Positions 1 through 50,194 of a stretch of DNA of 50,194 bases are shown here, piece by piece (the first letter of the stretch is position 1; each line of letters starts with the position of its first letter). The DNA is taken from positions 1-50,194 of the forward strand of contig CAINWJ010000010.1 of assembly GCA_903854455.1 (NCBI GenBank), written 5' to 3'. Made by a program: the position numbers and the translations under genes. Source of the stretch: Candidatus Peribacteria bacterium (lineage in GTDB: Bacteria; Patescibacteriota; Gracilibacteria; Peribacterales; Peribacteraceae). Under the pieces are notes generated by a model. It ran no database searches. It was not told where the DNA came from and was given only the letters and a program-made list of their open reading frames with translations.

Positions 1-1632
1 GACGAGCTCGCGTTTCTGGATCGTGTGTCGCCTGTGATTGGCGGCAAGAAATTATCGATCCCGCCGCCGACACTTTGTCCGGATGCCAGGCAGCAGCGCA
101 GGCTCACGTTCAGGAATGAGAGCACGTTCTACCACCGTGACTGCAGTCGCTGTGGCAAGCACATGATCTCACTCTATCCGGCGGATGCTCCGTGTCCGGT
201 CTACTGTGAGGCATGCTATTGGAATGGCACATGGGATCCCCTCGCATACGGCCGGGTGTTCGATCCGGCACAATCGTTCTTCGGGCAGTTCAATGAGCTC
301 CAGAAGACGGTTCCGCATCTCTACTTCTCCTCATCAGATTGCGAGAATAGCGAGTACTGCAATCATGCTGCGGGAATGAAGGACTGTTACCTCGTCCATG
401 GCTCCATGCATTCGCAGGACAGCTACTACGGAGTCCGGTACTTCCGCTGCCGCGATTGCTCGGACTGCCTCTTCATCAATGACTGCGAGCTCTGCTACGA
501 AGCGGTGAACTGCGACAACTGCTATGACCTGGCGTACGCATTTCACTGTCAGGATTGTCGCAGCAGCCGCTGGATCCGGCACTGTCACGGTTGTGACAAT
601 CTCCTGTTCTGCGTGAACCGCCGTCAGGCGCGGCATCAGATCCTGAACGTGCAGTATTCCGAGGAGGATTTTCAGCGACTCAGGAAGGAGATTCTTTCTT
701 CTCCGGACATATTGGCAATGCACATTGAACGGTACCGGGCACTGCTTCTGGCTTCGCCCGAGCCGTCCCGCATCGCCGATCAGGCTGAACAATCATCAGG
801 AAATTATCTTCGTCAGTGCAAGGATTGCCGATCCTGCTTCGATGTACAGAAGTGCCAGGATGTCACGTATGGGTACGACGTCGCGTCCATGGCTGACAGC
901 CGCGACATCTACTCGGTCTACGGTCCGGGCGAGCTCTGCTACGAGCTGTACTCGGCATCGATTGCCGTTCATCACACACTCTTCAGTCACGACTGCTGGC
1001 CGTGCGAGGATCTTCTGTACTGCGATCACTGCTTCGGCTGCAAGTACTGCTTCGGCTGTCTCGGGCTCCACAAGCATCAGTACTGCATTCTGAACAAGCA
1101 ATTCACGAAGGAGGAGTATGAACGATTGGTGCCGTTGATTGTTGATTCCATGAACAAGTTTGGCGAGTTCGGTGAATTCTTCCCTGCGCAGTGTTCACCG
1201 TTCGCGTACAACGAGACGTCAGCTCAGGAATACTTCCCGATGCCAATGGAAGAAGTGCTGAAGCATGGATGGCGGTGGCGCGATCAGATGGATGAGAAGC
1301 CGAAGGTCGAACGGACGATTCCCGCAACTCAATTGCCTGCATCCATTCAGCAGACGCCGGACGATATTCTCCATTGGGCAGTGGAATGCGAGGTCACGAA
1401 GCGCCCCTACAGGATTATCAAGCGTGAGCTGGAGTTCTACCGGAAAATGCAGATACCCGTGCCGCGCTTCCATCCCGATGAGCGACACAGGCGGCGGATG
1501 GCGATGCGCAATCCGCGCAAACTCTGGGATCGGACATGTGGGAAATGTGGGAAGGGGATCGCGACGACGTATTCGCCTGAGCGGCAGGAAAAGATTTACT
1601 GCGAGGAATGTTATCTGAAGGAGGTATACTGA
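1..1632 (+). CDS. Cys-rich zinc-ribbon/Cys-repeat protein, array paralog P1 (5' end cut by window edge)
   Basis: Frame 1 is open from base 1 (DELAFLDRVSPVIGGKK...) and aligns with residues about 17 onward of the other paralogs, so the ORF-track start at 25 is internal. The C-terminus ...RTCGKCGKGIATTYSPERQEKIYCEECYLKEVY is shared with P2-P8. Confidence 0.85.
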   Translation, partial: DELAFLDRVSPVIGGKKLSIPPPTLCPDARQQRRLTFRNESTFYHRDCSRCGKHMISLYPADAPCPVYCEACYWNGTWDPLAYGRVFDPAQSFFGQFNELQKTVPHLYFSSSDCENSEYCNHAAGMKDCYLVHGSMHSQDSYYGVRYFRCRDCSDCLFINDCELCYEAVNCDNCYDLAYAFHCQDCRSSRWIRHCHGCDNLLFCVNRRQARHQILNVQYSEEDFQRLRKEILSSPDILAMHIERYRALLLASPEPSRIADQAEQSSGNYLRQCKDCRSCFDVQKCQDVTYGYDVASMADSRDIYSVYGPGELCYELYSASIAVHHTLFSHDCWPCEDLLYCDHCFGCKYCFGCLGLHKHQYCILNKQFTKEEYERLVPLIVDSMNKFGEFGEFFPAQCSPFAYNETSAQEYFPMPMEEVLKHGWRWRDQMDEKPKVERTIPATQLPASIQQTPDDILHWAVECEVTKRPYRIIKRELEFYRKMQIPVPRFHPDERHRRRMAMRNPRKLWDRTCGKCGKGIATTYSPERQEKIYCEECYLKEVY

Positions 1633-1638
1633 CCTCCA

Positions 1639-3321
1639 ATGCAGCGATCTTGCCCCCTCTGCTCGGCCCCCTTCCAGATCACGGACGCGGATCTTGCGTT
1701 CTATGAAAAGGTGAGTCCAAGCTTCAAAGGCAAGAAGGAGCTGATCCCGCCGCCGACCTTGTGTCCGGATTGCCGCGTACAGCGGAGAATGGCATGGCGA
1801 AATGATCGGGTGTTCTATCATAGAAAGTGCGATCTCACCGGAACGGACATTCTCTCCATGTACGCTCCGGATGCGCGGTTTCCCGTCTACAAGCCGGAGG
1901 CATGGCATGGGGACGGATGGGATGATCTGGCACACGGCCGGGACTTTGATTTCTCCAGAACGTTCTTCGATCAGTGGGCTGACCTCCGCGACTGCTCGCC
2001 GCACTGGGCTATGGCACTCTCTAGCTGCGAGAACAGCGACTACTGTAACTACTGCACGGATGAAAAGAACTGCTACATGGATATTGCGGCAGAGCAGAAT
2101 GAGAACTGCTACTACGATCATTTTACGAAAACGTCGAAGGACTGCGTTGACAGTAATTTCGCTTACCACTCCACGCTCTGCTACGAGGTTATTCAGTGCT
2201 ACGGCTGCTACGGCTGCCGCTGGTCACAGTACCTGGAAAACTGCAGCGACTGCACGATGTGCTTCGACTGCAAGGGGTGCCGTCACTGCCTTCTCTGCAC
2301 GAACCAGCGCAACAAGGAATACTGCATCATGAATGAGCAAGTGACGAAGGAAGTCTATGAAGCGAGGTTGGAGGAGCTCCGGCTGTCATCGCATCAGGCA
2401 GTTGAACATCTGAAGACAGTGTGGAAGGACCGCCTGCTCAGCCAGGGCATATTTCGGGACATGTACCTCCTAAACTGCGAAGGATGTTCCGGTAACGACA
2501 TCCAGACATCCAAGAACTGCCTCTCGTGCTTCAATGCAGTTGACTGTGAGGACTGCTCGTACCTCTACGATATCCTCAATGCCAAGGACTGCGCGGACAT
2601 GAACTACTCACTCTACGATCCCGAAGCGGACTATGAAGTTATCTCGACGGTCGGCCTCAAGCACTCGGCGTTCTACCTTACCGGACCGTACAACTCCTAC
2701 TGCTTCTACTCCGAAATGCTCAAGAGTTGCAGCCATTGCTTTGGCTGTGTCGCCCTCAAAAAACGGCAGCACTGTATCCTCAACAAGCAGTACACGAAGG
2801 AGGAGTACGAGGAGCTGTTTCCGAGAATCATCCATCACATGCGCAAGGCGGGGGAGTGGGGCGAGTTCTTCCCCGTGGTTCTATCGCCGCACGGGTACAA
2901 CGAGACTGTGGCAATGGATCATTTCCCACTGACGAAGAGCCAGGCTAAGGAGCGTGGTTGGCGCTGGAAAGACCGCACCGAGGAGACGGCGAAGATAACG
3001 AAGATCATCCCAGCCACGCAATTACCGGATGCCATCCAGGATATTCCAGACGACATTCTCCATTGGGCCATCAACTGTGAGGTGACCGGAAAGCCCTACA
3101 AGATCATCAAGCAGGAACTTGAGTACTATCGACGCATGCAGATTCCGGTTCCCCGTCTCCATCCCGATGAACGACATCGACGAAGGGTGGTTCTCAGTAA
3201 TCCACGCAAGCTCTGGAATCGCACATGCGGGAAATGTCAGAGGCCGATTACGACCAGTTATTCATCGGAGAGACCGGAAAAAGTATTATGCGAGGCGTGC
3301 TATCTGAAGGAAGTGTACTGA
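1639..3321 (+). CDS. Cys-rich zinc-ribbon/Cys-repeat protein, array paralog P2
   Basis: 560-aa ORF. N-terminus is CPLCSAPFQITDADLAFYEKVSP..KKELIPPPTLCPDCRVQRR. There are two Cys-repeat blocks, each ending in a ..YCI(L/M)N.Q.TKE.YE motif. The C-terminal PYKIIKQELEYYRRMQIPVPRLHPDERHRRR..CGKC..CEACY is collinear with all the other paralogs. Confidence 0.9.
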   Translation: MQRSCPLCSAPFQITDADLAFYEKVSPSFKGKKELIPPPTLCPDCRVQRRMAWRNDRVFYHRKCDLTGTDILSMYAPDARFPVYKPEAWHGDGWDDLAHGRDFDFSRTFFDQWADLRDCSPHWAMALSSCENSDYCNYCTDEKNCYMDIAAEQNENCYYDHFTKTSKDCVDSNFAYHSTLCYEVIQCYGCYGCRWSQYLENCSDCTMCFDCKGCRHCLLCTNQRNKEYCIMNEQVTKEVYEARLEELRLSSHQAVEHLKTVWKDRLLSQGIFRDMYLLNCEGCSGNDIQTSKNCLSCFNAVDCEDCSYLYDILNAKDCADMNYSLYDPEADYEVISTVGLKHSAFYLTGPYNSYCFYSEMLKSCSHCFGCVALKKRQHCILNKQYTKEEYEELFPRIIHHMRKAGEWGEFFPVVLSPHGYNETVAMDHFPLTKSQAKERGWRWKDRTEETAKITKIIPATQLPDAIQDIPDDILHWAINCEVTGKPYKIIKQELEYYRRMQIPVPRLHPDERHRRRVVLSNPRKLWNRTCGKCQRPITTSYSSERPEKVLCEACYLKEVY

Positions 3322-3360
3322 AGAGAAAGGCTGTAGCGCGTGCTTATAGCGCGCGGTCAC

Positions 3361-3406
3361 GCGAGCTTCGAGCTCGCGATAGTGCTTGGCGGACGCAACG
3401 TCCGCC
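3361..3406 (+). terminator. two consecutive GC-rich hairpins downstream of P2 (possible terminator or REP-like, no T-tract)
   Basis: GCGAGCT-tcg-AGCTCGC at 3361-3377 and GGCGGACG-caa-CGTCCGCC at 3388-3406, read directly from the sequence. Confidence 0.3.
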
Positions 3407-3443
3407 CGACCGCAGGCCCGAGGCCAGCGCTACGCACTTGTGC

Positions 3444-3449
3444 TACAAT
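3444..3449 (+). promoter_or_regulatory. -10-like TACAAT 8 nt upstream of the trmB-like start (possible leaderless transcript)
   Basis: tgcTACAATcctccactATG. No purine-rich SD between the box and the ATG at 3458. Confidence 0.3.
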
Positions 3450-3457
3450 CCTCCACT

Positions 3458-4249
3458 ATGTTCCGCCGTCTCTCCGAGCTCCTCAGCCTGGCAGGTCTCA
3501 GTGACGATGAAGCACGGTTGTACCTACTGCTCCTGAAATCGGGCAATGCGAGTGCGCCTGAGCTTCAGGCGGCATCTTCAATGAATGTGATGACGGTCTA
3601 CCGCACACTCAAGCGTCTGGAAGATCGTGGTTTGCTCGCAGCATCACCGGTCAATCGCAAAGAGAAGATGTACAAGGCATTGTCTCTGAATGCATTGGTA
3701 AAGAAATTGGAATCGGATGAACGGAAGATTCGGAAATTGCAGGCGAATCTCCGGAAGATGACGCCGTTCCTCAGATATCTCCCAACGGAATCCGAGAAGA
3801 TTTCAGATGAGGATCCGGTTGAATTGCGCGAAGGGCTGGATGCGTTCCGCGAGGAGTATTTGAAGTTGCCCGATCTCTGTACATCGGAATTCCAGTGCCT
3901 GGGGTCCATGCAGAACTATTGGAGAATCGCCGGTATGTCAGACGAGGCACCGGAAGAGATAGGATTCAGGAACAAGCGCTTCAGAAGCGGCATCTTCTCG
4001 TTAACACTCAACACGCCGTCTCCTGAGGCTGAGGTCTTCGCCAAGCGTGATTCGCGTGAGCTTCGGCGGACCAGGATTACCGCTGCATTGCCTATCAAGC
4101 GCGATTACATGGCGTTCACCGACGACCGTGTTTGTCATTTCCTTTGTGATCCTGAGAATCCTCAAGTGATCATCTTCCGTCAGCCGGAGCTTCTGGCGAT
4201 GTACCGTCGACAGTTCCGTTCGATCTGGGATGCGGGAGTGGTGGCGTAG
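3458..4249 (+). CDS. TrmB-family winged-HTH transcriptional regulator (copy 1)
   Basis: MFRRLSELLSLAGLSDDEARLYLLLLKSGNASAPELQAASSMNVMTVYRTLKRLEDRGLL matches the TrmB N-terminal wHTH pattern. I use the ATG at 3458 rather than the ORF-track start at 3386, because the upstream part crosses the hairpin region. Confidence 0.8.
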   Translation: MFRRLSELLSLAGLSDDEARLYLLLLKSGNASAPELQAASSMNVMTVYRTLKRLEDRGLLAASPVNRKEKMYKALSLNALVKKLESDERKIRKLQANLRKMTPFLRYLPTESEKISDEDPVELREGLDAFREEYLKLPDLCTSEFQCLGSMQNYWRIAGMSDEAPEEIGFRNKRFRSGIFSLTLNTPSPEAEVFAKRDSRELRRTRITAALPIKRDYMAFTDDRVCHFLCDPENPQVIIFRQPELLAMYRRQFRSIWDAGVVA

Positions 4250-4333
4250 GTATCTTGGTTTCCGTTCGATTCGTTGGTTCAAATATTTCCTTGATCGTGG
4301 TTGCCTGCAATTCCTTTCCACCCTCTCCTTAGT

Positions 4334-4368
4334 CCTCTCCCTCCCGTCGCGACTCCGGTAGGGAGAGG
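4334..4368. repeat. C-rich/G-rich hairpin element (CCTCTCCCT...AGGGAGAGG), intergenic copy
   Basis: ccaccctctccttagtCCTCTCCCTcccgtcgcgactccggtAGGGAGAGGaatg. Same family as 35616-35654, 36674-36732, 37921-37965 and 50176-50194. Confidence 0.55.
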
Positions 4369-4487
4369 AATGCCTCATTCGGGCATTATTATCACATCAT
4401 CCTGAGATAATTCATTTCCCTCTTTTGGCTTGAGGCTAAGCTTTTCAATTTTTCTAGGAGGCTAGTTGCCTCGCTCTCTCAAAAGCC

Positions 4488-4493
4488 TACAAT
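4488..4493 (+). promoter_or_regulatory. -10-like TACAAT 6 nt upstream of the GTG start of P3
   Basis: ccTACAATtttgtcGTGccctca. No SD in between. Confidence 0.25.
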
Positions 4494-4499
4494 TTTGTC

Positions 4500-6182
4500 G
4501 TGCCCTCATGTGCTCTCTGCCAATCGGCATTCGAAGTTTCCAAGGAGGATCTCGCTTTCCTCGAAAAAATCTCTCCTGATTTCGCAGGCAAGAAGGAGCT
4601 CATCCCGCCTCCGATCTTTTGCCCCGACTGCCGTCAGCAGCGTCGGCTCCTCTGGCGCAATGAATATTGTTTGTATCGACGGACGTGTGATGGTTGCAAG
4701 AAATCGATCATCTCCCAGTACTCCACAGACAAGCCGTTCACCGTGTATTGCCACGAGTGCTGGTGGTCCGACAGGTGGGATCCTCTGAGTCACGGACAAC
4801 CGTTCGATTTCAATCGAACATTTTTTGATCAATTCCGGGCATTGCAACTGAAGGTTCCCAGGATGGCGCTCAATGCCATCTCCAACGAGAACTCGGAGTA
4901 TGTGCACCTCTCCGGATACTGCAAGAACTGCTACCTCCTCTTCGCTGCGGAGTTCGATGAAGACTGTCTCTACGGCAACCAAGTCATCAAATCTCTCGGC
5001 TGCATGGACGCGCTCGATTGCTTCGAGTCCCGGTACTGTTACGAGGTCACGGACGTCGAAAAGTCTCACGATCTCCTGTTTTCCAGCAACTGCAGCAACT
5101 GCTCGGGGTCCATGTTCCTCTTCGACTGCAAAGGATGTTCGGACTGCCTGCTCTCGACGAATCTCCGCAAGAAGACGAACGTCATCCGAAACAAGCAGTG
5201 CAGCCCGGAGGAATTCAGGCGCGAGCGGGAAGCGTTGATGATGCGGATTGCGAAGGGGGAGTTATCGCAGATCAAGGACGAATTTAAGCAGCTGAAGGCG
5301 CAGAGTATTCACAGGTCGCAGGAAGCCGTGAACTGTGAAGCCTCGACTGGCGATTACCTCAAGAACTGCAAGAACGTGCGTCACTGTTTCGATCTCTCCT
5401 ACGGTGAAGACAGTGCATTCGTTTACACCGGTTTCAAGGTGAAGGATCTGATGGACGTGTGCCACACGACGGAGGCGGAGCTGGGGTATGAGGGGATCAG
5501 CTTCGGCTATGGATCGTACAATGCCATCTGCACGCATGGCTCCTGGAGCGGCAAGAACCTCCTCTACTGCGATACGGCACAGGCCGGCTGCTCCGATCTC
5601 TTCGGCTGCGTGATGATGAAGCAGCAGAAGCACTGCATTCTGAATAAGCAGTATTCCAGGGAGGAGTACGAGCAGCTTGTTGCGAAGATTATTACTCACA
5701 TGCGCGCCTCCGGTGAATTCGGATTATTCTTTGCGCCAGAATGTGCGCCGTTTGGGTACAACGAGACGACGGCGAATATTTATTTTCCAATGACGCGGGA
5801 AGCAGCGGTTGCCAAAGGATTCCCCTGGAAAGATGGCGAGGAGGAGATGCCGGCGGTAGCCAAGGTGATCAACGCCGTCGATCTTCCTTCAGACATTCGC
5901 GAAGTCCCGGACGACATCCTCGGCTGGGCCGTCACCTGCGAAGCGACCAAGCGACCATTTAGAGTCGTCAAGCAGGAGCTGCAGTTCTACCGTGACCATG
6001 GTTTGCCCATTCCACACTTTCATCCTGACGAGCGGCACCGGCGGAGGATGGCGCTTAGGAATCCGCGGAAGGTGTGGTCACGGACATGCATGAAGTGTCA
6101 GAAGGACATCGAAACAACCTATTCTCCAGAGAGGAAGGAGAAGGTGTTTTGTGAGGAGTGCTATCTGGGGGAAGTGTATTGA
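4500..6182 (+). CDS. Cys-rich zinc-ribbon/Cys-repeat protein, array paralog P3 (GTG start)
   Basis: (M)PSCALCQSAFEVSKEDLAFLEKISPDFAGKKELIPPPIFCPDCRQQRR... is collinear with the family. The N-terminal module keeps all four distal Cys (RTCDGCKK...VYCHECWW). Confidence 0.9.
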   Translation: MPSCALCQSAFEVSKEDLAFLEKISPDFAGKKELIPPPIFCPDCRQQRRLLWRNEYCLYRRTCDGCKKSIISQYSTDKPFTVYCHECWWSDRWDPLSHGQPFDFNRTFFDQFRALQLKVPRMALNAISNENSEYVHLSGYCKNCYLLFAAEFDEDCLYGNQVIKSLGCMDALDCFESRYCYEVTDVEKSHDLLFSSNCSNCSGSMFLFDCKGCSDCLLSTNLRKKTNVIRNKQCSPEEFRREREALMMRIAKGELSQIKDEFKQLKAQSIHRSQEAVNCEASTGDYLKNCKNVRHCFDLSYGEDSAFVYTGFKVKDLMDVCHTTEAELGYEGISFGYGSYNAICTHGSWSGKNLLYCDTAQAGCSDLFGCVMMKQQKHCILNKQYSREEYEQLVAKIITHMRASGEFGLFFAPECAPFGYNETTANIYFPMTREAAVAKGFPWKDGEEEMPAVAKVINAVDLPSDIREVPDDILGWAVTCEATKRPFRVVKQELQFYRDHGLPIPHFHPDERHRRRMALRNPRKVWSRTCMKCQKDIETTYSPERKEKVFCEECYLGEVY

Positions 6183-6271
6183 TCAGGCTGCGGATAAGGC
6201 GTTTGCATAAATACATAAATAAGTATACAATATAACTTGATATAAACAGCATATTTCAGCGCTTACTTCCT

Positions 6272-7558
6272 ATGGTTACTATCAAAAAAATAAATAAGAA
6301 GCACGCACGGCATGTCATCGAGCAATCGATGGCTGCTTTGGGTTTGGAGATGAACATGAAAACTGATCCGGCGATTATTGAGAGTCTCCTTCGCGAGATG
6401 AGGCTTGATGACTTTAAAACAGACTTTGCTCCAATGAAGAAATTTTTCGCAGACGCTCTTGCTAAACCGCAAAGCTTACGACCGATGTTTGAAAGTATTA
6501 AGCAGGGGATCGTGAATAAGCATCCTGCAATTGTTGAGTTTGCTGAACTGGCTCTGTCGAAGAAATGGTTTGCATCTTCTGCTCATATTCAGAGAGCGGC
6601 TCATGTCGCTTATGTTCTCGAGGCGATGACTGCAGCGATGTGCAATAGCCACAAGTTCTTCCTTGAAGCTGAAGATTATTTACGTGCGCAAGAAGTGATG
6701 TGTGGCTTAGATCATGAGCACTTATTACGTTCATTCTTGAGCATGCAACGCGTGACTCATAGCGTTTTTGAAACCATGAAGGCCCTATCTCTTGACCCTG
6801 CAATGATTATTCCGAGAACCCGTTGCGGTTTGGAGAATGCAAGAATAGGCAAGGTGCAGCTCCGTGAACTCAGCAGGAAAGAAAAGCTTAATTTTGTTGA
6901 GCGCAAGCTATTATCGACTGCCGAAAAAAATGACCTTGAACATTCACTTAAGTTAGTTGGTATCAATTTGTTTGAGGCAGGTATCACCGAATACAAAAAA
7001 GGATTTCAGGATAATGCCTTTTGTGCACATGCTCTAAATGAAGTCATCCAGAAAACTCCTCCCGCTGTTCTATTTAAAGCTCGTCATATCATACCTCTTT
7101 ACTCTTCGCAGTCTTTCTATGAGACTCTCTGCACGAGCGATAATCATTTTCCCGTGTTCGGTTTTAGTCAGGATTGGATGAGTGTGTACGTCACTTGGAA
7201 TTTAGCATTTGTGTTGGGCGATCTTGATGAATTGGATTTACTCATTCCGAAATTACTTATTCCGTCAGTTCTCAATGCAAAAAGTGAGCATTTTCTCGGT
7301 GCAAGAGGCATTGCTCTTTGGCTCTCCATTAACAATTTCCTATTCAGATTGAGGGATCATGCAGGCACGGTTTCAGGACCGGAGAACAAACAAGAGATGG
7401 CAAATGCTTGGGGTGCAATTAACAAAAAATATGCCACCGCCTTTATGCAAAATGAGACACATGAAACACGACAGCATTTCTTAAGTGAATTTCACCACTT
7501 CTTCTCCTTTCCCGTTTTCCATTTTTTAAAACTTCTGGGCGATTTCGCAATTCGTTGA
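6272..7558 (+). CDS. hypothetical protein (428 aa) in an AT-rich island, no motif recognised
   Basis: Long ORF in a stretch that is visibly more AT-rich than the flanks. No antisense competitor of similar length. No family recognised by eye. Confidence 0.6.
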   Translation: MVTIKKINKKHARHVIEQSMAALGLEMNMKTDPAIIESLLREMRLDDFKTDFAPMKKFFADALAKPQSLRPMFESIKQGIVNKHPAIVEFAELALSKKWFASSAHIQRAAHVAYVLEAMTAAMCNSHKFFLEAEDYLRAQEVMCGLDHEHLLRSFLSMQRVTHSVFETMKALSLDPAMIIPRTRCGLENARIGKVQLRELSRKEKLNFVERKLLSTAEKNDLEHSLKLVGINLFEAGITEYKKGFQDNAFCAHALNEVIQKTPPAVLFKARHIIPLYSSQSFYETLCTSDNHFPVFGFSQDWMSVYVTWNLAFVLGDLDELDLLIPKLLIPSVLNAKSEHFLGARGIALWLSINNFLFRLRDHAGTVSGPENKQEMANAWGAINKKYATAFMQNETHETRQHFLSEFHHFFSFPVFHFLKLLGDFAIR

Positions 7559-7573
7559 ACAATATTTTTCCGT

Positions 7574-7975
7574 TCAGCGGAATTTATCATACGGGAAGAA
7601 TTTTTTTTCATGCTCTTCTCCAAGAACGTGCGTTGAATGCTTAATTGCACAGGAGTAAACCTCCGTTTGATTGGTAACAGCTTTTGTCCATGCGGTGAGT
7701 GCGTTGCCGTATCCGCAGTACACACATGAAGCTTTTTGCCATATTGTTAGCTTATGTAGATCCCAACGATCTAAAACCCAATAATCTTTAAACCGAATTT
7801 TAGGAATGTCGTAGATAGAAAAATAAATCAATTGATAGAGGTAAAAGTGCAGATGAATGATGGGTGCGAGAAGCAGCAAACTCCAAATAGCAATGACGCC
7901 GACAAATTGGAGAAATATATTCCTCTTATGGAGCGTTTTGTGACGTGCCAAGACGACGAAGCGTTCGTACAGCAT
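7574..7975 (-). CDS. small hypothetical membrane protein with a C-terminal Cys/His motif
   Basis: 133-aa ORF with a hydrophobic N-terminal half (FLQFVGVIAIWSLLLLAPIIHLHFYLYQLIYFSIY) followed by CVYCGYGNAL...YSCAIKH. It lies in the same AT-rich island, convergent with 6272-7558. Confidence 0.5.
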   Translation of the reverse strand: MLYERFVVLARHKTLHKRNIFLQFVGVIAIWSLLLLAPIIHLHFYLYQLIYFSIYDIPKIRFKDYWVLDRWDLHKLTIWQKASCVYCGYGNALTAWTKAVTNQTEVYSCAIKHSTHVLGEEHEKKFFPYDKFR

Positions 7976-8033
7976 CGTAATATAGTAGCAGAAATCCTGA
8001 TTTATCTCAAGCGTTCTGGTCTAGCCGGAGCCA

Positions 8034-8825
8034 TTACTTCGCCACGAACGCTGTCGCACCCAGCCACGCCAGATCAAACACCGCCTTCATCGTCCGTGCG
8101 AAGGTTGGACTCTCGACGATCAGGCCGAGGAGTTCGTCACGCTTGAGCGAGACGACGCCGACGGAGTTGCCGAAGATCAGAATTTCATTCTCGAAGAGGA
8201 ACTGATTGCGGTTTACGAGGAGGATCTCGATGAGGTTCGGGTCGAAATCTTTCGGCAGGAATGGGTCTAAGACATGCACAGTTTCTACTGTTGTCGGCGA
8301 CAGATAGCGGCTTTTGATGCCTCGGCGCAGACGTTCGTGCGTGTAGGTCCGGAAGAAGTCCGGAAAGAAATCCGTGACGGCCTTGAGGTCGGTGTAGCCG
8401 AGGATTTCCAGTTTCTGGCTTGGCTGCTTGGTTGTCTTCTTCGCCGCTGCGATGCCGAGTGATTCCTGGAATACGCGCTCTACTCCATCACGTCCTTCGT
8501 AGAAGCGGATCTTCGGTTTGAATCCCAGTGCAGAGACGAGTGTCTTCAGTTCGGGCAGCAATCCTTTGGCGAGGTTCACTCTCTCTTCAGCCAGTTTCAG
8601 GAACTGCTCCGGCGGCTCCGGCGCGAAGCACTTCACGCCGCCTTTGTCGTACTGGCTGAGCAGACGCTTCCGCTGGAGATTGCTGAGCGTGTGGTAGCAC
8701 CCGACGCGTTGGACGTTCGCCTTCCTTGCAATATTGGATACCGGACCTCCACCGATCTCCAGACAGGCGAGGTAGACGCGGGCTTCTTCTTCGGAAAGGC
8801 CGAGTTTGGTTAAATCAGTGAGCAT
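8034..8825 (-). CDS. TrmB-family winged-HTH transcriptional regulator (copy 2)
   Basis: MLTDLTKLGLSEEEARVYLACLEIGGGPVSNIARKANVQRVGCYHTLSNLQRKRLL. Divergent from P4. Confidence 0.8.
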   Translation of the reverse strand: MLTDLTKLGLSEEEARVYLACLEIGGGPVSNIARKANVQRVGCYHTLSNLQRKRLLSQYDKGGVKCFAPEPPEQFLKLAEERVNLAKGLLPELKTLVSALGFKPKIRFYEGRDGVERVFQESLGIAAAKKTTKQPSQKLEILGYTDLKAVTDFFPDFFRTYTHERLRRGIKSRYLSPTTVETVHVLDPFLPKDFDPNLIEILLVNRNQFLFENEILIFGNSVGVVSLKRDELLGLIVESPTFARTMKAVFDLAWLGATAFVAK

Positions 8826-8833
8826 GTGGATCT

Positions 8834-8839
8834 ATTTTA
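8834..8839 (-). promoter_or_regulatory. -10-like TAAAAT 8 nt upstream of the trmB-like copy 2 start
   Basis: The minus strand reads gagTAAAATagatccacATG. Confidence 0.25.
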
Positions 8840-9004
8840 CTCTATTTGTAAAATCTTTTCTACAGAAAATAGAATCAGTATTTTGGCTTAGAATAAATGA
8901 TAAATCATCAATAACTAATTTGCTGTTGGACGGATTTTCCATATCGGAGGACAATTGTCTCGTACAAACGAAAAGGCAGAAGCCACATCTTTCCCCCTAT
9001 TTTT

Positions 9005-10690
9005 ATGAGCCCCAGTTGTTTGAAGTGTCGAGAGAAATTTTCAGTGAGTGACGATGATATATCATTCTTGGAAACCATCTCTCCGGTCGTCGGTGGACGA
9101 AAAGAACTCCTTCCTCCTCCGACACTTTGTCCGGATTGTCGTCAGCAGCGCAGGCTCGCTTTCCGGAATGAGCGTCGACTGTACGCCCGCAAGTGCGATC
9201 TCACAGGTAAGCAGATCATTTCATCGTACTCCGCGGACAAGTCGTTCAAGGTCTACGATCAGGCGGAATGGTGGTCCGATGCGTGGGATCCGCTTTCGTA
9301 CGGCAGGTCATTCGATTTCTCACAATCGTTTTTCGAACAATTTACCGCATTGCAGCGGGAGGTTCCCCGGGTCAGTGTCATCAATACGAATAGCGAGAAT
9401 TCGGTGTACACGAACTACACAGCCAATAATAAGAACTGCTACCTGATCTTCAGCAACTCCTACGGTCACAACGAAGATTGCTTCTACGGGACATGCCTCA
9501 GTAAGTCGGTGAGTTGCGTCGACAGCATCAACATTTTCAATTGCCAACTTTGTTTTGACTGCATCGATTGCACGGATTGCTACTCGCTCCTCTCCAGCCG
9601 GAACTGCAATGAGTGTCAGGAGTCATTCTTCCTGTCCGATTGCCGACGCTGCAAAAATTGCATCGGATGCAAGGGGTTGCGCGACAAGCAGTATTGCGTT
9701 CAGAACAAGCAGTACACCAAGGATGAGTATACGAAGCTCCTGGAGCAATCCGCCACACATACCCATGCCGGATATGAAGGCATTCGTAGCTTCTTCGATG
9801 CATTCGACAAGAGCACCCCGCACTTATTCAGTCGTCAGAAAAATTGTGAGCAATGTACGGGTGATTATCTTCAAAGTTCACGGGAATGCATTCAGTGTTT
9901 CGATACCAATCAGAGTGAGCACTGTCGCTACGTGCAGTATTCGGTCAGCGATGATTTCAATTGTTGTGATGCGTCCTATCTGGTCGACAGTACCAATTGC
10001 TACGAAAATCTGAGTCTCGTGCAGTGTTCCGATTGTCACTTCACTGATCTTACCTGGTGGGGTGTCCATGGCGTGCTGTACTCCGAACTCTGTTTCAATT
10101 CCACACATGATTGTTTTGGCTGCATCGGTCTCCGTGGCAAGCAGTACTGCATCCTCAACCAGCAGTACACGAAGGAGGAGTATGAGCAACTCGTACCGAA
10201 AATTATCCAACACATGCGGAAAACGAAGGAGTGGGGTGAATTTTTCCCCATTAACCTCTCTCCCTTTGGGTATAACGAAACAATTGCTCATGAGTATGTT
10301 CCATTATCTGAAGCAGTCGTAAAAAAACATGGATGGAACTGGCATGTTGAAGAAGAGGAGCAGAACCAATACCTCGGTCCGGTGTATGCAATCCCCGACG
10401 GTATTCGGGATGTGTCGGATGATATCGTGAAGCACATCCTCCGTTGTTCCGTTTCCGGCAAGCCGTACAAGATCATCCCGCAGGAATTGAAGTTTTATCG
10501 CCAGATGAATATCCCGATTCCGCGGAAATGTCCGGATCAGCGGCACAAGGAGCGGATGGCGCTCAGGAACCCGAGGAAGCTCTGGGACCGGAAGTGCGGT
10601 AAGTGCCAGAAGCAGATTGCGACGAGCTACAGTCCGGAGAGGTCGGGAATCGTGTATTGCGAAGAGTGTTATCTGGCTTCTGTGTATTAA
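9005..10690 (+). CDS. Cys-rich zinc-ribbon/Cys-repeat protein, array paralog P4
   Basis: 561 aa. I counted 41 Cys by hand. The N-terminal module is the degenerate variant (RKCDLTGKQIIS...KVYDQAEWW). The C-terminal module is PRKCPDQRHKERMALRNPRKLWDRKCGKCQKQIATSYSPERSGIVYCEECY. Confidence 0.9.
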   Translation: MSPSCLKCREKFSVSDDDISFLETISPVVGGRKELLPPPTLCPDCRQQRRLAFRNERRLYARKCDLTGKQIISSYSADKSFKVYDQAEWWSDAWDPLSYGRSFDFSQSFFEQFTALQREVPRVSVINTNSENSVYTNYTANNKNCYLIFSNSYGHNEDCFYGTCLSKSVSCVDSINIFNCQLCFDCIDCTDCYSLLSSRNCNECQESFFLSDCRRCKNCIGCKGLRDKQYCVQNKQYTKDEYTKLLEQSATHTHAGYEGIRSFFDAFDKSTPHLFSRQKNCEQCTGDYLQSSRECIQCFDTNQSEHCRYVQYSVSDDFNCCDASYLVDSTNCYENLSLVQCSDCHFTDLTWWGVHGVLYSELCFNSTHDCFGCIGLRGKQYCILNQQYTKEEYEQLVPKIIQHMRKTKEWGEFFPINLSPFGYNETIAHEYVPLSEAVVKKHGWNWHVEEEEQNQYLGPVYAIPDGIRDVSDDIVKHILRCSVSGKPYKIIPQELKFYRQMNIPIPRKCPDQRHKERMALRNPRKLWDRKCGKCQKQIATSYSPERSGIVYCEECYLASVY

Positions 10691-10697
10691 TGCCATC

Positions 10698-10747
10698 GTA
10701 GAGACGCCCCGCCGGGGCGTCTCTACCTGCGGGGCAGCAGCCCCGCG
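10698..10747. repeat. 29-nt perfect palindrome GTAGAGACGCCCCGCCGGGGCGTCTCTAC followed by hairpin GCGGGGC-agca-GCCCCGC
   Basis: Palindrome at 10698-10726 and second hairpin at 10727-10747, immediately after the P4 stop. Related copies lie at 14228-14292, 16006-16098 and 42842-42864. Confidence 0.8.
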
Positions 10748-10763
10748 CTACATTCATTCATTT

Positions 10764-12419
10764 ATGCCCACCTGCCTCCATTGCTCATCGGCATTCAATA
10801 TTACTTCCGAGGACCAGCGCTTCCTGGATCTCTTCGCAGTTCCTGCACCGAAGAGCTGTCCGACCTGCAGATTGCAGCGCCGCCTCTGCGAGCGGAATAC
10901 GCGGAGTCTCTACTATCGAAAATGCGATCTGACCGGGAAGCAGATCATCGCGCAGTACAATCCCGAGTGCCCGTTTCCGGTCTACGGCGTGGATGCATTC
11001 ATGGGGGACGGTTGGAGCGGATTGACGTATGGCCGCGACGTCGATTTCAACCGACCGTTCTTCCATCAGTTCAAAGAATTGACGGCTGTGGTCCCGCATC
11101 TTGCATTATTCAATACGCCGGGAACGCTGGAAAACAGCGACTACAATAACTGCACCGGCTACATCAAGAACTGCTACCTGATCTCTGAGAGCGACATCTG
11201 TGAGGATTGTTACTACTCGAATTTGCTCAAGAAGTGCAAGAACGTCGTTGATTGTTCCGTCTGCTACGAGTGTGAGCGATGTTATGAATGCATCGATTGC
11301 GTCGGATGCCAGATGCTCCGTGGCAGTCAGGATTGTCAGCAGTGCAGTGACAGCTTCTTCCTCTTCAATTGTCAGGGTTGTAGCAACTGCATCGGTTGCA
11401 TCAACCAGCGGCACAAGCAGTACATGATCTGGAATGAGCAGTACTCGAAAGAGGATTACGAACGGAAGAAGGCGGAACTTGGATTGAATGGGCGATCAGG
11501 ATTGAAATCGGTACTGCAACGTGCGGAAGCATTCTTCGAGTCACATCCGCACCGTGCGTTGTTGATTGAGCGAGCGGAAAGCTGCACCGGCGATCGCATC
11601 TACGATTCAAAAAATGCCGTGAACTGCTTCGACGTGAAGGACATCGAAGATTGCCGGCACTGCCAGAAAATTTCCTTGAGCTGCAAGTCCTGCATGGACT
11701 TCAATTCGTGGGGGCAGAATAGCGAGCTTGTGTACCAGTGTTCCGCTTGTGGCGACCGCACTTACAATGCGAAATTTTGCTCGACATGCATCACAGTTAC
11801 GAACGCGGAATATTCATTCGAATGCTTCCACTGCAAGGACATCTTCGGATGTGTGGGTCTGAAAGGTCAGCAGTACTGTATTTTCAATAAACAGTATTCC
11901 AAGGATGAGTACGAGGCATTGCGCTCAAAGCTGATTGATCACATGCGTCAACTCGGCGAGTACGGCGAATATTTCCCGATGGATCTCTGCCCCTTTGCCT
12001 ACAATGAATCCTTCGCGCCGGATCTCTTTCCGATGACGAAAGAAGAAGTAATCAAGTGTGGATGGAGATGGTATGAAGATCATGAGAGTGACGAGCGGTA
12101 CATGGGTGCGCACATTGATCTACCGGAGACGATTGCCGATGTGAAGAAGGGCGTATCGAAGCAAATTCTGCTCTGCGAAGTCTCCAAGAAGCCGTACAAG
12201 ATTATTCCCCAGGAGCTAGCGTTCTACCGATCGATGGACATTCCTGCTCCGGCACTTTGTCCTGATGAACGTCACCGGCGGCGGATGGCGAAGCGAAATC
12301 CCTACAGACTGTGGCAGAGGAATTGTGGGAAGTGTTCGAAAGAGATTGAAACGACATACTCGCCGGAGAGACCTGAGCAGATTTTCTGCGATGATTGTTA
12401 CCTAACAACTGTTTATTGA
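10764..12419 (+). CDS. Cys-rich zinc-ribbon/Cys-repeat protein, array paralog P5
   Basis: MPTCLHCSSAFNITSEDQRFLDLF... starts at the ATG at 10764. The ORF-track start at 10617 overlaps P4 and translates the palindromic repeats (ETPRRGVS). Collinear with the family. Confidence 0.88.
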   Translation: MPTCLHCSSAFNITSEDQRFLDLFAVPAPKSCPTCRLQRRLCERNTRSLYYRKCDLTGKQIIAQYNPECPFPVYGVDAFMGDGWSGLTYGRDVDFNRPFFHQFKELTAVVPHLALFNTPGTLENSDYNNCTGYIKNCYLISESDICEDCYYSNLLKKCKNVVDCSVCYECERCYECIDCVGCQMLRGSQDCQQCSDSFFLFNCQGCSNCIGCINQRHKQYMIWNEQYSKEDYERKKAELGLNGRSGLKSVLQRAEAFFESHPHRALLIERAESCTGDRIYDSKNAVNCFDVKDIEDCRHCQKISLSCKSCMDFNSWGQNSELVYQCSACGDRTYNAKFCSTCITVTNAEYSFECFHCKDIFGCVGLKGQQYCIFNKQYSKDEYEALRSKLIDHMRQLGEYGEYFPMDLCPFAYNESFAPDLFPMTKEEVIKCGWRWYEDHESDERYMGAHIDLPETIADVKKGVSKQILLCEVSKKPYKIIPQELAFYRSMDIPAPALCPDERHRRRMAKRNPYRLWQRNCGKCSKEIETTYSPERPEQIFCDDCYLTTVY

Positions 12420-12429
12420 TTCATTCTCC

Positions 12430-12445
12430 GCGGAAAGCATTCCGC
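12430..12445 (+). terminator. short hairpin GCGGAA-agca-TTCCGC after P5
   Basis: Read directly. It has the same AGCA loop as the GCGGGGC-agca-GCCCCGC hairpins. No T-tract follows. Confidence 0.25.
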
Positions 12446-12462
12446 TCCCTTGTCAGAAAGTT

Positions 12463-14133
12463 ATGACCATTTGCACTCATTGCTCATCGGCATTCGGAAT
12501 CACGGATCAGGATCTGAAATTCTACGACGACGTATCGCCGGTGTTTGCCGGGAAGAAAGAATTGATCCCGCCGCCAACTCTCTGTCCATCCTGCCGCATG
12601 CAACGACGACTGATGTTCCGGAATGATCTCTGTTTGTATCACCGCAAATCGGATCTCACCGGCAAGGCGATGATTTCCATGTACGCACAGGACAAACCGT
12701 ACAAGGTTTACGACCAGGACGAGTGGTGGAGCGATCAGTGGGATGAGCTCTCGTATGGTCGTGACTTCGATTTCTCGCGGACGTTCACCGAGCAGTTTAG
12801 GGAGCTCAACCTGGCAGTTCCGCATCAGGGGCTCTTCACGACGAACGCGGAGAATAGCTACTACACCAACCATTCACTCAACACGAAGAACTGCTACCTG
12901 ATCGCCGGTGCGACGAATCTGGAGGATTGCCTCTTCGGCCGCTTCGTTATCGGTGGCAACGATGTGGTCGACGGCTTGTCGCTCTATGGGTGCAAGTGGT
13001 GTTACGAAGGCATCGCTTCTCAACAGTGCTACCAGTGCATGTTTTTCCGCCATTCGCGCGATTGCAGCAGCTGCCTCGTGATCGACGATTGCCAGTCCTG
13101 CAAGAATTGCTGCATGTGCTTTGGGCTCAAGAGCAAAGAGTATTGTTATTTGAATGAGCAGCTGACCAAAGATGAGTATGAGCAGCGTATTCAGAAGCAT
13201 TTGCCGCTGACGCCGGATGGCATCAATGTGATGCGCAGGCAATTGTCTGAACTTTCGATCAAGTTGCCGCACCGCGCACTTCATGTATTCAGCAGCGAAG
13301 ATTGCACCGGTGATATGGTGTTCAACAGTCAGCAATGCGAAGATTGTTATGACTGTACAGACTCTCAGGATTGCAAGTATGTGAGCAATGCGCCGAAAAG
13401 CAAAAACAGTCAGGATGCGAATTACGCCGCGCCGGATGGCGTGGAGTGGTGCTACAACGTCAACTCGAGTGTCGGCTCACAGCGCGTCATGGGGGTGTTC
13501 CTCTGCTGGTACGGTTCCGATGAGTACTATGTTCGCGAGTGTCACCGTAGCTCGAATCTTTTTGGTTGCATCAGTATGCGACACAAGGAGTACTGCATCT
13601 TAAACAAGCAGTATTCCAAAGAAGAATATGAAACATTAGTGCCGAAGATCATTGAGCACATGCGGAAAACAGGGGAGTGGGGCGATTACCTCCATCCGAG
13701 TCTTTCGACTATGGGGTACAACGAAACGCTTGCTCAGGAATATTTTCCGATTATGAAAGAGGAAGCGATTGCGAACGGTTGGCAGTGGCACGACGAAGAG
13801 GATTCCAAGGAGCAGTACCTGGGTCCCGATCATAAGATTCCGGAGAGCATTGCGGATGTTCCCGATGACATCACCAAGCAGATTCTGCGGTGCGAGGTCA
13901 CCGGCAAACCGTACAAGGTCATCCCGCAGGAGCTGAAGTTTTACCGTTCCATGGGGATCCCGATTCCGCGGAAGTGTCCCGAGCAGCGGCACAAGGAACG
14001 TCTGGCAATGCGGAATCCGAGGAGATTGTGGAAGCGGGAATGTGCAAAATGTCAGAAAGAAATAGAGACGACGTACCATCCTTCGCGACCTGAAACTGTT
14101 TATTGTGAATCATGTTATCTCAACAATTTATGA
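12463..14133 (+). CDS. Cys-rich zinc-ribbon/Cys-repeat protein, array paralog P6
   Basis: 556 aa, collinear with the family. The N-terminal module is the most degenerate (RKSDLTGKAMIS...KVYDQDEWW). Confidence 0.9.
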   Translation: MTICTHCSSAFGITDQDLKFYDDVSPVFAGKKELIPPPTLCPSCRMQRRLMFRNDLCLYHRKSDLTGKAMISMYAQDKPYKVYDQDEWWSDQWDELSYGRDFDFSRTFTEQFRELNLAVPHQGLFTTNAENSYYTNHSLNTKNCYLIAGATNLEDCLFGRFVIGGNDVVDGLSLYGCKWCYEGIASQQCYQCMFFRHSRDCSSCLVIDDCQSCKNCCMCFGLKSKEYCYLNEQLTKDEYEQRIQKHLPLTPDGINVMRRQLSELSIKLPHRALHVFSSEDCTGDMVFNSQQCEDCYDCTDSQDCKYVSNAPKSKNSQDANYAAPDGVEWCYNVNSSVGSQRVMGVFLCWYGSDEYYVRECHRSSNLFGCISMRHKEYCILNKQYSKEEYETLVPKIIEHMRKTGEWGDYLHPSLSTMGYNETLAQEYFPIMKEEAIANGWQWHDEEDSKEQYLGPDHKIPESIADVPDDITKQILRCEVTGKPYKVIPQELKFYRSMGIPIPRKCPEQRHKERLAMRNPRRLWKRECAKCQKEIETTYHPSRPETVYCESCYLNNL

Positions 14134-14165
14134 CAACTATAGTCAGGTCGCTTCGGACGGCAGGC

Positions 14166-14225
14166 GCACCCGAGAGGACGGAGAGTGTGTATTGCGAACA
14201 ATGTTATTTGGCCTCCGTCTATTAA
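14166..14225 (+). pseudogene. fossil 3' end (last ~19 codons plus stop) of a Cys-rich paralog
   Basis: gca ccc gag agg acg gag agt gtg tat tgc gaa caa tgt tat ttg gcc tcc gtc tat taa translates to APERTESVYCEQCYLASVY*. This is nearly the same as the real P7 end (SPERPESVYCEQCYLAAVY*, 15940-15998). It lies 30 nt after the P6 stop with no gene body attached. Confidence 0.75.
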
Positions 14226-14227
14226 TG

Positions 14228-14292
14228 CTGCGGGGCAGCAGCCCCGCGTTTATCTCCATTCATTATCTCGAAGACGCCCCGGCGGGGCGTCT
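14228..14292. repeat. junction repeat unit: GCGGGGC-agca-GCCCCGC hairpin, spacer, then AGACGCCCCGGCGGGGCGTCT palindrome
   Basis: Near-identical to 16034-16098. Confidence 0.8.
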
Positions 14293-14309
14293 CTACACCA
14301 CCCAACGTA

Positions 14310-15998
14310 ATGCCCACCTGCCCTCACTGCCAATCGGCGTTCGAGATTGCCAAAGACGATCTCGCGTTCTATGCAAAGGTCTCACCGATCTTCAATGGAA
14401 AGAAGGAGCTGATTCCGCCGCCGACGTTGTGTCCGGACTGCAGAATGCAGAAGCGCATGTTGTGGAGGAACGAGCGCAGCATTCATCGGTCTTCCTGTCG
14501 TATCTGCAAGCGATCAATGATATCGCAATATGTCCCCGAGTCGCCACATGTTGCGGTTTGCGCAGACTGTTTCTGGTCCAAACGGTGCGATCCACTCGCC
14601 GCCGGACGTCCCTTCGATCAGTCGCATTCGTTTTTCTCCCAGTTCCTGGAATTGCTTCAGACTGCGCCGCTTGTCGCGCTGATCAACACAAATGCACAGG
14701 CCTCGGAATACTGCCATCGGATCTACAACGGCCGGAACAACTACCTTTCATTCATCGCGCTCTATGAACCGGAGAACCTGCTTCACACCTACCACACCGT
14801 CGCGTGCAAAGACTGCACGGATGTCAGCGTCAATCATCACTGTGAACTCTGCTACGAGACCGTGGATGCCGATGACTCCTACAATTGCCGGTACTCGAGA
14901 CGTATCCGCAACTGCCGCGATTCCGCTTTTCTGGAAGATTGCATCGGGTGCAGCAATTGCATCGGGTGCAAGAACCTCCACCAGCGTCAGAACTGTCTTT
15001 TTAATGAGCAGAGGACTCCCGCTGACATTGAGGCATTCAGGGCATCCATGGAGATGGAAACCGTATCCGGCATTAGCTCTCTCCGGGGGCAGGCGGAAGA
15101 ATTCTTCCGGATGCTCCCGAACCGACCAGCTTTGAGGGTAAATTGCGAGAGCGTCTCGGGGGCATACGTCACCAATTGCAAGAATTGTACGGACGTGTAC
15201 GACCTGTTCGAGTGTGAGGAGCTGCGACATTCTTCGCAAGCGGAACGAAGCCATCATTGCATGGATTGCTACGGTATGAACTCCGCGTCCTTCTGCTATG
15301 AAGGCATTACGTACGGCGTGGACGGATGCCAGAACCTCCTCTTCTCTGCCGCGACTTTGAGTGGATGCCACAACCTTCTGTACTGCTACGATTGTTACGC
15401 CGGGACGCATGATTGTTTCGGATGTGTGGGGCTCATCAAACAGAGCTACTGCATCCTCAACAAGCAGTACTCCAAGGAAGAATATGAGGAATTGGTACCG
15501 AGGATTATTGAACGGATGCGACAGGCCGGTGAGTGGGGACAATTTTTCCCCGTGCACCTGAGTCCGTTTGCCTACAACGAATCCGTTGCGCAGGACTATT
15601 TTCCGCTTACGAAGGAAGATGCTGGAAAGTTCGGTTGGCAGTGGCGGGATCAAAAAGATGATATTCCGAAAGTCGAACGGATTGTTTCCGGTGCGCAGTT
15701 GCCAGATTCGATCGACGAGACTCCGGACGATATTCTCAATTGGGCCATCGAGTGTGAGGTGACGAAGCGTCCGTTCAAAATTATCCGTCAGGAACTCGAT
15801 TTCCATCGGAGGATGAGGCTACCTCTTCCCCGGCTGCATCCTGATGAACGTTATCGGAGAAGAATGGCACAGAGAAATCCACGGCACCTCTGGAAGCGGA
15901 AATGCGGGAAGTGCGGTACGGAGATCGAGACGACGTATTCCCCGGAACGGCCGGAGAGCGTGTATTGCGAACAATGTTATCTTGCTGCGGTTTATTGA
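14310..15998 (+). CDS. Cys-rich zinc-ribbon/Cys-repeat protein, array paralog P7
   Basis: 562 aa. The N-terminal module has all four distal Cys (SSCRICKRSMIS...VAVCADCFW). The C-terminal module is of the HPDERYRRR type. Confidence 0.9.
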   Translation: MPTCPHCQSAFEIAKDDLAFYAKVSPIFNGKKELIPPPTLCPDCRMQKRMLWRNERSIHRSSCRICKRSMISQYVPESPHVAVCADCFWSKRCDPLAAGRPFDQSHSFFSQFLELLQTAPLVALINTNAQASEYCHRIYNGRNNYLSFIALYEPENLLHTYHTVACKDCTDVSVNHHCELCYETVDADDSYNCRYSRRIRNCRDSAFLEDCIGCSNCIGCKNLHQRQNCLFNEQRTPADIEAFRASMEMETVSGISSLRGQAEEFFRMLPNRPALRVNCESVSGAYVTNCKNCTDVYDLFECEELRHSSQAERSHHCMDCYGMNSASFCYEGITYGVDGCQNLLFSAATLSGCHNLLYCYDCYAGTHDCFGCVGLIKQSYCILNKQYSKEEYEELVPRIIERMRQAGEWGQFFPVHLSPFAYNESVAQDYFPLTKEDAGKFGWQWRDQKDDIPKVERIVSGAQLPDSIDETPDDILNWAIECEVTKRPFKIIRQELDFHRRMRLPLPRLHPDERYRRRMAQRNPRHLWKRKCGKCGTEIETTYSPERPESVYCEQCYLAAVY

Positions 15999-16005
15999 TT
16001 TTTTT

Positions 16006-16098
16006 GTAGAGACGCCCGATCGGGCGTCTCTACCTGCGGGGCAGCAGCCCCGCGTTTATCTTCATTCATTATCTCGAAGACGCCCCGGCGGGGCGTCT
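16006..16098. repeat. junction repeat unit: palindrome GTAGAGACGCCCGATCGGGCGTCTCTAC, GCGGGGC-agca-GCCCCGC hairpin, and second palindrome AGACGCCCCGGCGGGGCGTCT
   Basis: Elements at 16006-16033, 16034-16054 and 16078-16098, read directly. Confidence 0.8.
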
Positions 16099-16115
16099 CT
16101 ACACCACCCAACGTT

Positions 16116-17771
16116 ATGCCCACCTGCCCCCACTGCCAATCGGCATTCGAGATCACGCCTGATGATCTTGCATTTTATGAGAAGGTATCACCAATATTTA
16201 ATGGTAAGAAAGAATTGATTCCACCGCCGACGCTGTGTCCGTCTTGTCGTCAGCAGCGACGACTGGCATTCCGAAATGAACGCTGCCTCTACCATCGTAA
16301 ATGTGATTTGACTGGCAGACAGATGGTCACGATGTACTCGCCGGACAAGCAGTACAAAATTTACGATCAGGAGGCATGGTGGAGCGACAACTGGGATCCG
16401 CTGGCTTCCGGTCGTGAGTACGATCCAGCCAAATCGTTCTTTGCCCAGTTCGATGAACTCTTCCACAGCGCACCGCGGATCAGTCTCATCAACATGGAGC
16501 ACGAGAACGCGGAGTACTGCAATTTCGCGCTCAAGAACAAGAATGCGTATCTGCTCTTCACGTCGGCAGAGTGTGAAGATTCTTTCTATATGAACCGGTC
16601 ATGGAGAAGTAAGAACTGTGCGGATTGCTCCAGTCTGGAAGATGGTGAGCTGTGTTACGAGGTCATCAATTCCGATCATTGCTACAACTGTCAGTACCTC
16701 CAAAATTGTGCCAACTGCTCGGATTGTTACCTCGGATACAACCTTCACGGGTGCAAGAATTGCTTTGCGTGCTACGGTTTGACGAATGCGTCCTACTGCA
16801 TCGGCAACAAGAAGTTTGAGAAGGAGGAATATGAGCGGACCGTTGCCTTGCTCAGGCAGGATCTTCGGTCGGTGCGGAATAATTTCGAGGAGCAGAAGCG
16901 GACGCAGCCGCGGAAGTACATGGACTGCATCAACGCTGACGGTTGCACAGGAAATGCGATCAGTCATTCCAAGCACGCATTGAATTGTTTCGAAGTGATG
17001 AACGTGGAGGACTGCAACTATGCCTGCAATGCGACATTCATGAAGGATGCGTACGACATCGACAACGATGATCATTCCGAACTCGTCTACGAAGCAGTCG
17101 GGAGCGAAACCAATTCCATGCATGCGTTCAACGACATCTGTTGGTTCAACCGTGAAGTGTTGTATTCCAGCCTCTGCTTCCGCTGCAAGAACTGTTTCGG
17201 GTGCATCGGGCTCAGGCACAAGCAATACTGCATCCTCAATAAGCAGTACACGAAAGAGGAGTACGAGAAACTGGTGCCGAAGATCATTGAACGCATGAGG
17301 AAGGATAAGGAGTGGGGTGAATTTTTCCCGGTCAGCATTTCTCCGTTCGGCTACAACGAGACGATGGCGCAGGAGTTAAATCCACTGACGAAGGACCAGG
17401 TTCTGGCACTGGGATGGAAGTGGTTTGAAGATGATAATTCGAAGGATCAGTACCTGGGTCCGTTGTACGAAATCCCCGATGCCATCGCCGATGTTCCCGA
17501 TGACATCACGAAGCAGATTTTGCGCTGCTCCGTCACCGGCAAGCCGTACAAAATCATCCCGCAGGAATTGAAATTCTATCGGGACCTGAACATTCCGATC
17601 CCGCGGAAATGCCCTGATCAAAGGCACAAGGAGCGCATCGCCTTGCGGAATCCGAGGAAGTTGTGGGATCGGCAGTGTGCCAAGTGCCGGAAGGCGATTG
17701 TAACCAGTTATTCTCCGGAGAGACCGGAGCAAGTGTTGTGTGAGGAGTGTTATTTGAGAGAAGTGTACTAA
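16116..17771 (+). CDS. Cys-rich zinc-ribbon/Cys-repeat protein, array paralog P8
   Basis: 551 aa. The first ~13 codons are nearly identical in DNA to P7. The N-terminal module is degenerate (RKCDLTGRQMVT...KIYDQEAWW). The C-terminal module is of the PRKCPDQRHKER type. Confidence 0.9.
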   Translation: MPTCPHCQSAFEITPDDLAFYEKVSPIFNGKKELIPPPTLCPSCRQQRRLAFRNERCLYHRKCDLTGRQMVTMYSPDKQYKIYDQEAWWSDNWDPLASGREYDPAKSFFAQFDELFHSAPRISLINMEHENAEYCNFALKNKNAYLLFTSAECEDSFYMNRSWRSKNCADCSSLEDGELCYEVINSDHCYNCQYLQNCANCSDCYLGYNLHGCKNCFACYGLTNASYCIGNKKFEKEEYERTVALLRQDLRSVRNNFEEQKRTQPRKYMDCINADGCTGNAISHSKHALNCFEVMNVEDCNYACNATFMKDAYDIDNDDHSELVYEAVGSETNSMHAFNDICWFNREVLYSSLCFRCKNCFGCIGLRHKQYCILNKQYTKEEYEKLVPKIIERMRKDKEWGEFFPVSISPFGYNETMAQELNPLTKDQVLALGWKWFEDDNSKDQYLGPLYEIPDAIADVPDDITKQILRCSVTGKPYKIIPQELKFYRDLNIPIPRKCPDQRHKERIALRNPRKLWDRQCAKCRKAIVTSYSPERPEQVLCEECYLREVY

Positions 17772-18223
17772 TCTCTTACCTCCTCTGTCACAACAATCCC
17801 TCGTTCTCTTGCGATACGCAATACTTCGTCTAGAACATGTCGTGTTACACAATGATGCCTATCGGTATGGTGTTCTTGGTTCTGAGCATCAACATGTATG
17901 TGTAAGTATTCTTCATCGGCTGACTCTTCTTCCTGCGAAATGGAGAAGTAGCGTGTTTCTGCTGTTGGCGATCGATCGTTTCGCACGGTGCTACTGGGAA
18001 CACTTTGAATACATTCAGGGTTGGCATCGCTTACAAGAAATATTTTTTTGAGGAGCAGGGCAACAGACTCTTTTATGCTTAGGACTGCCTCATCGGAGCC
18101 AATTAATCCATATCCAATCGTGATAATGGTCAAGCCATGAGCTCTCTCTGCGACTATTCCAGGGACGTTTGATTGCATAGGATATGCGAGTGTGGTTGCA
18201 TTTTTTGTTGTAGCCAACACCAC
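17768..18223 (-). CDS. hypothetical protein (151 aa), no motif recognised
   Basis: It is the only sizeable ORF in the 17.8-18.2 kb gap and is convergent with P8. No family recognised, and the true start is uncertain. Confidence 0.35.
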   Translation of the reverse strand: MVLATTKNATTLAYPMQSNVPGIVAERAHGLTIITIGYGLIGSDEAVLSIKESVALLLKKIFLVSDANPECIQSVPSSTVRNDRSPTAETRYFSISQEEESADEEYLHIHVDAQNQEHHTDRHHCVTRHVLDEVLRIARERGIVVTEEVRD

Positions 18224-18234
18224 ACCACTGTCGC

Positions 18235-18240
18235 TATAAT
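18235..18240 (+). promoter_or_regulatory. -10 TATAAT 6 nt upstream of the trmB-like copy 3 start (possible leaderless transcript)
   Basis: tcgcTATAATgactacATG. Confidence 0.3.
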
Positions 18241-18246
18241 GACTAC

Positions 18247-19005
18247 ATGTCCGCCTCCCTCTTCGAAGAACTGGGTCTGAGCCCCAACGAAGCCAAGATC
18301 TACGACACGCTCATCACGTACGGCGGATCGGGGGTTTCGACGATCGCGCTGCGGGCAAAAGTGCATCGCAGCAACGCCTACGACGCACTCCGACGGCTCA
18401 TCGAGAAAGGGATGGTTCACGAGGTATTGGGGCAGCGGGAGACCATCTACGAACCCGTGGATCCGGTGAAGTTCAAGGAGCTACTGGCCGAGAAGATGCA
18501 GAAGTTCGAGGATGCGCTGCCGCAGATGGCACGGCACTTCCTCTCGCACCGGACAGCCGAGCGAGTCTCGGTCTACCGCGGGCTCGAGGGTGTCAAGAAC
18601 TACATGCGATTGGCGCTTCAGACCGGCGAAGACATCTTTACTCTTGGCGGGAAGTGCGCATGGCTGGATCCTCGTCTGAAATCATTCACGGAACATTTCT
18701 CGAAGGAGATGCGCAAGCGGAAAATGCAGAAACTGAGCCTCTTCGATGTGTCAGTGAAGGATCAGTGCCCCGCATCGATGCTACGAACCGTGGCCACGCA
18801 GTGGAAGTTTTTGCCGGAAGGGCATGCCACGCACTCCGCGGTTGATGTGTTTGGTGGGTACGTGGTGACGTTTACCGGAATGGATGTGCAGAAGCTTGGC
18901 GATGATCTGACACTGTTCGTGCTTGCAAGCGAGGATTTGGCGGAGGACTTCCGTGCGTGGTGGAATCTTATTTGGGATTTGATGCCGGGCAAAGCCAGGA
19001 AGTGA
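18247..19005 (+). CDS. TrmB-family winged-HTH transcriptional regulator (copy 3)
   Basis: MSASLFEELGLSPNEAKIYDTLITYGGSGVSTIALRAKVHRSNAYDALRRLIEKGMV. Confidence 0.8.
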   Translation: MSASLFEELGLSPNEAKIYDTLITYGGSGVSTIALRAKVHRSNAYDALRRLIEKGMVHEVLGQRETIYEPVDPVKFKELLAEKMQKFEDALPQMARHFLSHRTAERVSVYRGLEGVKNYMRLALQTGEDIFTLGGKCAWLDPRLKSFTEHFSKEMRKRKMQKLSLFDVSVKDQCPASMLRTVATQWKFLPEGHATHSAVDVFGGYVVTFTGMDVQKLGDDLTLFVLASEDLAEDFRAWWNLIWDLMPGKARK

Positions 19006-19126
19006 TCGTTGAATGGGTTGCTTGCGGGTCGTCAGGCACGTTCTTGAGGCATTAAAAAACCCCATGGAAAAATCCCTCATTCTCCGCTATAATTAGCTAT
19101 CAGGGCTACTATTTCCCTGATCATGC

Positions 19127-21370
19127 ATGGCCAATGATCTTCGCTACTTTCACGTGGTGGTGCCGCAAGGCACGGAGGGGAATACAAAGCTGGAATCCAA
19201 GTTCCAGGAACTGCTCATAAACATGCGCAATACGTTTACCGGCAAGCGCGTGTCGCTGGAGTTCTTCGGGATGGGTCAGTACACGTACTTCTTCATCGTC
19301 GTGGAGGAGAAATTGCTGGAAACCGTGGAAGGGCTTGTCTACGCCTCGTTTCCGGATGCTGAGGTGAAGGAAACGCAGGACTACACATTGCAGTACGATC
19401 CCGCGCACCTGGGGTTTGCGGGTGCCACTGTCACACTCCATCACTCGGACATCTATCCCATCAAGACGTACGACATGTTCGAGGAAGATTCCGCGACGCG
19501 CATCTTCTCCGTTATTTCCAAGATTCCATCCGGTGATCAGGTCTGGGTCCAGATGATCGCGGAGCCGCAGGATGATACGGCGCTCTACCACCTCATCCGG
19601 AAGTTCAGGATCCGTGTTGCCGACTTCATGCACTTCTTCTCCATCCGCGACCGGATGCGACCGGGCGGCAGGGCGAGCATCCAGCCGGTCCGTCACAAGC
19701 GGGCGCATGAGAAGATGGAGATCAAGCCGTACACGGTGAGTATCCGCTGCGCCTACCTGAGTCCGGACAAAGCTTCCGCAAGCCGCAAACTGGCAGCGGT
19801 CACGAGCAGCTTCTCGCAGTTCAATGATCGCGACATCAACGAATTTCATGGTCACGAAACCAAGAATCCCGCCAAGTTCGTGGCGCAGTATCGTTCCCGC
19901 AAACATGCAACGTCGTACGTTCTGAGTGCCAAGGAAGTCGCAACCCTCTACCACTTCCCGAACGCGGACGTCGTGCCGCACATCGTGCACGTGCTCGCCC
20001 GCAAGTCCGAGCCGCCACAGGATTTGCCGAAGGCCGGGGAGGAGGATGTCAGTCCGTTCGGTGTCACGAACTACCACAACAACTTCGTTCCCTTCGGCAT
20101 CCGCCGCGCGGACCGCCGGCGCCATCTCTACGTCGTCGGGAAGTCCGGTTCCGGTAAAAGTAAATTGCTGGAACTGCTGATCAACGAGGATCTCAAGAAC
20201 AACGAGGGTATCGCCGTCATCGATCCGCACGGCGACCTGATCGACGCATGTCTTCGGTACGTGCCGCAGCACCGCATCAACGATGTCGTCATCTTAGATC
20301 CGAGCGACACCGAGTTCCCGATCGCCTTCAATCCACTGGAGAAAGTCGAAGACGCGTACAAGATGCAGGTGACCATCGGGTTCCTGCAGATCTTCAAGAA
20401 ACTCTTCGGCAGCAACTGGTCCGATCGTCTGGAGCACGTGCTCCGCTACACGACGCTCGCTCTCCTCGACAGTCCGAACACCACCGTGCTCTCGATTCTC
20501 AAAATGCTCACGGACAAGAACTACCGCCAGAAGATCGTCTCACGCATCAATGACTCCGTCGTGAAGAGTTTCTGGGTCAGTGAATTCGCCGCCTGGAGTG
20601 AGAAGTTCGATGCCGATGCCATCACGCCGCTGCTCAACAAGGTCGGCCAATTCGTCGCGACGAACATGATCCGCAACATGATCGGGCAGCCGGTGACCAA
20701 GTTCAACATCCGCGACATCATGGACAAGAAGAAGATCCTGCTCATGAAAGTGTCCAAGGGTTTGCTCGGCGAAGAAAACTCATCGCTCATCGGTGCGATG
20801 TTCATCACGAAGCTGTATCAGGCGGCCATGAGTAGAGCCGATACGCCGGAGGACCAGCGCACGGACTTCTACCTGTACGTCGACGAGTTCCAGAACTTCG
20901 CGACCGACACGTTCACGGAAATTCTCTCCGAGGCGCGCAAGTACCGCTTGAACCTCACTATCGCGCACCAGTACATGGGTCAGCTTAGTGACGTCGTTCG
21001 CAAGACGGTGTTCGGCAACGTCGGTTCCATGATCAACTTCCGCGTCGGCGCGGAGGACGCAGACATCCTGGCAGAGGAGTATAACCCGATCTTCAAGGAA
21101 CGCGACATCATCAACCTCGGCATTCGCGAGTTCTACCTCAAGATGTCCGTGAGCGGTGAACTGCGCGAGGCATTCTCCGGCAGAACGCTGGATGCACCAC
21201 GACCGAAGGCAGACTGGACGCAGGCGTGCATCGAGCAGTCGCGACGGAAGTACTGCATGCCGAAGGCGGACGTCGAGACGATGCTCAAGCAGTGGGATGA
21301 AGCGGCGAGCGCACCGCCGAAGGAGGATGAGATGGATCCGGAGCAGGTGTTCGAGGAGCCGATTATTTAG
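19127..21370 (+). CDS. TraD/VirD4/TraG-like P-loop ATPase (type IV coupling-protein-like) with an uncharacterised ~330-aa N-terminal domain and no TM segment seen
   Basis: Walker A YVVGKSGSGKSKLLELLI and Walker B-like FYLYVDEFQNFAT, followed by LTIAHQYMGQL. This motif order is typical of coupling-protein/TraD-like ATPases. Confidence 0.75.
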   Translation: MANDLRYFHVVVPQGTEGNTKLESKFQELLINMRNTFTGKRVSLEFFGMGQYTYFFIVVEEKLLETVEGLVYASFPDAEVKETQDYTLQYDPAHLGFAGATVTLHHSDIYPIKTYDMFEEDSATRIFSVISKIPSGDQVWVQMIAEPQDDTALYHLIRKFRIRVADFMHFFSIRDRMRPGGRASIQPVRHKRAHEKMEIKPYTVSIRCAYLSPDKASASRKLAAVTSSFSQFNDRDINEFHGHETKNPAKFVAQYRSRKHATSYVLSAKEVATLYHFPNADVVPHIVHVLARKSEPPQDLPKAGEEDVSPFGVTNYHNNFVPFGIRRADRRRHLYVVGKSGSGKSKLLELLINEDLKNNEGIAVIDPHGDLIDACLRYVPQHRINDVVILDPSDTEFPIAFNPLEKVEDAYKMQVTIGFLQIFKKLFGSNWSDRLEHVLRYTTLALLDSPNTTVLSILKMLTDKNYRQKIVSRINDSVVKSFWVSEFAAWSEKFDADAITPLLNKVGQFVATNMIRNMIGQPVTKFNIRDIMDKKKILLMKVSKGLLGEENSSLIGAMFITKLYQAAMSRADTPEDQRTDFYLYVDEFQNFATDTFTEILSEARKYRLNLTIAHQYMGQLSDVVRKTVFGNVGSMINFRVGAEDADILAEEYNPIFKERDIINLGIREFYLKMSVSGELREAFSGRTLDAPRPKADWTQACIEQSRRKYCMPKADVETMLKQWDEAASAPPKEDEMDPEQVFEEPII

Positions 21371-21486
21371 GGAGCGATCATCCCCCTTCGCTAAAGCTTC
21401 GGGGGACAGGGCGGTCAGCGAACTGCGATCAGATGAAGGTCTGATTTTTCTTGTGCTAGCATGATGCCGCTTCAGTGAGCTTCTTC

Positions 21487-23022
21487 ATGCCATTCAATTC
21501 ATTCTCATACCTCCTCGTTTTCCTGCCCGTGGCATGCGGAGGATTTTGGATTTTTCGCTCCAGAGGAATCTCCAATCAATGGATGCTGATCTGGCTTTGC
21601 TGCTGCTCGCTCTTCTTCTCTCTGCAGGTCGGCATGGGAGCAGTTTTGGTACTCCTGCTTTCGATTGTCATCCAATGGTTCCTTCTGCAGCGCATTGCCC
21701 GAAGCGGTACTTGGATGCGACGAGTCTGGTTTGTCACGGGTCTCATTCTGGTGATTGGTCTGCTTGCCCTCGTGAAATATGTCGATTTTCTTGCTCCGAC
21801 AGTGGGTGCAGTCATCACTCCGTGGCGGAGGATGCTTGTGCCACTCGGGATTTCCTTCATCTCGTTCCAGCAGATCGCGTGGCTCGTTGATCTGTACCGT
21901 GGAACCATCGCTTCGGCGCCCACATTCTTTTCGTACCTTGCCCACATCACGTTCTTTCCGTCGATCGCTGCAGGTCCCATCTCCCGTCCGGGCGAGCTGT
22001 CAGATCAGCTGTTCCGGCTTACGAAGCGAGTTTCCGCCCGTGAGGCATGTGTGGGATTTTTCCTGGTTCTCCTCGGGACGGCGCAGAAAGTTCTGATCGC
22101 AGACACGCTGATCTCGCTCACGGTTCCGGTTGCAGAGGCGGTGGGGCGTGGTGTGCATCTGAGTTTTCTGGAGGCATGGGGAACGACCATTTCCTACGCT
22201 CTGGGGCTCTTGTTTGATTTCTCCGGGTACACCGATGTCGCCATCGGTTCAGCTCTGCTGATCGGCATCCGGTTGCCGGTAAACTTCGATGCGCCGTACC
22301 GCTCCAAGAGCATTGTGGAGTTTTGGCGGCGTTGGCATATCACACTCTCATCGTTCATTCGCGACTACCTCTACATTCCACTGGGTGGAAACCGTTACGG
22401 GAAGATCCGGCAGTATACCGCACTGCTGATTGCCATGACGCTTGCCGGTCTGTGGCACGGAGCGGGATGGACGTTCATTTGTTGGGGATGGCTCCATGGG
22501 ATGCTGCTCGTCATCAACCATGGCTGGAGAGGAATGCGCAGTCGTGTGCTACCTTCATCGTGGATCACTGCTGGTTGGTATGCGGGCATCGCACGTTTGC
22601 TGACACTCTTCTGTCTCCTTGGCACTTGGCCATTCTTCTTCGCTCCATCCATGGGCGCAGCGCTCTCGATCGTGCGATCGATGGTTGCCGTTTCAGGCAT
22701 CGCACTGCCACGACAGATGGCATCATTCCTCGGTGGGATCGGATCAGGATTTCTGTCATTCACATTGCAGAATCAGCTCGTGGTATCGCTTAGTCAGTGG
22801 GTGAGTGTCGGAGCGGTCATCGTCATCGCGCTCTTCATCGCTGCTTTCGTTCCAAGCACCACTTCCTTGTTTCAGAAGTGGCTCACTCTTCATTCAGATC
22901 AAGAGCAGGTTGCTCTTCCCTTGCGCCCGTTCCATGCGATCTTCTTCGCACTTCTCACTGTTGGTACGTTTACCATGCTGCTGCTTCATGGTAGTCCACA
23001 ATTCTTGTACTTCACCTTCTGA
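21487..23022 (+). CDS. MBOAT-family membrane O-acyltransferase (AlgI/DltB-like)
   Basis: Polytopic protein with WRRWHITLSSFIRDYLYIPLGGNR, the conserved His-containing MBOAT motif. I use the ATG at 21487 (MPFNSFSYLLVFLP), four codons inside the ORF-track GTG start. Confidence 0.88.
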   Translation: MPFNSFSYLLVFLPVACGGFWIFRSRGISNQWMLIWLCCCSLFFSLQVGMGAVLVLLLSIVIQWFLLQRIARSGTWMRRVWFVTGLILVIGLLALVKYVDFLAPTVGAVITPWRRMLVPLGISFISFQQIAWLVDLYRGTIASAPTFFSYLAHITFFPSIAAGPISRPGELSDQLFRLTKRVSAREACVGFFLVLLGTAQKVLIADTLISLTVPVAEAVGRGVHLSFLEAWGTTISYALGLLFDFSGYTDVAIGSALLIGIRLPVNFDAPYRSKSIVEFWRRWHITLSSFIRDYLYIPLGGNRYGKIRQYTALLIAMTLAGLWHGAGWTFICWGWLHGMLLVINHGWRGMRSRVLPSSWITAGWYAGIARLLTLFCLLGTWPFFFAPSMGAALSIVRSMVAVSGIALPRQMASFLGGIGSGFLSFTLQNQLVVSLSQWVSVGAVIVIALFIAAFVPSTTSLFQKWLTLHSDQEQVALPLRPFHAIFFALLTVGTFTMLLLHGSPQFLYFTF

Positions 23023-24212
23023 TGTACCGACGATTTTTCCTCATCTACGGCGTTACGGTTCTCATTTTGTTGCTGCCACTCGGGTTCAATATGGTTTTCC
23101 TTTGGCGTGCGGGGGAACTGCTGTCACTCAAGCGCGTTGTCGAATTACAGCAGCGCGATGGACTGTTCTGCATCTACGGCCAAGCATCATCGGATGGTAC
23201 GGTATCCTACCGTTTCGCTTCCTACGAAAGAGTTCGACCGGAGATTATCGCCGTTGGATCGTCCCGGGCGATGCAGCTTAGGCAATCCTTCTTCACCCGT
23301 CCCTTCCTCAATCTCGGTGGCACCGTCCGGTCGACAGCGTCATTTCAGCCGCTGCTTGAACGATTGTTCAAAGTCCATCGTCCGTCGGTCATGATCCTCG
23401 CACTGGATCCCTGGTGGTTCGGTAGCGATTACTCGGCGTTCTATGCACAGGCGTTTCCTGGGGAAGAGAGCAGCATTTCGCTTCGGTCGATGCTGCTTCC
23501 TCTGCAGTGGATGCTCGCCGGCAATCTTTCGTTCCACCGGTACATTGCGACTCTTGTGCATGGGTGGGAAGGAGAGAATCCTTGTCGGATTGGTGTCGCT
23601 GCACGGGAACGCGGTGACGGCTTCGGTCCCGACGGTGCACGTCTCTACACATCGACCGTGACGCGTCAAAAGAGTGTACAGTCCGGATGGTCATTCCAGA
23701 ATATGGTTGCGTTGGCAGAGAGAGGGGATGGGATTTTTGGCTCACGTCAAACGTTGTCGGAGGATGCGGTTGCAAATCTTCTCCAGGCAATTCGTTATGC
23801 AGAAGCACAGGGTGTACATGTCGCAGTCATCGTTCCGCCCATCGCTCCTCGGGTGTACACGGCACTCCAGAAAATGCCGAACGCTCTCCGGTACGTCGAT
23901 CTCCTCATCGCCCGCCTGAAGGAGGAGCGGATTCAGCTGGTCGATGGATATGATCCGACATCACTCGATGCATCCTCGTGCGAGTTTTTCGACGGACAGC
24001 ATGGAGGAGACATCATTTCCGCCCGTCTCCTGAAGCGGCTCGGTGCCATCAGTACGGATGATGTCATTGTCCGTTCAGTTGATCGGGCCAACCTTACTCA
24101 GATTGTTCGTACATTGAGCGGCTCCGCCATCATTCCTAATGCGCGTGTGACAACCGTTCCGGAAACCGATTTTCTGGGGATAGGGTGTCAAAAAAAGAAT
24201 CCGCGACTGTGA
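23022..24212 (+). CDS. membrane-anchored DltD/AlgJ-like partner of the MBOAT (putative SGNH-type acyl transfer protein)
   Basis: The start overlaps the MBOAT stop (TGATG). There is an N-terminal TM segment (FFLIYGVTVLILLLPLGF), a GSS motif (IAVGSSRAMQL) and a distal D..H (FFDGQHGGD). Confidence 0.55.
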   Translation: MYRRFFLIYGVTVLILLLPLGFNMVFLWRAGELLSLKRVVELQQRDGLFCIYGQASSDGTVSYRFASYERVRPEIIAVGSSRAMQLRQSFFTRPFLNLGGTVRSTASFQPLLERLFKVHRPSVMILALDPWWFGSDYSAFYAQAFPGEESSISLRSMLLPLQWMLAGNLSFHRYIATLVHGWEGENPCRIGVAARERGDGFGPDGARLYTSTVTRQKSVQSGWSFQNMVALAERGDGIFGSRQTLSEDAVANLLQAIRYAEAQGVHVAVIVPPIAPRVYTALQKMPNALRYVDLLIARLKEERIQLVDGYDPTSLDASSCEFFDGQHGGDIISARLLKRLGAISTDDVIVRSVDRANLTQIVRTLSGSAIIPNARVTTVPETDFLGIGCQKKNPRL

Positions 24213-24296
24213 CATTGGAAATAGTTCCCTCTATTCAACGGCAGTAGGACTTCAGTGGTATAGTACTTCCTTCTGAAGGTATATGTTTCTTAGAAT

Positions 24297-24971
24297 GTGG
24301 AGTATGGTGTTGTCATTCTTTCCAGAGACATTCTTTATCGGCTCTATGTCCTGCAAGGCAAATCAATGCAAGACATCGCGCATAAATTCGACTGTTCCGT
24401 GCATGCCGTGCAGTACTGGATGCAGCGGCACGACATCGCCCGTCGTTCCATCAGCGATGCCGTCTACCGAAAACACCATCCAAAGGGTGATCCATTCCGG
24501 TTCGTGGCGCCAAAAACACATGAGGACAGGATTCTTTTTGGGCTGGGAGTCGGTTTGTACTGGGGCGAGGGAACGAAGGCCAGCAAGCATGCGGTTCGTT
24601 TGGGCAATACAGACCCCGCTCTCATCGAATGTTTCATGGATTTTCTCGTCAGATTCTTTTCTATCAAGCGTAAGGATTTCCGCTTCGGATTGCAGATTTT
24701 TACAGATGTGCCTGCTCAGGACGCTTTGGCGTATTGGATATCAGCGCTCGACATTCAGAAGACCCAGTTCTATAAAGTCACTGTCACAAAATCAGGTTCT
24801 CTGGGAACGTACCGTAAGAAAAGCAGATTTGGAGTTCTGACCGTTTACTATCATAATACGAAGGTCAGAGATATCCTCGTACGTCTTTGCCGCCGTAGCT
24901 CAGGGGTAGAGCATTTCCATGGTAAGGAAAGGGTCACCGGTTCAAATCCGGTCGGCGGCTCCACACATTGA
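24297..24971 (+). CDS. HTH plus LAGLIDADG-like protein (homing-endonuclease-related); the reading frame runs into the tRNA-Thr gene
   Basis: N-terminal HTH-like LYVLQGKSMQDIAHKFDCSVHAVQYWMQRHDI, then ILFGLGVGLYWGEGTK resembling the LAGLIDADG motif (..G..DGEG.). The last ~27 codons (CRRSSGVEHFHGKERVTGSNPVGGSTH) translate the tRNA sequence. The start (GTG at 24297) is uncertain. Confidence 0.6.
   Translation: MEYGVVILSRDILYRLYVLQGKSMQDIAHKFDCSVHAVQYWMQRHDIARRSISDAVYRKHHPKGDPFRFVAPKTHEDRILFGLGVGLYWGEGTKASKHAVRLGNTDPALIECFMDFLVRFFSIKRKDFRFGLQIFTDVPAQDALAYWISALDIQKTQFYKVTVTKSGSLGTYRKKSRFGVLTVYYHNTKVRDILVRLCRRSSGVEHFHGKERVTGSNPVGGSTH
24889..24963 (+). tRNA. tRNA-Thr (anticodon GGU), CCA encoded
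   Basis: Manual fold. Acceptor GCCGCCG/CGGCGGC, D arm GCTC-AGGGGTA-GAGC, anticodon stem TTTCC/GGAAA with loop AT-GGT-AA, variable GGGTC, T arm ACCGG-TTCAAAT-CCGGT, discriminator T, CCA. Confidence 0.9.
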
Positions 24972-25003
24972 CAATAGTGTGAAATTGAGTACATTAGTGG
25001 ACT

Positions 25004-25240
25004 ATGCAATTAAACGAACAGGCATGGCTTGTGCCAGACAGGGGAGAAATTCCTAACAGAAATCATGAAACCATAGATCGGCAAGAGTGGAGGGAATTTG
25101 AGGAGCATCAGGAGCTTTGCCATAAAAAAGCCGTGCGTGTTGCATGGGCAGAGCGTGGTCGAAAAGTTTCAATATGCTTGGGAAAACCTGAGCATGAATT
25201 AACGCTATTCGAATTACTGTATACACAAACAGAGATCTAA
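25004..25240 (+). CDS. small hypothetical protein (78 aa)
   Basis: ORF in the AT-richer stretch downstream of the tRNA. No motif recognised. Confidence 0.3.
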   Translation: MQLNEQAWLVPDRGEIPNRNHETIDRQEWREFEEHQELCHKKAVRVAWAERGRKVSICLGKPEHELTLFELLYTQTEI

Positions 25241-25346
25241 TTTCTCGATCTTGCTGAAATGATTGGACAAGTTCTCTGAGACAAAAAACTCATATTGAGA
25301 TCCTAACTTCCTTCACGAGAGAGCTCCACATAGGTTGCCATCAATT

Positions 25347-25757
25347 TCAATTCTCAACTTCCACAGTCTGGATCCAATCCTGTACGGGTTTCTTTTGCCA
25401 CTTTCTGATCGCGTTCTTGAGTGTATGGAGACAAAGGAGAGCGCATTTGATCCGACGGGGACCGACCGGCACACCGAGCATTCTCCGGATATCGTCCGGC
25501 GTGAGAGCTGCTGTCTGATCGGTTGTCTTGCCAGCCAATTCCTCGGAGAGCATCGACATCGCAGCCTGGCTGATGGCGCAGCCGGTGCCCTGCCAGCGGA
25601 TATCGGCGATTTTGCCATCCGTGATCCGGAGCTCGATCGTCAGATCATCGCCACAGCTTAGGTTCTCCTCGCGATGGGTCACGGTTGCCTTCTTGAGCAC
25701 TCCCGCATTGCGTGGGTGTTTGTAGTGGTCGAGGACGTTTTCTGCATAGAGATCCAT
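25347..25757 (-). CDS. sufU: SufU/IscU-like Fe-S cluster assembly scaffold or sulfur acceptor
   Basis: LYAENVLDHYKHPRN...ENLSCGDDLTIEL...IRWQGTGCAISQAAMSMLSE...RIKCALL. The three conserved Cys and the family pattern are present. Confidence 0.88.
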   Translation of the reverse strand: MDLYAENVLDHYKHPRNAGVLKKATVTHREENLSCGDDLTIELRITDGKIADIRWQGTGCAISQAAMSMLSEELAGKTTDQTAALTPDDIRRMLGVPVGPRRIKCALLCLHTLKNAIRKWQKKPVQDWIQTVEVEN

Positions 25758-25789
25758 GCGTGAGTTGGAGGAAGTTTCCAGTTGATCAG

Positions 25790-25878
25790 ATGAATGGCTA
25801 AATGGCTAAATAGTTAAATTGCTACATGTATCTACAATATCTTTTTCATTGCTAACCATTTAGCCATTTAACAATTTC
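25790..25878. repeat. inverted arrays of the octamer AATGGYTA between sufU and sufS
   Basis: Left arm tgAATGGCTAAATGGCTAAATAGTTAAATTGC at 25790-25821. Right arm GCTAACCATTTAGCCATTTAACAATTTC at 25851-25878, which overlaps the sufS stop. Confidence 0.7.
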
Positions 25879-27092
25879 TGAGCTTTTTCAATTGATGCCA
25901 CACACATCTCAATCTCCTCTTTCGTATTGTACACAGCGACGGAGAGGCGGGTGGAGGCGGGAATCTGGAAATGCCGATGGAGCGGCTGGGTGCAGTGGTG
26001 ACCGGCGCGCAGACAGATACCTTGCTTCCCGAGGATATCAGTAAGGTCGTGTGGGTGAACGCCGTCAATGACGAAGCTTAAGCAGCCTAAGCGATTCTTG
26101 GGATCGGATGGACCGAGGATACGGATGCCTTTGATCCGGGAGAGCAATTGAGATGTATGCTTGATGAGTGTCTCCTCATGATGAGCGATCTCTTTCATCC
26201 CGATAGCGTTCATCCATTCGATCGCCGTTTGCAGCCCGATGGCATCGGCGACGGACGGTGTGCCGGCTTCGAACTTTCGCGGTAATTCTGCACTCGTAAA
26301 TTCTTCCTGCGTGACATTCTGAATCATATCGCCACCGCCCAGGAACGGCGGCATCGAGCGCAGCAATTCACTTTTTCCGTACAGCACGCCGATGCCCATA
26401 GGGGCATAGATTTTGTGGCCGGAGAACGCGAGAAAATCAATATCCATTGATTGCACATTGACCAAAGCATGCGCGATGAGCTGTGCCGCATCGATGAGGA
26501 TCTTTGCACCGGCAGCGTGCGTGAGTTTGATGATTTCTTCGAGCGGCGGTCGTGTCCCGAGAACATTGGAAAGCCCCGTGAGACTCACGAGCTTCACTGA
26601 TGTTCTCTTCAGTGCTTTTTTGAGCTCCAGCATGGACAGATTTCCCTCGGCATCGATGCCGATCCACTCAATATGAATGCCAATTTTTTCCTTGAGCTGC
26701 AGCCATGGGACGATGTTGCTGTGGTGCTCCATCACCGAGAGGATCACCACATCGTTTCGCTTCAGGTTTACCTCTCCCCATGATCTTGCTACGAGGTTGA
26801 TCGCTTCTGAGGCATTGCGCGTAAAGATGATTTCGTGTGGTGACTTCGCTCCGATGAACGCTCCGACTGATCGGCGTGCGTCGTCGTATGCAACGGTCGT
26901 CTCCTCCGCCAGCGGATGGACGCCGCGATTCACGTTGGCGTTGCTTGACCGGTAGAAATTTTCGATGGCATCGATGACGCATTCTGGCTTCTGCGTCGTT
27001 GCCGCGTTATCGAGGTATGCCAAGGCGTGCTTGCCGAACTTCCTCGTGAGGATCGGGAATTGTTTCCGGATGGCACTGATATCGAAGGGCAT
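25860..27092 (-). CDS. sufS: cysteine desulfurase, SufS type (class V aminotransferase)
   Basis: MPFDISAIRKQFPIL...AYLDNAATTQKP...FSGHKIYAPMGIGVLY...LRAGHHCTQPL. I use the ATG at 27092, because the ORF-track extension to 27320 translates intergenic palindromes. Confidence 0.92.
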   Translation of the reverse strand: MPFDISAIRKQFPILTRKFGKHALAYLDNAATTQKPECVIDAIENFYRSSNANVNRGVHPLAEETTVAYDDARRSVGAFIGAKSPHEIIFTRNASEAINLVARSWGEVNLKRNDVVILSVMEHHSNIVPWLQLKEKIGIHIEWIGIDAEGNLSMLELKKALKRTSVKLVSLTGLSNVLGTRPPLEEIIKLTHAAGAKILIDAAQLIAHALVNVQSMDIDFLAFSGHKIYAPMGIGVLYGKSELLRSMPPFLGGGDMIQNVTQEEFTSAELPRKFEAGTPSVADAIGLQTAIEWMNAIGMKEIAHHEETLIKHTSQLLSRIKGIRILGPSDPKNRLGCLSFVIDGVHPHDLTDILGKQGICLRAGHHCTQPLHRHFQIPASTRLSVAVYNTKEEIEMCVASIEKAQKLLNG

Positions 27093-27186
27093 GGGGGAAG
27101 TATAGCGGAAGGAATTTCTACTGAGAGTTACATGATTTAGGGTTCGATTCGGAGATTGGGAGACTATTTGCGTGTGCTCAGTCCCC

Positions 27187-27216
27187 CTACTTTCTTTCGG
27201 TTTCGAAAGAAAGTAG
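27187..27216. repeat. perfect 13-bp stem hairpin CTACTTTCTTTCG-gttt-CGAAAGAAAGTAG
   Basis: Read directly, in the sufS / GT-C divergent intergenic region. Confidence 0.75.
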
Positions 27217-27238
27217 GCAAAGAAAGAAAGTCGCCTCT

Positions 27239-27426
27239 GGAAAAATTTCCTGCGGTTCCACGCCGCTCGCTGCGCTAAAAATTTCAAACTCACCCAGCAC
27301 CCTTCCGAGAATTCTACCAAATATCATAGAAATCGGATGATGCAGTTGTCATTTCGGAAGGGTGCTGGGTTCAAACAGTGAAATTTTTCACGCTCCGCTC
27401 ACGGGGAACCGCGACGGAAATTTTTC
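27239..27426. repeat. long imperfect palindrome (~70-nt arms, ~45-nt centre)
   Basis: The left arm (27239-27308) starts GGAAAAATTTCCTGCGGTTCC and ends ACCCAGCACCCTTCCGA. The right arm (27354-27426) starts TCGGAAGGGTGCTGGGT and ends GGAACCGCGACGGAAATTTTTC. The inner 17 nt are perfectly complementary. Confidence 0.7.
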
Positions 27427-27551
27427 ATGGCGACGGCTTACTATCTTCTCTCCATCTATGCGGAATAATCTTCGATTGCTTTGATATTGGATCCCATTTA
27501 CATCTTGTTTTTCGGTGTGTGCAGTTATTCGCACGCTGTTACACTCTCGCC

Positions 27552-29105
27552 ATGAAGTCACTTCGTTTTTGGATTCTCTGGCTCCCGTGCATCACAGCTT
27601 CCCTTGCCGCACTGGCACTCCTATTCCATGCGCTCCATCTGGCTCGTCAGACGGATGTCCAGCACATCGGCAATGCATTTGAGCTCCTTCAGTCCATTCA
27701 GCAGGGGCATCCATGGTCGTACCTGCTCTTCCCGAAAAAGTATCCGCTCCTCTCGGTGCTGCCGCTCTCCATTCTGTATGCCGCCACACTCTCCATTCTT
27801 TTTCTGGTGGGCAGGATTCCGGCTCTCTCCGCATCGGCGATCCAGGCATACCTCTTCTCCGGACCGAGCGCCATCCACTTCGTCACCCGCATGACGACTG
27901 TTCTCTTCGCGGTTGCGTTGGTGTGGATGGTCTACCGGATGAGCAGGAAGCTCTTCCCGAAAACCTCGCCCGTATTCGCAGTCCTACTGCTTCTGTCCAG
28001 CATGCTCTTCCTCACGTTCATGACATCCATGCGGCAGCATATGGTGGAAGTGGCGCTGACATTCCTCACATTTTCTTTCTCCTTTTCGTTATCAGAAGAC
28101 AAGTCACGGAACAATATGCTGCTCGCCTTCGGATCGGCGATCATTGCTTTCTGCGTGTTACAGAACGGCATCTTCGCATTCGTCTTCCCCGTCTGGGCGA
28201 TGGCTTCCGAAGGGGGACATCTCGTTCCCCGACGATGGGTGCAGCCGAAGATCATCATGATCGTTATCGCCTGTCTCTTTCTCTCCACACTGCTTGGGTA
28301 TCCGTTCCTTTGGCGGGATCTCTTCGTCCGTCACATGCTGGGGTTCGGTCTTGGCAACGAGGACATCGGCAGTTCCCCCTGGGGACTCAATGGATTTGTT
28401 GTCGGGCTCAGAACACTGATCGGCAGCGAGACGTTCCCGACACTATTTGCCACTCTGGGTTTGTGGCGTTGGCGCAGGGGGCTTGTTCGTTTGCATCCGT
28501 TCCTCCTGAGCGTTGCCGTCTACGCAGTGCTCTACTTCATTTTCTTCGGGTTCGTCGGATGGACGACGTCACGCTACTTCTTCCCGCTCGTGCCTTTCCT
28601 GGCACTGATCGGCGGCGAGGCACTCTCGTCCGTTCGCTTCTTCCATCTTCCGTTCGTTTTGCTCCTGCTCGCCGTCCATCTGCAGTTCATGTTCCTGGGC
28701 CTGCGTCCCGATACGTACGATATCGCCCGCCAGGCACTCCTCACGCGTACAACCGGTCCCATCGCCAGTACGTTCCCGCATTACTTCCTGGATATTCCAC
28801 CGACCAGAGACAGCATCAAGGTTCCGACGACATCGGTGAGGGAGCAGTATCTCCTGAGTCTTCCGGAAGATGCACCCAAAGCGCGTCCATTCGTTCCTGT
28901 CACTGCGTTTGAAACTGCCGGTGTCGTGTTGATTCCACCCAATTATTCTCTCGCTCTTCCATCTCCGTGGTTTCTGTATGAGGACATCGTCGCCGCTCCG
29001 ACAACTCAGAACATGTTCCTCTGGTCGGAGGTCGACTGGCCGTTCGTCTGGATCTTCCAGACCCGGCACTTAGGACCGAGTATGAAAATGTACTGTCGTC
29101 GGTGA
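27552..29105 (+). CDS. polytopic membrane protein, GT-C-like (ArnT/PMT-type) glycosyltransferase candidate
   Basis: More than 10 hydrophobic segments by eye after MKSLRFWILWLPCITASLAAL, in a glycosylation-gene context. The family assignment is tentative. I use the ATG at 27552. Confidence 0.6.
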   Translation: MKSLRFWILWLPCITASLAALALLFHALHLARQTDVQHIGNAFELLQSIQQGHPWSYLLFPKKYPLLSVLPLSILYAATLSILFLVGRIPALSASAIQAYLFSGPSAIHFVTRMTTVLFAVALVWMVYRMSRKLFPKTSPVFAVLLLLSSMLFLTFMTSMRQHMVEVALTFLTFSFSFSLSEDKSRNNMLLAFGSAIIAFCVLQNGIFAFVFPVWAMASEGGHLVPRRWVQPKIIMIVIACLFLSTLLGYPFLWRDLFVRHMLGFGLGNEDIGSSPWGLNGFVVGLRTLIGSETFPTLFATLGLWRWRRGLVRLHPFLLSVAVYAVLYFIFFGFVGWTTSRYFFPLVPFLALIGGEALSSVRFFHLPFVLLLLAVHLQFMFLGLRPDTYDIARQALLTRTTGPIASTFPHYFLDIPPTRDSIKVPTTSVREQYLLSLPEDAPKARPFVPVTAFETAGVVLIPPNYSLALPSPWFLYEDIVAAPTTQNMFLWSEVDWPFVWIFQTRHLGPSMKMYCRR

Positions 29106-29109
29106 TCTC

Positions 29110-30525
29110 TCACATCCACTTGAGCCGCTTCGCACCGGCGAGGCACATCTTGAGCAGGGCGAATCCGTGGTGAAATGGTCGTAGCTTCGTCGATCCGTAC
29201 GATCGCTCCAGGTAGTGTACCGGCACCTCACGCATCTGAAGTTGCCGTGCCGCCGCTCCCAGGAAGAAATCGAAATCACCGAACGGGTCCATCCGTGTCG
29301 TCACGGAGGCGTAGTGTTGTCTTAGCATTCCTTTCACCGGAGAGAGGACATCAACGAGCGGCTGAGAGAACAACCATGTGAAGAGCGTGCTGAAGATTTT
29401 ATTGCCGCAGAGATTGAGTAACCGCATAGCTCCTTTCTCAAGTGGGTAGACGAGCCGTGATGCATTCACAAATTCCGTGCGTCCGGTCGTCAGTACGTCG
29501 TACACTTTCCTGAGTTCCGAGGGATGGACGGTGAAATCTCCGTCGTAGATGATGAGCACGTCGCCCGTGGATGCTGCGATCCCTTCGTGGAGTGCGGCGC
29601 CTTTCCCGCGCCCCGATTGCTGCATTGCCCGGACGGTCACCGATTGATGCTGCTCGCCCATTACTTGTGTTAGCTCTTCCCACGTGCCGTCGCTGGAACC
29701 CCCCTCGATGAACAGGATTTCCGTGCCGAGCCCCATCTGAGGCATCGCCGCGATGATCGGACGGATGTTGCCTCTTTCGTTACGCACTGCCGAGAGGACG
29801 GTCACGGTTCGCTCCTGTCTCCCATGCTGCCGCGGGCGCGCGATGACATACTTCACGAGAGCGAACATCCGGAAGAACGGCAGGCTCACGAGGAATTTGT
29901 TGAGGAATGAATGGATGATCGGAATGCCGATGGGACAGAGCAAGCGTTCGCCGTGCGATACGATGTCAAAATCCGAGAGTAGCAGGAGATTCGTGACATC
30001 CTGTCGCCCGAGCCAGTTCTGCTCCGGAAATTTGGTCTTCCAGCCGAACCACTCTCCGATGAGGAAGAGCGGTTGCCAGAGAAAATTGTAGTACGTGACG
30101 ATGATGCGGGAGTCCTCCTGGCACACGTGAGCCCGGATCTCCTGTAGTCCGGCCTGAATGTCATGCAGGAAGTTGATGGTATCCAGGAGCAGGACATAGT
30201 CGTACCGTTCCCGATGCCGCAGCGACGAGATGTCATCGCATTCATAGGTGCTGGTAGGATCATTGGTTTTCGCCTCATCAATCATTGCCGGAGAATAATC
30301 GATGCCTGTTTTCCTCTTATTCGGCAGCTTCGCAAGCGTCAATCCGGTGCCGCATCCCAACTCCAGTACCGATGCATCCGGTCTGATAATGTTGTTGAGC
30401 CACGTCTCGCGATCACGATAGTACGTCCGGTGCCGCCTGGCATCCCGGGCACGTACCCGCGCGATGGTATCGAACTGCGATGAGACAGCCGGTGTCGTAC
30501 GATCGTTGGTCATGGATGAATACAT
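29110..30525 (-). CDS. fusion protein: class I SAM methyltransferase (N-terminal) plus family 2 glycosyltransferase (C-terminal)
   Basis: Methyltransferase motif I VLELGCGTGL. Then the GT2 pattern VTVLSAVRNERGNIRPII...FIEGGSSDGT...VLIIYDGDFT (DxD). Confidence 0.8.
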   Translation of the reverse strand: MYSSMTNDRTTPAVSSQFDTIARVRARDARRHRTYYRDRETWLNNIIRPDASVLELGCGTGLTLAKLPNKRKTGIDYSPAMIDEAKTNDPTSTYECDDISSLRHRERYDYVLLLDTINFLHDIQAGLQEIRAHVCQEDSRIIVTYYNFLWQPLFLIGEWFGWKTKFPEQNWLGRQDVTNLLLLSDFDIVSHGERLLCPIGIPIIHSFLNKFLVSLPFFRMFALVKYVIARPRQHGRQERTVTVLSAVRNERGNIRPIIAAMPQMGLGTEILFIEGGSSDGTWEELTQVMGEQHQSVTVRAMQQSGRGKGAALHEGIAASTGDVLIIYDGDFTVHPSELRKVYDVLTTGRTEFVNASRLVYPLEKGAMRLLNLCGNKIFSTLFTWLFSQPLVDVLSPVKGMLRQHYASVTTRMDPFGDFDFFLGAAARQLQMREVPVHYLERSYGSTKLRPFHHGFALLKMCLAGAKRLKWM

Positions 30526-30624
30526 GTAATTTTACGGCACCATATCCGTTCTTCTCTCCTGAGACAATTTCCTATAACAGTTCCGTACATCTTTTCATCG
30601 GTCTCCTGTACCCTGTCTCCCCGT

Positions 30625-33600
30625 ATGACCCAACGCACCACTTCCATCCTCACGTACATCCTCTTTACCGTGACACTCCTCTGGGGAGGTTTCACATTCA
30701 TCACCTACCTGGGTATCCCGGTGCATGAGCTGGTGTACCAGTCACAGGCGCAGGTGAATGCCGTTGGTCAGACTTGTGGGACCGATGCTTCCATCAGTAC
30801 GTATCTCTGCAGCGGATTTGAATCGTTGATGCCCTTCCTCAAGGCAATATTTCTGATGGGCAGTCCGTTCCTGGCATACACCATTCTCTCGATGCTCGTC
30901 TTCGGAGCGGTGTTGCTCTGGGCCGGGTACAAGACGGGGTTCTTCCATACGACGATCCACTTCCGCCCCGTCATACTCATCGGATTATTCTGCGCTTCTG
31001 TCTGGCTCATAGGGACATCATTCTCGCTCGGTACGCTCTACAATCTCAATACTCCCCAGAGTGAGATGATGCAGGATGCCAGCGGACAGCTGGCACCTCC
31101 TCCGTTCCGCCGATTCATCGAGCCGACGGCGAAGGTCTACAACGCGGCTGCTCCGGAAACACTCGCCGAGCTGCAGAACAACTATCAGGAATTGCTGGAT
31201 CGGGGGTGTTTGAACGATACCGGTCTCGTTACCCGTGGCGATGCCAAGGTCTACGATCTCAGTTTTTTCTGCATGCAGGAGAGCTTGTTTGTCCGCGCAG
31301 GAGCTCAGATCGTCTTACTGCTACTGTTCCTCTTCAACCTCATCGTTCTCGGTTCCTTCATCATTATCACTGTTCTCAGGATGAAGATTGCGCGCCTGTC
31401 TCATCTCTTCGTCTTCTCCTTCGGCATCGGTGCGCTGGTCTGGGTCATGATCCTCTGGACACTGTCGCTCTTGGGTTGGCTCCACTCCGGTCCGGTCTGG
31501 GTACTGTTCCTCTGCATCCCCATCGCTTTGTTCAAGTACTCGTGGTGGTGGCTTCAGCGTTCCTGGGATGCGGAGTGGGAGGTGGAGTTCTCCGTTAAGA
31601 ATGTGAGCATCTTCTTAGGTTGGCTTCTGCTTACGTACCTCGCTCTCAACTTCCTCAACGTCGTCCGCCCGTTCCCGATCGGCTGGGATGATCTGGGCAG
31701 CTACCTCAATCGTCCTCGCCTGCTCGCCAGCTACGGATCGTTCATTCCTTCCATGTCCCAGTTTCAGTGGGAGTACCTGACATCGCTCGGGTTCGTGCTC
31801 TTCGGTTTCGACAGTACCATCGGATCCACGTTCGCCATGCAGATCAACTGGGCGGCGGGTCTCCTGTCGGTACTTTCCGTGTACATCTTCGCGCGCACGT
31901 ACTTCGGACGTGGGAAGGGGATTCTGTCGGCAATGCTCTATTACTTCCTCCCGATGACAGGACATTTCTCGTTCGCTGACATGAAGATCGACAACGCCTC
32001 GTTCTTCGTGACGGTTCTCGCGATCTTCGCTGCCATGACGTACCTCTTTCCCGTCTCCGATGGCGAGACAGAGGAACCTGTGCGTACGGACTGGAAACTC
32101 CTCCTCCTGGCGGGGCTTCTCGCGGGGTTCAGTTTCTCCATCAAGGCAACGGGAGTGCTGGGCATCTTCCTCATCTGTTCGTGTATCACGGCTGAGTTCC
32201 TGGGTTCCTTGGGTTTTGTGGGGGTTGTGTTTGCGGGGTTCCTCGCTCTCGCGGAATTCGGTCCTCTGAACGTCAAGGATATTCTCGGTCGTGCGGCTCT
32301 TCCGTTCACCGTGTCGCAGGGCCATCTCCAGCTCCTGCTTCTCGGACTTTCCGGTGTGTTCCTCGTCGCGGCCATCATCCGGCGACCTGCTGCACTACGT
32401 CAGCTCAGCATCGCAGCAGGGTTATTCCTGGGAGGGATGGCCATTGTGATTCTCCCGTACGGTCTACACAACATGACATTGGCGGGTACGGTGTCCATTC
32501 CCGCCATGATGGGTGCACCCGATTTCGTTTCTCCGCAGGTCTCCTACCTTCAGGCTGATGAAGTCGCAGCGCAGCATCTTCCGGCAACGGTTCCGATGCG
32601 CTTCCTTCCTCCCGAACTCAAGCTCAATCCCTCCGATCCGGCATGTATGAGTTCTGCCCGTACGGAGGAATTGGACCGGTACTGGGGCTTTGGCAAAGGC
32701 ATCTCACATTACATCGCTCTCCCCTGGCGTCAGGTCATGAACATCGATGCGTTCGGGTACTACGTGACGCTCATACCGGCGTTGCTTTTGTTCATTCTTC
32801 TTCTGCTCTACCCGTCACTCTGGGATGACCGCTACGAACGGTACCAGATCGGTACTTTGAGCGTACTTGGGGTTCTCCTGCTCCATGCCGCCCTCTCTCT
32901 CTTTGAGGTGGGTTGGTATGTGCAGGCGATTGATTGGCTGGCTGGATTTCCCGGAGGGTCGTTGCTGCTTGGGGCGTGCCTGATGGTCTTTCTCACTTTG
33001 CCTTTCACAGCGCTCCTGTGGCGCCGGGAATACCGGTGGCTGGGTCTTCTATTCGTCGGAACCTGGGTATTCCTCATACAGTGGGCATTCGTTGCCAACG
33101 GTGTCGCGTGGTACGGGCTTGGGATGTTCTTCGGGTTTGCGATTGTTCTGGAGGCACTGGTGTCATTCGCGCCCGATGCTTCCATTCGTTGGCTTATGAC
33201 ATTCTTCATCGCCATGAGTATCTTAGTCTGTCTCATCAATCGTCTCTGGCAGTTCGATTCCCAGAAGAACCTCTTCGAGTATCCGCTCGGCAAGATTTCT
33301 GCCACTGCGCTGAGGGAATCGACGATTCCGGATTACGAAAACATTCGTCAGAGTGTGGAGGCACGCCGTGAGCTGATGCCGGAGACGCCGTACACGTACC
33401 GCATCGGTACGTTCATCTCCTACTTCATTCCGAAGAATCGTGAGGTCTTCCCTCTGGCCGATCATCAGATGGGCTTCTTCAACTGCATCAATCAGGAACG
33501 CGATCATGCCCTTACCCTCAAGCGGCTCAAGGCTCTCGGATTCAACGGAATCATCTTCGATACGAACACGCAGACCATCGAGAAGGATCCGAATGGCTCG

Positions 33601-33711
33601 TTGCACCAGAAGGTGCAGGCATTCACCGACTTCGTGAACGACGCCAGCATCGGGCTCAGGATTGCGGTCAATGATCCGGGGAATGGGATTGCATACATTT
33701 TGCTTCCCTGA
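30625..33711 (+). CDS. very large (1028 aa) polytopic membrane protein, GT-C-like candidate with a soluble C-terminal domain
   Basis: About 20 hydrophobic segments by eye. The C-terminal ~150 aa is hydrophilic (LKALGFNGIIFDTNTQTIEKDPNGSLHQK). Function is inferred from context only. Confidence 0.6.
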   Translation: MTQRTTSILTYILFTVTLLWGGFTFITYLGIPVHELVYQSQAQVNAVGQTCGTDASISTYLCSGFESLMPFLKAIFLMGSPFLAYTILSMLVFGAVLLWAGYKTGFFHTTIHFRPVILIGLFCASVWLIGTSFSLGTLYNLNTPQSEMMQDASGQLAPPPFRRFIEPTAKVYNAAAPETLAELQNNYQELLDRGCLNDTGLVTRGDAKVYDLSFFCMQESLFVRAGAQIVLLLLFLFNLIVLGSFIIITVLRMKIARLSHLFVFSFGIGALVWVMILWTLSLLGWLHSGPVWVLFLCIPIALFKYSWWWLQRSWDAEWEVEFSVKNVSIFLGWLLLTYLALNFLNVVRPFPIGWDDLGSYLNRPRLLASYGSFIPSMSQFQWEYLTSLGFVLFGFDSTIGSTFAMQINWAAGLLSVLSVYIFARTYFGRGKGILSAMLYYFLPMTGHFSFADMKIDNASFFVTVLAIFAAMTYLFPVSDGETEEPVRTDWKLLLLAGLLAGFSFSIKATGVLGIFLICSCITAEFLGSLGFVGVVFAGFLALAEFGPLNVKDILGRAALPFTVSQGHLQLLLLGLSGVFLVAAIIRRPAALRQLSIAAGLFLGGMAIVILPYGLHNMTLAGTVSIPAMMGAPDFVSPQVSYLQADEVAAQHLPATVPMRFLPPELKLNPSDPACMSSARTEELDRYWGFGKGISHYIALPWRQVMNIDAFGYYVTLIPALLLFILLLLYPSLWDDRYERYQIGTLSVLGVLLLHAALSLFEVGWYVQAIDWLAGFPGGSLLLGACLMVFLTLPFTALLWRREYRWLGLLFVGTWVFLIQWAFVANGVAWYGLGMFFGFAIVLEALVSFAPDASIRWLMTFFIAMSILVCLINRLWQFDSQKNLFEYPLGKISATALRESTIPDYENIRQSVEARRELMPETPYTYRIGTFISYFIPKNREVFPLADHQMGFFNCINQERDHALTLKRLKALGFNGIIFDTNTQTIEKDPNGSLHQKVQAFTDFVNDASIGLRIAVNDPGNGIAYILLP

Positions 33712-33740
33712 AGCAGGAGAGGCAGAAGCACGAGCGGAAA

Positions 33741-33835
33741 GAATGTAGAATGTAAAATGTACAATGTAGAATGCGCAAGCGTGTTTCGAAGGTTTATGCA
33801 ATCATTCTACATTCTAAATTCTACATTTTACATTC
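33741..33835. repeat. heptamer-array hairpin H1: (AATGTAN)x4.7, 29-nt loop, inverted (NTACATT) array
   Basis: Left arm GAATGTAGAATGTAAAATGTACAATGTAGAATG at 33741-33773. Right arm CATTCTACATTCTAAATTCTACATTTTACATTC at 33803-33835. Confidence 0.85.
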
Positions 33836-33851
33836 TGCCCATTTTCCTTCC

Positions 33852-34520
33852 GTGCGTACCTGCGCCATCATCCCCGCCTACAACGAAGCCACCCGCATAG
33901 GTGCAGTGATCCGCGGTGCGCGTCAGTATGTGGATGAGGTGATTGTTGTCATCGACGGTTCTACGGATGACTCAGCTGCGGTTGCACGGACCGAGGGTGC
34001 GCGGGTGATCGTGCATCCGGAGAACTGCGGTGCCGGGGCGGCGACCATGACCGGTCTGGAGGCGGCTCGCACATTGGGCTATGAGATTGCCATCACCGTC
34101 GATGCCGACGGACAGCACGCCACTGCAGACATCCCGAAGCTGATTGCCGCTCTGTCCGCGGGTGCCGATCTCGCCATCGCCAATCGCTTCGGGGGCAAGA
34201 AGACATCCATTCCCTTCATTCGCCGGATCTTCAATGGCATCGGCAATGCGGTGACGTTCTTCGCGACCGGCATCTGGCTTCCGGATACGCAGTGCGGGTT
34301 CAAGGCATTCGGTCCGCGTGCACTCCGTCAGGTCGATCTCCGCATGTCCGGCTTCGAGTTCTGCACCGAGATCATTCGCGAAGCCGCCCGTTTCCGGTGG
34401 AACGTGACCTCCGTTCCGTCGCGAGTGGTGTATTCTGAGTACACGCTTGCCAAGGGACAGTCCTTTGCGAGCGGCATTCACACCGCCGCCAAGATCCTCC
34501 TTAGATCCTTCCTCCGCTAA
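33852..34520 (+). CDS. family 2 glycosyltransferase (polyprenol-phosphate sugar transferase-like)
   Basis: CAIIPAYNEATRIGAVI...VIVVIDGSTDDS...TVDADGQH. The ORF-track start at 33771 translates the H1 repeat, so I propose the GTG at 33852. Confidence 0.85.
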   Translation: MRTCAIIPAYNEATRIGAVIRGARQYVDEVIVVIDGSTDDSAAVARTEGARVIVHPENCGAGAATMTGLEAARTLGYEIAITVDADGQHATADIPKLIAALSAGADLAIANRFGGKKTSIPFIRRIFNGIGNAVTFFATGIWLPDTQCGFKAFGPRALRQVDLRMSGFEFCTEIIREAARFRWNVTSVPSRVVYSEYTLAKGQSFASGIHTAAKILLRSFLR

Positions 34521-34522
34521 TC

Positions 34523-34900
34523 ATGATCATCGAGTTCACTCCGTACCAAATCATCGTTCCCATCTTCTCCATCATCATGGTGGCGTATGCCTGGAGCCTG
34601 GTCGGGCGTCAGCGCAAGACTATCTGGGAGGGCATGCTCTGGACCGTTTTCTGGCTGGGTATTGCTTATGTCGCATTCCAGCCCAATAGCCTGCAGTACT
34701 TGAGTTCGCTTACCGGCATCAAGAAGCATGAGAACGCCGCGACGTTCACGGCGATCGTCATCCTCTTCTTTACGGTGTTCTACATGGTCATCCGCATCGA
34801 GGCGCTGGAGCAGCGGTTGACGAGGGTGGTGAGGGATAAAGCATTGAAAGAAGCAGGGATTCATGGAAAGAACGGTGATTCGGAGGAATGTAAAATGTAG
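34523..34900 (+). CDS. DUF2304-like small membrane protein (usual partner of this GT2 type)
   Basis: 125 aa with 3-4 TM segments. It starts 2 nt after the GT2 stop. Its pattern and position match the GT2-DUF2304 pairing as I recall it. Confidence 0.65.
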   Translation: MIIEFTPYQIIVPIFSIIMVAYAWSLVGRQRKTIWEGMLWTVFWLGIAYVAFQPNSLQYLSSLTGIKKHENAATFTAIVILFFTVFYMVIRIEALEQRLTRVVRDKALKEAGIHGKNGDSEECKM

Positions 34901-34977
34901 AATGTATAATGTAGAATGACGTTTGTTGCTCTTGGAGTAGCGAAATTCTACATTCTACATTTTCCATTCTACATTCC
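34885..34977. repeat. heptamer-array hairpin H2
   Basis: Left arm GGAATGTAAAATGTAGAATGTATAATGTAGAATG at 34885-34918. Loop ACGTTTGTTGCTCTTGGAGTAGCGA. Right arm AATTCTACATTCTACATTTTCCATTCTACATTCC at 34944-34977. Confidence 0.85.
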
Positions 34978-34978
34978 G

Positions 34979-36172
34979 TTGCCCACTCTTCTCCTCATCT
35001 CCCCTTACTGGAAGGAAGACCACCGTTGGATGGTCAGTTCCTACAAATTGGCTGAGCTGTGGCAGAGGCTCGGGTACCGGGTGGTGGTGATGTGTATGGG
35101 ACGAACGGGGGATCAGGGACCCTTCGGCTTCGCTCAGGGCGAGTCAGGGATCAGGGATCAGGATGGGAAAAATATTCAAAATGAGCGCGAGGCTGCTGCC
35201 CCGCAGGCACCAGAAATTCACCGTATTCCTGATTTCTTCATTCCCGATCCTTGGAACTACGGCATCGCGTTTGGATTTGCGGGGAAAGCGCTGAAGCTGG
35301 CACGAGAGATCAAGCCGGATGTGATTGTTGTGAATAAAGTCTTGTTCTGGAGCTCATTCGCCTTGCTCCGTTTACGATTGGCAGGATTCAAGGTGATCCT
35401 CACGACGGATGCGCTCGTCGGCATGACGTGGTGGCCGAGGACGCGCCTCGCCAAGATCGGTGCCGCCATCTACGCATGGACGCTGGGGTGGCTGATACTC
35501 AAGGCGGCAACGCAGGTGGTGTTCTTCCATCCGCAACCCCCTACCCTCCTCCGAAAACTTGGTATCGCGGAGAAATCGATTGTTATTCCTACGGGGATTG
35601 ATGCTGCGCCTTTTTCCCTCACCCCTGACCCCTCTCCCGATGGGAGAGGGGAAGTGGTTGTTACATATATTGGGCGACTGGAATCCGTCAAAGGTGTGGA
35701 GGATTTCGTTGCGGCTGCACTGAAGGTGAAGCGGGATCATCCGGAGCTGACGGTTCAGGTGGTCGGTTGGTCGAAGAAGGATCATCCGCTGGTGGAGGCA
35801 CACAAGGATCAGGTTGTCTTCACGGGTCTGCGTCATGACATCCCGGCGATCCTGGCGGCGACGGATATCTTCGTGCTCCCGAGCTACTCGGAAGGACTCA
35901 GCAATGCGCTAATGGAGGCGATGGCAGCCGGTTGCGCGTGTATAGCAAGCGACGTCGGCGGCAATGCGTTCCTCATCCAAAACGGGATCTCAGGGTTTCT
36001 GTTCCCCACAGGAGACAGGGAAGCACTGGCAGCTCACATTCGCCGACTAGTGGAAGATCCGGCGAAGCGGGAGGCGTTAGGCAGTAGTGCTCGTAAGAGA
36101 ATCATCGAGTACTTCAGTTCGAGTGTTACTGGTAGGCAATGGAGCCGGTTGTTCGGGAGTTTCGGGAACTGA
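34979..36172 (+). CDS. family 4 glycosyltransferase (GT4-1) carrying in-frame repeat insertions
   Basis: C-terminal GT4 pattern VFTGLRHDIPAILAATDIFVLPSYSEGLSNALMEAMAAGCACIASDVGG. A TTG at 34979 gives MPTLLLISPYW. The ORF-track start at 34916 translates the H2 repeat. Confidence 0.8.
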   Translation: MPTLLLISPYWKEDHRWMVSSYKLAELWQRLGYRVVVMCMGRTGDQGPFGFAQGESGIRDQDGKNIQNEREAAAPQAPEIHRIPDFFIPDPWNYGIAFGFAGKALKLAREIKPDVIVVNKVLFWSSFALLRLRLAGFKVILTTDALVGMTWWPRTRLAKIGAAIYAWTLGWLILKAATQVVFFHPQPPTLLRKLGIAEKSIVIPTGIDAAPFSLTPDPSPDGRGEVVVTYIGRLESVKGVEDFVAAALKVKRDHPELTVQVVGWSKKDHPLVEAHKDQVVFTGLRHDIPAILAATDIFVLPSYSEGLSNALMEAMAAGCACIASDVGGNAFLIQNGISGFLFPTGDREALAAHIRRLVEDPAKREALGSSARKRIIEYFSSSVTGRQWSRLFGSFGN

Positions 36173-36406
36173 TTCATTGGGGAGGCTTTCACTCGCAATA
36201 CGCCACAGTACCTCGGCAAGGAAAGCTGACATGTCTTCGAATTCTTTGTATTGCTGACGAGCTATGGCACGGAATTTTTCCACTGCTTGTGATATGGCTT
36301 CGGCATTATGCGCCCCGGACGGCGCAGAGCTTACGTTAGAAACTTCGAGTGCTGCTTCTCTAAGTTCCTTAGAGATAGGAAACTGATTCGGGCTGAGTTT
36401 TTTCAT
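36077..36406 (-). CDS. small hypothetical protein (109 aa); its 3' end overlaps the convergent GT4-1
   Basis: ATG at 36406 with AGGAAA ~12 nt upstream. It fills a 330-nt gap between the GT4 genes. No motif recognised. Confidence 0.3.
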   Translation of the reverse strand: MKKLSPNQFPISKELREAALEVSNVSSAPSGAHNAEAISQAVEKFRAIARQQYKEFEDMSAFLAEVLWRIASESLPNESVPETPEQPAPLPTSNTRTEVLDDSLTSTTA

Positions 36407-36504
36407 GCGCTCATTATTTTCCTGCCGTTCTATACTTACAACATTTTTCTTCTACTGGTGCCAGTAAGGTCTTCCTCTCGCTACAAAGTCATAGTTCGCA
36501 TACC

Positions 36505-37641
36505 ATGCTTTCCATGAAGAGGCACCTCGTTATCCTCTCGGCTTTTCTCTTCCCCTTCCGTTCCGGTGCCGAGGCGATGGTGGAGGAGGTGTCGGTGCGG
36601 CTGACGGATGAGTTTGACGTGACGATTGTGACGGCGCGGTTGAAACGATCACTGCCGAAGCGGGATCATCTTTTACCCCCACCCCCAATCCCTCCCCCGA
36701 GTCCGCTGCGGCGGACGGTCGGGAGAGGGGAGAATGGTGTTCATGTGGTTCGTGTCGGGCTTGGCTTCTCCTTCGATAAGTATTTATTCCCGTTCCTGGC
36801 ACCGTTTGCTGTTTTGCGATTGAAGCCCGACATCATTCACGCGGTGCTGGAATCGTACGCGGGGTTGGCGTTGGTGTTCTGTAAGTGGATCGTGCCGCGG
36901 GCGAAGCGGGTTCTGACACTCCAGAGTACGAATACTTCATTGTTCTTGGGTCCCATTCACCGCTGCGCACACATCATCACCGCGATCAGTTCGGCACTCA
37001 TTGAACGGGCGAAGACGTTCGGTCGGTCGGATGTCGTGCTCATTCCAAACGGCATCGATCTCGCTGCTATCAACCGTCTGTGTACGGAGCATCCCAAGGA
37101 TTCCGGTTGCATCCTCTTCGCGGGGCGACTGGAGCCGATGAAGGGAGTGGATGTGTTGTTCCAGGCATTTGCGAAGGCGATCACCGGTCTGTCGCCGGAT
37201 ATTCATTTGCGCATCGTCGGTGGCGGATCGCAGGAGAAGATGCTCCAGGATCTCGCCAAATCTCTTGAGATCGATCATCGCGTGACGTACACCGGACGCA
37301 TCGACCATCGTGCAGTGCTCGCGGAATTTGCCCGTGCAGAAATCTTCTGCGGACTGTCGCGGAGCGAGGCGCTTGGGAATGTCTTTCTGGAAGCGCAGGC
37401 TTCGGGTTGTGCCGTGATCGCGACGAACATCGGCGGGATTCCGGAGATCGTGAAGGATCAGGAGAGCGGATTGCTTGTCCCGCCAGATGATATCGATGCT
37501 TCTGCAAAGGCGATCAAATCACTGCTGGCTGATCCCGGATTGCGTGCGAGATTGTCGATAGCAGCGAAGAAGGGGATGGAGCGGTATGATTGGCAGGTTA
37601 TTTCCATGGCTTATACAAGAGCATTATCAGGTGGTGTATGA
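36505..37641 (+). CDS. family 4 glycosyltransferase (GT4-2) carrying an in-frame repeat insertion
   Basis: ILFAGRLEPMKGVDVL...EIFCGLSRSEALGNVFLEAQASGCAVIATNIGGIPEIV. Confidence 0.85.
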   Translation: MLSMKRHLVILSAFLFPFRSGAEAMVEEVSVRLTDEFDVTIVTARLKRSLPKRDHLLPPPPIPPPSPLRRTVGRGENGVHVVRVGLGFSFDKYLFPFLAPFAVLRLKPDIIHAVLESYAGLALVFCKWIVPRAKRVLTLQSTNTSLFLGPIHRCAHIITAISSALIERAKTFGRSDVVLIPNGIDLAAINRLCTEHPKDSGCILFAGRLEPMKGVDVLFQAFAKAITGLSPDIHLRIVGGGSQEKMLQDLAKSLEIDHRVTYTGRIDHRAVLAEFARAEIFCGLSRSEALGNVFLEAQASGCAVIATNIGGIPEIVKDQESGLLVPPDDIDASAKAIKSLLADPGLRARLSIAAKKGMERYDWQVISMAYTRALSGGV

Positions 37642-37851
37642 GGAATAATTGACAGAATAATTTGGAGAGGGTTTCATATAAACATGTGTGAACTTTCTGA
37701 ACCTCCAACGCAAAAGGATCCGCTGGACGCATATCTTCAAAAAAATTTTCGTCCAACAGAACAGGATTTTGAGAGACCAAGTCCAAGGTTGGCAAACGCA
37801 ATTGAAGAAATCTTCGGTCGCCCCGCTGAATTTGCTGCAAGGTAGTTTTGC

Positions 37852-37921
37852 CTATTCGATAATCCCCCTGATCGTCTCCACACAGTGATCGACACTTTCA
37901 TTGACTAGCATGTGGTCGAAC
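37852..37921 (-). pseudogene. orphan duplicate of the last 22-23 codons plus stop of the 38071-38970 gene
   Basis: 70 nt match 38071-38140 at a constant offset of 219, with about five mismatches. It translates to FDHMLVNESVDHCVETIRGIIE*. Confidence 0.75.
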
Positions 37922-38070
37922 CCCCACCCCCTAACCCCCTCCCCCGGTGGGAGAGGGGGAATCTTTTTCGATGATCATTACAGGAAGTCATCCTTCCGTC
38001 ACTTGCCCTGAGCGAAGCTGAAGGGTCGGCGGAAAGAAGTGGATGGGGGTGGTTGAACATCAGCCGACCA

Positions 38071-38970
38071 TTATTCGATAATTCCTCTGATCGTCTCCAC
38101 ACAGTGATCGACACTTTCATTGACCAGCATGTGATCGAACAGGTGTGCGTGGGAGTCCAGGGCTTCCAGGTGTGATTTTGCATTCTTGATTTGCTCTGCG
38201 ATCTGCAGTTCGGAATCTTCACGCGAGCGCAAGCGGTGGAGTAATGCCGAGAGCATTCTGCGGTGAGATGTCCCCGGTGGGAGCAGTCCGCAGCTTAAAA
38301 TTGTCCTTCGTCCGAGAGACTTCGCCAGTCCTTCCAGAAGATGAATGTCGGTCGTGACGACGGGCAGTTTCTTCTTCTGCCAGATCAGGTCGATGTCTTT
38401 CCTGCGGTAACCCGCGCTGTACTGACCGCTGTCGGTCAACGTCGAGTGTGCGACGATCTCGCCGCTCTCGATCATTGCCTGGAACTTTGTTTCCGATACG
38501 ACAATGTGCGGTTCTGTGTGTGCGCTCTTCAGTTTGCGCGTTGTCACCATCGGTACCTGCTCCACGACGCTGGAGAACATGCTGAGCAGTGCCTTGGAGA
38601 TGGTGGTTTTGCCAACACCCGACGGTCCCGTCAGTGCCAACACGTAGGTGCGGACGGTGAAGAGTGGGGTTGCGACCGGGACCACGACTTCGTACTTGAG
38701 ATCGTTGATGAAGAGTCCGTTCTCCATTGTTCGGATCTTCCTCATTCGTGGAGCGACGATGGCTCCTATGGCAGGTGGCGCGCTCTCCGGCGTCATCTGT
38801 GCCATCACTTTCGTTCCATCTTCCTTCTCGATCAGCGCAACGGTATAGGCATCCGATCCGAAGCCTTTCGGAGGATTGTGGATGGTCGTGAAGCTCAGAA
38901 TCGTGCCGCGGAGCAGCGGAGTTTTGCTGAGAGCTTGGGTGCGGCGGTGGAGGGAAGGGATACGATCCAA
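38071..38970 (-). CDS. fusion: DUF35-like OB-fold domain (thiolase/HMGS scaffold type, no Zn ribbon) plus guanylate-kinase-like P-loop domain
   Basis: The N-terminal LRGTILSFTTIHNPPKGFGSDAYTVALIEKEDGTKVMAQMT matches the DUF35 OB pattern. The C-terminal LTGPSGVGKTTISKALL...VTTRKLK... is collinear with Gmk. The start is a TTG at 38970 and is uncertain. Confidence 0.75.
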   Translation of the reverse strand: MDRIPSLHRRTQALSKTPLLRGTILSFTTIHNPPKGFGSDAYTVALIEKEDGTKVMAQMTPESAPPAIGAIVAPRMRKIRTMENGLFINDLKYEVVVPVATPLFTVRTYVLALTGPSGVGKTTISKALLSMFSSVVEQVPMVTTRKLKSAHTEPHIVVSETKFQAMIESGEIVAHSTLTDSGQYSAGYRRKDIDLIWQKKKLPVVTTDIHLLEGLAKSLGRRTILSCGLLPPGTSHRRMLSALLHRLRSREDSELQIAEQIKNAKSHLEALDSHAHLFDHMLVNESVDHCVETIRGIIE

Positions 38971-39074
38971 TGTAGAATTTAGAATGTAGAATGTAGAATG
39001 GAAGAAGGCTGAGAAAGGTCGTTGAGCTGCATAGAAAGCATCATTTTACATTCTACATTATACATTTTACATTC
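38968..39074. repeat. heptamer-array hairpin H3
   Basis: Left arm CAATGTAGAATTTAGAATGTAGAATGTAGAATGG at 38968-39001. Right arm CATTTTACATTCTACATTATACATTTTACATTC at 39042-39074. It lies between the thiolase stop and the next gene's start. Confidence 0.85.
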
Positions 39075-39076
39075 GG

Positions 39077-40216
39077 TCAGATGCTCTCTAGCAGGTGAAT
39101 CGTGCACGTTGCCCCAACACCGCCCAAATTGTGTGCCAGGACGCGCTTGGCGTTCTGCACTTGGTTCGGGGCTTGTTTGGTGAGTTGCTTGAAGCAATCC
39201 AGCACCTGCTTTACTCCAGTGGCGCCGATGGGATGACCGCAGGCTTTGAGCCCGCCGCTCGTATTGATGGGGCAGGCACCATCGATGTCGGTATCTCCCT
39301 GTTTATACAGTTGAATGGCTTCGCCTTCGGGTGCGAATCCCATGTCCTCGAGATGGATAAGGGACGCGATGGAGAAGCAGTCGTGGAGTTCGATGGCATC
39401 GATGTCGTTTCGCTTCCAACCGGCTTCACTGAGCGCATTGGCAAATGCCGTCTTCGTGCTGGTAAATGATGTGATGCTTGCACGATCAGTCAGGCTCAGC
39501 GCTTCCGTGCCGATCTGCGATGCGGCAAGGCGAACACCGGATTCATGCTTCGTGGAAAGGATGAGAGCGGCAGCACCGTCGGTGATCGGTGAGCAGTCGA
39601 GGAGCCGCAGCGGATCGGCGACGAGAGGACTCCTAGAAATGGACGCTGCGGGGATTTCTTTCCGGAACTGCGCGTACGGATTCTTCACCGCAGCCTTGTG
39701 GGACAGCGCGGACACCAGGCTCAGATCATCACGACTGAGATTGTACTTGTGCATGTAGGCGGTCGCCGTCAGCGCGAAGATCCCCGGGAACGTGAGGCCG
39801 GAGGGTCCATCCTTCTCCGCATCCGCGGCGTGCATCAGTGCACTCGTGACCAGTTCACCCGCGACATCCGTCAATTTCTCCGCACCGATCACCAGCACCG
39901 TCTCCGCACGATTACTTTCCAGCAGTGCACAAGCTGTGTGAATCGCAATCCCACCGGATGCGCATGCGGCTTCCACTCGGAGTGCCGGAGGATGGTGCGG
40001 CAGCAAACTGGAGCAGAACGTGCCGAGGTGTGCCTGCTCCGCCGTCTCGCCACCCAGCATGTTGCCGATAACCACCGCGTCGATGTCGGTGGGCAGGATC
40101 TTGGTTGCGGCGATGGCTCCGTCCACCGCAGAGCGGATCAGATCAGCCAGGGAAAAATCCCACAGCTCGCCAAACTTGGTTTGGCCTCCTCCGAGGACGT
40201 ACACAGGTTGAAGCAT
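39077..40216 (-). CDS. acetyl-CoA acetyltransferase (thiolase), archaeal/SCP-x-like type
   Basis: 379 aa. It has the catalytic-Cys region VEAACASGGIAIH and the C-terminal GHPIGATGV...NLGGVGATC, and sits next to HMGS and DUF35-like genes. Confidence 0.88.
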   Translation of the reverse strand: MLQPVYVLGGGQTKFGELWDFSLADLIRSAVDGAIAATKILPTDIDAVVIGNMLGGETAEQAHLGTFCSSLLPHHPPALRVEAACASGGIAIHTACALLESNRAETVLVIGAEKLTDVAGELVTSALMHAADAEKDGPSGLTFPGIFALTATAYMHKYNLSRDDLSLVSALSHKAAVKNPYAQFRKEIPAASISRSPLVADPLRLLDCSPITDGAAALILSTKHESGVRLAASQIGTEALSLTDRASITSFTSTKTAFANALSEAGWKRNDIDAIELHDCFSIASLIHLEDMGFAPEGEAIQLYKQGDTDIDGACPINTSGGLKACGHPIGATGVKQVLDCFKQLTKQAPNQVQNAKRVLAHNLGGVGATCTIHLLESI

Positions 40217-40277
40217 AACGACCGCGAGAGTGTAGCGGAGAGGGAAGTGGGCGGGGATTGACGGATATAATTAATTA

Positions 40278-40625
40278 TTATTGTACGCAGCTTGCTACTG
40301 CATCCCATCCATCGTGGCTTTGATCAGGATTGGCACCCGTTCCATTTGTTCCAGCATGTCTGCTGGGGGGTCGACTATCAAGATAATCTTGATATGGATT
40401 CCGTTCTAATTCTTGAAAGTCTGCAACAGCAGCTGCTGGAGTCTCATTATTACACAGTCTTAACATTGCTTCTCGGGGAAGTGCTACACCATTTACGACT
40501 ATTGTTTCAAATCCACCACAATCACGGTCAACTCGGACATCCTTTTGCTCCGATGTTCTTAACTTATCGGCAATCGCTTGCACAGTCGGTTTTCCTCCTG
40601 GTGTCAGTCCGTTGTTCATAGTCAA
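40278..40625 (-). CDS. small hypothetical protein (115 aa) wedged between HMGS and thiolase
   Basis: ORF in a ~400-nt segment that looks more AT-rich than the flanking enzyme genes. No motif recognised. Confidence 0.4.
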   Translation of the reverse strand: MTMNNGLTPGGKPTVQAIADKLRTSEQKDVRVDRDCGGFETIVVNGVALPREAMLRLCNNETPAAAVADFQELERNPYQDYLDSRPPSRHAGTNGTGANPDQSHDGWDAVASCVQ

Positions 40626-40669
40626 AACATTGGGAAAGTGAGAACAATTTAACAGGATATCTATTCATG

Positions 40670-41695
40670 TCAAGAATTCCGCATCTGCAAATATTCTCCA
40701 TAACTTAATCTCTTCAATTCCTGTTCCCCTTCCCGCGGCGGGAGGGATTTGCCGTCCTGGAGCATGGTAAACAGGAACGCATCGGCACCGGCACCGGAGC
40801 CGTAGGAGACCAAGAGAATTTTCTGACCTTTGGTGGCTTTTTCGAGGACGAACGTGAGACCGAGTGGTGAGCAGGCGGAGTAGGTGTTGCCGATATGCGG
40901 CACGATGAAGCCAAGTTTGAGTTGTTCTAGCGTGAAGCCGAGACGCTTGGCAGCTGCTGCGGGGAACTTGCCATTGGGCATGTGGAGGACGACGTGAGCG
41001 AAATCTTTGGGTTCCAGCTTCTCTTGTTCCATTATTTTTTTTGCAGCTGTGATGACGTGATGGAAGTACGCCGGTTCACCGGTGAAGCGACCGGCGTGGC
41101 GCGGGTGCTCTTCACCTGCATTGCGCCAGAAGTCCGGCGTGTCGGTGGTGAAGGAGAGTGTTGCATCGATGGAACAGATTCCGGGATTCTTCTTTGTCGG
41201 CATTCCGACGATGAATGCGGCGGCGCCGGCAGCTGCGGAATACTCCAGCGCGTCGCCGGGTTTGGATTGCGCGGTATCCGAGCCGATGGCCATGCCGGCT
41301 TTGATCTGCTTGGACTCCACCATTGATTTGATGACCTGCAGAGCAGCGGTACCGGCTTTGCAGGCGAACTCCAGGTCGGCGGCGTGGCAGAAAGGATTCA
41401 GCTTGAGTGCCGTCGCCAGCATCCCGCTCGTTGGCTTCACGGCGTAGGGGTGACTCTCGGATCCCACGAAGATTGCTGTGATTGATTCTGCATCCATATC
41501 ACCGGTTTCCAGTGCTTGTTTACCGGCTTCCCATGCCAGTGTGAAGGTGTCTTCATCTTTGGATGGGACGGACTTCTCGATGATGCCCAGCCCTTCCGCT
41601 TGCTCACTTCCGCGTTTCCAGTGCTCCGCGATCACTTTGGATTCGATGCGGTTTTTGGGAATGTAGCGGCCGAAGGAGAGGATGGAGGCGGGCAC
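40670..41695 (-). CDS. hydroxymethylglutaryl-CoA synthase, archaeal-type (short, ~340 aa)
   Basis: ILSFGRYIPKNRI...FVGSESHPYAVKPT...LEFACKAGTAAL...HMPNGKFP...IGNTYSAC. Thiolase-fold condensing enzyme pattern in a mevalonate context. Confidence 0.88.
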   Translation of the reverse strand: MPASILSFGRYIPKNRIESKVIAEHWKRGSEQAEGLGIIEKSVPSKDEDTFTLAWEAGKQALETGDMDAESITAIFVGSESHPYAVKPTSGMLATALKLNPFCHAADLEFACKAGTAALQVIKSMVESKQIKAGMAIGSDTAQSKPGDALEYSAAAGAAAFIVGMPTKKNPGICSIDATLSFTTDTPDFWRNAGEEHPRHAGRFTGEPAYFHHVITAAKKIMEQEKLEPKDFAHVVLHMPNGKFPAAAAKRLGFTLEQLKLGFIVPHIGNTYSACSPLGLTFVLEKATKGQKILLVSYGSGAGADAFLFTMLQDGKSLPPREGEQELKRLSYGEYLQMRNS

Positions 41696-41700
41696 GGGAT

Positions 41701-41733
41701 GGAATGTAGAATGTAGAATGTAGAATGTAAAAT
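41701..41733. repeat. solo heptamer array H4 (no inverted partner)
   Basis: GGAATGTAGAATGTAGAATGTAGAATGTAAAAT, in the HMGS / HAD divergent intergenic region. Confidence 0.8.
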
Positions 41734-41783
41734 TATTATTGAAAGGAGAATGGTTCGGGGAAGAATTTCTTCATTAATGAATA

Positions 41784-41870
41784 GGGGAGCAGGATTCCTT
41801 CCTGCGGCACCGCGGGTACCCTCCTTCGCCCTGCGCGGCTTCGGAAGGGCAGGGAAACCCGCTCCCCATT
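41784..41870. repeat. composite of the GCGGGT..ACCCGC hairpin family (degenerate inverted copy plus expanded forward copy)
   Basis: GGGGAGCAGGATTCCTTCCTGCGG followed by CACCGCGGGTACC...GGGAAACCCGCTCCCCATT. Confidence 0.5.
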
Positions 41871-41914
41871 CAAAAAATGGTTCCTGCATTTCTTTCTCTG
41901 CTAAGCTCATAACA

Positions 41915-42778
41915 ATGTCTCCAATCAAGCTCGTCATCCTCGACATCGATGGGGTGATCATCGGAAGGAGGAAAGGGCATAATAATCCTGTGCCATCCGG
42001 TCCTGTGACGGATCGGATCCTTGAGCTGCAGAAAAAGGGGATCATGGTCAGCTACTGCACTAATCGATCATTCAGTGGTATCGGACAGATTCTTGAGAGC
42101 ACACAATCCAATGGTGTTCACATTGTTGATGGGGGTGCGATTCTGTTTGATGCCGGTAAACATGCGCCGACAGTGCAGCATATCATTGATCCTGTTGATG
42201 TTTCAGCTGCCATTGATTTCAGCGAGCGACATCAGGCGCATATCGAGGTTTATATTCTCGATCGGTATTTCATTCAGAGGAGCCAAAGCACTTCTATCAT
42301 TGTTCCTGAACATTCGCGGATTCTGGGTCAGGAGCCCGAGGTCGTGTCCTCACTTGCCGATGTGGCTACCCGATATCCCGTCGTTCGGATTCTCGCCGTT
42401 CTTCCTGATCAACAATCATCGGAGCAATTTACTGCGGACTGGAAATCGGAAGGATTGAGTGCGTCCCTGCATTGGGGAGTGCATCCGACACTGCTGCCGC
42501 ATCAGTTTGGTGTCATCACAGCGACGGGTGTTTCCAAAAAGAAAGGAATGTGTGAGCTGTTGGCACAAGCCGGTGTTTCCAGTGATCAGACTCTTGGCAT
42601 CGGAGATTGGATATCAGATTGGGAGTTCATGGAGGAATGCGGCTATGTGGGTGCGATGGGTAATGCAAATGATGAACTCAAGGAGAAGGTGAAGACTAAA
42701 GGTGACGGTCATTTCGTCATCGGTGGTGATGTGGATGAGGATGGGATTCTGAAGATTCTGGATCATTTCGGGGTGTGA
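41915..42778 (+). CDS. HAD-superfamily hydrolase, Cof-type (IIB) phosphatase
   Basis: MSPIKLVILDIDGVII (DxD motif I) ... GIGDWISDWEFMEECGYVGAMGNAND (motif IV). I use the ATG at 41915, because the upstream ORF part translates repeats. Confidence 0.8.
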   Translation: MSPIKLVILDIDGVIIGRRKGHNNPVPSGPVTDRILELQKKGIMVSYCTNRSFSGIGQILESTQSNGVHIVDGGAILFDAGKHAPTVQHIIDPVDVSAAIDFSERHQAHIEVYILDRYFIQRSQSTSIIVPEHSRILGQEPEVVSSLADVATRYPVVRILAVLPDQQSSEQFTADWKSEGLSASLHWGVHPTLLPHQFGVITATGVSKKKGMCELLAQAGVSSDQTLGIGDWISDWEFMEECGYVGAMGNANDELKEKVKTKGDGHFVIGGDVDEDGILKILDHFGV

Positions 42779-42841
42779 TTGTTGTCGAGGCGTTCGTAGA
42801 GCCACAACATTTTGCGGATCTACACATGTTTTATTTTTTTT

Positions 42842-42864
42842 GAGACGCCCCGGCGGGGCGTCTC
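42842..42864. repeat. palindrome GAGACGCCCCGGCGGGGCGTCTC (same family as in the paralog array)
   Basis: Read directly. Preceded by a T-run and located between the convergent HAD and HMGR genes. Confidence 0.8.
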
Positions 42865-42876
42865 TATTCTTGAATG

Positions 42877-42951
42877 CACCGCGGGTCGGGAGACCCGCTC
42901 CCAAATTTCAATTATCTTGGATTCACCGCGGGTAGGAAACCCGCTCCCCAA
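42877..42951. repeat. two direct copies of hairpin repeat CACCGCGGGT-aggaa-ACCCGCTCCCCAA
   Basis: Copies at 42877-42904 and 42924-42951. A third copy lies at 45230-45256. Confidence 0.75.
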
Positions 42952-42967
42952 GGTATTTTACCTCAAT

Positions 42968-44161
42968 TTATCGAGCCAAATTTTTATGTGCTTTTGCCAG
43001 ATCGTGACTTGCCTGTGCAGCGAGGACGGAAACCTCTCCGGCTAACACCGCTGCCGCGATCGATTCCGCCAATTGCTTCTTGAGTGACAATCCTCCGCGA
43101 TTCTTGAGGAGCAGATTCAAGCATTGATTTTGTGCAGGGAGCGCAGTGCCTCCACCACGCACACCGACAAGAATGGCAGGCAATCGTACGCTGATCTCCA
43201 AGCTCGAAGGTAGACTTGCCCTGAGCGTAGTCGAAGAGCCGCTTACCGTCGTATCTGCCAGTGATCCTTCCACCACATGCGCGGCATCCTGTCCGGTTGC
43301 CAGGTACAGAGCTGCGATGATGTTGGCAACGTGAAGGTTTGCCCCAATTGCTCCTGCGAGCGTTGAACCGGCTTTCAGTTTGGCATCGGCAGTAGCGAGC
43401 ATGGCTTCCGGTGTCGACTTCAGAACGTCGGTGATCGTCTCCGCTGACAAGATTGTGCTTGCTGTGACTTCCATTCCTCGTCCGCGGTCGTGCGTCCGGC
43501 GGCTCGGCTTCTTGTCCGAGTCGACATTGCCCGCGATGGTCGGACATGCGATGCCTGGGTTACTCCCTGTCACCCAATCGGCAATCGCCTGCGCCGCGAT
43601 GGTCGTCATGTTCATACCCATGGCTTCGCTGGTATCACAGGCGATCGTCAGGAACACGTACTTCTTCTGGATGTCGATGTCGTAACTGAGGATTTTCAGA
43701 TGATTGCTCGTCGCTTCCGCGACCGCTTTCCACTTTCCTTCATTCCCGCGGAGAAGCTGGACGATGGCATCGAGAGAGGCGGATTGATTTCCGGGTGTAA
43801 ACGCAATCGAGCGCGTCATGCCGTGATCAATCGATTTCGTAATAGTGACTCCGCTCACCGATGCAGCCTTACAGCCGCGGTTCACGCTCGCTACCAGCGC
43901 ACCTTCCGTCGTGGCGAGTGGCAAGTGGATTTCCGAGAGCTGATTATTGGAGAACGTCACTTTGAGCGGACCTGCGTACCCTACGGGCACCGGCACCACG
44001 CCGAACATTTGCTCGCAGTTCTTCTTCTCCGATTCTCCCACAACCGATTCCACGGGTGCCGTATTCTTCAAATCAATCTTGAGCTCGCGTTCGATGAGTG
44101 TGCGGCGCTGGTTGATGCGCTGGAAGCTGCTGAGCTGCTCTGGTAGAGATCGAAGATCCAT
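42968..44161 (-). CDS. hmgA: HMG-CoA reductase, class I
   Basis: PLATTEGALVASVNRGCKA, EAMGMNM and GNVDSDKKPS match class I signatures. I use the ATG at 44161 (MDLRSLPEQ), because the ORF-track extension translates the H5 repeat. Confidence 0.9.
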   Translation of the reverse strand: MDLRSLPEQLSSFQRINQRRTLIERELKIDLKNTAPVESVVGESEKKNCEQMFGVVPVPVGYAGPLKVTFSNNQLSEIHLPLATTEGALVASVNRGCKAASVSGVTITKSIDHGMTRSIAFTPGNQSASLDAIVQLLRGNEGKWKAVAEATSNHLKILSYDIDIQKKYVFLTIACDTSEAMGMNMTTIAAQAIADWVTGSNPGIACPTIAGNVDSDKKPSRRTHDRGRGMEVTASTILSAETITDVLKSTPEAMLATADAKLKAGSTLAGAIGANLHVANIIAALYLATGQDAAHVVEGSLADTTVSGSSTTLRASLPSSLEISVRLPAILVGVRGGGTALPAQNQCLNLLLKNRGGLSLKKQLAESIAAAVLAGEVSVLAAQASHDLAKAHKNLAR

Positions 44162-44184
44162 TTTGATGAGAGAGGAGACGAGGG

Positions 44185-44218
44185 TGAATGTAGAATGTAA
44201 AATGTAGAATGTAAAATG
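44185..44218. repeat. solo heptamer array H5 (no inverted partner)
   Basis: TGAATGTAGAATGTAAAATGTAGAATGTAAAATG, in the HMGR / MVK divergent intergenic region. Confidence 0.8.
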
Positions 44219-44252
44219 CCTGGATACGGTACTCTTCTTTGCCAATGATCTC

Positions 44253-45221
44253 ATGACTTCTCCAGTGACTGTTTCAGCGCCGGGCAAACTCATGCTCTTC
44301 GGTGAGCATGCGGTTCTCTTCGGTCAGCCGTGCATCGTGACGGCGGTCGGGCAACGGATGCAGGCGACGGTGACGTTGATCGATGAGCCGATGTTTGAAC
44401 TGGAGGCGCCGGATGTGAAGGTGACGGGATACAGCAAGAAGATTAGTGAGATCGGGACAGGAGAGATTCCCAAGGGTGCCAAGTTCGTCGAGCAGGCGGT
44501 CAAGAATTTCATCGCGAAGTTCGGCAATCTTAAAGGTGGTATTCGCATTGCAACGAAGTCCGAATTCTCATCCGAGTTCGGGTTCGGTTCATCGTCAGCG
44601 TCGACGGTTTGCGTGATCGGCGCGTTGTTGCAATTAACCAAAGGGATGATCGATCCTCGCGCCGTCTTCGATCTCGCGTACAAGACCGTTCTGGATATTC
44701 AGGGCAAGGGTTCCGGTTACGACATCGCTTCGGCGGTCTTCGGCGGAACATTGCTTTACCAGGCTGGAGGTAAGGTAATCGAGCCTATCGACGTGAAAGA
44801 GATTCCGCTGATCATCGGTTACAGTGGCATCAAGTATGAGACGGTGAAGGTGATCGACGAGGTGAAGAGGCGGCATGATCGGCATCCGGAGATGATCGAC
44901 GGAGTGTATCGATCGATTGGCGCATTGATCCCAGCTGCGCTTCAAGCATTGAAGCAACCGGATTGGGTGCGGCTGGGTGAACTGATGGATATGAATCAGG
45001 GATTCCTGGAAGTGCTGGGTGTCAGCAATCTCAAGTTGTCATCAATGATTCATGCGGCGCGCGAAGCGGGAGCGCTGGGTGCGAAGATTTCGGGGTCGGG
45101 AAAAGGAGATTGCATGATAGGGGTCGGGGTCAGGGTCGGGGTCAGGGAGGCTATAGAAAGAACCGGAGGGAAGGTGATAGATGTGTCGTGTAATGTTGAA
45201 GGGTTGAGGATTGAGGCATAA
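44253..45221 (+). CDS. mvk: mevalonate kinase (GHMP family)
   Basis: SAPGKLMLFGEHAVLFGQP (the GEHAV motif is typical of MVK), the GHMP motif EFGFGSSSAST, and C-terminal GAKISGSGKGDC. Confidence 0.88.
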   Translation: MTSPVTVSAPGKLMLFGEHAVLFGQPCIVTAVGQRMQATVTLIDEPMFELEAPDVKVTGYSKKISEIGTGEIPKGAKFVEQAVKNFIAKFGNLKGGIRIATKSEFSSEFGFGSSSASTVCVIGALLQLTKGMIDPRAVFDLAYKTVLDIQGKGSGYDIASAVFGGTLLYQAGGKVIEPIDVKEIPLIIGYSGIKYETVKVIDEVKRRHDRHPEMIDGVYRSIGALIPAALQALKQPDWVRLGELMDMNQGFLEVLGVSNLKLSSMIHAAREAGALGAKISGSGKGDCMIGVGVRVGVREAIERTGGKVIDVSCNVEGLRIEA

Positions 45222-45229
45222 TCCTTTTT

Positions 45230-45256
45230 CCCGCGGGTAGGAAACCCGCTCCCCAA
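45230..45256. repeat. hairpin repeat CCCGCGGGT-aggaa-ACCCGCTCCCCAA
   Basis: Directly after the mvk stop. Same family as 42877-42951. Confidence 0.75.
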
Positions 45257-45286
45257 TCATTAACTTCGGAAATCCCTCTAGCATCT

Positions 45287-46261
45287 ATGCCCAAAGCTAC
45301 CTCCATCGCACCGACGAACATTGCGTTCATCAAGTACATGGGCAGGAAGGACGAGGCTCTACGATTGCCGGAGAATGCAAGTGTATCCATGTGTCTCGAT
45401 CACCTGCTTACGACGACGACGGTCGAATTTTCTCCGACATTGACGCTGGACAGTATTACCATCAATGGTGAACAAGAGGATGGAGAGGCAAGTCGTGTCA
45501 TCAAACACTTGGACCGCATCCGGAAGCTTGCGAAGATCGATCATCGAGCGAAGGTGGTAAGCCAGAACAATTTTCCGACGGGTACCGGGCTCTCATCATC
45601 TTCATCGGGATTTGCCGCACTGACGCTTGCCGGTTGCAAGGCCGCAGGATTGGATTTGAATCAACGTGAACTTTCGATTCTCGCTCGTCAGGGATCCGGC
45701 TCCGCTTGCCGGTCGGTTCCTGACGGATTCGTTGAGTGGGGCGATGCCGATACTAGTGAGGAATCGTACGGGAAGACGATTTTTGCGCCGGATCATTGGG
45801 ACATCGCCGATGTCGTCGCCATCGTGAGTACTGGACGTAAGACAGTGAAAAGTTCTACCGCACATCAATCCGTCGTTGACGGTCCGTATTATCGTACGCG
45901 GATCAATCGCATGGCGGAGAAGGTGCAGCGGTGCAAAGAATTAATTCTTGCGAAGGATTTTCTTTCGTTCGGTACGTTGTGTGAGGAGGAGGCAATGGAT
46001 CTCCATGTGATTTTTATGAGTGCAGGGATCATTTACCTGACTCCGCAGAGCTTGGAGCTCATCAAGCTGGTGCCGCAGTGGCGCGCGGAAGGATTACCTG
46101 TTTATTTCACGCTCAATACCGGTCAGGATGTTCATCTTTTATGTGAGAAGAAGGACGCGAAGGTGGTGCAGGACAAGCTGAAAGGATTGGATTTCGTGCG
46201 GGAGGTGATCGTGAATGAGCCAGGGAAGGGCGCAAGAATGAGCGCAAAGCATCTGTTTTAA
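45287..46261 (+). CDS. mvaD: diphosphomevalonate decarboxylase (GHMP family)
   Basis: APTNIAFIKYMGRKD...NNFPTGTGLSSSSSGFAAL...ARQGSGSACRSV. From sequence alone I cannot distinguish it from a phosphomevalonate decarboxylase. Confidence 0.85.
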   Translation: MPKATSIAPTNIAFIKYMGRKDEALRLPENASVSMCLDHLLTTTTVEFSPTLTLDSITINGEQEDGEASRVIKHLDRIRKLAKIDHRAKVVSQNNFPTGTGLSSSSSGFAALTLAGCKAAGLDLNQRELSILARQGSGSACRSVPDGFVEWGDADTSEESYGKTIFAPDHWDIADVVAIVSTGRKTVKSSTAHQSVVDGPYYRTRINRMAEKVQRCKELILAKDFLSFGTLCEEEAMDLHVIFMSAGIIYLTPQSLELIKLVPQWRAEGLPVYFTLNTGQDVHLLCEKKDAKVVQDKLKGLDFVREVIVNEPGKGARMSAKHLF

Positions 46262-46368
46262 TGATATTGATTGTGCCGCGCAAAGCATTGCGCTCCCTAT
46301 TATTCAAGAAAAAGCATTGCCCTCCCCATTCAAGAAAAAGGAGCAGAATGCTTTCTGCGGATTACCAA

Positions 46369-47247
46369 TCAAATCACCAATATCATTCCTCCTCCTCCCG
46401 TTCTCGCCCCTGCGCCCAGGACTTTTCCGGCACCATCTTTCGCTTCAATCTCCGCAATGATTTTCCGCGCTTCCGGCGTTACGACGCCCAGTGCCATTTG
46501 AGCGCGGTGGTGATCGCGCATTACGGTTTTCAGTGATTCTCCGGCGATGATGCGTTCGGTACATTTGCCGATGGTTTCAATGGCTTCACGTACGGATCCG
46601 GGAAGCGGCGTCCCGGCTGCGGAAAGTGGAAATGATTCATAGTTCGATCGCACCCACGCTACCAGCTCAGGCGTCGTCTCATTTGGCGTGCCCGTGTCGA
46701 TTAAACGCGAATCGACAAGAAGATTCGTCGGAAGATTTATTGCTTTCGGCGGGGAACCTTTCTTGAACAAGATCGGTTTCTCTTCCCAGATGACTGCGAA
46801 ATCCAGTCCGCTGTGACCGGGATTAACGGCGTCTTCGATTTTCAAGGCTGTGTCACGGCAATCTTCTCCAAGGAGGCAACGGCACAGCGCGATCACAAGT
46901 GCGGTCGAGGAGCCCATGCCTTTCCGCAGCGGAAGACTGGATTCGATTCGGAGTATTCCTTGCAGGTGATCATTGCGATGCTTCAGTGCCAGTACCGCTA
47001 TTTTATTTGCATAATCAATCCATGGATTTGGAGTATTTGGCCACTCTATCGTGACACTGGGTTTCCCAATTCCCAATTCCCAATTCCCAATTCCTTCGAA
47101 TGTTACCGTCATTCTCTCCTTCGATGGCACTGCGATTCCCGGTTTGCCGAATACGACGGCGTACTCACCGCTCAGGATTATTTTCCCGCAGGCGGAAGCT
47201 CGGTTTACTGGTTTGGTGGTTTGGTGGTTTGGTGGTTTGGTTCTCAT
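46369..47247 (-). CDS. GHMP kinase, phosphomevalonate kinase-like
   Basis: CGKIILSGEYAVVFGKPG (GEYAV is typical of PMK rather than MVK), LRKGMGSSTALV and GAGARTGGGG. It is short (292 aa) and carries two tandem-repeat tracts. Confidence 0.7.
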   Translation of the reverse strand: MRTKPPNHQTTKPVNRASACGKIILSGEYAVVFGKPGIAVPSKERMTVTFEGIGNWELGIGKPSVTIEWPNTPNPWIDYANKIAVLALKHRNDHLQGILRIESSLPLRKGMGSSTALVIALCRCLLGEDCRDTALKIEDAVNPGHSGLDFAVIWEEKPILFKKGSPPKAINLPTNLLVDSRLIDTGTPNETTPELVAWVRSNYESFPLSAAGTPLPGSVREAIETIGKCTERIIAGESLKTVMRDHHRAQMALGVVTPEARKIIAEIEAKDGAGKVLGAGARTGGGGMILVI

Positions 47248-47262
47248 GGTGAACGGTGTGCA

Positions 47263-47973
47263 TTATGAGCCGAACCTTCTTTTCCGTCTCTCGAATTCAT
47301 TCACCGCTTCATCCAGATCTTTTGGTCCGACGTCGGGAAATAGTTTCGGTGAGAAGATCCACTCGGCGTACGTCGACTGCCAGAGGAAAAAGTTGCTGGT
47401 GCGTTGCTCACCGGAGGAACGGAAGATGAGGTCGATATCAGGTAATTCCGGATGATCAAGATTCGGTCGGATGAAGTCGCTGGTCGGCTGGTCGGCTGGT
47501 CGGCTGGTCGCTTTCGTCGTCGCACGGAGGATCTCATCTTTGCCGCCGTAATCGACAGCCAGGTGCAGTGTGAATTCCATTTGATCTTTCGTCAGCTCCT
47601 CCGTTTCTTCGATCAATTTCTTGAGTGATGGCGGGATGCGGTCACGGCGGCCGGAGTGCACGAAGCGGGTTTTTTCTTTCAAGAATGTCTCACCTTCCTT
47701 TCGCAAATACTTCTCGAGCATCCCCATCAACATTTCGATCTCTTTCGGATCGCGTTTCCAGTTTTCGGTCGAGAAGCACCAGACGGTCAGCACCGAGATC
47801 CGCGGATCCTTGCGGCACCACTCGGTCAACGTGCGGAAATTTTCTACTGCCTGCTCATGGCCTTTCCAGACACTCTCGAACTTGTGCGCTTTCGCCCAGC
47901 GGCGGTTGCCGTCGGGGATGATGGCGAGGTGGAGGCGGGAAAGAGTTGGTGGATGAGTCGACATGCTCGGCAA
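47263..47973 (-). CDS. uppS: cis-prenyltransferase (undecaprenyl diphosphate synthase family)
   Basis: HLAIIPDGNRRWAK...FSTENWKR...DLIFRSSGEQRTSNFFLWQSTYAEW. Confidence 0.92.
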   Translation of the reverse strand: MPSMSTHPPTLSRLHLAIIPDGNRRWAKAHKFESVWKGHEQAVENFRTLTEWCRKDPRISVLTVWCFSTENWKRDPKEIEMLMGMLEKYLRKEGETFLKEKTRFVHSGRRDRIPPSLKKLIEETEELTKDQMEFTLHLAVDYGGKDEILRATTKATSRPADQPTSDFIRPNLDHPELPDIDLIFRSSGEQRTSNFFLWQSTYAEWIFSPKLFPDVGPKDLDEAVNEFERRKRRFGS

Positions 47974-48010
47974 TAGTAATGGTTACATGGTTGAATGGCT
48001 AAATGGTTTG
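47967..48010. repeat. octamer array AATGGTTA CATGGTTG AATGGCTA AATGGTTT between uppS and idi
   Basis: Read directly. Same unit as at 25790-25878. Confidence 0.6.
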
Positions 48011-48037
48011 GTGCTGTCCAATCAATGGTTGCTTTTT

Positions 48038-48559
48038 CTATCCATTTAAAATTTTCAGGAGTCCAATCTTCAGCCAGAGAGCGAAGAAGTCGGGATACTT
48101 CTCGAAATCCCGCAGGAGACTCTGTACATCGATCCATTTCCACGCTTTGACTTCATCGGGATCGGGACGAACAACGACGCCTTTCTCCGCTGTTCCGATC
48201 AATGTCGTGACATGCTCATACTCACTACCTTTTCCATCCGGATCTTTCGCCTGGTAGACGAAGGACGGACCGGGTGTGAGTGGGACTGAGAATCCCAGTT
48301 CTTCCTTGAGCCTCCTCTGACCGGCGGCAATCATTTCCTCCTGCTCATAAGGATGGCTACAGCACGTATTCGCCCAGATTTCCGGGAACAACATCTTCTT
48401 GGTGCTGCGCTGCTGGATGATCAGCGAGGATTTGTCGGGAGAGAAGACATACACCGAGAATGCGCGGTGCAACTTCCCTTCACCGGTGTGCGCGGCGACG
48501 ATCTCCATCGTTCCGGTTTGATGATTCTGCTCGTCGACAAGGATGACGTGGCGGGACAT
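48038..48559 (-). CDS. idi: isopentenyl-diphosphate delta-isomerase, type 1 (Nudix)
   Basis: HRAFSVYVF...WANTCCSHP...AAGQRRLKEELG...YEHV. Confidence 0.9.
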   Translation of the reverse strand: MSRHVILVDEQNHQTGTMEIVAAHTGEGKLHRAFSVYVFSPDKSSLIIQQRSTKKMLFPEIWANTCCSHPYEQEEMIAAGQRRLKEELGFSVPLTPGPSFVYQAKDPDGKGSEYEHVTTLIGTAEKGVVVRPDPDEVKAWKWIDVQSLLRDFEKYPDFFALWLKIGLLKILNG

Positions 48560-48563
48560 GGAC

Positions 48564-48656
48564 GGAATGTAGAATTGAAAATGTAAAATGTAAAATTACG
48601 CTACTCCGAAAGCAGCAAAGATCATTCTACATTTTACATTCTACATTTTACATTTC
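48564..48656. repeat. heptamer-array hairpin H6
   Basis: Left arm GGAATGTAGAATTGAAAATGTAAAATGTAAAAT at 48564-48596. Loop TACGCTACTCCGAAAGCAGCAAAGAT. Right arm CATTCTACATTTTACATTCTACATTTTACATTTC at 48623-48656. Confidence 0.85.
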
Positions 48657-48745
48657 GTCGGTTGACACTCTCTCCGATTGTCGCGTTGCCCGCTGCCTTC
48701 TCAAGATTTTTTCTGTATGATCCGTCTAATATTCCCACCACCACT

Positions 48746-49369
48746 ATGATTCATCATCTTCGGTTCCGGAAGCATCATATGGCTATAGCACTTTCCGGAC
48801 TTGCATTCTCTGGGATGGTACTTTCAGTATCGTGGAGCGGGCTCTTCCCTCCACCGTCGAACTTTGGAGGAGTGCCTGTGGCTCTTGCTGCCACTGCAGC
48901 CGGACAGCCGACGTATGAGATGTTCTTGAAGATGGATGGCATCGAAGGCAGTGCGACCGATGATAAGCATCGTGCGCAGATCGTCGTTGATTCCTATGCC
49001 TGGAAGGTCGCCCGTGCAGTTAGCGGTAAGCAGGCCGGGTTTGATTCGTTCGTCGTCACGATGCCTGCAAGCAAAGCATCCCCCGATCTGTTTCTGACGA
49101 CGGCAGCCGGACTCAAAGTCGCCAAGGCGGTGCTGGCCGTGCGCAAGTCCGGTGGCGCGGAAGACTTTCTCAAATGGACGCTCACGGACGTGCGCATCAC
49201 ATCACTGCAGACTGTCGGAAACACCCATGGTGACGGTGTGCAGGATCAGCTGACCCTGAGTGTCGGAAAAGTGGAGATGGAGTACCGCGAACCGTTGCCC
49301 AATGGATCATTCGGACCGGTGTTGAAGAAAGGCTGGGACATCCGGACGGGGAGTGCGGTGCAGTACTGA
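48746..49369 (+). CDS. Hcp-family (T6SS tube protein-like) protein with an N-terminal hydrophobic signal/anchor extension
   Basis: YEMFLKMDGIEGSATDDKHRAQIVVDSYAW...AVLAVRKSGGAEDFLKWTLTDVRITS...LTLSVGKVEMEYREP...KKGWDIRTG is collinear with Hcp1 as I recall it. It is preceded by MAIALSGLAFSGMVLSVSW. The start could be 48746 or 48779. Confidence 0.75.
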   Translation: MIHHLRFRKHHMAIALSGLAFSGMVLSVSWSGLFPPPSNFGGVPVALAATAAGQPTYEMFLKMDGIEGSATDDKHRAQIVVDSYAWKVARAVSGKQAGFDSFVVTMPASKASPDLFLTTAAGLKVAKAVLAVRKSGGAEDFLKWTLTDVRITSLQTVGNTHGDGVQDQLTLSVGKVEMEYREPLPNGSFGPVLKKGWDIRTGSAVQY

Positions 49370-49465
49370 AAGCGATGAGCGATAAGCGGTTAGCGACAAG
49401 CTATTTTTTGACCAGCGCACGACTTGTCCTGAGTTTTTCGAAGGGTTCTTCGTGCGGGCAAGAAA

Positions 49466-50194
49466 TCATTTCCCCGATGTTCCCATTGCCCCAATCATCG
49501 CACGCAACGTTAGGATCGGGTGAGCCAGGCAGAATTTTTTGATTGCGCCGCTCCCCGATGCGCTCACCGGTTGACCTTCTCTCCGTTTGGCAAAATACAA
49601 GCGGATCATGTCGCTCAGTGCCCGGACGACTGCTTCTTTGCCGATGGATTGTTCATGTGCCGGCAGCGCATTGGCTGTCATCCAGAGTGTTTCAAATCGT
49701 TCGAATGCGCCGCGACCGAGGCGCTGGTTCACCGCACTCATTCCTGCAGGGTGAACGCGGAACGCTCCCAGATCTTCCGGCAGGTAGACGAAGCCGGCGC
49801 GCAGCAGACAGCGTGCCCAGTATTCGCAGTCCAGGCACTGCACCATCGATTCATTGAATGGTCCGACTGATTCCATGAGTGATCTCCGCAGCACAACGAA
49901 ACTCGGTTCACCGATGACGTTGGGCTTCAGTCCACGTTCCAGCCACTCCATCAGGAATGCATGTCCATGATATCCGGGAGACAGCCACTCACTCTTGTTC
50001 TTCTTCAGCTCATCGTAGAGCGGGATCGTCGGGACGTTGCCTTCCGAGAGGTACGTGTGTTCCGCAGCGCTGAATCCGGCGCGGGGCTCTAGGTCCAGAG
50101 CCTTGATCGATTCCTCCAGGAACCGGGGTGACCAGAGGTCATCGTGGAAGAGGAAGGAGATGTATTCCGCTTCCTCCCTCACCCCTAGCCCCTC
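49466..50194 (-). CDS. family 2 glycosyltransferase, C-terminal part (5' end beyond the window edge)
   Basis: The frame stays open to the window edge (EGLGVREEAEYISFLFHDDLW, the GT2 DxD region). The ORF-track start at 50182 is an internal GTG. Confidence 0.7.
   Translation of the reverse strand, partial: EGLGVREEAEYISFLFHDDLWSPRFLEESIKALDLEPRAGFSAAEHTYLSEGNVPTIPLYDELKKNKSEWLSPGYHGHAFLMEWLERGLKPNVIGEPSFVVLRRSLMESVGPFNESMVQCLDCEYWARCLLRAGFVYLPEDLGAFRVHPAGMSAVNQRLGRGAFERFETLWMTANALPAHEQSIGKEAVVRALSDMIRLYFAKRREGQPVSASGSGAIKKFCLAHPILTLRAMIGAMGTSGK

Follow-up and report, generated by a model that had tools for sequence, protein, structure and literature searches.

The Patescibacteria encode 5,713 VirD4-like T4CP homologues, only 148 of which lie near virB4, and the authors reporting them did not exclude exaptation for another function (PMC12102498). 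Proteins of the zf_Tbcl type are small, bind zinc and occur in both bacteria and archaea; zinc binding was shown for the Methanosarcina members, and stand-alone CxxC-x17-CxxC proteins, which also bind zinc, have been discussed in the context of transcription (PMC12704099). Candidatus Peribacter riflensis has large secreted Cys-rich proteins (580–3860 aa), mostly with signal peptides and pappalysin- or FG-GAP-like (PMC4736985). The window analysed here is a stretch of 50,194 nucleotides from a Candidatus Peribacteria bacterium (contig CAINWJ010000010.1), a tiny bacterium of symbiotic type (CPR). The array of Cys-rich genes at its start (Table 1) has bacterial lineage, high Cys content and gene clustering in common with the secreted proteins of Ca. 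Peribacter riflensis, but its products are about 560 aa long, have no signal peptide and are absent from the table of PMC4736985.

Table 1. Features of the Cys-rich array and its surroundings in the window.
Feature	Positions	Strand	Details
Cys-rich paralog 1	1-1632	+	5'-cut by contig end; 543 aa seen, 40 Cys; family HMM score 662
Cys-rich paralog 2	1639-3321	+	560 aa, 41 Cys
Paralog 2, N zinc-finger module	1639-1932
Paralog 2, M1	1933-2388
Paralog 2, M2	2389-2832
Paralog 2, linker L	2833-3048
Paralog 2, C zinc-finger module	3049-3318
TrmB-like wHTH regulator t1	3458-4249	+	263 aa; Pfam TrmB 46.4 bits
Cys-rich paralog 3	4500-6182	+	560 aa, 36 Cys
428-aa ORF between paralogs	6272-7558	+	low-GC (42%) island
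TrmB-like wHTH regulator t2	8034-8825	-	263 aa; divergent from paralog 4; Pfam TrmB 35.4 bits
Cys-rich paralog 4	9005-10690	+	561 aa, 41 Cys; mosaic relative to L015
GC-rich hairpin element	10691-10763	+	intergenic; GTAGAGACGCCCCGCCGGGGCGTCTCTAC then GCGGGGCAGCAGCCCCGC
Cys-rich paralog 5	10764-12419	+	551 aa, 47 Cys; 87% ortholog in L015
Cys-rich paralog 6	12463-14133	+	556 aa, 35 Cys; 85% ortholog in L015
Relic of another copy's 3' end	14109-14222	+	ends in PERTESVYCEQCYLASVY and a stop; frame differs from paralog 6
Hairpin/terminator-like element	14227-14300	+	intergenic; GCGGGGCAGCAGCCCCGC + TTTATCT, then AGACGCCCCGGCGGGGCGTCT
Cys-rich paralog 7	14310-15998	+	562 aa, 40 Cys; matching L015 slot only 40%
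Hairpin/terminator-like element	15999-16115	+	intergenic; repeats as at 10691-10763 and 14227-14300
Cys-rich paralog 8	16116-17771	+	551 aa, 37 Cys; 86% ortholog in L015
TrmB-like wHTH regulator t3	18247-19005	+	252 aa; directly upstream of ATPase; Pfam TrmB 61.6 bits
Soluble ATPase	19127-21370	+	747 aa; DUF8128 (N-terminal) then VirD4/TraD/TrwB-type P-loop domain (FtsK/HerA superfamily)
Cysteine desulfurase-type gene	25860-27320

All eight Cys-rich ORFs reported in an earlier note on this DNA were recovered at the same coordinates on the plus strand (551–562 aa for the full-length copies, 35–47 Cys each), and its count of 41 Cys for the 561-aa copy was reproduced for paralog 4. As it had described, the paralogs share one architecture from end to end, aligning over their full length with 40–51% pairwise identity, and diverge most strongly in the middle (36% identity in M1 and 34% in M2, versus 52% in the N module, 46% in the linker and 62% in the C module). 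The absence of a signal peptide or TM segment was also borne out (maximum Kyte-Doolittle value ≤1.33 in a 19-residue window, all copies), and no characterised family accommodates the protein at full length: Pfam, NCBIfam, PADLOC, a PDB sequence search and Foldseek were all empty. However, the unit does not end at position 19005, where the note had placed its edge, because the following ATPase gene also belongs to it. The 428-aa ORF between the paralogs, with a partial 74% nucleotide match in the close genome L015, is probably outside the array system.

The Cys-rich proteins have an A-B-B'-L-A' architecture, in which the N and C modules are homologous (hhalign, probability 99.6%, E 3.5e-24), as are M1 and M2 (probability 99.7%, E 4e-26). 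A and A' are basic and rich in Arg; each is a double treble-clef zinc finger of the zf_Tbcl/zf_Tbcl_2 type in Pfam. Their net charges are +2 (N) and +7 (C), as against −6, −3 and −7 for M1, M2 and L. Matches to zf_Tbcl_2 and TIGR04272 at the C-terminus of the array paralogs are weak (Pfam, NCBIfam). The CxxC-x17-CxxC spacing is common to these modules and to the zf_Tbcl, zf_Tbcl_2 and TIGR04272 fingers; however, the latter families are fingers of about 40 aa in small proteins, whereas A and A' comprise two fingers and an Arg-rich helix (about 95 aa) and cap both ends of a 560-aa protein. The ends show complementary decay, with finger 1 kept in the N module and finger 2 in the C module; in paralog 3, the second treble clef of the N module (CxxC-x17-CxxC) is intact. 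The Cys residues of the end modules co-vary in an all-or-none manner (r = 0.97–0.99). The zinc ribbons suggested previously are real, and the true zinc sites are most likely these end modules. No nucleic-acid-binding or catalytic motif was identified.

B and B' are tandem duplicates of a solenoid-like domain that is acidic and rich in Cys and for which no match was found in Pfam, NCBIfam, PADLOC, PDB or BFVD. The AF2 model of paralog 2 (pLDDT 86, pTM 0.87) gives the core fold only moderate confidence, with pLDDT of about 65–75 in parts of M1 and M2, and a stand-alone core was modelled with pLDDT 77 and pTM 0.52. In the predicted core, short strands alternate with turns of 2 residues (period 6), and a conserved helix, YCILNxQYxKEEY, closes each half. 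Left-handed beta-helix proteins (for example LpxA/LpxD, GlmU and gamma-carbonic anhydrase) were its sole Foldseek neighbours, at insignificant values (E 0.01–1, and 0.01–0.1 for the best hits; TM <0.2, rmsd >12 Å). Their hexapeptide signature and acyltransferase residues are absent from the core. Unlike these proteins, it places Cys and Ser in a period-3 register, on which a super-period of 12 residues is superimposed; Cys pairs at multiples of 3 are about 3-fold enriched, and other lags occur at about 0.05-fold.

A survey of related genomes, as the earlier note had proposed, confirmed that the arrays recur. Far from being rare, the family numbers thousands of proteins from Peribacteria, Peregrinibacteria, Gracilibacteria and Abawacabacteria, most often encoded in arrays that include TrmB-like genes, and is ubiquitous in one CPR class and present in a split form in another. 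In Microgenomates-type CPR, a three-gene module encodes a small zf_Tbcl protein (32.5 bits, Pfam threshold 24), a 306-aa core (B-B') protein and the ATPase. The core gene is single-copy and well conserved (56–75% identity), and the stand-alone core HMM matches the window paralogs with E values of 1e-43 to 1e-60. The split genes adjoin the ATPase in L089, L090, L093, L104 and L161–L163, with different flanking genes in every locus. The parts are separate, single-copy genes in Microgenomates-type CPR and are fused and amplified into arrays in Gracilibacteria-class lineages.

The ATPase matches the Pfam families T4SS-DNA_transf, DUF87, TrwB_AAD_bind, TraG-D_C and PF26449 (DUF8128), and the NCBIfam VirD4-like CD1115 model below its cut-off (E 3e-17); no TM segment was found in its 747 aa. 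Of the 79 family loci, 24 have it next to an array, with few exceptions on the same strand and directly 3' of the last copy, gaps of 4–100 bp being the rule. In metagenomes, Cys-rich copies are present at nearly every ATPase locus of the Gracilibacteria class. This conserved link had been missed previously, when only the TrmB genes were noted as context. The pairing is seen in both of two CPR classes and has no counterpart among characterised systems, and the conserved module suggests, from gene neighbourhood, that this hexameric-type ATPase is a recurrent partner of the Cys-rich family. However, many arrays lie away from it (several arrays versus one ATPase per genome) and, since its neighbourhood in other CPR lineages lacks Cys-rich genes and contains a sigma70-r4/HARE-HTH gene, topA and division genes, the ATPase may have a general role to which the arrays are linked only by position. 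Its VirD4/TraD-type P-loop, location not beside virB4 and CPR-wide occurrence identify it as one of the orphan VirD4-like homologues of PMC12102498, from which it differs in being soluble and carrying DUF8128; those homologues were reported without a partner, whereas this one is linked to zf and Cys-rich core genes in two CPR classes.

The three TrmB-type wHTH genes of the array all score above the Pfam cut-off of 25.6 bits. They had been called paralogous; they resemble one another in the N-terminal wHTH alone (25–32% identity over 53–117 aa). Such genes are present in 38 of the 79 family loci. Array and regulators form a recurring, organised system rather than a chance association, and the commonest arrangement (37 of 54 TrmB-like genes in the loci) is divergent and directly upstream of a copy. 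Because most copies have a -10-like box of their own, and several a terminator-like hairpin, these diverse TrmB-like proteins may turn individual cassettes on or off.

The eight copies are old and under purifying selection: they are 40–51% identical to one another, versus 60–87% to orthologs in other genomes, with dN/dS values of 0.05–0.07 (about 0.06). These values weaken the idea of a fast-evolving polymorphic effector/immunity repertoire, as proposed earlier, although cassettes do undergo replacement by recombination. Despite 96% identity of the ATPase, L015 differs from the window in two of their five common array slots, where the copies are not orthologous, and has one copy more. Paralog 4 is 87% identical to its L015 counterpart in the C module and only 34–36% in the core, the break falling where the C module begins. 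Overlapping the end of paralog 6, the relic of another copy matches positions 531–557 of the family HMM (E 4e-6) and is a recombination scar. Whole cassettes are therefore swapped through recombination in the C module.

We tentatively favour, on the basis of gene neighbourhood, a reading in which the Cys-rich proteins are interchangeable intracellular partners or specificity subunits of the ATPase. The basic zinc-finger ends would provide a common docking surface, to the motor or to nucleic acid handled by it, and the variable acidic core would be the specificity-deciding surface. With common ends and a variable core, each paralog might therefore give one shared motor its own target, or be a distinct client of it. 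The repertoire would change by replacement of whole cassettes via the conserved C module, with cassette types kept by purifying selection.

Redox sensing, Fe-S scaffolding or metallothionein-like buffering of zinc, iron or copper might be suspected from the 35–47 Cys, with a local density of about 35% in CxxCxxCxxC runs, in an anoxic-groundwater lineage with a Cys-rich proteome (PMC4736985) and with a cysteine desulfurase-type gene in the window. However, only about 13 Cys are >90% conserved, nine of them in the end-module zinc sites, and the core Cys columns are gained and lost independently (mostly r < 0.3, far from the values at true zinc sites) and replaced most often by Ser and next by Leu or Val, so they do not behave as obligate metal sites. 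Moreover, relatives of about 490 aa with just 12 Cys retain the domain, and eight diverged paralogs with a motor ATPase would be unexpected for a buffer. The metal or Fe-S binding proposed earlier is therefore unlikely for the core Cys, and we give a metal, thiol or redox function little credence; these sequence statistics suggest that the Cys of the core serve mainly as small residues pointing inwards in a tight repeat. A function of the proteins on their own, as zinc-finger regulators or chromatin-like or RNA-binding factors, with basic ends binding DNA or RNA, cores binding ligands or proteins and the ATPase as inherited synteny only, would fit the Arg-rich fingers, the stand-alone zinc-binding CxxC-x17-CxxC proteins discussed in connection with transcription, the arrays distant from the ATPase and the housekeeping neighbours of the latter in other CPR. 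Nevertheless, we consider it unlikely, as zf, core and ATPase alone are conserved across differing flanks, also in a second CPR class, with short same-strand gaps, and most of the protein (M1, M2 and L) is acidic.

Somewhat less probable again is a type IV-like secretion cargo, an effector repertoire recognised through its C module by the VirD4-like ATPase and delivered to the hosts of presumed epibionts. The ATPase type, cassette turnover and dedicated regulators are compatible with it, and the variable core with a conserved positive C module would resemble effector families recognised by VirD4, such as the Xanthomonas XVIPCD effectors, which reportedly have a common VirD4-binding domain. Folded domains stabilised by zinc, however, make poor secretion substrates, and the paralogs are all of a single fold that lacks toxin and enzyme domains. 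The ATPase is without a TM anchor, and T4CP homologues of Patescibacteria are mostly not beside virB4 (PMC12102498). Arms-race effectors would not typically be under such strong purifying selection or fall into old orthologous subfamilies, and the core of Microgenomates-type CPR is a conserved single-copy gene. There is likewise only a slim chance that, in a defence or conflict system, the diversified cores sense proteins of phages or hosts or act as decoys for them, coupled to a HerA/FtsK-type ATPase as in Sir2-HerA-like systems. The arrays, the cassette swapping with its scar, the low-GC insertion and weak PADLOC matches of the ATPase to mad8 (E 3e-12) and HerA models would suit such a system, but the Cys-rich protein has no PADLOC match, the module contains no nuclease, NADase or other effector domain, no phage homologues were found, and the distribution of the module is ubiquitous rather than patchy, with synteny kept throughout entire classes and a location in core-genome neighbourhoods.

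For the partner model that we favour, the closest analogy may be HsdS of type I restriction-modification, in which a conserved helix follows each of two variable domains in a pseudo-twofold layout; its several cassettes are reshuffled through recombination in conserved segments, and it acts together with a motor driven by ATP. The Cys-rich family has no sequence or fold similarity to HsdS, the array module is without a methyltransferase or nuclease and, being acidic, the variable domains are, in contrast to those of HsdS, unlikely to read DNA. The likeness would lie in the layout: two variable domains with conserved helices in pseudo-twofold arrangement, shuffled as cassettes and apparently serving an ATP-driven motor.

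The eight collinear plus-strand ORFs for Cys-rich proteins claimed in the earlier note were all recovered in the ORF table and in the translations (see table). Their products are 551–562 aa long with 35–47 Cys per copy, and the 41 Cys reported for a 561-aa copy were counted again in both paralog 4 and paralog 2. Profile-profile comparisons of sub-alignments revealed two internal homologies, between residues 1–100 and 470–560 (probability 99.6%, E 3.5e-24) and between residues 100–250 and 250–400 (probability 99.7%, E 4e-26), and the architecture is therefore A-B-B'-L-A' (N module, M1, M2, linker and C module). All eight ORFs align over their full length, as the claim of a common end-to-end architecture implies, with pairwise identities of 40–51%. 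Identity is highest in the C module (62%) and the N module (52%), intermediate in the linker (46%) and lowest in M1 (36%) and M2 (34%), in agreement with the strong divergence described for the middle of the protein. None of the copies has a hydrophobic segment suitable for a signal peptide or TM segment, as noted before (maximum KD19 ≤1.33, none N-terminal), and the three genes described as TrmB-type (t1, t2 and t3) score 46.4, 35.4 and 61.6 bits, respectively, with the Pfam TrmB wHTH model (PF01978, cut-off 25.6). The original observation is confirmed, its interpretation is borne out in part, and the boundaries of the system should be extended over the ATPase gene downstream of t3. The other genes of the window (mevalonate pathway, many glycosyltransferases, one MBOAT) suit a Peribacteria-type chromosome, and Rfam and tRNA scans gave no match inside the array.

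Coordinates of the array, its regulators, the ATPase gene and other features of the window
Feature	Coordinates	Strand	Remarks
Paralog 1	1-1632	+	Cut off at contig end
Paralog 2	1639-3321	+
Paralog 3	4500-6182	+
Paralog 4	9005-10690	+
Paralog 5	10764-12419	+
Paralog 6	12463-14133	+
Paralog 7	14310-15998	+
Paralog 8	16116-17771	+
t1	3458-4249	+	TrmB-like wHTH gene
t2	8034-8825	-	TrmB-like wHTH gene
t3	18247-19005	+	TrmB-like wHTH gene
ATPase	19127-21370	+	747 aa
-10-like GCTAYAAT boxes	3440-3457, 4480-4499, 18225-18246, 19080-19100		For t1, paralog 3, t3 and the ATPase gene, about 7-40 nt before the start codon
GC-rich palindromes, first set	10702-10722, 14272-14292, 16078-16098, 42843-42863
GC-rich palindromes, further set	10729-10746, 14230-14247, 16036-16053, 35187-35204
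C-terminal relic	14109-14222		27 residues, just past paralog 6
Low-GC island	6183-8033		42% GC vs about 53%; interrupts the array
428-aa ORF	6272-7558		In the island; no Pfam/NCBIfam match; part has 74% nt identity in a close relative's locus (L015)
133-aa ORF	7574-7975	-	In the island; one TM segment
Gap between paralog 8 and t3	17772-18246		475 bp; only a putative 151-aa GTG ORF (17768-18223, -), without family match; the gap may be regulatory
396-aa ORF	23022-24212		No Pfam/NCBIfam match; among glycosyltransferase, MBOAT and PMT-like genes
224-aa ORF	24297-24971		Weak Sigma70_r4_2 match; overlaps tRNA-Thr and is therefore probably mis-extended or spurious
tRNA-Thr (GGT)	24889-24963
1,028-aa ORF	30625-33711		No Pfam/NCBIfam match; same surroundings as the 396-aa ORF
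Mevalonate/isoprenoid cluster	38071-47973		Thiolase, HMG-CoA synthase-like, HMG-CoA reductase, GHMP kinases, diphosphomevalonate decarboxylase, undecaprenyl-diphosphate synthase; agrees with reports on Peribacteria
299-aa ORF	38071-38970	-	Odd fusion of OB-fold (ChsH2_C) and guanylate-kinase-like domain

Each A module combines a pair of treble-clef-type zinc fingers with a highly conserved Arg-rich helix (motifs CPxCRxQRRxxxRN and PDERHRRRMALRNPRKLW), and in the last finger the CxxC-x17-CxxC spacing is that of TIGR04272 and Pfam zf_Tbcl_2. The full-length copies of the window remained below the cut-offs of the zf_Tbcl_2 and TIGR04272 models (17.9 vs 27 bits and 14.9 vs 36 bits, respectively); a stand-alone homologue of the end module scored 32.5 bits with Pfam zf_Tbcl (cut-off 24), and precomputed matches to PF13451 (zf_Tbcl) or PF23477 (zf_Tbcl_2) are present on several family members. 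The end modules appear to belong to, or to stand very close to, the zf_Tbcl families. Residues C530, C533, C551 and C554 of paralog 2 are 96–98% conserved (213 copies). Among 471 non-redundant family members, the Cys of the second N finger (columns 64, 67, 85 and 88) occur all together or not at all (r = 0.98–0.99), and the first C finger behaves likewise at columns 480 and 508 (r = 0.97); such all-or-none behaviour would be expected of real four-ligand zinc sites. Decay of the two ends is complementary: in most copies the N module has retained finger 1 and the C module finger 2. The N and C modules are basic (net charge +2 and +7), whereas M1, M2 and the linker are acidic (−6, −3 and −7).

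The B-B' core had no match in Pfam, NCBIfam or PADLOC, and scans of several paralogs against these collections yielded no family covering the full length. A PDB sequence-profile search also gave no core match, and only a weak LIM-finger-like match to the last 30 residues (E 0.02). The AlphaFold2 model of the full-length protein had a pLDDT of 86 and a pTM of 0.87, with lower values (about 65–75) in parts of M1 and M2, and the stand-alone core was modelled (pLDDT 77, pTM 0.52) as four-residue strands split by two-residue turns. Foldseek returned nothing significant, either for the full model against PDB and BFVD or for the stand-alone core against PDB. The modelled core is best described as solenoid-like, with no known relative, because its Foldseek matches were all weak (E 0.01–1, TM <0.2) and all to left-handed beta-helix proteins. 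An identity as a left-handed beta-helix/hexapeptide-repeat transferase was rejected, the best Foldseek E being only 0.01–0.1 with TM <0.2, as was a hexapeptide-repeat identity based on the [LIV]-G-x4 signature, with no Pfam Hexapep match at E up to 0.1–1.

Over more than 80 residues of M1, Cys residues occur only at lags that are multiples of three (about 3-fold enriched, other lags about 0.05-fold), and M2 has the same pattern in a weaker form. There is also a 12-residue Cys super-period (columns 145, 157, 169, 181, 193, 205, 217 and 229) and a repeated [N/S/C]-x-[D/N]-C motif. Unlike the end-module sites, the core Cys columns are mostly poorly correlated with each other (r < 0.3); their occupancy is 12–88%, and the substitute is mainly Ser, followed by Leu or Val. 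Furthermore, a sub-family of about 490 aa from a lineage reading UGA as Gly retains the domain with only 12 Cys. From this variable occupancy, low correlation, replacement by Ser and the 12-Cys relatives, we infer that most of the core Cys serve as interchangeable small residues of a single structural register, rather than as obligate metal ligands or disulfide partners. This period-3 Cys/Ser register is an unusual repeat design that deserves a structure by itself. Conservation along the protein is highest in the QYCILNKQYTKEEYE segment at the close of M2, a weaker copy of which closes M1.

All ORFs within 4 kb of family members were clustered for 79 loci, with the TrmB-like genes left out and counted separately. 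Disregarding overlapping shadow ORFs in other frames, the sole recurrent neighbour besides the TrmB-like genes was the ATPase. It adjoins the array in 24 of these loci, nearly always on the same strand and directly 3' of the last copy (gap of 4–100 bp). Its conservation, with identities of 68–96% across Peribacteria and Peregrinibacteria, far exceeds that of the Cys-rich genes, and a reciprocal scan of metagenome contigs with the ATPase profile showed that nearly all Gracilibacteria-class loci have adjoining Cys-rich copies. The N-terminus of the protein is DUF8128, and its Pfam matches are T4SS-DNA_transf, TrwB_AAD_bind, DUF87 and TraG-D_C; the P-loop domain, with the Walker A sequence GKSGSGKS and a DEF Walker B, scored 42.1 bits with T4SS-DNA_transf (cut-off 20.1) and 25.8 with TrwB_AAD_bind (cut-off 20.5).

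In distant lineages the family is split into B-B'-only proteins of about 300 aa (HMM positions 107–409, 23–32 Cys) and A-module-only proteins of about 100 aa, and the corresponding zf and core genes adjoin each other and the ATPase gene. A stand-alone core query retrieved 902 relatives of about 306 aa (56–75% identity), named from Levybacteria and 'Parcubacteria' MAGs, and the stand-alone core HMM matched the window paralogs with E values of 1e-43 to 1e-60. Three long contigs (65–776 kb) had the small zf_Tbcl gene, one or two core genes and then a convergent DUF8128 ATPase gene, in surroundings that differ among all three. The zf/core/ATPase trio has therefore been kept as a unit in two CPR classes, and the split trio and the fused paralogs combine neighbourhood conservation with a 'Rosetta-stone' fusion. 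The ATPase homologue of other CPR lineages is instead located after a sigma70-r4 + HARE-HTH gene and topA and before ftsQ, ftsW and murG, and the ATPases group according to lineage and neighbour type. Among the metagenome loci L091–L158, a 357-aa Sigma70_r4 + HARE-HTH protein precedes the ATPase in 40 loci and topA in 17, ftsQ-, ftsW- and murG-like genes lie 3' of it, and several loci have tandem pairs of ATPase paralogs.

A word-indexed search identified more than 6,600 full-length relatives, every one annotated as 'hypothetical', with the best matches from Peribacteraceae, Peregrinibacteria and 'Patescibacteria group' MAGs. Exhaustive HMMER analysis of 1.84 billion cluster representatives gave 5,254 clusters (50% identity) at E up to 1e-3 and 2,361 at E up to 1e-30; the best 150 matches were nearly all 540–580 aa long. 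In a scan of one genome per species, at least 574 places were confirmed in Peribacteria, Peregrinibacteria, Gracilibacteria and Abawacabacteria. Tandem same-strand arrays of up to nine copies were common among the 78 loci fetched, and a single genome may have several (e.g., L015, L020 and L042 in STB_185). No informative fusion domain was found in longer or shorter family members. Seven loci yield full-length copies only if UGA is read as Gly. At one locus of genetic code 25 (L062, 8170–21304), full-length Cys-rich copies alternate with the Cys-poor relatives of about 490 aa (12 Cys), which lack both zinc-finger ends and span family HMM positions 70–506.

TrmB-like genes were found in 38 of the 79 loci; of the 54 genes counted, 37 lie immediately upstream of a copy in divergent orientation. 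None occurs in the split trios, and the regulators therefore arrived with the expansion. The three regulators of the window resemble each other only in the N-terminal wHTH (25–32% identity over 53–117 aa). Inspection of the sequence shows a -10-like GCTAYAAT box shortly before the start codon of most array genes, and these positions suggest very short or leaderless 5' UTRs. GC-rich hairpins follow paralogs 4, 6 and 7, two of them with T-rich tails, and a scan for consensus promoters and terminators showed no enrichment over shuffles. Independent transcription of the cassettes is plausible. Two kinds of perfect GC-rich palindrome, AGACGCCCCGSCGGGGCGTCT and GCGGGGCAGCAGCCCCGC, are repeated between array genes and elsewhere in the window. 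A shared array operator was rejected, since these palindromes, the only common intergenic sequences, also occur outside the array (at 35187 and 42843), and they are thus better regarded as genome-wide REP-like or terminator-like elements than as array-specific sites.

Every window paralog is nearer to some other genome's copy than to any copy in the window. Paralogs 5, 6 and 8 have 85–87% identity to copies of L015, a close relative's locus, paralog 2 has 65–68% identity to copies in L076, L058 and L025, and paralog 3 matches copies of L014, L017 and L012 at 61–63%, so the paralogs arose by old duplications. In the three pairs of orthologs shared with L015, dN/dS was 0.05–0.07 overall and 0.02–0.13 per domain, values that point to purifying selection, although dS is near saturation (≥1), and diversifying selection was rejected for all domains of these pairs. 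The L015 array is collinear with the window, and the ATPase of its source genome is 96% identical to ours, but the slots matching paralogs 4 and 7 are occupied by non-orthologous copies (50% and 40% identity) and L015 has one copy more. Between paralog 4 and the copy in its slot, identity is 87% in the C module (93–97% in the last 80 residues) and only 34–36% in the core, so that a recombination breakpoint must lie where the C module begins, and a relic of another copy's C terminus (family HMM E 4e-6) lies just past paralog 6. The replaced slots, extra copy, breakpoint and relic therefore show that whole cassettes have been exchanged, with the conserved C module as the homology arm.

We tentatively favour, at somewhat less than an even chance, a mechanism in which the Cys-rich proteins act together with the ATPase: the conserved basic zinc-finger ends would dock all copies alike, either to the motor or to nucleic acid, the variable acidic core would supply specificity, and the TrmB-like proteins would choose the cassettes. 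A wider proposal, which we consider doubtful, is that the zf_Tbcl protein, the Cys-lined B-B' solenoid and the soluble DUF8128/VirD4-like ATPase constitute an unrecognised three-component, ATP-driven CPR machine, whose Gracilibacteria-class zf-core fusion radiated into regulated, recombination-shuffled specificity subunits. If this were true, re-targeting would let one motor act on many substrates, whether DNA, proteins or molecules derived from the host, and the 'orphan' coupling proteins of Patescibacteria would gain their missing function.

It is unlikely that the Cys-rich proteins are autonomous nucleic-acid-binding factors; such factors could use the same basic, Arg-rich ends, and the genes in question keep company with an ATPase gene in both their fused and split forms. 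Less likely still, they would be cargo secreted by a type IV-like route, an idea that the coupling-protein affinities of the ATPase may evoke. The identity of a secreted disulfide-rich repeat protein was rejected, given the lack of a signal peptide or TM segment and of pairwise co-variation among the core Cys. We regard a metal or thiol function, which the Cys content brings to mind, as very improbable, and a metallothionein-like or Fe-S identity, with co-varying ligand sets, was rejected because the core Cys vary independently, Ser replaces them and 12-Cys relatives are known. The same small likelihood is given to a defence system, for which variable, exchanged cassettes might speak; the Cys-rich protein matched 0 families of the PADLOC defence models at E up to 0.01, and tblastn against 50,697 phage records gave no match.

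Literature searches (family, CxxC-x17-CxxC, PF26449) found neither the protein nor its association with the ATPase described, and the Cys-rich proteins of the Ca. Peribacter paper (PMC4736985) were rejected as candidates, being a different, secreted set. No characterised counterpart was found for the B-B' core or for the three-part module, which appear to be new as a protein family and as a gene module, a novelty qualified by the fact that the sequences have long been public as 'hypothetical protein'. CPR/Patescibacteria genomes are about 1 Mb in size, and this class devotes 1–2% or more of its DNA to up to a dozen copies. The naturally split zf, core and ATPase version would be convenient for biochemistry.

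Archaeal TrmB and TrmBL1 differ from the regulators described here in their C-terminal sugar-binding domain, which t1–t3 do not match (NCBIfam 13–26 bits vs 500–650, with the wHTH alone aligned); TrmBL2 is nearer to them in length (252–263 aa), with a weak PDB match (E 0.046). The window ATPase shares the P-loop domain of the VirD4/TraD/TrwB coupling proteins, but differs from them in membrane anchoring (no hydrophobic or TM segment was found in it) and in T4SS/relaxase context (a search of the window found no T4SS genes), and it scored below the cut-offs of the NCBIfam VirD4/TraD-type models (VirD4-like, 62.6 vs 250 bits). A recent survey found VirD4-like ATPases in most Patescibacteria genomes, assigned to no type IV secretion system, and its authors leave room for exaptation to another function (PMC12102498). 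With the Cys-rich proteins linked to the ATPase, the role of these orphan coupling proteins can be framed as hypotheses that name candidate partners and are open to test.

Follow-up and report, generated by a model that had tools for sequence, protein, structure and literature searches.

The window analysed here, a stretch of 50,194 nucleotides from a Candidatus Peribacteria genome, opens with eight full-length paralogous genes arranged in tandem, all on the plus strand, whose cysteine-rich products share 39-51% pairwise identity (Table 1). Five of them have lost cysteines at an N-terminal finger that three others keep, which raises the question of whether the five are degenerating duplicates or carry a stable alternative form of the finger, and what a set of such proteins could be doing in this organism.

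Table 1. Coordinates of the paralogs, their modules and the neighbouring genes in the window; residues at the four ligand positions are given in order.
Feature	Position	Strand	N-module	N-module site 2 (N2)	B1	B2	Linker	C-module	C-module site 1 (C1)	Remarks
P1	1..1632	+	1-231	142-216; C,C,C,C; intact Cys4	268-690	715-1140	1141-1371	1372-1629	C,T,H,E	5' end truncated at window edge; N-module site 1 (N1) ..C,A (CPDA), 4th ligand missing; C-module site 2 (C2) 1537-1611, Cys4
P2	1639..3321	+	1645-1917	1828-1902; C,T,K,A; Cys-poor (CDLTGT...VYKPEA)	1954-2376	2404-2829	2830-3060	3061-3318	C,T,H,E	N1 and C2 Cys4
P3	4500..6182	+	4503-4775	4686-4760; intact (CDGC...CHEC)	4812-5234	5265-5690	5691-5921	5922-6179	C,T,H,E	
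P4	9005..10690	+		9194-9268; C,T,D,E; Cys-poor (CDLTGK...VYDQAE)	9320-9748	9776-10204		10430-10687	C,S,C,Q	type II C-terminus (YLGP)
P5	10764..12419	+		10923-10997; C,T,G,A; Cys-poor (CDLTGK...VYGVDA)					C,S,C,E	start set to ATG 10764, aligned with the other copies; stop-to-stop ORF from 10617
P6	12463..14133	+		12649-12723; S,T,D,E; no Cys (SDLTGK...VYDQDE)					C,T,C,Q	
P7	14310..15998	+		14496-14570; intact (CRIC...CADC)					C,T,H,E	
P8	16116..17771	+		16302-16376; C,T,D,A; Cys-poor (CDLTGR...IYDQEA)					C,T,C,Q	
TrmB-like winged-helix regulator	3386..4249	+								within array; Pfam TrmB E=4e-12; relatives in or adjoining arrays at other loci
TrmB-like regulator	8034..8825	-								head-to-head with P4; Pfam TrmB E=9e-9; relatives in 34 sources
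TrmB-like regulator	18247..19005	+								directly past array; Pfam TrmB E=6e-17
VirD4/TraD/HerA-like P-loop ATPase, soluble	19127..21370	+								downstream of array; Pfam T4SS-DNA_transf, TrwB_AAD_bind, TraG-D_C, DUF87

All paralogs follow the same architecture of about 555 residues, A-B-B'-acidic linker-A'. A first-pass annotation of the sequence had proposed homology between the N- and C-terminal modules and a duplication of the centre as well, and both claims held in profile comparisons with hhalign: the two terminal modules matched at E=3.8e-19 when only the eight copies were used and at E=7.8e-30 (probability 99.8) with family-wide profiles of hundreds of sequences, while the two central blocks of the eight copies matched at E=5.9e-33. 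As read from these alignments, the ~555-residue proteins are products of internal duplication, with the A and B units each doubled. The A module, of ~90 residues, contains two treble-clef-type Cys4 sites, which makes four per protein (N1 and N2 in the N-module, C1 and C2 in the C-module). The first of them, a CxxC knuckle combined with a CPxC that opens an Arg-rich helix, was overlooked in the first-pass annotation, where a single site per module was counted; the second is a CxxC-x17-CxxC motif with the same x17 spacing in both modules, found at columns 528/531/549/552 in 8/8 copies and at columns 63/66/84/87 in P1, P3 and P7. Confident AlphaFold2 models (pLDDT 91.7 and pTM 0.89 for P3) give both sites a treble-clef layout of knuckle, hairpin and ligands at a helix N-terminus. 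Judged from motifs only, the four Cys4 sites most likely bind zinc in a structural role. The C-module bears a net charge of +5 to +12, and neither a signal peptide nor a membrane segment was found in the paralog proteins. A search of the loci for stand-alone finger modules returned only contig-edge or frameshifted fragments.

The alignment of the copies bears out that P1, P3 and P7 retain CxxC...CxxC in the N-module. The companion claim, that the other five copies had replaced all four ligands together, applies to P6 only, since P2, P4, P5 and P8 keep the first cysteine and replace the remaining three. By motif count there are three complete Cys4 sites in the copies with an intact N2 (two in P1, where N1 reads CPDA) and two in the five Cys-poor copies. 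In the C-module, the reported alternation of a CP or HP residue was correct as a sequence feature, with His in P1, P2, P3 and P7 and Cys in P4, P5, P6 and P8, but its role as a ligand had been misread: this residue of the xPD(E/Q)RH motif is the third ligand of C1, a site whose second position is T/S and whose fourth is E/Q in 8/8 copies, so that no complete Cys4 exists there.

The same behaviour extends to the family at large, represented here by 502 unique homologs (498 for the N2 counts). N1 and C2 are almost always kept (CCCC in 410 and 485 sequences, respectively), while a full set of four cysteines at N2, and likewise at C1, occurs in only some 20% of the family. At the four positions of N2, 104 homologs have CCCC, 311 have Cxxx and 81 have xxxx, which leaves 2 intermediates; if the four columns were independent, 217 of the 498 sequences would be expected to have two or three cysteines, and 2 were observed. 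C1 is CCCC in 82 homologs; of its columns 481 and 509, both hold Cys in 83 homologs, one alone in 3 and none in 414. Three separately collected homolog subsets gave the same pattern. Cysteine loss is therefore all-or-none across homologs, as had been anticipated, for three positions though not for four, and the Cys4 sites are individually dispensable.

What replaces the lost ligands is a motif in its own right, C/S-D-L-T/S-G-K together with D/E in place of the third ligand, in which the T/S is conserved at 98%, the G at 88% and W88 at 95%. The non-ligand columns of N2 are conserved above the rest of the protein in Cys-poor forms (ratio 1.18), compared with 0.95 in Cys4 forms. Moreover, a model of P8 built from an alignment restricted to Cys-poor forms (AlphaFold2, pLDDT 85.2, pTM 0.86) has in its N-module the strand-strand-strand-helix layout of P3, at pLDDT 93-96. 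Because of this own motif, the above-average conservation and the same predicted fold, the Cys-poor finger is a stable zinc-free variant rather than a product of decay, its fold being predicted to be kept. Of the initial proposal of two functional states instead of decay, the second half is supported by the intact reading frames, the conserved motif and the predicted fold, but what is shown of the first half is two structural states. Concerted loss is expected of any structural Cys4 site once one ligand goes. The first cysteine of the lost site is kept in 79% of the Cys-poor forms, which simple release from constraint leaves unexplained and which counts against the explanation that we favour below.

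A zinc finger with on and off forms is not in itself a novelty. Makarova et al. in 2001 ('Two C or not two C') reportedly described C+ and C- zinc-ribbon forms of the ribosomal proteins L31, L33, L36 and S14. Like those proteins, the paralogs combine a small structural Cys4 finger that occurs in putative metal-binding and Cys-less forms with retention of the fold; the ligands vanish together, and a single genome can encode both forms as paralogs. The concerted replacement with a predicted conserved fold (the first Cys usually staying) and the presence of both forms in one genome were found here too. Unlike in the ribosomal proteins, the finger is one of four within a protein of 555 residues, the first cysteine is usually retained, the paralogs diverge over their whole length and are not known to be tied to zinc regulation, and two other complete sites stay, so that by its motifs the protein would never be zinc-free.

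The array itself is old and still changing. Orthologs in other genomes are 61-87% identical, closer than the 39-51% that separates the paralogs, and the paralogs are therefore old. In a syntenic array (L043), the orthologs of P5 and P6 are 87% and 85% identical, but the P7 slot is taken by a non-orthologous Cys-poor copy, 40% identical; array slots thus turn over between close relatives. The two interleaved clades first proposed for the array are real as a C/H split but weak, as the division is borne by the C-terminal ~150 residues (identities of 54-65% and 62-69% inside the groups and of 45-56% across them), the N-module and solenoids being nearly equidistant among copies. Along the array the order is one of two blocks, P1-P3 and P4-P8, with P7 as the lone type I copy in the latter. 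The conclusion that the array did not arise by simple serial duplication remains reasonable, given old paralogs and slot turnover, but the interleaving invoked for it comes down to P7.

The B modules are narrow beta-solenoids of ~140-150 residues built from 12-residue coils, a repeat visible in the DSSP assignment of the models, and their inward positions, every third residue, are Cys or small residues. The solenoid cysteines keep a strict period of 3 with an occupancy of 15-95%, interchanging with S/V/L/A/G, and their covariation (mean phi) peaks at offset 12 (+0.14), is -0.21 at offset 6 and is negative at offset 18; on these grounds disulfide or metal pairing within the solenoids was rejected. 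The Tenebrio molitor antifreeze protein (PDB 1EZG), a Cys-rich beta-helix, is similarly narrow, with coils of 12 residues and inward Cys/Ser/Ala at every third position, but the match of B1 to it is not significant (E=1.2), the anticorrelation of Cys i/i+6 does not indicate its within-coil disulfide here, and the paralogs lack a signal peptide. For both models, Foldseek ranked highest the left-handed beta-helix (hexapeptide-repeat) enzymes LpxD, GlmU, LpxA and gamma-carbonic anhydrase, likewise beta-solenoids; however, the TM-scores are 0.06-0.12 with an rmsd of ~18 A, the coil period is 12 instead of 18, and no Pfam Hexapep match to the paralogs appears at E<=0.1.

Site 2 of both A modules has the exact CxxC-x17-CxxC spacing of TIGR04272 and of the probable treble-clef zinc fingers PF23477 (zf_Tbcl_2) and PF13451. 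The PF23477/TIGR04272 scores do not reach the curated cutoffs (the best are 23 bits for Pfam, cutoff 27, and 19.5 bits for NCBIfam, cutoff 36), P2 and P5 give no match, and in the paralogs this domain makes up only the latter half of a two-site module that includes an Arg-rich helix and goes beyond the database models. LIM domains are comparable in having two consecutive treble-clef-like Cys-rich fingers, and weak CRP/LIM matches fall on C2; they differ in that one finger aligns (profile positions 28-58 only, 13.9-16.1 bits against a cutoff of 22.9), in spacing and ligand pattern, and in the long Arg-rich helix that lies between the sites of the paralogs.

The family to which these proteins belong is very large (5,254 clusters at 50% identity, with up to 9-10 copies in a single 20 kb stretch in our survey), unnamed and unannotated, and it is restricted to the candidate phyla radiation (CPR) lineages Peregrinibacteria/Peribacteraceae, Gracilibacteria and Abawacabacteria. 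Scans of the paralogs against Pfam, NCBIfam, PHROGs and PADLOC gave sub-threshold finger matches only, plus a weak one of the solenoid to phrog_15341 (E=4e-5), a PHROG of unknown function; a sequence-profile search of the PDB gave only the LIM-like matches to one finger and the non-significant antifreeze protein; and Foldseek found no true structural relative in the PDB (P3 and P8 models) or among viral models (P3 model). The family has neither a Pfam or NCBIfam model nor a solved relative, and its predicted structure is confident (pTM 0.86-0.89). No tblastn match was obtained in phage and plasmid collections, and the array is therefore not mobile-element cargo in those sets. A literature search on the family and its gene neighbourhood retrieved nothing; the cysteine-rich proteins of Candidatus Peribacter riflensis, considered as candidates, are large, extracellular and pappalysin-like, and other than the array family (PMC4736985).

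Two kinds of neighbouring genes recur with the arrays. TrmB-like regulators of three types are found interspersed, and a minus-strand gene for one of them ends at most 1.2 kb upstream of a paralog in 31/79 sources; the array is probably controlled by them. Of 19 sources with the ATPase gene, 16 have it after a same-strand paralog at a distance of no more than 1.5 kb; its product scores E=3e-17, below cutoff, against the NCBIfam VirD4-like CD1115 model, and no membrane segment is predicted in it.

Several other explanations of the cysteine pattern can be weighed against these data. That the five Cys-poor copies are duplicates degenerating toward pseudogenes would agree with the usual destruction of a zinc finger by ligand loss and with the few frameshifted fragments of family members found at other loci, but it is already contradicted, and hardly credible, given that all reading frames are intact and full length, that P5, P6 and P8 have orthologs 85-87% identical in another genome, and given the conservation and the confident fold prediction of the Cys-poor finger described above. 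Pure inheritance, by which one or a few ancient losses in large subfamilies would make covariation uninformative about selection or states, draws on the uniform N2 state in 64/65 clusters at >=60% identity and on a signature (YxGP together with Cys at column 506) that accompanies the Cys-poor state in 151/163 subfamily members. It appears improbable, because the state is mixed in 8/66 clusters at >=50% identity, the nearest neighbour is Cys-poor for 28/104 Cys4 forms (one such pair being 73% identical), intermediates are nearly absent despite several switches, and the Cys4 form P0040 groups within a set of seven Cys-poor forms. This nesting implies regain or gene conversion, and the switch may not be one-way. 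Parsimony on a neighbour-joining tree required 44 N2 changes against 95 for shuffled states, although on so crude a tree only a lower bound of about 8 is reliable; the N2 state is stable among close relatives, yet it has switched at least eight times.

Zinc sparing would have the two forms kept together for zinc-free expression under scarcity, as in the Zur-controlled, zinc-independent ribosomal protein paralogs that provide the precedent (PMC5912738). The coexistence of both forms in 17/28 arrays of at least 4 copies, the window among them with three Cys4 and five Cys-poor copies, and the conservation of the Cys-poor form fit such a role; nevertheless, N1 and C2 are still complete in every copy (the CPDA of P1 apart), so that one zinc in three would be saved, the paralogs differ by 50-60% over their full length and are not like-for-like, and no Zur gene, zinc transporter or zinc-uptake gene lies nearby in the window, all of which leaves this explanation with little chance. 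Less probable still are redox or Fe-S sites in place of zinc, with the two forms differing in redox sensing. The 6-8% cysteine content of the proteins, the mostly anaerobic life of CPR bacteria and the ability of CxxC to hold iron speak for them; against them stand the treble clef with x17 spacing, a domain type shown by ICP-MS to bind zinc in purified small proteins of Methanosarcina (PMC12704099), the unpaired and singly replaceable solenoid cysteines, and the lack of a CxxCxxC...CP ferredoxin pattern with conserved partners.

Altogether, the likely explanation is a CPR-restricted, internally duplicated family with dispensable zinc sites, a conserved zinc-free knuckle and an old, recombining array. 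Once a site ceases to bind metal, its remaining ligands would be replaced in concert, and at N2 the replacement would converge on a zinc-free knuckle under continued purifying selection with the fold kept, a behaviour equivalent to that proposed for the C+/C- zinc-ribbon ribosomal proteins, while the array would gain and swap members by recombination. As for what the proteins do, our best guess is a cytoplasmic binding set in which the conserved basic fingers would dock on a partner shared by all copies, be it nucleic acid or the VirD4-like ATPase encoded next to the array, and the fast-diverging solenoids would set the specificity of each paralog. A more far-reaching reading, to which we attach only a slim chance, is that a single CPR-specific system comprises the arrays, the TrmB-like regulators placed head-to-head with them and the soluble VirD4/TraD-like ATPase, whose clients or adaptors the solenoid proteins would be. 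Dozens of them would then serve, for example, as cargo or target-recognition subunits in DNA handling, defence or the host-cell interaction of these epibiotic bacteria, and the basic two-finger modules would be a shared docking element tuned by a zinc-on/zinc-off finger; if true, this would be a new multi-paralog recognition system with a fold combination that has no solved relative.

The genomes of Peregrinibacteria and Gracilibacteria are of ~1.2-1.4 Mb, and in them tens of kilobases are devoted to tandem copies of one unannotated family. The clean flip between the Cys4 and Cys-poor forms offers a natural and well-sampled case of the replacement of a structural zinc site with the fold kept, and the conserved link to regulators and to a VirD4-like ATPase provides a concrete entry point to the function of the family.

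Eight long forward-strand ORFs (P1 to P8) lie in the initial 17.8 kb of the window; their products, of about 555 residues, belong to one unnamed protein family and can be aligned over their full length at 39-51% identity. The nearest homologs of these proteins come from Candidatus Peribacteraceae assemblies, and outside the array the window has ordinary chromosomal genes (MBOAT, glycosyltransferases, mevalonate pathway), a content that fits a Peribacteraceae genome. GC content drops to 42% around the 428-residue ORF found within the array, compared with ~53% in the flanks. This ORF has no match in Pfam, NCBIfam, PHROG or PADLOC, and its sole homolog among the loci surveyed is encoded in the syntenic locus L043.

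Features of the array and its surroundings, with the residues at the second Cys site of the N-terminal module (N-site 2), and related genes in other loci
Feature	Coordinates	Strand	N-site 2	Remark
P1	1-1632	+	Cys4	5' end runs off the window
P2	1639-3321	+	C,T,K,A	family ORF
P3	4500-6182	+	Cys4	family ORF
P4	9005-10690	+	C,T,D,E	family ORF
P5	10764-12419	+	C,T,G,A	family ORF
P6	12463-14133	+	S,T,D,E	family ORF
P7	14310-15998	+	Cys4	family ORF
P8	16116-17771	+	C,T,D,A	family ORF
TrmB-like winged-helix gene	3386-4249	+		in array
TrmB-like winged-helix gene	8034-8825	-		in array
TrmB-like winged-helix gene	18247-19005	+		beside array
428-residue ORF	6272-7558	+		low GC; no family match
VirD4/TraD/HerA-like P-loop ATPase	19127-21370	+		soluble; adjoins array
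ATPase, other loci				L005, L011, L014, L022, L025, L028, L036, L039, L050, L056, L070
Short members, L057	11636-13129, 14861-16330, 18035-19456			
Short member, L058				
Short member, L071	10370-11854			
Short member, L075	2-1525			
Short member, L078	3812-5278			

The homology between the N- and C-terminal modules pointed out in the first-pass annotation was confirmed with a profile of the eight copies only (columns 1-100 versus 480-572, E=3.8e-19), as well as with profiles from several hundred homologs (E=7.8e-30, probability 99.8%), and the duplication of the central blocks was equally clear (E=5.9e-33 over 142 columns). The resulting order is A-B-B'-linker-A', not A-B-A-B, where A and A' are finger modules and B and B' Cys-rich beta-solenoids. 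Alignment of the modules places two Cys4 sites in each A module. Site 1 combines an N-terminal CxxC with a CPxC that opens an Arg-rich helix (columns 4, 7, 41 and 44 in the N-module; 478, 481, 506 and 509 in the C-module), and site 2 is a CxxC-x17-CxxC motif (columns 63, 66, 84 and 87; 528, 531, 549 and 552). In the AlphaFold2 model of P3 (pLDDT 91.7, pTM 0.89) both sites are predicted to adopt a treble-clef layout, made up of knuckle, beta-hairpin and ligands placed at the N-terminal end of a helix. The sole database matches of the proteins, all sub-threshold, were those of C-module site 2 to CxxC-x17-CxxC and treble-clef models. Proteins carrying the CxxC-x17-CxxC domain type have been found to bind zinc by ICP-MS (PMC12704099), and zinc binding by the Cys4 sites of the array proteins would be expected from their sequence.

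Among the eight copies, N-module site 1 keeps its four Cys in P2-P8, and C-module site 2 does so in all of them. In P1 the first two positions of N-module site 1 fall off the window and the site reads CPDA (window 76-87), its fourth ligand being replaced from Cys to Ala. C-module site 1 is incomplete in every copy (C, T/S, H/C, E/Q), whereas N-module site 2 exists in two forms, a Cys4 form and a Cys-poor form with three or four Cys replaced. The observation made from the sequence alone was largely right, with three amendments: each protein has four sites instead of the two originally read, joint replacement of all four ligands applies to P6 alone, three being replaced in the other four copies, and the alternation of CP and HP does not affect a first ligand but position three of C-module site 1, which is complete in none of the eight.

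To what extent these replacements are coupled is seen in 502 unique, near-full-length relatives aligned to one profile and drawn from three sources: the window together with 78 genome loci (249), a word-indexed search with P8 (120) and representatives of 50%-identity clusters (150). At N-module site 2 (n=498) we find CCCC in 104, Cxxx in 311 and xxxx in 81 homologs; only two proteins retain two or three Cys, compared with ~217 expected under column independence, which bears out the all-or-none loss initially proposed. The pattern is alike in each of the three source sets. Similarly, columns 481 and 509 of C-module site 1 are both Cys in 83 homologs, neither in 414 and just one in 3, the whole site being CCCC in 82. 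N-module site 1 (CCCC in 410 of the 451 homologs ungapped there) and C-module site 2 (485 homologs) are nearly always retained. All sixteen Cys are present in 27 proteins, which is consistent with a sixteen-Cys ancestor.

Two other kinds of family member were observed. A divergent subfamily with ~30% identity to the window copies, present in several Peribacteraceae arrays (L003 7985-9646, L004 12010-13764, L037 7551-9449, L045 8272-9942), has lost site 1 of both modules (pattern --HA / CTHE / DAYR) and retains C-module site 2. Loci with UGA readthrough (code 25, Gracilibacteria-like) encode short members, which span only profile columns ~69-512 and are missing most of the two finger modules; full-length copies alternate with them.

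Decay of the finger is a rival reading of the Cys-poor form. The first-pass annotation argued against it, and three lines of evidence sustain that view. A distinct consensus marks the Cys-poor form (C 79% or S 18%, D, L, T 65% or S 33%, G 88%, K), with D/E in place of the third ligand, and 95% have W at column 88. Once the ligand columns are removed, conservation in the finger region of Cys-poor forms exceeds that of the rest of the protein (0.483 vs 0.410), whereas in Cys4 forms it is slightly lower (0.373 vs 0.394). Moreover, an AlphaFold2 model of P8 from an alignment of Cys-poor sequences only predicts for residues 59-88 the same secondary structure as in P3, with pLDDT 93-96. This behaviour adds a further case to a phenomenon already known, zinc-free variants of structural Cys4 fingers. 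The first Cys (column 63; window 142-216 region in P1) persists in 79% of Cys-poor forms, its three partners being gone.

Average-linkage clustering on identity, counting multi-member clusters, gave a uniform state in 64 of 65 clusters at >=60% identity and a mixed one in 8 of 66 at >=50%. When the finger columns were omitted and a neighbour-joining tree computed, parsimony required 44 changes on it, compared with 95 for shuffled states. For 28 of the 104 Cys4 forms the nearest neighbour is Cys-poor, the closest such pair being 73% identical. One Cys4 homolog, P0040, is nested in seven Cys-poor forms with a near-identical finger (P0025, P0028, P0029, P0031, P0035, P0038 and P0039; 63-74% identity), a position implying that the three Cys were regained or that the finger was converted by a paralog; it suggests a regain, for which gene conversion is the simplest route. 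Taken together, these results indicate that the state is largely inherited and has switched several times, perhaps in both directions, with intermediates leaving almost no survivors.

The two sequence clades described earlier are discernible mainly in the last ~150 residues; across the N-module and the solenoids all copies lie at almost equal distances from each other (29-44% in both B1 and B2). Family-wide, in 151 of 163 members a YxGP linker signature coincides with C at column 506 and with the Cys-poor finger, so that P4, P6, P8 and, loosely, P5 belong to a real subfamily, and the other copies are a mixed remainder. The reported interleaving of the clades reduces to P7, alone out of place in an order of P1-P3 followed by P4-P8. 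In L043, the closest syntenic array, the reverse-strand regulator gene is 84% identical in DNA and P5, P6 and P8 have orthologs whose proteins are 85-87% identical. At the places of P4 and P7 (6672-8459 and 14300-16003 in L043), by contrast, are copies only 40-50% identical to those of the window, and one additional copy lies between P5 and P6, showing that arrays change by gain and replacement. This is in keeping with the earlier proposal that simple serial duplication does not suffice.

The Cys-rich columns of B1 and B2 have strict three-residue spacing and an occupancy of 15-95%, with Cys alternating with S, V, L, A and G. DSSP of the models predicts a 12-residue repeat; the presence of Cys shows positive correlation at offset 12 and negative correlation at offset 6, and no pair exceeds a phi of 0.48. 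The solenoid Cys therefore read as core residues, stacked in ladders and replaceable one by one, not as paired ligands or disulfides, in sharp contrast to the finger sites. Foldseek returned only weak matches to beta-helix enzymes (TM <=0.12) and none among viral models.

More than 7,985 of the 8,000 candidate 90%-identity clusters scored, the upper limit for that search, matched the family, which comprises 5,254 clusters at 50% identity (2,361 of them at E<=1e-30). Its hosts are Peregrinibacteria, Peribacteraceae, Gracilibacteria and related groups, and no matches were found in phage and plasmid collections. A typical member also occurs in L024 (DUGF01000091.1), labelled Candidatus Micrarchaeota archaeon and probably a misbinned CPR contig. 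Wherever a source gives a hit a functional name, that name is hypothetical or uncharacterized, except for one JGI label, CxxC-x17-CxxC domain. Neither signal peptides nor membrane segments were predicted in the proteins, which are acidic overall with a strongly basic C-module (net charge +5 to +12), and no solved relative was found for their architecture.

Tandem arrays are common, with up to 9-10 copies per 20 kb. Of 79 sources, 38 have TrmB-like genes with the family, and 31 of these place one head-to-head just upstream of a paralog, an arrangement suggesting that these regulators control the array; the three of the window are diverged and are scattered through and beside it. Among the 19 sources that encode the VirD4/TraD/HerA-like ATPase (no membrane segment; PHROG_5156, E=5e-68), 16 have it less than 1.5 kb behind a paralog in the same orientation, across several CPR lineages and with Gracilibacteria and Abawacabacteria loci included. 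For this very large, undescribed family of the CPR, the association with a TrmB-like regulator and a VirD4-like ATPase offers the best clue to function.

Follow-up and report, generated by a model that had tools for sequence, protein, structure and literature searches.

Ectopic (interlocus) gene conversion and concerted evolution are well known from the tufA/tufB genes of Salmonella and from the babA/babB and sabA/sabB genes of Helicobacter pylori, where short, non-reciprocal tracts of near-identity link diverged paralogs, genes become mosaics with breakpoints inside conserved segments, and identity within a genome exceeds identity between species. Three other systems bear on the locus described here: homology-facilitated illegitimate recombination, which uses a one-sided homology anchor and is known from natural transformation in Acinetobacter and Streptococcus pneumoniae; short dispersed palindromes, namely the REP/BIME elements with RAYT transposases in Proteobacteria and the Correia elements in Neisseria; and cassette-based antigenic variation (pilE/pilS, vlsE, msp2, MgPar), in which segments move by conversion and variable cores are bordered by conserved ends.

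The locus shares the features listed above with the tuf, bab and sab genes, but its host is a CPR bacterium and the genes belong to a ~30-copy cytoplasmic Cys-rich family; moreover, one of its tracts transfers an insertion (new tail, stop and flank) and leaves the old tail as a relic, and the other is mostly non-coding junction that includes REP-like elements. Our reading, to which we assign a probability of roughly 80%, is that two junctions, J67 between P6 and P7 and J78 between P7 and P8, record two or more distinct non-reciprocal transfers by homologous recombination (ectopic gene conversion) among members of the family. The process is of a known kind with an ordinary mechanism, and it is unusually well documented here.

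The window (the whole 50,194-nt stretch that was analyzed) comes from a tiny, uncultivated, groundwater-type Candidatus Peribacteria bacterium of the Peribacteraceae with a reduced genome of ~1.3 Mb; its assembly (G000) is a fragmented MAG of 1.33 Mb in 161 contigs that is 88% complete. An array of eight related genes in a row, including P4 to P8 (Table 1), encodes Cys-rich zinc-ribbon proteins of a family that has ~27-30 full-length ORFs in G000 and 0-54 matches in the genomes of relatives, and that accounts for 4-10% of some genomes. The proteins are intracellular, and signal peptides were found in none of them, so surface variation is not indicated. Each ORF in the examined arrays has its own start, and the partial family pieces in G000 are confined to contig-edge fragments and orphan tails; a silent-cassette system, consisting of one expression locus and promoter-less partial donor cassettes, was not found in G000. 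Variable cores between conserved ends and segments that move by conversion are shared with the antigenic variation systems, whereas here all copies are complete ORFs with their own start and a terminator-like hairpin, and there are no silent partial cassettes, no single expression site and no signal peptide. The array is syntenic with that of the same-genus genome G001, which has one additional gene between its P5 and P6 orthologs, and the order P5-P6-...-P8 is recovered in an independent assembly of a sister species.

Table 1. Features of the array and its junctions, in window coordinates.
Feature	Position	Strand	Description
P4	9005..10690	+	Body non-orthologous to G001 slot-mate; last ~80 codons orthologous
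J45	10691..10766	+	P4/P5 junction, short form: hpA + hpB + CTACATTCATTCATTT + ATG
P6	12463..14133	+	Cys-rich ~555-aa paralog
Inserted patch (89 nt)	14076..14164	+	Missing from the G001 and L037 orthologs
Displaced original P6 3' end ('fossil')	14165..14225	+	Out of frame behind the new stop
Tract copy A	14228..14347	+	hpB, T-rich linker, palindrome hpA' with flanks, ATG, first 13 P7 codons
hpB	14228..14248	+	CTGCGGGGCAGCAGCCCCGCG; terminator-like REP hairpin; also at 16034-16054 and 10727-10747
hpA' block	14265..14308	+	REP-like palindrome (left arm truncated) and its flanks; repeated exactly over 44 nt at 16071-16114
P7	14310..15998	+	Slot occupant non-orthologous to the relatives' slot gene
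hpA*	16006..16033	+	Full palindrome copy between P7 stop + T7 and hpB; left edge of copy B
Tract copy B	16034..16153	+	Upstream of and into P8
P8	16116..17771	+	Ortholog of G001:C59:21157-22878 save first ~6-13 codons

A preliminary description of the sequence had pointed to an orphan gene end shortly after the P6 stop that was almost the same as the end of P7. The fragment is indeed present at 14166-14225, where it reads APERTESVYCEQCYLASVY*, but it is only 77% identical to the P7 end (46/60, with 45/60 to the P4 end and 13-41/60, mostly 33-41, to other family ends), as compared to 97% for the adjoining spacer, and is therefore not part of the 120-nt copy discussed below. Aligned to its ortholog in G001, P6 of the window carries exactly 89 extra nucleotides, and the orphan end aligns to the true end of that ortholog; deletion of 14076-14164 from P6 brings it back into frame. 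Its identity to the true ortholog end is 49/61 in L037, a Logan contig, and 44/61 in G001, and in L037 the end of the P6 ortholog is followed by TAATG and hpB, matching the window at 24 of 25 positions. The canonical end occurs in all 16 of the closest P6 orthologs, as well as in 3/3 other-genome contigs that contain a P6 ortholog, two of which have the same hairpin directly 3' of it. P6 itself is 85.5% identical at the amino acid level to G001:C59:17265-18938, and this holds throughout the protein apart from its end. At informative sites, ortholog-like states outnumber C13-like ones upstream of the patch (68:25) and again in the fossil (14:7), whereas the new tail shows the opposite bias (2:14); Fisher tests give P = 6e-6 and 0.002. 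Paralog-like sequence adjoining ortholog-like sequence is found in both P6 and P8. The fossil differs from the ortholog end mostly at synonymous positions (pS 0.79, pN 0.12, P ~0.001), which indicates that it was a working tail until recently. Judged from these alignments, the last 19 codons of P6 are evidently foreign, with an origin in a PSRPE-type paralog, and the orphan end is evidently P6's own ancestral terminus, displaced by the 89-nt insertion. The earlier idea that the fossil is a relic of a P7-type junction or of another gene is not supported by the alignment with the G001 and Logan-contig P6 orthologs.

In the patch, the new C-terminal 18-19 codons (HPSRPETVYCESCYLNNL) lead into a stop at 14131-14133, after which come 31 nt of 3' flank from the donor; a 9-bp inverted repeat (14085-14093/14143-14151) lies within it. 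In the event that we propose (event A), it would have been copied into P6 directly after the Tyr-538 codon from a paralog with a tail of the form ..PSRPE..YCESCYL, whose relatives include C13:3976-5649 and C18:1540-3312, and would have brought a stop codon preceded by ~18 terminal codons and followed by ~31 nt of 3' flank; P6 now stops at 14133, with the ancestral tail persisting untranslated 31 nt downstream. The patch matches the gene ends on C13 and C18 at 42/47 and 41/47 positions, respectively. An identical donor was not found in the genome: the closest sequence agrees at 89% of positions over 47 nt and at ~71% in the linker, so the donor is unsampled, lost or diverged. The arrangement of PSRPE tail, homologous linker and orphan tail also occurs on two unrelated gene bodies, G000:C13 and G001:C77; the body-ortholog of the latter in G000 (C36:9088-10830) has a normal tail. 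Loci of the donor type already have new tail, linker and old tail in this order, and the patch can therefore pass from paralog to paralog in an ordinary conversion tract whose anchors are the conserved C-terminal coding sequence on the upstream side and the old tail on the downstream side. Homology-facilitated illegitimate recombination would explain how the first structure of new tail, 31-nt foreign flank and old tail arose, as in the primary structure the left end lies in homologous coding sequence and the right join lacks homology, apparently falling in the 5' arm of the donor terminator hairpin. In contrast, both ends of the P6 patch lie in homologous sequence and ordinary conversion from a patched paralog suffices; the illegitimate route may apply to the primary event only. 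A separate observation is that the fossil-type tails at C13 and G001:C77 look constrained (pN 0.14 vs pS 0.95), which a simple dead-relic model does not predict.

The second event concerns the spacers. The preliminary description had found the spacer and gene start to be nearly identical at the two junctions, and this holds: copies A and B agree at 116/120 positions (mismatches at 14256, 14309, 14324 and 14339; longest exact run 52 nt; BLAST E = 1e-38 in a search within the genome), and their core (14228-14308 vs 16034-16114) at 80/81, as compared to 51% nucleotide and 42% amino acid identity between P7 and P8 as whole genes. Divergence after the first ~40 nt of the genes is less abrupt than had been described: identity is ~75% from +40 to +119, where the proteins are nearly identical and the differences mostly synonymous, and drops to ~40-50% only past +119. 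Other paralog pairs are also 55-85% identical per 20-nt bin in the conserved N-terminal stretch, and thus only the 120-nt tract is exceptional. Like a conversion tract, it stands well above its flanks (77% in the gene end on the left; 75% and then ~45% on the right), and tracts of this kind between paralogs number only this one in the 1.33-Mb assembly, plus one at a contig edge. The complete unit exists at only these two sites in the genome, as do the 25-nt linker, the flanks of hpA' (the exact 44-nt block) and the opening 38 nt of coding sequence. Recombination or gene conversion between paralog junctions with diverged gene bodies, as originally suggested, is thus borne out by 116/120 against 51%. 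What does not stand is a single tract running through gene end, spacer and gene start, since the contrast of 77% with 97% and the sharp boundary at the hairpin (14228) point to separate events of different age.

Two hairpins contribute to the spacers and require separate treatment. hpB is present at ~25 loci genome-wide, in both orientations and with unrelated flanks; it fits the terminator pattern at 14229-14248 and 16035-16054 (8-bp stem, 4-nt loop, TTTATCT), its stem is retained in the G001 ortholog through a compensatory change, and it is predicted to be a terminator-like hairpin. hpA is a 29-nt palindrome with ~36 copies genome-wide; a full copy (hpA*) lies in J78 and another in J45 (10698-10726), but none in J67. 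hpA' is missing at the corresponding junctions in G001 and L037, which indicates insertion in the lineage of the window. Both resemble REP, BIME and Correia elements, as they are short, GC-rich and dispersed in tens of copies with unrelated flanks, and their presence is polymorphic between homologous junctions. A RAYT-like gene with inverted flanking copies is found for hpB only: among seven RAYT/IS200-like genes in the genome, the Y1_Tnp hit at C84:3940-4173 lies between the inverted hpB copies GCGGGGCTGCCGCCCCGC (3733) and GCGGGGCGGCAGCCCCGC (4282), and a cognate transposase gene for hpA was not found in the genome. Unlike the known elements, these occur in a CPR host, and the presence/absence pattern suggests that the palindromes have been mobile. 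Because the hairpins are dispersed genome-wide, a point absent from the preliminary description, their identity alone is not evidence of copying; that evidence is the unique linker, the flanks and the start of the coding sequence.

Comparison to relatives suggests the direction of transfer. P8 is 83% identical in amino acids and about 80% in nucleotides throughout to its G001 ortholog, yet its codons 2-6 are P7-like and it becomes ortholog-like again from about codon 14; the G001 ortholog differs both upstream and in codons 2-6. The junctions downstream of P6 in G001 and L037 consist of hpB, a CATTCA-type linker and a P7-like start, whereas the P8 ortholog lacks all of these. Leaving hpB aside, the corresponding junctions in G001 and L037 are farther from the window than the window's two copies are from each other; this excess of within-genome over between-species identity is the signature of concerted evolution. 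J67 retains the ancestral features seen in both outgroup contigs (G001:C59 and L037), consistent with an unchanged donor, and the data suggest that the tract moved from J67 to J78, with copy A as donor and copy B as recipient; the upstream region of P8 in G001 has itself been remodelled by a hicAB-like insertion. In this event (event B), the 120-nt stretch downstream of P6 would have been copied upstream of P8, overwriting the first ~6-13 codons of P8; its cargo would be the terminator-like REP hairpin hpB, a linker, the REP-like palindrome hpA' and the next gene's ATG and opening 13 codons.

An alternative for event B, somewhat unlikely in our judgment, is that the 120-nt direct repeats are a by-product of insertion of P7 as a cassette, which would have recombined in within the tract by a circular single crossover or unequal crossing-over and left a direct repeat on either side, giving an identical layout. 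The two copies exactly bracket P7, and P7 is non-orthologous in its slot, where G001 and L037 have an 18975-type gene; this route would, however, need the P6-downstream junction to have been fused to P8 beforehand and the 18975-type gene to have been lost, and the assembly contains no circular form or second P7 copy. We consider it quite improbable that the junctions are alike through independent insertion of REP/MITE-like palindromes, or through purifying selection on a shared regulatory unit, rather than through recent copying. The dispersal of hpA and hpB, the RAYT/IS200-like genes and the conserved terminator pattern of hpB would all fit, but elsewhere only 20-29-nt palindromes recur, without the linker, the 44-nt block or the coding start, and the junctions of G001 and L037 are more diverged outside hpB and lack hpA'.

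An assembly artefact, either a chimera or mis-join through the repeated junction sequence or a mixed-strain consensus, has a still smaller chance of being correct, even though many of the 161 contigs end in repeats and the first 74 nt of the window are 100% identical to C13:6927-7000. The four mismatches between the copies are spaced; contigs overlap at their ends by 141 nt, which points to a final k of 141, longer than the tract; the 89-nt patch and both of its joints fit in one short read; the sister species' assembly preserves the gene order; and, with two entries into the repeat and two exits, no linear path other than the assembled one takes in every edge once. We accept the assembly on this internal evidence, which argues against a chimera. 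Least weight of all goes to the orphan end as the remainder of a whole paralog deleted between P6 and P7, the fossil gene implicit in the preliminary description. Arrays do gain and lose members, as the extra gene in G001 illustrates, and the fragment is 75-77% like the P7 and P4 ends; this reading is contradicted by restoration of the P6 frame, by the fragment's best alignment (49/61) being to the true end of P6 orthologs, by the match of the following TAATG-hpB to the sequence after the P6-ortholog stop in L037, and by the inserted 89 nt being of PSRPE-paralog rather than P6 type.

Farther upstream, a shorter version of the junction had been described before P5, and J45 (palindrome, hairpin, CATTCATT and ATGCCCACCTGCC) corroborates it, as 10715-10747 matches 16022-16054 at 33/33. 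Gene bodies in the array also differ from those of relatives. P7 is only 40% identical in amino acids to the gene in the same slot in G001 (C59:18975-20645), which the L037 slot gene resembles, and its body shares 14/39 4-fold sites, the level of paralogs (37%, against ~50% for orthologs). P4 and the gene in its slot in G001 share 49% of amino acids overall, whereas nucleotide identity over the last 80 codons is 78-92%, with 4-fold-site identities of 12/44 in the body and 15/22 in the tail. In AU topology tests of the body and tail partitions, alternative placements were not rejected (p = 0.56, 0.13 and 0.30); distances, including identity in sliding windows, and synonymous sites, not tree incongruence, argue that bodies have been exchanged between conserved ends in the P4 and P7 slots. 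The array keeps its slot order between species, and in these two slots non-orthologous bodies are joined to orthologous ends.

A RecA-type pathway may have carried out these exchanges, and event A and event B presumably occurred at different times. RecA (PF00154) was not found in the 88%-complete G000 assembly; it is present in the same-genus genome G001 and in two family members, G004 and G007, and recA and ruv have been reported for Peribacteria (PMC4736985). A more speculative and, we think, unlikely extension is that conserved ends and REP-bearing junctions serve as portable recombination anchors that allow variable Cys-rich cores and tails to be shuffled from slot to slot, with the ~89-nt PSRPE tail and linker acting as a self-propagating end-replacement cassette. 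This cassette is found on three unrelated gene bodies in two species, with the resident tail left behind each time, and its 24-nt linker is identical (24/24) in the two, even though their orthologous 4-fold sites agree at only ~50%; together with the constrained displaced tails at C13 and G001:C77, these features point in that direction.

With this analysis, two recent recombination events in a CPR genome can be traced base by base. For annotation, the C-terminus of P6 is evidently a recent graft, and the ORF-like orphan fragment neither a gene nor a pseudogene of another locus; position in these arrays is not a reliable guide to orthology, since genes in matching slots may have nothing but their ends in common. 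The assembly of this MAG breaks at REP-like palindromes and near-identical junction tracts. For the organism, the events indicate that homologous recombination has actively reshaped a very large uncharacterized family despite a reduced genome of ~1.3 Mb. That bodies turn over while the ends are conserved hints that the family is under diversifying selection, and, were the anchors and the tail cassette to act as outlined above, they would constitute a diversity-generating recombination system in a CPR bacterium that acts on an intracellular protein family.

The assembly from which the window derives (G000; 1.33 Mb in 161 contigs, 53.7% GC, 88% complete, with contig C10 the longest) carries here eight collinear Cys-rich paralogs of ~555 aa, P1-P8, that share 38-51% amino acid and 49-57% nucleotide identity in pairwise comparisons, with three TrmB-type regulator genes scattered between them. 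Going by the names given to its homologs, the assembly falls in Candidatus Peribacteraceae / Peregrinibacteria, within the CPR. A syntenic array is present on contig C59 of G001, a genome of the same genus (see table; bare coordinates are window positions, and slot-mates are genes at equivalent array positions).

Coordinates of the array genes, their counterparts in G001 and related features
Feature	Location	Strand	G001 counterpart	Amino acid identity	Remark
P1	1-1632	+			5' cut
P2	1639-3321	+	C59:176-964 (partial)	74%	ortholog
P3	4500-6182	+	C59:1898-3682	84%	ortholog
P4	9005-10690	+	C59:11398-13101	49%	slot-mate only
P5	10767-12419	+	C59:13176-14831	87%	ortholog
P6	12463-14133	+	C59:17265-18938	85.5%	ortholog
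P7	14310-15998	+	C59:18975-20645	40%	slot-mate only
P8	16116-17771	+	C59:21157-22878	83%	ortholog
PSRPE tail + linker + orphan tail	G000:C13:5590-5737				
PSRPE tail + linker + orphan tail	G001:C77 (L010 10317-10476)	minus (L010)			
Small spacer ORF	G001:C59:14832-15242, 16917-17264; L036:8729-9187	minus			
Y1-transposase match	G000:C84:3940-4173				inverted hpB-type palindromes on both sides (C84:3733-4299)
Y1-transposase matches	G000:C77:4526-5248; G000:C94:8457-9001				inverted GC-rich palindrome pairs of their own
Dispersed ~150-200-nt repeat, example copies	G000:C12:3590-3756, C58:2433-2599, C97:2558-2758, C75:9199-9428, C154:3791-3996				

Just 3' of P6 lies an orphan gene end (14166-14225) that translates as APERTESVYCEQCYLASVY*. 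The preliminary description took it for a fossil almost the same as the P7 end; the fragment is present, but it matches the ends of P7 and P4 at only 46/60 and 45/60 positions, respectively (other family ends, 13-41/60, most 33-41), and our comparisons reassign it to P6. When P6 is aligned with its G001 ortholog the window contains exactly 89 extra nucleotides (14076-14164, the patch), and the orphan fragment lines up with the true 3' end of the ortholog, the hairpin hpB coming next in both. A second P6 ortholog (85.6%), on the Logan contig L037, has a true end that is the best match to the fragment found anywhere (49/61 identical), after which TAATG and hpB follow with 24/25 positions matching the window. 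Deletion of the patch brings the fragment into frame with P6, reading ...TTY-APERTESVYCEQCYLASVY*. The 16 protein-database orthologs closest to P6 (63-87% identity) all have the canonical end ..PERPE.VYCE.CYL..VY, and the P6 tail HPSRPETVYCESCYLNNL occurs in none of them. Informative sites at which P6 agrees either with its ortholog or with the alternative, C13-type terminus divide 68:25 over the 240 nt upstream, 2:14 within the new tail and 14:7 within the orphan fragment (Fisher tests, P = 6e-6 and 0.002). By these comparisons the orphan fragment is the displaced terminus of P6 itself. Its differences from the ortholog end are mainly synonymous (pS 0.79, pN 0.12, P about 0.001 against neutrality), and it therefore served as the P6 tail through most of the period after the two species separated. 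An origin from a lost paralog was rejected on the ortholog alignment, the restored frame and the informative sites. Recoding into the orphan tail by frameshift or bypass was also rejected, as it would take a +2 frame at P6 and a +1 frame at the equivalent C13 and G001:C77 loci, no start is conserved, and the linker reading is displaced by an indel. At 14104-14133 the grafted P6 tail ends in ...CYLNNL*, compared to ...CYL..VY* in the family. Small indels distinguish its last codons from the C13-type donor, indicating that the new tail has been altered since transfer.

The new P6 tail agrees with the ends of two other G000 genes, C13:3976-5649 (42/47) and C18:1540-3312 (41/47). The layout at C13 is like that at P6, with a PSRPE-type (C13-type) tail, a homologous linker and an orphan tail, LERPEKIYCEECYLKEVY*, and it is found again at G001:C77:47415-49070; the bodies of the three host genes are unrelated. 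The G000 body-ortholog of the G001:C77 gene (C36:9088-10830, 81% nucleotide identity in the body) has a normal tail, which matches the G001:C77 orphan tail at 43/60 positions by hand count on the alignment; it follows that different paralogs have received the patch on more than one occasion. A G001 ortholog of the C13 gene was sought and none was found (best match 46%). The C18 gene has the PSRPE tail and no orphan tail. The sequence on its 3' side, AAAGGGTCGGGGTCAGG..., is similar to the linker and forms the 5' arm of a predicted terminator hairpin, which suggests that the first structure originated by joining: a tail and part of its terminator may have been joined into another paralog with no homology on the right. 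The resulting structure, with family homology on both sides, can then spread by ordinary conversion. The 24-nt linker GGGTCGCTACGGAGGGGCAGGTTC is identical at 24/24 positions between G000:C13 and G001:C77, orthologous 4-fold sites being ~50% identical, and most differences between the orphan tails at the two loci are synonymous (pS 0.95, pN 0.14); constraint, repeated conversion or recent exchange are possible causes. A search for the linker motif in 200 genomes of the class returned chance-level matches only.

The junction units preceding P7 and P8 are nearly identical, as had been proposed. The spacer units (14228-14308 and 16034-16114) agree at 80/81 positions, and with the CDS starts included (14228-14347 and 16034-16153) the agreement is 116/120, with mismatches at 14256, 14309, 14324 and 14339. 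The shorter form reported before P5 is likewise present, 10715-10747 at the P4/P5 junction being equal to 16022-16054. The strong divergence said to follow does reach background, but not at once: past CDS +38 P7 and P8 remain ~75% identical to about +120, encoding nearly identical protein with mostly synonymous differences, and identity falls to background only thereafter. As other paralog pairs show 55-85% per 20-nt bin in this conserved N-terminal stretch, the exceptional part of the P7/P8 likeness is the 120-nt tract only. The copied tract had been thought to span gene end, spacer and gene start; spacer and start agree at 97%, but the gene end at only 77%, and the two parts clearly differ in age. 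A genome self-BLAST with an 88% identity floor overlooked mosaic tracts because HSPs ran on into diverged flanks, and a sliding-window scan of alignments covering every family gene and its 300-nt flanks was used instead. Across the whole assembly it gave no further comparable inter-paralog tract except at a contig edge (C10:1-87 vs C13:6927-7014). There, positions 1-74, inside P1, are 100% identical to C13:6927-7000, the 5' part of another paralog at the C13 end, and then diverge; this may represent a second 5' tract shared between paralogs or, alternatively, a fork in the assembly, and since the contig starts in a repeat, the P1 5' end is to be viewed with caution.

Downstream of the P6 orthologs in G001 and L037, hpB is followed by a short CATTCA-type linker and the start of the next gene (ATGCAACACACCTGTCCCCAATG..., a C59:18975-type gene in L037), which resembles the P7 start. 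The palindrome hpA', which has a truncated left arm, is present in neither of these junctions and was therefore inserted in the window lineage before the tract was copied. The region upstream of the G001 P8 ortholog differs from that of P8 and includes a hicAB-like pair; its start, ATGAATCAGCATTGCCCTCTC, differs too, and P8 is back in agreement with it from about codon 14 (ATC ACG vs ATC ACC; P7 has ATT GCC). On the simplest reading, the P6/P7 junction donated the tract to the P7/P8 junction, and the copy overwrote the first 6-13 codons of P8; this copy is recent, as it shows 4 differences in 120 nt compared to about 20% ortholog divergence. A P7 cassette that entered through recombination within the junction would leave the same arrangement, because the two tract copies bracket P7. 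The view that the tracts are an assembly chimera is argued against by the assembly itself: the two copies differ at four sites set apart from one another, contig ends overlap by 141 nt, which indicates that the final k-mer exceeded the tract in length, the patch with both joints is shorter than one read length, the gene order recurs in the independent G001 assembly, and the assembled path is the sole linear traversal of the repeat.

Dispersed hairpins also contribute to the junctions. The 29-nt palindrome hpA, GTAGAGACGCCCCGSCGGGGCGTCTCTAC, has about 36 copies in G000, several at contig ends, and hpB, CTGCGGGGCRGCAGCCCCGCG, occupies about 25 loci; copies of both families occur on many different contigs, in unrelated surroundings. 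Away from the two junctions the palindromes recur alone: neither the linker nor the 44-nt block that holds hpA' nor the CDS start is repeated there. Copying between the junctions is therefore still needed. The earlier observation is confirmed and its reading as recombination or gene conversion is supported in part, with the orphan end now assigned to P6 itself. Followed by TTTATCT, hpB matches a simple pattern for a predicted terminator, and its stem is preserved in the orthologous G001 junction by compensatory change (GGGGC/GCCCC to GGGTC/GACCC). G000 contains seven Y1-transposase (PF01797) matches, one of which lies between inverted hpB-type palindromes; hpB therefore behaves as REPs with cognate RAYTs do, and these transposases with flanking palindromes form a RAYT/REP-like arrangement. 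A separate dispersed repeat of ~150-200 nt has >15 copies at 89-100% identity, often at contig ends, and G000 is unusually repeat-rich for its genome size.

True orthologs in the window and G001 are ~80% identical in nucleotide sequence throughout their bodies and at their ends, with 44-56% identity at 4-fold sites (paralog background, 37%). P4 and its slot-mate are 35-65% identical in the body and 78-92% in the last 80 codons (4-fold sites 12/44 and 15/22, respectively), while P7 and its slot-mate are at paralog level in the body (4-fold sites 14/39) and 80% identical over the last 20 codons. No clear P7 ortholog was found even within the genus (best 46%). Distance and synonymous-site evidence suggests that gene bodies were swapped between retained ends in the P4 and P7 slots; AU tests of body and tail partitions for the two pairs gave p = 0.56, 0.13 and 0.30, with star-like deep branches. 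Spacers between family genes in relatives contain a short conserved ORF on the minus strand (about 100-150 aa), which looks coiled-coil-like (MANNSDITLLTILQYMQAMEERL...) and is duplicated along with the adjoining family gene.

In G000 the family numbers about 30 full-length copies, and relatives of the same class (G000-G020) have 0-54 matches per genome; the 54 matches in a 0.9-Mb relative would make up roughly 10% of its DNA. Its annotation is hypothetical only, and Pfam and NCBIfam searches gave only sub-threshold C-terminal treble-clef zinc-finger matches. The AlphaFold2 model of P7 (46-sequence alignment) is confident (pLDDT 86, pTM 0.83). A PDB fold search with this model found no significant relative (best E = 0.56); the weak matches are left-handed beta-helix proteins and suggest a Cys-ladder solenoid core flanked by two zinc-ribbon-like ends. 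Our literature search found no account of the family; the Cys-rich proteins in the Peribacteria paper are other, large, secreted ones (PMC4736985).

RecA was not found in this 88%-complete assembly; it is present in G001 and two relatives and has been reported for Peribacteria (PMC4736985). The array differs from a silent-cassette variation system in that all copies are complete genes. The events match ectopic gene conversion, with REP-type elements at the junctions, and are of like kind to those in bacterial multigene families that undergo this process. Overall, the array is a new instance of a process already known. There is a modest chance that the tail patch, which recurs, and the conserved junctions together represent something more organised.

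Follow-up and report, generated by a model that had tools for sequence, protein, structure and literature searches.

The window analysed here is a stretch of 50,194 nucleotides from a small uncultivated groundwater bacterium of the Peribacteria (CPR), in which several intergenic gaps are occupied by palindromes of 90-105 bp. All six loci (H1 to H6) and ten arms listed in an earlier note on this sequence are present. Each 32-nt arm has the form (AATGTAN)4AATG, which reads CATT(NTACATT)4 when followed outwards. The elements, including two made of octamers, are the following.

25790-25879, no strand assigned: octamer-arm sister hairpin built like the AATGTAN hairpins, about four units of AATGGCTA and their inverse
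33742-33773 and 33803-33834, no strand assigned: arms of hairpin H1, the left being (AATGTAN)4AATG and the right its inverse
33774-33802: loop of H1, opening with CGCAAGCG
34887-34975, no strand assigned: hairpin H2, arms 34887-34918 and 34944-34975
38969-39073, no strand assigned: hairpin H3, arms 38969-39000 and 39042-39073, flanked by two minus-strand genes
41703-41733, minus strand: single arm H4, in the divergent HMGCS-like/HAD gap
44187-44218, minus strand: single arm H5, between the divergent HMG-CoA reductase and mevalonate kinase genes
47978-48008, minus strand: single octamer array of the AATGGTTA type, about four units
48566-48654, no strand assigned: hairpin H6, arms 48566-48596 and 48623-48654, in the divergent Nudix/Hcp gap

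The AATGTAN elements lie at gene junctions, but the earlier description of all copies as intergenic is too strict: the 3'-terminal 14 nt of the DUF2304 ORF lie within H2L, TAG stop (34898-34900) included, and H3L shares 2 nt with the TTG (38970) at which the DUF35-guanylate kinase (Gmk) ORF starts. H1 sits between the stop of a 1028-aa ORF (33711) and the GTG start of a GT2 gene (33853), and the TACATT of its right arm is directed at GT2 from 18 nt away. H2R ends 3 nt 5' of the TTG start of a GT4 gene (34979), a start backed by the N-termini of relatives. A gap of 3 nt separates H3R from the stop codon of the thiolase gene (39077), and a mutated unit of H3 yields TAAATT 5 nt ahead of the DUF35-guanylate kinase TTG. 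On the minus strand, H4 reads TTTACA-N17-TACATT, then CCATCCC and the GTG of the HMGCS-like gene (41695); H5 has the same TTTACA-N17-TACATT, followed by a C/T-rich leader of 25 nt and the reductase ATG (44161). H6L reads TACATT-CCGTCC-ATG into the Nudix gene (48559, minus strand), and H6R is directed at Hcp, whose annotated ATG (48746) is 91 nt from the arm. Overall, gene starts are faced by seven of the ten arms, among them both single arms and at least one arm of every hairpin, and several arms end just 3-7 nt ahead of the start codon or overlap it. The other three (H1L, H2L and H3R) point into the 3' end of a neighbouring gene. The octamer hairpin separates the cysteine desulfurase (iscS) and IscU/NifU genes, both on the minus strand, and the octamer array lies directly upstream of a TACTAT box and the UppS ATG (47964). 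The absence of copies from the first 33 kb thus holds for AATGTAN itself, but not for the architecture.

The two-unit pattern AATGTANAATGTA has 29 matches with at most one mismatch allowed, against 0.09 expected from shuffled sequences, and all of them fall within 33.7-48.7 kb of the window. TRF and an inverted-repeat finder return the same arrays; the arms are 84-92% complementary, and the loops between them measure 27-42 nt. Folded as RNA, the hairpins reach -28 to -43 kcal/mol (z-scores -4.5 to -8.4). An assembly artefact, which had been raised as a concern, and a planted feature are both ruled out, since two independent ENA metagenome assemblies (L121 and L122) are 100% identical to window positions 45268-49362, H6 included. 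This identity also indicates that the loci are not hypermutable.

The AATGTAN arms differ from ordinary microsatellites in several respects, in agreement with the earlier note, which had argued against a microsatellite-type origin. Firstly, the copy number is constant at 4.5 units, and of the seven positions only the last is free, the hexamer being conserved. Secondly, among arm pairs less than 200 nt apart, AATGTAN comes first in 32 and the reverse order is found in none (p = 5e-10), so that TACATT faces outwards in every pair. Thirdly, perfect units are unevenly distributed along the arm (unit 0, 0%; unit 1, 89%; unit 2, 75%; unit 3, 75%; unit 4, 96%; unit 5, 4%). Units 1 and 4, which hold the -10 and -35 positions, are perfect in 52 of 56 cases, compared with 42 of 56 for units 2 and 3, which form the spacer (Fisher p = 0.019). 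Between paired arms, the bases at position 7 are complementary in 17 of 50 cases against 17.6 expected, i.e., at chance level; the hexamers are conserved rather than the stem. These observations support the view that the arms are under sequence constraint and are not slippage noise.

The loops tell of a wider relationship. The H2 loop holds the inner stem GTTGCTC-TTG-GAGTAGC, and it is homologous to the H6 loop in opposite orientation, as noted before (21 of 27 matches); both fold the same inner stem. In other Peribacteria species, the motif CGCAAGCG adjoins the inner arm end of at least 13 hairpins; it occurs within detected loops eight times, against 0.13 expected. It is carried by H1, by L143 and, in other species, by at least 11 hairpins with octamer arms. 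The proposal that arm-loop-arm is a copied unit is upheld by both loop types. Its description as MITE-like is weakened, as no target-site duplication was found at any AATGTAN copy and no transposase or RAYT-like gene in the 50-kb window.

About 1 Mb of the relatives' orthologous regions is devoid of AATGTAN arms, with the exceptions of L134 and L143, which makes the family lineage-specific. The equivalent junctions in relatives hold different 7-8-mer arrays of about 32 nt or a plain promoter, and the units at one junction are wholly different between related species. No empty/filled pair was found among close strains. Among the tandem arrays of the fetched loci, period 7 leads (249 of 493 and 104 of 296), and array lengths cluster at 30-35 nt and then drop off abruptly. 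Within protein loops of UppS, GHMP kinase and HMGR, too, there are perfect in-frame arrays of about 32 nt. The AATGTAN family belongs to a far broader class of arrays, built from 7-8-mers and measuring about 32 nt. Rickettsia palindromic elements are palindromes of 100-150 bp. Like these and the Borg repeats, the Peribacteria arrays colonise both intergenic DNA and protein surface loops with the reading frames intact. The Rickettsia elements are palindromes rather than arrays, unlike the Peribacteria arrays of about 32 nt; Borg units within ORFs are divisible by three and vary in copy number, whereas Peribacteria units are of 7-8 nt and array length is roughly constant. Borg tandem repeats evolve fast and independently in related genomes (PMC9879509).

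The link with envelope and isoprenoid genes drawn in the earlier note probably amounts to one with a gene-dense stretch. Elsewhere in the Peribacteraceae, the genes that follow AATGTAN arms are unrelated, a nusB-like gene in L060 being an example.

The promoters of this group give the arms a context. In 0.92 Mb of related loci, 14.6% of TACAAT and 12% of TATAAT hexamers precede the first start codon of an ORF (at least 100 codons) by 5-10 nt, compared with 1-4% of control hexamers, and the distances peak at 6 and 9 nt. Leaderless genes show this box-to-start geometry in the GeneMarkS-2 analysis (PMC6028130). Window genes free of repeats are alike (TATAAT-N6-ATG at 18247, TACTAT-N6-ATG at 7975 and TTGACA-N16-TACATT-N8-ATG at 25004), and L060 has both TACATT-N6-ATG and TACATT-N5-ATG. 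The genome of the window, as read from these patterns, uses predicted leaderless promoters with TACAAT or TATAAT 6-9 nt 5' of starts. At the Nudix junction, three relatives (L124-126) carry TACAAT-gcagcc-ATG where the window has TACATT-ccgtcc-ATG, formed by the outermost unit of H6L. At the HMGCS junction, L123, L129 and L131 carry TACAAT-N9-ATG where the window has TACATT-ccatccc-GTG at H4. At these two syntenic junctions, the outermost TACATT unit coincides with the predicted -10 box of relatives. About a dozen relatives have TACAAT-N7-9-ATG at the HMGR junction. A consensus scanner flags TTTACA-17-TACATT in H3R, H4, H5 and H6L, in all cases outward. The period (3 x 7 + 2 = 23) sets the distance between the last TACATT and the TT(T/C)ACA upstream of it at exactly 17 bp. 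The sigma-70 rule is also passed by 6.6% of all hexamer+N arrays and by 33% of those with five-A/T hexamers, and the match by itself is not significant.

The reading that we tentatively place first, though short of an even chance, is that of a dispersed, lineage-specific palindromic family of iterated -10-like boxes, in effect portable cassettes, which would supply outward promoters and, between same-direction genes, a stable hairpin. Each arm would be an iterated copy of the lineage's -10 box (TACAAT/TACATT) and act as an outward-facing promoter of the sigma-70 type, and its mRNA would be leaderless (start codon 5-7 nt off) or carry a short C/T-rich leader (17-27 nt). Of a divergent gene pair, one member may be served by a single arm and both by an inverted pair. 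Between same-direction genes, the inverted pair might restart transcription of the downstream gene, with the imperfect 32-bp stem ending, processing or insulating the upstream transcript. The elements belong to the fast-turnover class of 7-8-mer arrays, in which local seeds probably expand by slippage and then spread or are retained at gene junctions. Several observations weigh against the promoter reading. The three arms directed into 3' ends do not fit it; H2R lies only 3 nt from its start, with a second unit TCCATT that lacks the key A, and H6R is far from the annotated start of Hcp. Every arm has, on its opposite strand, even better -10-like hexamers (TAGAAT, TAAAAT), so the direction is not readable from sequence alone. 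The octamer-armed hairpins share the loop motif and junction positions yet are not -10-like, and promoter likeness is thus no basis for assigning one role to all hairpins. Close spacing to starts and stops would also result from any insertion into a very small intergenic gap. Finally, in other phyla, single arms lie in convergent gaps more often than in divergent ones (22 versus 10), and in same-direction gaps the AATGTAN sense prevails (23:13).

Alternatively, though this is unlikely, the palindromes are selfish units of the REP/BIME, Correia or MITE kind, copied by some transposase or by recombination into intergenic sites and persisting where they are harmless, their promoter features being incidental or occasionally exploited. 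The loops shared between non-orthologous sites (H2/H6 and the CGCAAGCG loops), the lineage specificity and the in-frame arrays of similar size, which recall the Rickettsia elements, are in keeping with this, as is the distribution of hairpins across phyla among same-direction, convergent and divergent gaps (15:4-5:4), which is roughly that of genomes at large. However, besides the missing target-site duplication and mobility gene, the copies are diverged instead of near-identical. At position 7, the two arms of a pair are no more alike than unrelated arms, which excludes a recent inverted duplication, and a conserved hexamer next to a drifting position 7 points to purifying selection or constant homogenisation. 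Nor are the relatives' orthologous junctions empty. The Correia repeat-enclosed elements of Neisseria are intergenic MITEs of 100-155 bp, whose inverted ends hold outward promoters and whose hairpin transcripts are cut by RNase III. They resemble the AATGTAN palindromes in being short, lineage-specific, dispersed at gene junctions and equipped with outward promoter elements at the ends, but their ends are unique 26-bp sequences in place of 4.5-unit arrays, and they have a TA target duplication and hundreds of near-identical copies. REP/BIME families are species-specific and known for stabilising the mRNA upstream of them, for pausing or terminating transcription and for binding gyrase or IHF. 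Those of enterobacteria and pseudomonads are likewise imperfect palindromes with arms of comparable size, found between genes and also within operons. In contrast to the A+T-rich periodic arms, a REP is a single palindrome of about 35 nt, rich in G+C and with no tandem periodicity, and its mobilisation relies on RAYT transposases.

It is quite improbable that the hairpin has a function in operon mRNA, whether it terminates or attenuates transcription, is processed by RNase III or stabilises 3' ends in the manner of REP in malE-malF. The very stable folds would suit such a role, and H1, H2, H3 and the 25.8-kb hairpin do lie between same-direction genes, including iscS-iscU. Whichever strand is read, the AATGTAN-first order opens the hairpin with an A-rich arm and closes it with a U-rich one, the layout of a bidirectional terminator. 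Both the H2 and the H6 loop hold a small G+C stem, and a terminator scan flags that of H6, where a U-rich run follows. A structured RNA would also be expected to show arms that covary across species around a conserved loop motif, as these hairpins do. Nevertheless, chance-level complementarity at position 7 means that pairing is not maintained. H6, H4 and H5 occupy divergent gaps with no upstream transcript to end, single arms are unable to form a hairpin, the base of the main stem lacks a G+C-rich stem with a U-tract, and no Rfam family matches the hairpins. A variant would have single-stranded repeats recognised in mRNA, either as UACAU, the cleavage pentad of Firmicute MazF toxins, or as AUG-UAG and AUG-UAA start-stop pairs. 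RNA structures in 5' UTRs, as put forward in the earlier note, are unlikely given the position-7 result and several arms that end 3-7 nt from starts or overlap them.

Very unlikely, too, are operator or iteron arrays, in which a protein reading AATGTA every 7 bp would coat the arms and regulate adjacent promoters or organise DNA; such a protein could be a ribbon-helix-helix dimer resembling the omega repressor of pSM19035, or belong to a ToxR/H-NS-type system of the kind that acts on the TTTTGAT heptads of ctxAB. The omega heptads (WATCACW), the 8-bp metboxes of MetJ and the ctxAB repeats are bound cooperatively, with one dimer per unit, and omega reportedly prefers direct and convergent heptads (de la Hoz 2004; Weihofen 2006). 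The ctxAB repeats are documented heptads within a promoter (bioRxiv 10.1101/2021.05.14.444153). The arms resemble these systems in their tandem 7- or 8-bp units over promoters: six positions are conserved and one is free, unit number is fixed, the arms are only direct and convergent, the arrays overlap the promoter region of adjacent genes, and octamer arrays at equivalent sites have the 8-bp period of MetJ boxes. However, the known systems have a cognate protein and a small regulon. The window encodes no candidate binder, having no ribbon-helix-helix domain and just three TrmB-like regulators distant from the arrays. The genes downstream are functionally unrelated across genomes, and the change of units at the same junction between related species would require a co-evolving binder in each lineage.

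Least probable are neutral, functionless microsatellites, AT-rich heptamers grown by slippage to a ceiling of about 32-35 nt with units recurring by chance or from common seeds: the dominance of period 7 and the pile-up of lengths would fit, but slippage predicts identical units, and position 7 varies within arrays, copy number does not vary between independent assemblies, pair order is invariant, loops are common to several copies, and ten arms of one unit lie in 15 kb, against 0.09 expected. AATGTAN arrays also occur in Bacteroidota, Clostridia, Cyanobacteria, CPR and viruses. In viral contigs, control AT-rich heptamer+N arrays match them in abundance (85, 48 and at least 120 versus 77), as a neutral origin would have it. 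In the summary of Mrazek 2007 given in PMC4679880, heptamers are the most abundant long simple repeats. Such dispersed heptamers (cyanobacterial STRR, Mrazek's repeats and TAACTGA of Beggiatoaceae) are likewise scattered intergenic tandem arrays; they have 2-6 copies, often lie a few nt upstream of starts with no Shine-Dalgarno site, and recur, as AATGTAN does, in distant phyla with no known mechanism of transfer (PMC4679880). For TAACTGA, with 169 direct sets, one indirect set and a sense-upstream placement, a translational role was proposed (MacGregor 2015, PMC4679880). AATGTAN differs in its free position 7, fixed 4.5 units, strict inverted pairs and shared loop, and its arrays coincide with the predicted -10 box.

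The AATGTAN arms reported in the earlier note, ten arms at six loci, were confirmed by reading the sequence and by three independent detectors. Left and right arms of an inverted pair are denoted L and R.

H1: inverted pair, arms at 33742-33773 and 33803-33834
H2: inverted pair, arms at 34887-34918 and 34944-34975
H3: inverted pair, arms at 38969-39000 and 39042-39073
H4: single arm at 41703-41733
H5: single arm at 44187-44218
H6: inverted pair, arms at 48566-48596 and 48623-48654

A two-unit probe finds 29 sites in the window against 0.09 expected, all inside one 15-kb stretch. At the four hairpin loci, inverted 32-nt arms, 84-92% complementary, enclose loops of 25-41 nt. Among 28 arms of the Peribacteria type, the share of perfect units, going inward from the outer end, runs 0.89, 0.75, 0.75 and 0.96 before falling abruptly to 0.04, and it is 0 outside the arm. 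Each arm is therefore (AATGTAN)4 followed by AATG, 32 nt long and sharply bounded; this fixed length rules out variable microsatellites. Within a unit, positions 1-6 are conserved and position 7 is free. Units 1 (the outermost) and 4 are perfect in 52 of 56 cases and units 2 and 3 in 42 of 56 (p = 0.019), the mutations falling mostly in units 2 and 3. When the two arms of a hairpin are compared at position 7, 17 of 50 base combinations are complementary, where 17.6 would be expected. Since this is the chance level, the arms are neither recent inverted copies nor maintained for perfect pairing, and hairpin pairing is ruled out as a selected feature. Across all loci fetched from relatives and other genomes (L-numbers), opposite-sense arms less than 200 nt apart are arranged with AATGTAN first in 32 cases and in the reverse order in none (p = 5e-10). 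Read outward, every arm is CATT(NTACATT)4.

An exact match to the window UppS protein occurs in several ENA metagenome assemblies; two of their contigs are 100% identical to positions 45268-49362, H6 included. As these assemblies are independent, an assembly artefact or a planted sequence is excluded. The finding is real and non-random, and it had not been described before for Peribacteria; that it represents a dispersed palindromic repeat family made of fixed-length heptamer arrays is well supported.

To our knowledge, CPR bacteria are not culturable and next to nothing is known about how their transcription starts and stops. The likeliest role of the AATGTAN hairpins, put forward tentatively, is that of an outward-facing promoter module derived from a -10 box, with the inverted pair forming a junction cassette. 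In the related loci, 14.6% of TACAAT and 12% of TATAAT occurrences lie 6-9 nt before the first start of a long ORF, compared with 1-4% for control hexamers. Leaderless genes have just this geometry, their -10 box standing 6-9 nt ahead of the start codon (PMC6028130). Such starts, with TACAAT or TATAAT at this distance, were observed in the Peribacteria loci L123-L202, some 0.92 Mb in all, and at window positions 18247, 7975, 8825 and 25004, and appear to be the rule in Peribacteria loci. The regions upstream of them are C/T-rich (CTTCC, TCCCC) and contain no Shine-Dalgarno purines. At three junctions the window can be set beside its relatives.

Gene starts in relatives and in the window
Nudix junction: TACAAT-gcagcc-ATG in relatives L124-126; TACATT-ccgtcc-ATG in the window, the box being the outermost unit of H6L
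HMGCS-like junction: TACAAT-N9-ATG in L123, L129 and L131; TACATT-ccatccc-GTG in the window (H4)
HMG-CoA reductase (HMGR) junction: TACAAT-N7-9-ATG in about a dozen species; H5 followed by a 25-nt C/T-rich leader in the window

Seven of the ten arms, both single arms among them, face a gene start. The distance from box to start is 6 nt for H6L, 7 nt for H4, and 6 and 5 nt in L060, a relative's locus with the same hairpins. The DUF35 gene starts at TTG 38970, as set by alignment to relatives; this start and the end of H3L overlap, and TAAATT stands 5 nt before the TTG. Leaders of about 10-18 nt are implied for H1R and H5; behind arms lying 17-27 nt from a start, the leaders are similar to each other and C/T-rich. 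Since three units plus two bases make 23 nt, the array offers TT(T/C)ACA exactly 17 bp upstream of its last TACATT. A consensus scanner flagged TTTACA-17-TACATT (9/12) in H3R, H4, H5 and H6L, under a rule that 6.6-33% of comparable arrays also pass. As proof of a promoter the sigma-70 match was rejected: it is non-significant, the rule being passed by 6.6% of all hexamer+N arrays and by a third of the A+T-rich ones.

Confidence in a promoter is kept low for several reasons. The sigma-70 match is weak, the opposite strand of the arms matches a -10 box better, with TAGAAT and TAAAAT, H1L, H2L and H3R face gene ends, and H2R lies only 3 nt from its start codon, outside the 6-9-nt geometry. In addition, nearness to start and stop codons would be equally expected from any insertion into tiny intergenic gaps, and the arms of the octamer-armed sister hairpins, which sit at the same kinds of junction, are not -10-like. 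If the arms are promoters, they imply a testable rule for Peribacteria, in which a -10 box placed 6-9 nt ahead of the start codon is iterated to a 32-nt array and mirrored to serve or insulate neighbouring genes. Few cases would then show so clearly how promoters can be multiplied and moved about as repeat elements. Upstream of HMGR, L147 and L179 carry a junction hairpin with AAATGGA-type arms and a perfect TATAAT in the loop; there the promoter seems to lie between the arms rather than inside them.

The main rival, which we consider unlikely, is that the hairpins are a largely selfish element of the REP or MITE type. The earlier note had proposed a MITE-like copied unit, citing homology of the H2 and H6 loops in opposite orientation. 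This homology was borne out by a count of 21 matches in 27 positions and an inner stem common to both loops; the same loop type was looked for in other genomes and not found. A second loop type, CGCAAGCG, is common to H1, to the AATGTAC-armed hairpin of L143 and to octamer-armed hairpins of more than eight species. It directly adjoins the inner arm end in eight detected loops against 0.13 expected, and in at least 13 of its 88 occurrences overall. In many species, and with any arm unit, the conserved loop module CGCAAGCG(A/G)AA...TGCATGCA was seen beside the inner arm end.

Loop module in the window: 33774-33781
Loop module in relatives: L128 5594; L129 1313; L130 6502; L131 2642, 5157 and 9936; L143 2808; L157 3349; L161 12302; L163 5716; L170 6984; L028 5674

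The octamer-armed hairpins form a second family across Peribacteria, with arms of the AATGGCTA, AATTGCTA and CATGGTTA types; many occur in L028, L128-131, L157, L161 and L170.

Octamer family in the window: 25790-25879, hairpin between iscS and iscU; 47978-48008, single array upstream of UppS
Octamer family in relatives: L028 5623-5712; L131 9901-9992 and 16106-16190; L161 12268-12361

AATGTAN and octamer hairpins thus form a homologous superfamily in which the loop is conserved and the arms change, and for this reason a copied element or a structural role fits at least as well as a promoter. Of what defines a MITE, terminal inverted repeats around a short non-coding core are present at four loci, and homologous copies including the core stand at unrelated sites, but a target-site duplication is absent. 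No direct repeats were found outside the arms at H1-H6, L028, L060, L064, L073 or L120, where the flanks only prolong the palindrome, as GG...CC. No transposase, RHH or MazF gene was found in the 50-kb window. In a comparison of filled and empty sites, same-species contigs were identical, and relatives at 70% protein identity had other sequences at the site.

The earlier note had named random distribution together with a lack of conservation in relatives as marks of a neutral selfish repeat. Among genome matches to (AATGTAN)4 were several MAGs of Peribacteraceae and Peregrinibacteria in which the same hairpins occur (L028, L060, L064, L073 and L120). The window, itself of Peribacteria (CPR) origin, differs from every relative fetched. 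On syntenic metagenome contigs with HMG-CoA reductase homologues 54-72% identical, AATGTAN itself proved not to be conserved at orthologous sites; hardly any of its arms occur in roughly 1 Mb of orthologous sequence. What is conserved there are array-type elements with other units, as the junction between thiolase and DUF35 shows.

Window: AATGTAN hairpin
L126: TGAATTA / TCATAAT hairpin
L125: ACTTACGC array
L129 and L131: CCTAAGT-type arrays
L123: no array

Upstream of HMGR, relatives carry arrays or hairpins with at least 12 different units. A closer pair was seen at one GT4-gene position in L131 and L129, whose genomes are about 90% identical: (CTTGAAG)4 at L131 15421-15451 corresponds to two GCTTGCC and two GCTTATC units at L129 15163-15197. 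The two differ without any indel and have nothing but a GCTT core and the 3' flank in common, a pattern that suggests replacement of the whole array and not stepwise slippage.

Similar arrays are found inside genes. In the window, UppS contains four perfect in-frame copies of GCTGGTCG, and a GHMP/phosphomevalonate-kinase-like gene contains TTCCCAA (4.6 copies) and TGGTTTGG (4.1 copies). The UppS array encodes ATSRPADQPTSD, and the Pfam match is not lengthened.

Coding arrays in the window (32-33 nt, 100% perfect, in frame, also in independent public assemblies): 47063-47094, 47209-47241 and 47479-47510
HMGR loop arrays: about +360 nt of the gene, alignment A1 columns 121-155, in L152, L161, L169, L184, L186, L139 and L176

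In many Peribacteria, one surface loop of HMG-CoA reductase carries a different perfect heptamer array per species (AATTGTC, TTCCGAA, AATGCAA, AGAATGC, GTCTCAC and others) at unchanged loop length, and further arrays lie at about +930-1070 nt. Across all fetched loci, periods 7 and 8 dominate. Their array lengths have two modes, the second near 30-35 nt and cut off sharply above it, which is not seen for periods 6, 9, 10 and 12. Many period-7 and period-8 units have an AATT or AATG core in common.

A quite improbable reading, on our present estimate, is that a length-limited and length-preserving process writes or turns over arrays of about 32 nt made of 7-8-mers in Peribacteria, and perhaps in many phyla, with the AATGTAN hairpins among its products. 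Such a process would repeatedly overwrite unconstrained DNA, namely gene junctions and protein surface loops; the AATGTAN hairpins may then have had a -10 box as their seed and been domesticated to serve leaderless genes as modular, palindromic promoter-insulator cassettes. The arrays of about 32 nt at junctions and in protein loops are the part most likely to hold something new. Whatever their function, different arrays of this kind occupy the same junctions and the same protein loops of related species. They point to a strong, poorly understood mutational process in small genomes, one that bears on gene calling and protein annotation.

A role as hairpins at the RNA level is improbable. Predicted RNA folds reach -28 to -43 kcal/mol (z-scores -4.5 to -8.4), but the main stems are unlike intrinsic terminators, being A+T-rich, mismatched at every seventh pair and without a U-tract after the base. 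The one structure flagged by a terminator scan is the H6 loop's small inner stem, and H4, H5 and H6 lie in divergent gaps. Also improbable is an operator or iteron array of the omega/RHH type: tandem 7-bp units, direct or convergent and overlapping a promoter, are present, but no RHH or comparable domain occurs among the window ORFs, and the units differ between species at the same site. No known RNA family was found: Rfam returned at gathering score only a tRNA in the window, and in E-value mode only sub-threshold look-alikes of microRNA precursors, on H2.

Among known systems, the AATGTAN family resembles the dispersed heptamer simple-sequence repeats (STRR/LSSR), being likewise tandem 7-nt repeats at many intergenic loci with a common unit. 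The Peribacteria arrays further resemble Mrazek's heptamer simple-sequence repeats, as summarised in PMC4679880, the TAACTGA repeats of Beggiatoaceae (PMC4679880) and the fast-evolving Borg tandem repeats (PMC9879509). The cassettes would connect such old, unexplained repeats (STRR, LSSR, TAACTGA) to a concrete sequence function. A literature search on the repeat sequence itself gave only irrelevant primer matches, the Peribacteria genome paper does not mention AATGTAN hairpins, and no description of this combination of features was found in the searchable literature.

Outside Peribacteria, many phyla as well as viral contigs have arrays of at least four AATGTAN units. Most often there are five units, and the hairpin order is unchanged; five-unit hairpins were found in Bacteroidota, Gammaproteobacteria, Kiritimatiellae and others. 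Control A+T-rich heptamers are as frequent as AATGTAN in viral contigs. This weakens the case for one cross-phylum mobile element defined by AATGTAN and makes convergent origin the more economical explanation. In other phyla, gene-context statistics of the arms do not favour promoters; the automatic context classes are rough, as ORFs run through arms, and were used only for cross-phylum tendencies.

According to Pfam, the genes neighbouring the arms encode glycosyltransferases, DUF2304, UppS, a Nudix protein and an Hcp-like protein, together with an archaeal-type mevalonate pathway (thiolase, HMG-CoA synthase-like protein, DUF35, HMG-CoA reductase, GHMP kinases and decarboxylase). A link to envelope and isoprenoid genes, as the earlier note had it, is not supported as a regulon, because the arms precede unrelated genes in other genomes. 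DUF35/OB-fold proteins are partners of thiolase and HMGCS in the archaeal-type pathway. On the minus strand, 38071-38970 is a single ORF combining DUF35/OB-fold and guanylate kinase domains, an arrangement that relatives share (59-61% identity over 299 aa).

The first half of the window encodes Cys-rich paralogues of about 560 aa, TrmB-like regulators, a TraG/VirD4-like ATPase and iscS-iscU. The paralogues, of about 550-600 aa and starting with M(P/T)xC(P/T)xCxSAFE, run from 25 to 17771 with three TrmB-like regulators interspersed, and are presumably the Cys-rich proteins noted for Peribacteria; the coupling ATPase follows at 19127-21370. A G+C-rich perfect palindrome, GACGCCCCGGCGGGGCGTC, recurs at 14273-14291, 16079-16097 and 42844-42862, with a half copy near 10701. 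Two copies lie just upstream of Cys-rich paralogue genes and are followed by TCTACACCACCCAACGT-ATG, and one lies in the convergent HAD/HMGR gap with a T-run before it; it looks like a separate REP-like or terminator element. At 49370-49401, an array of 4.6 AAGCGAT units begins directly behind the Hcp-like gene's stop codon, with a T-run after it.
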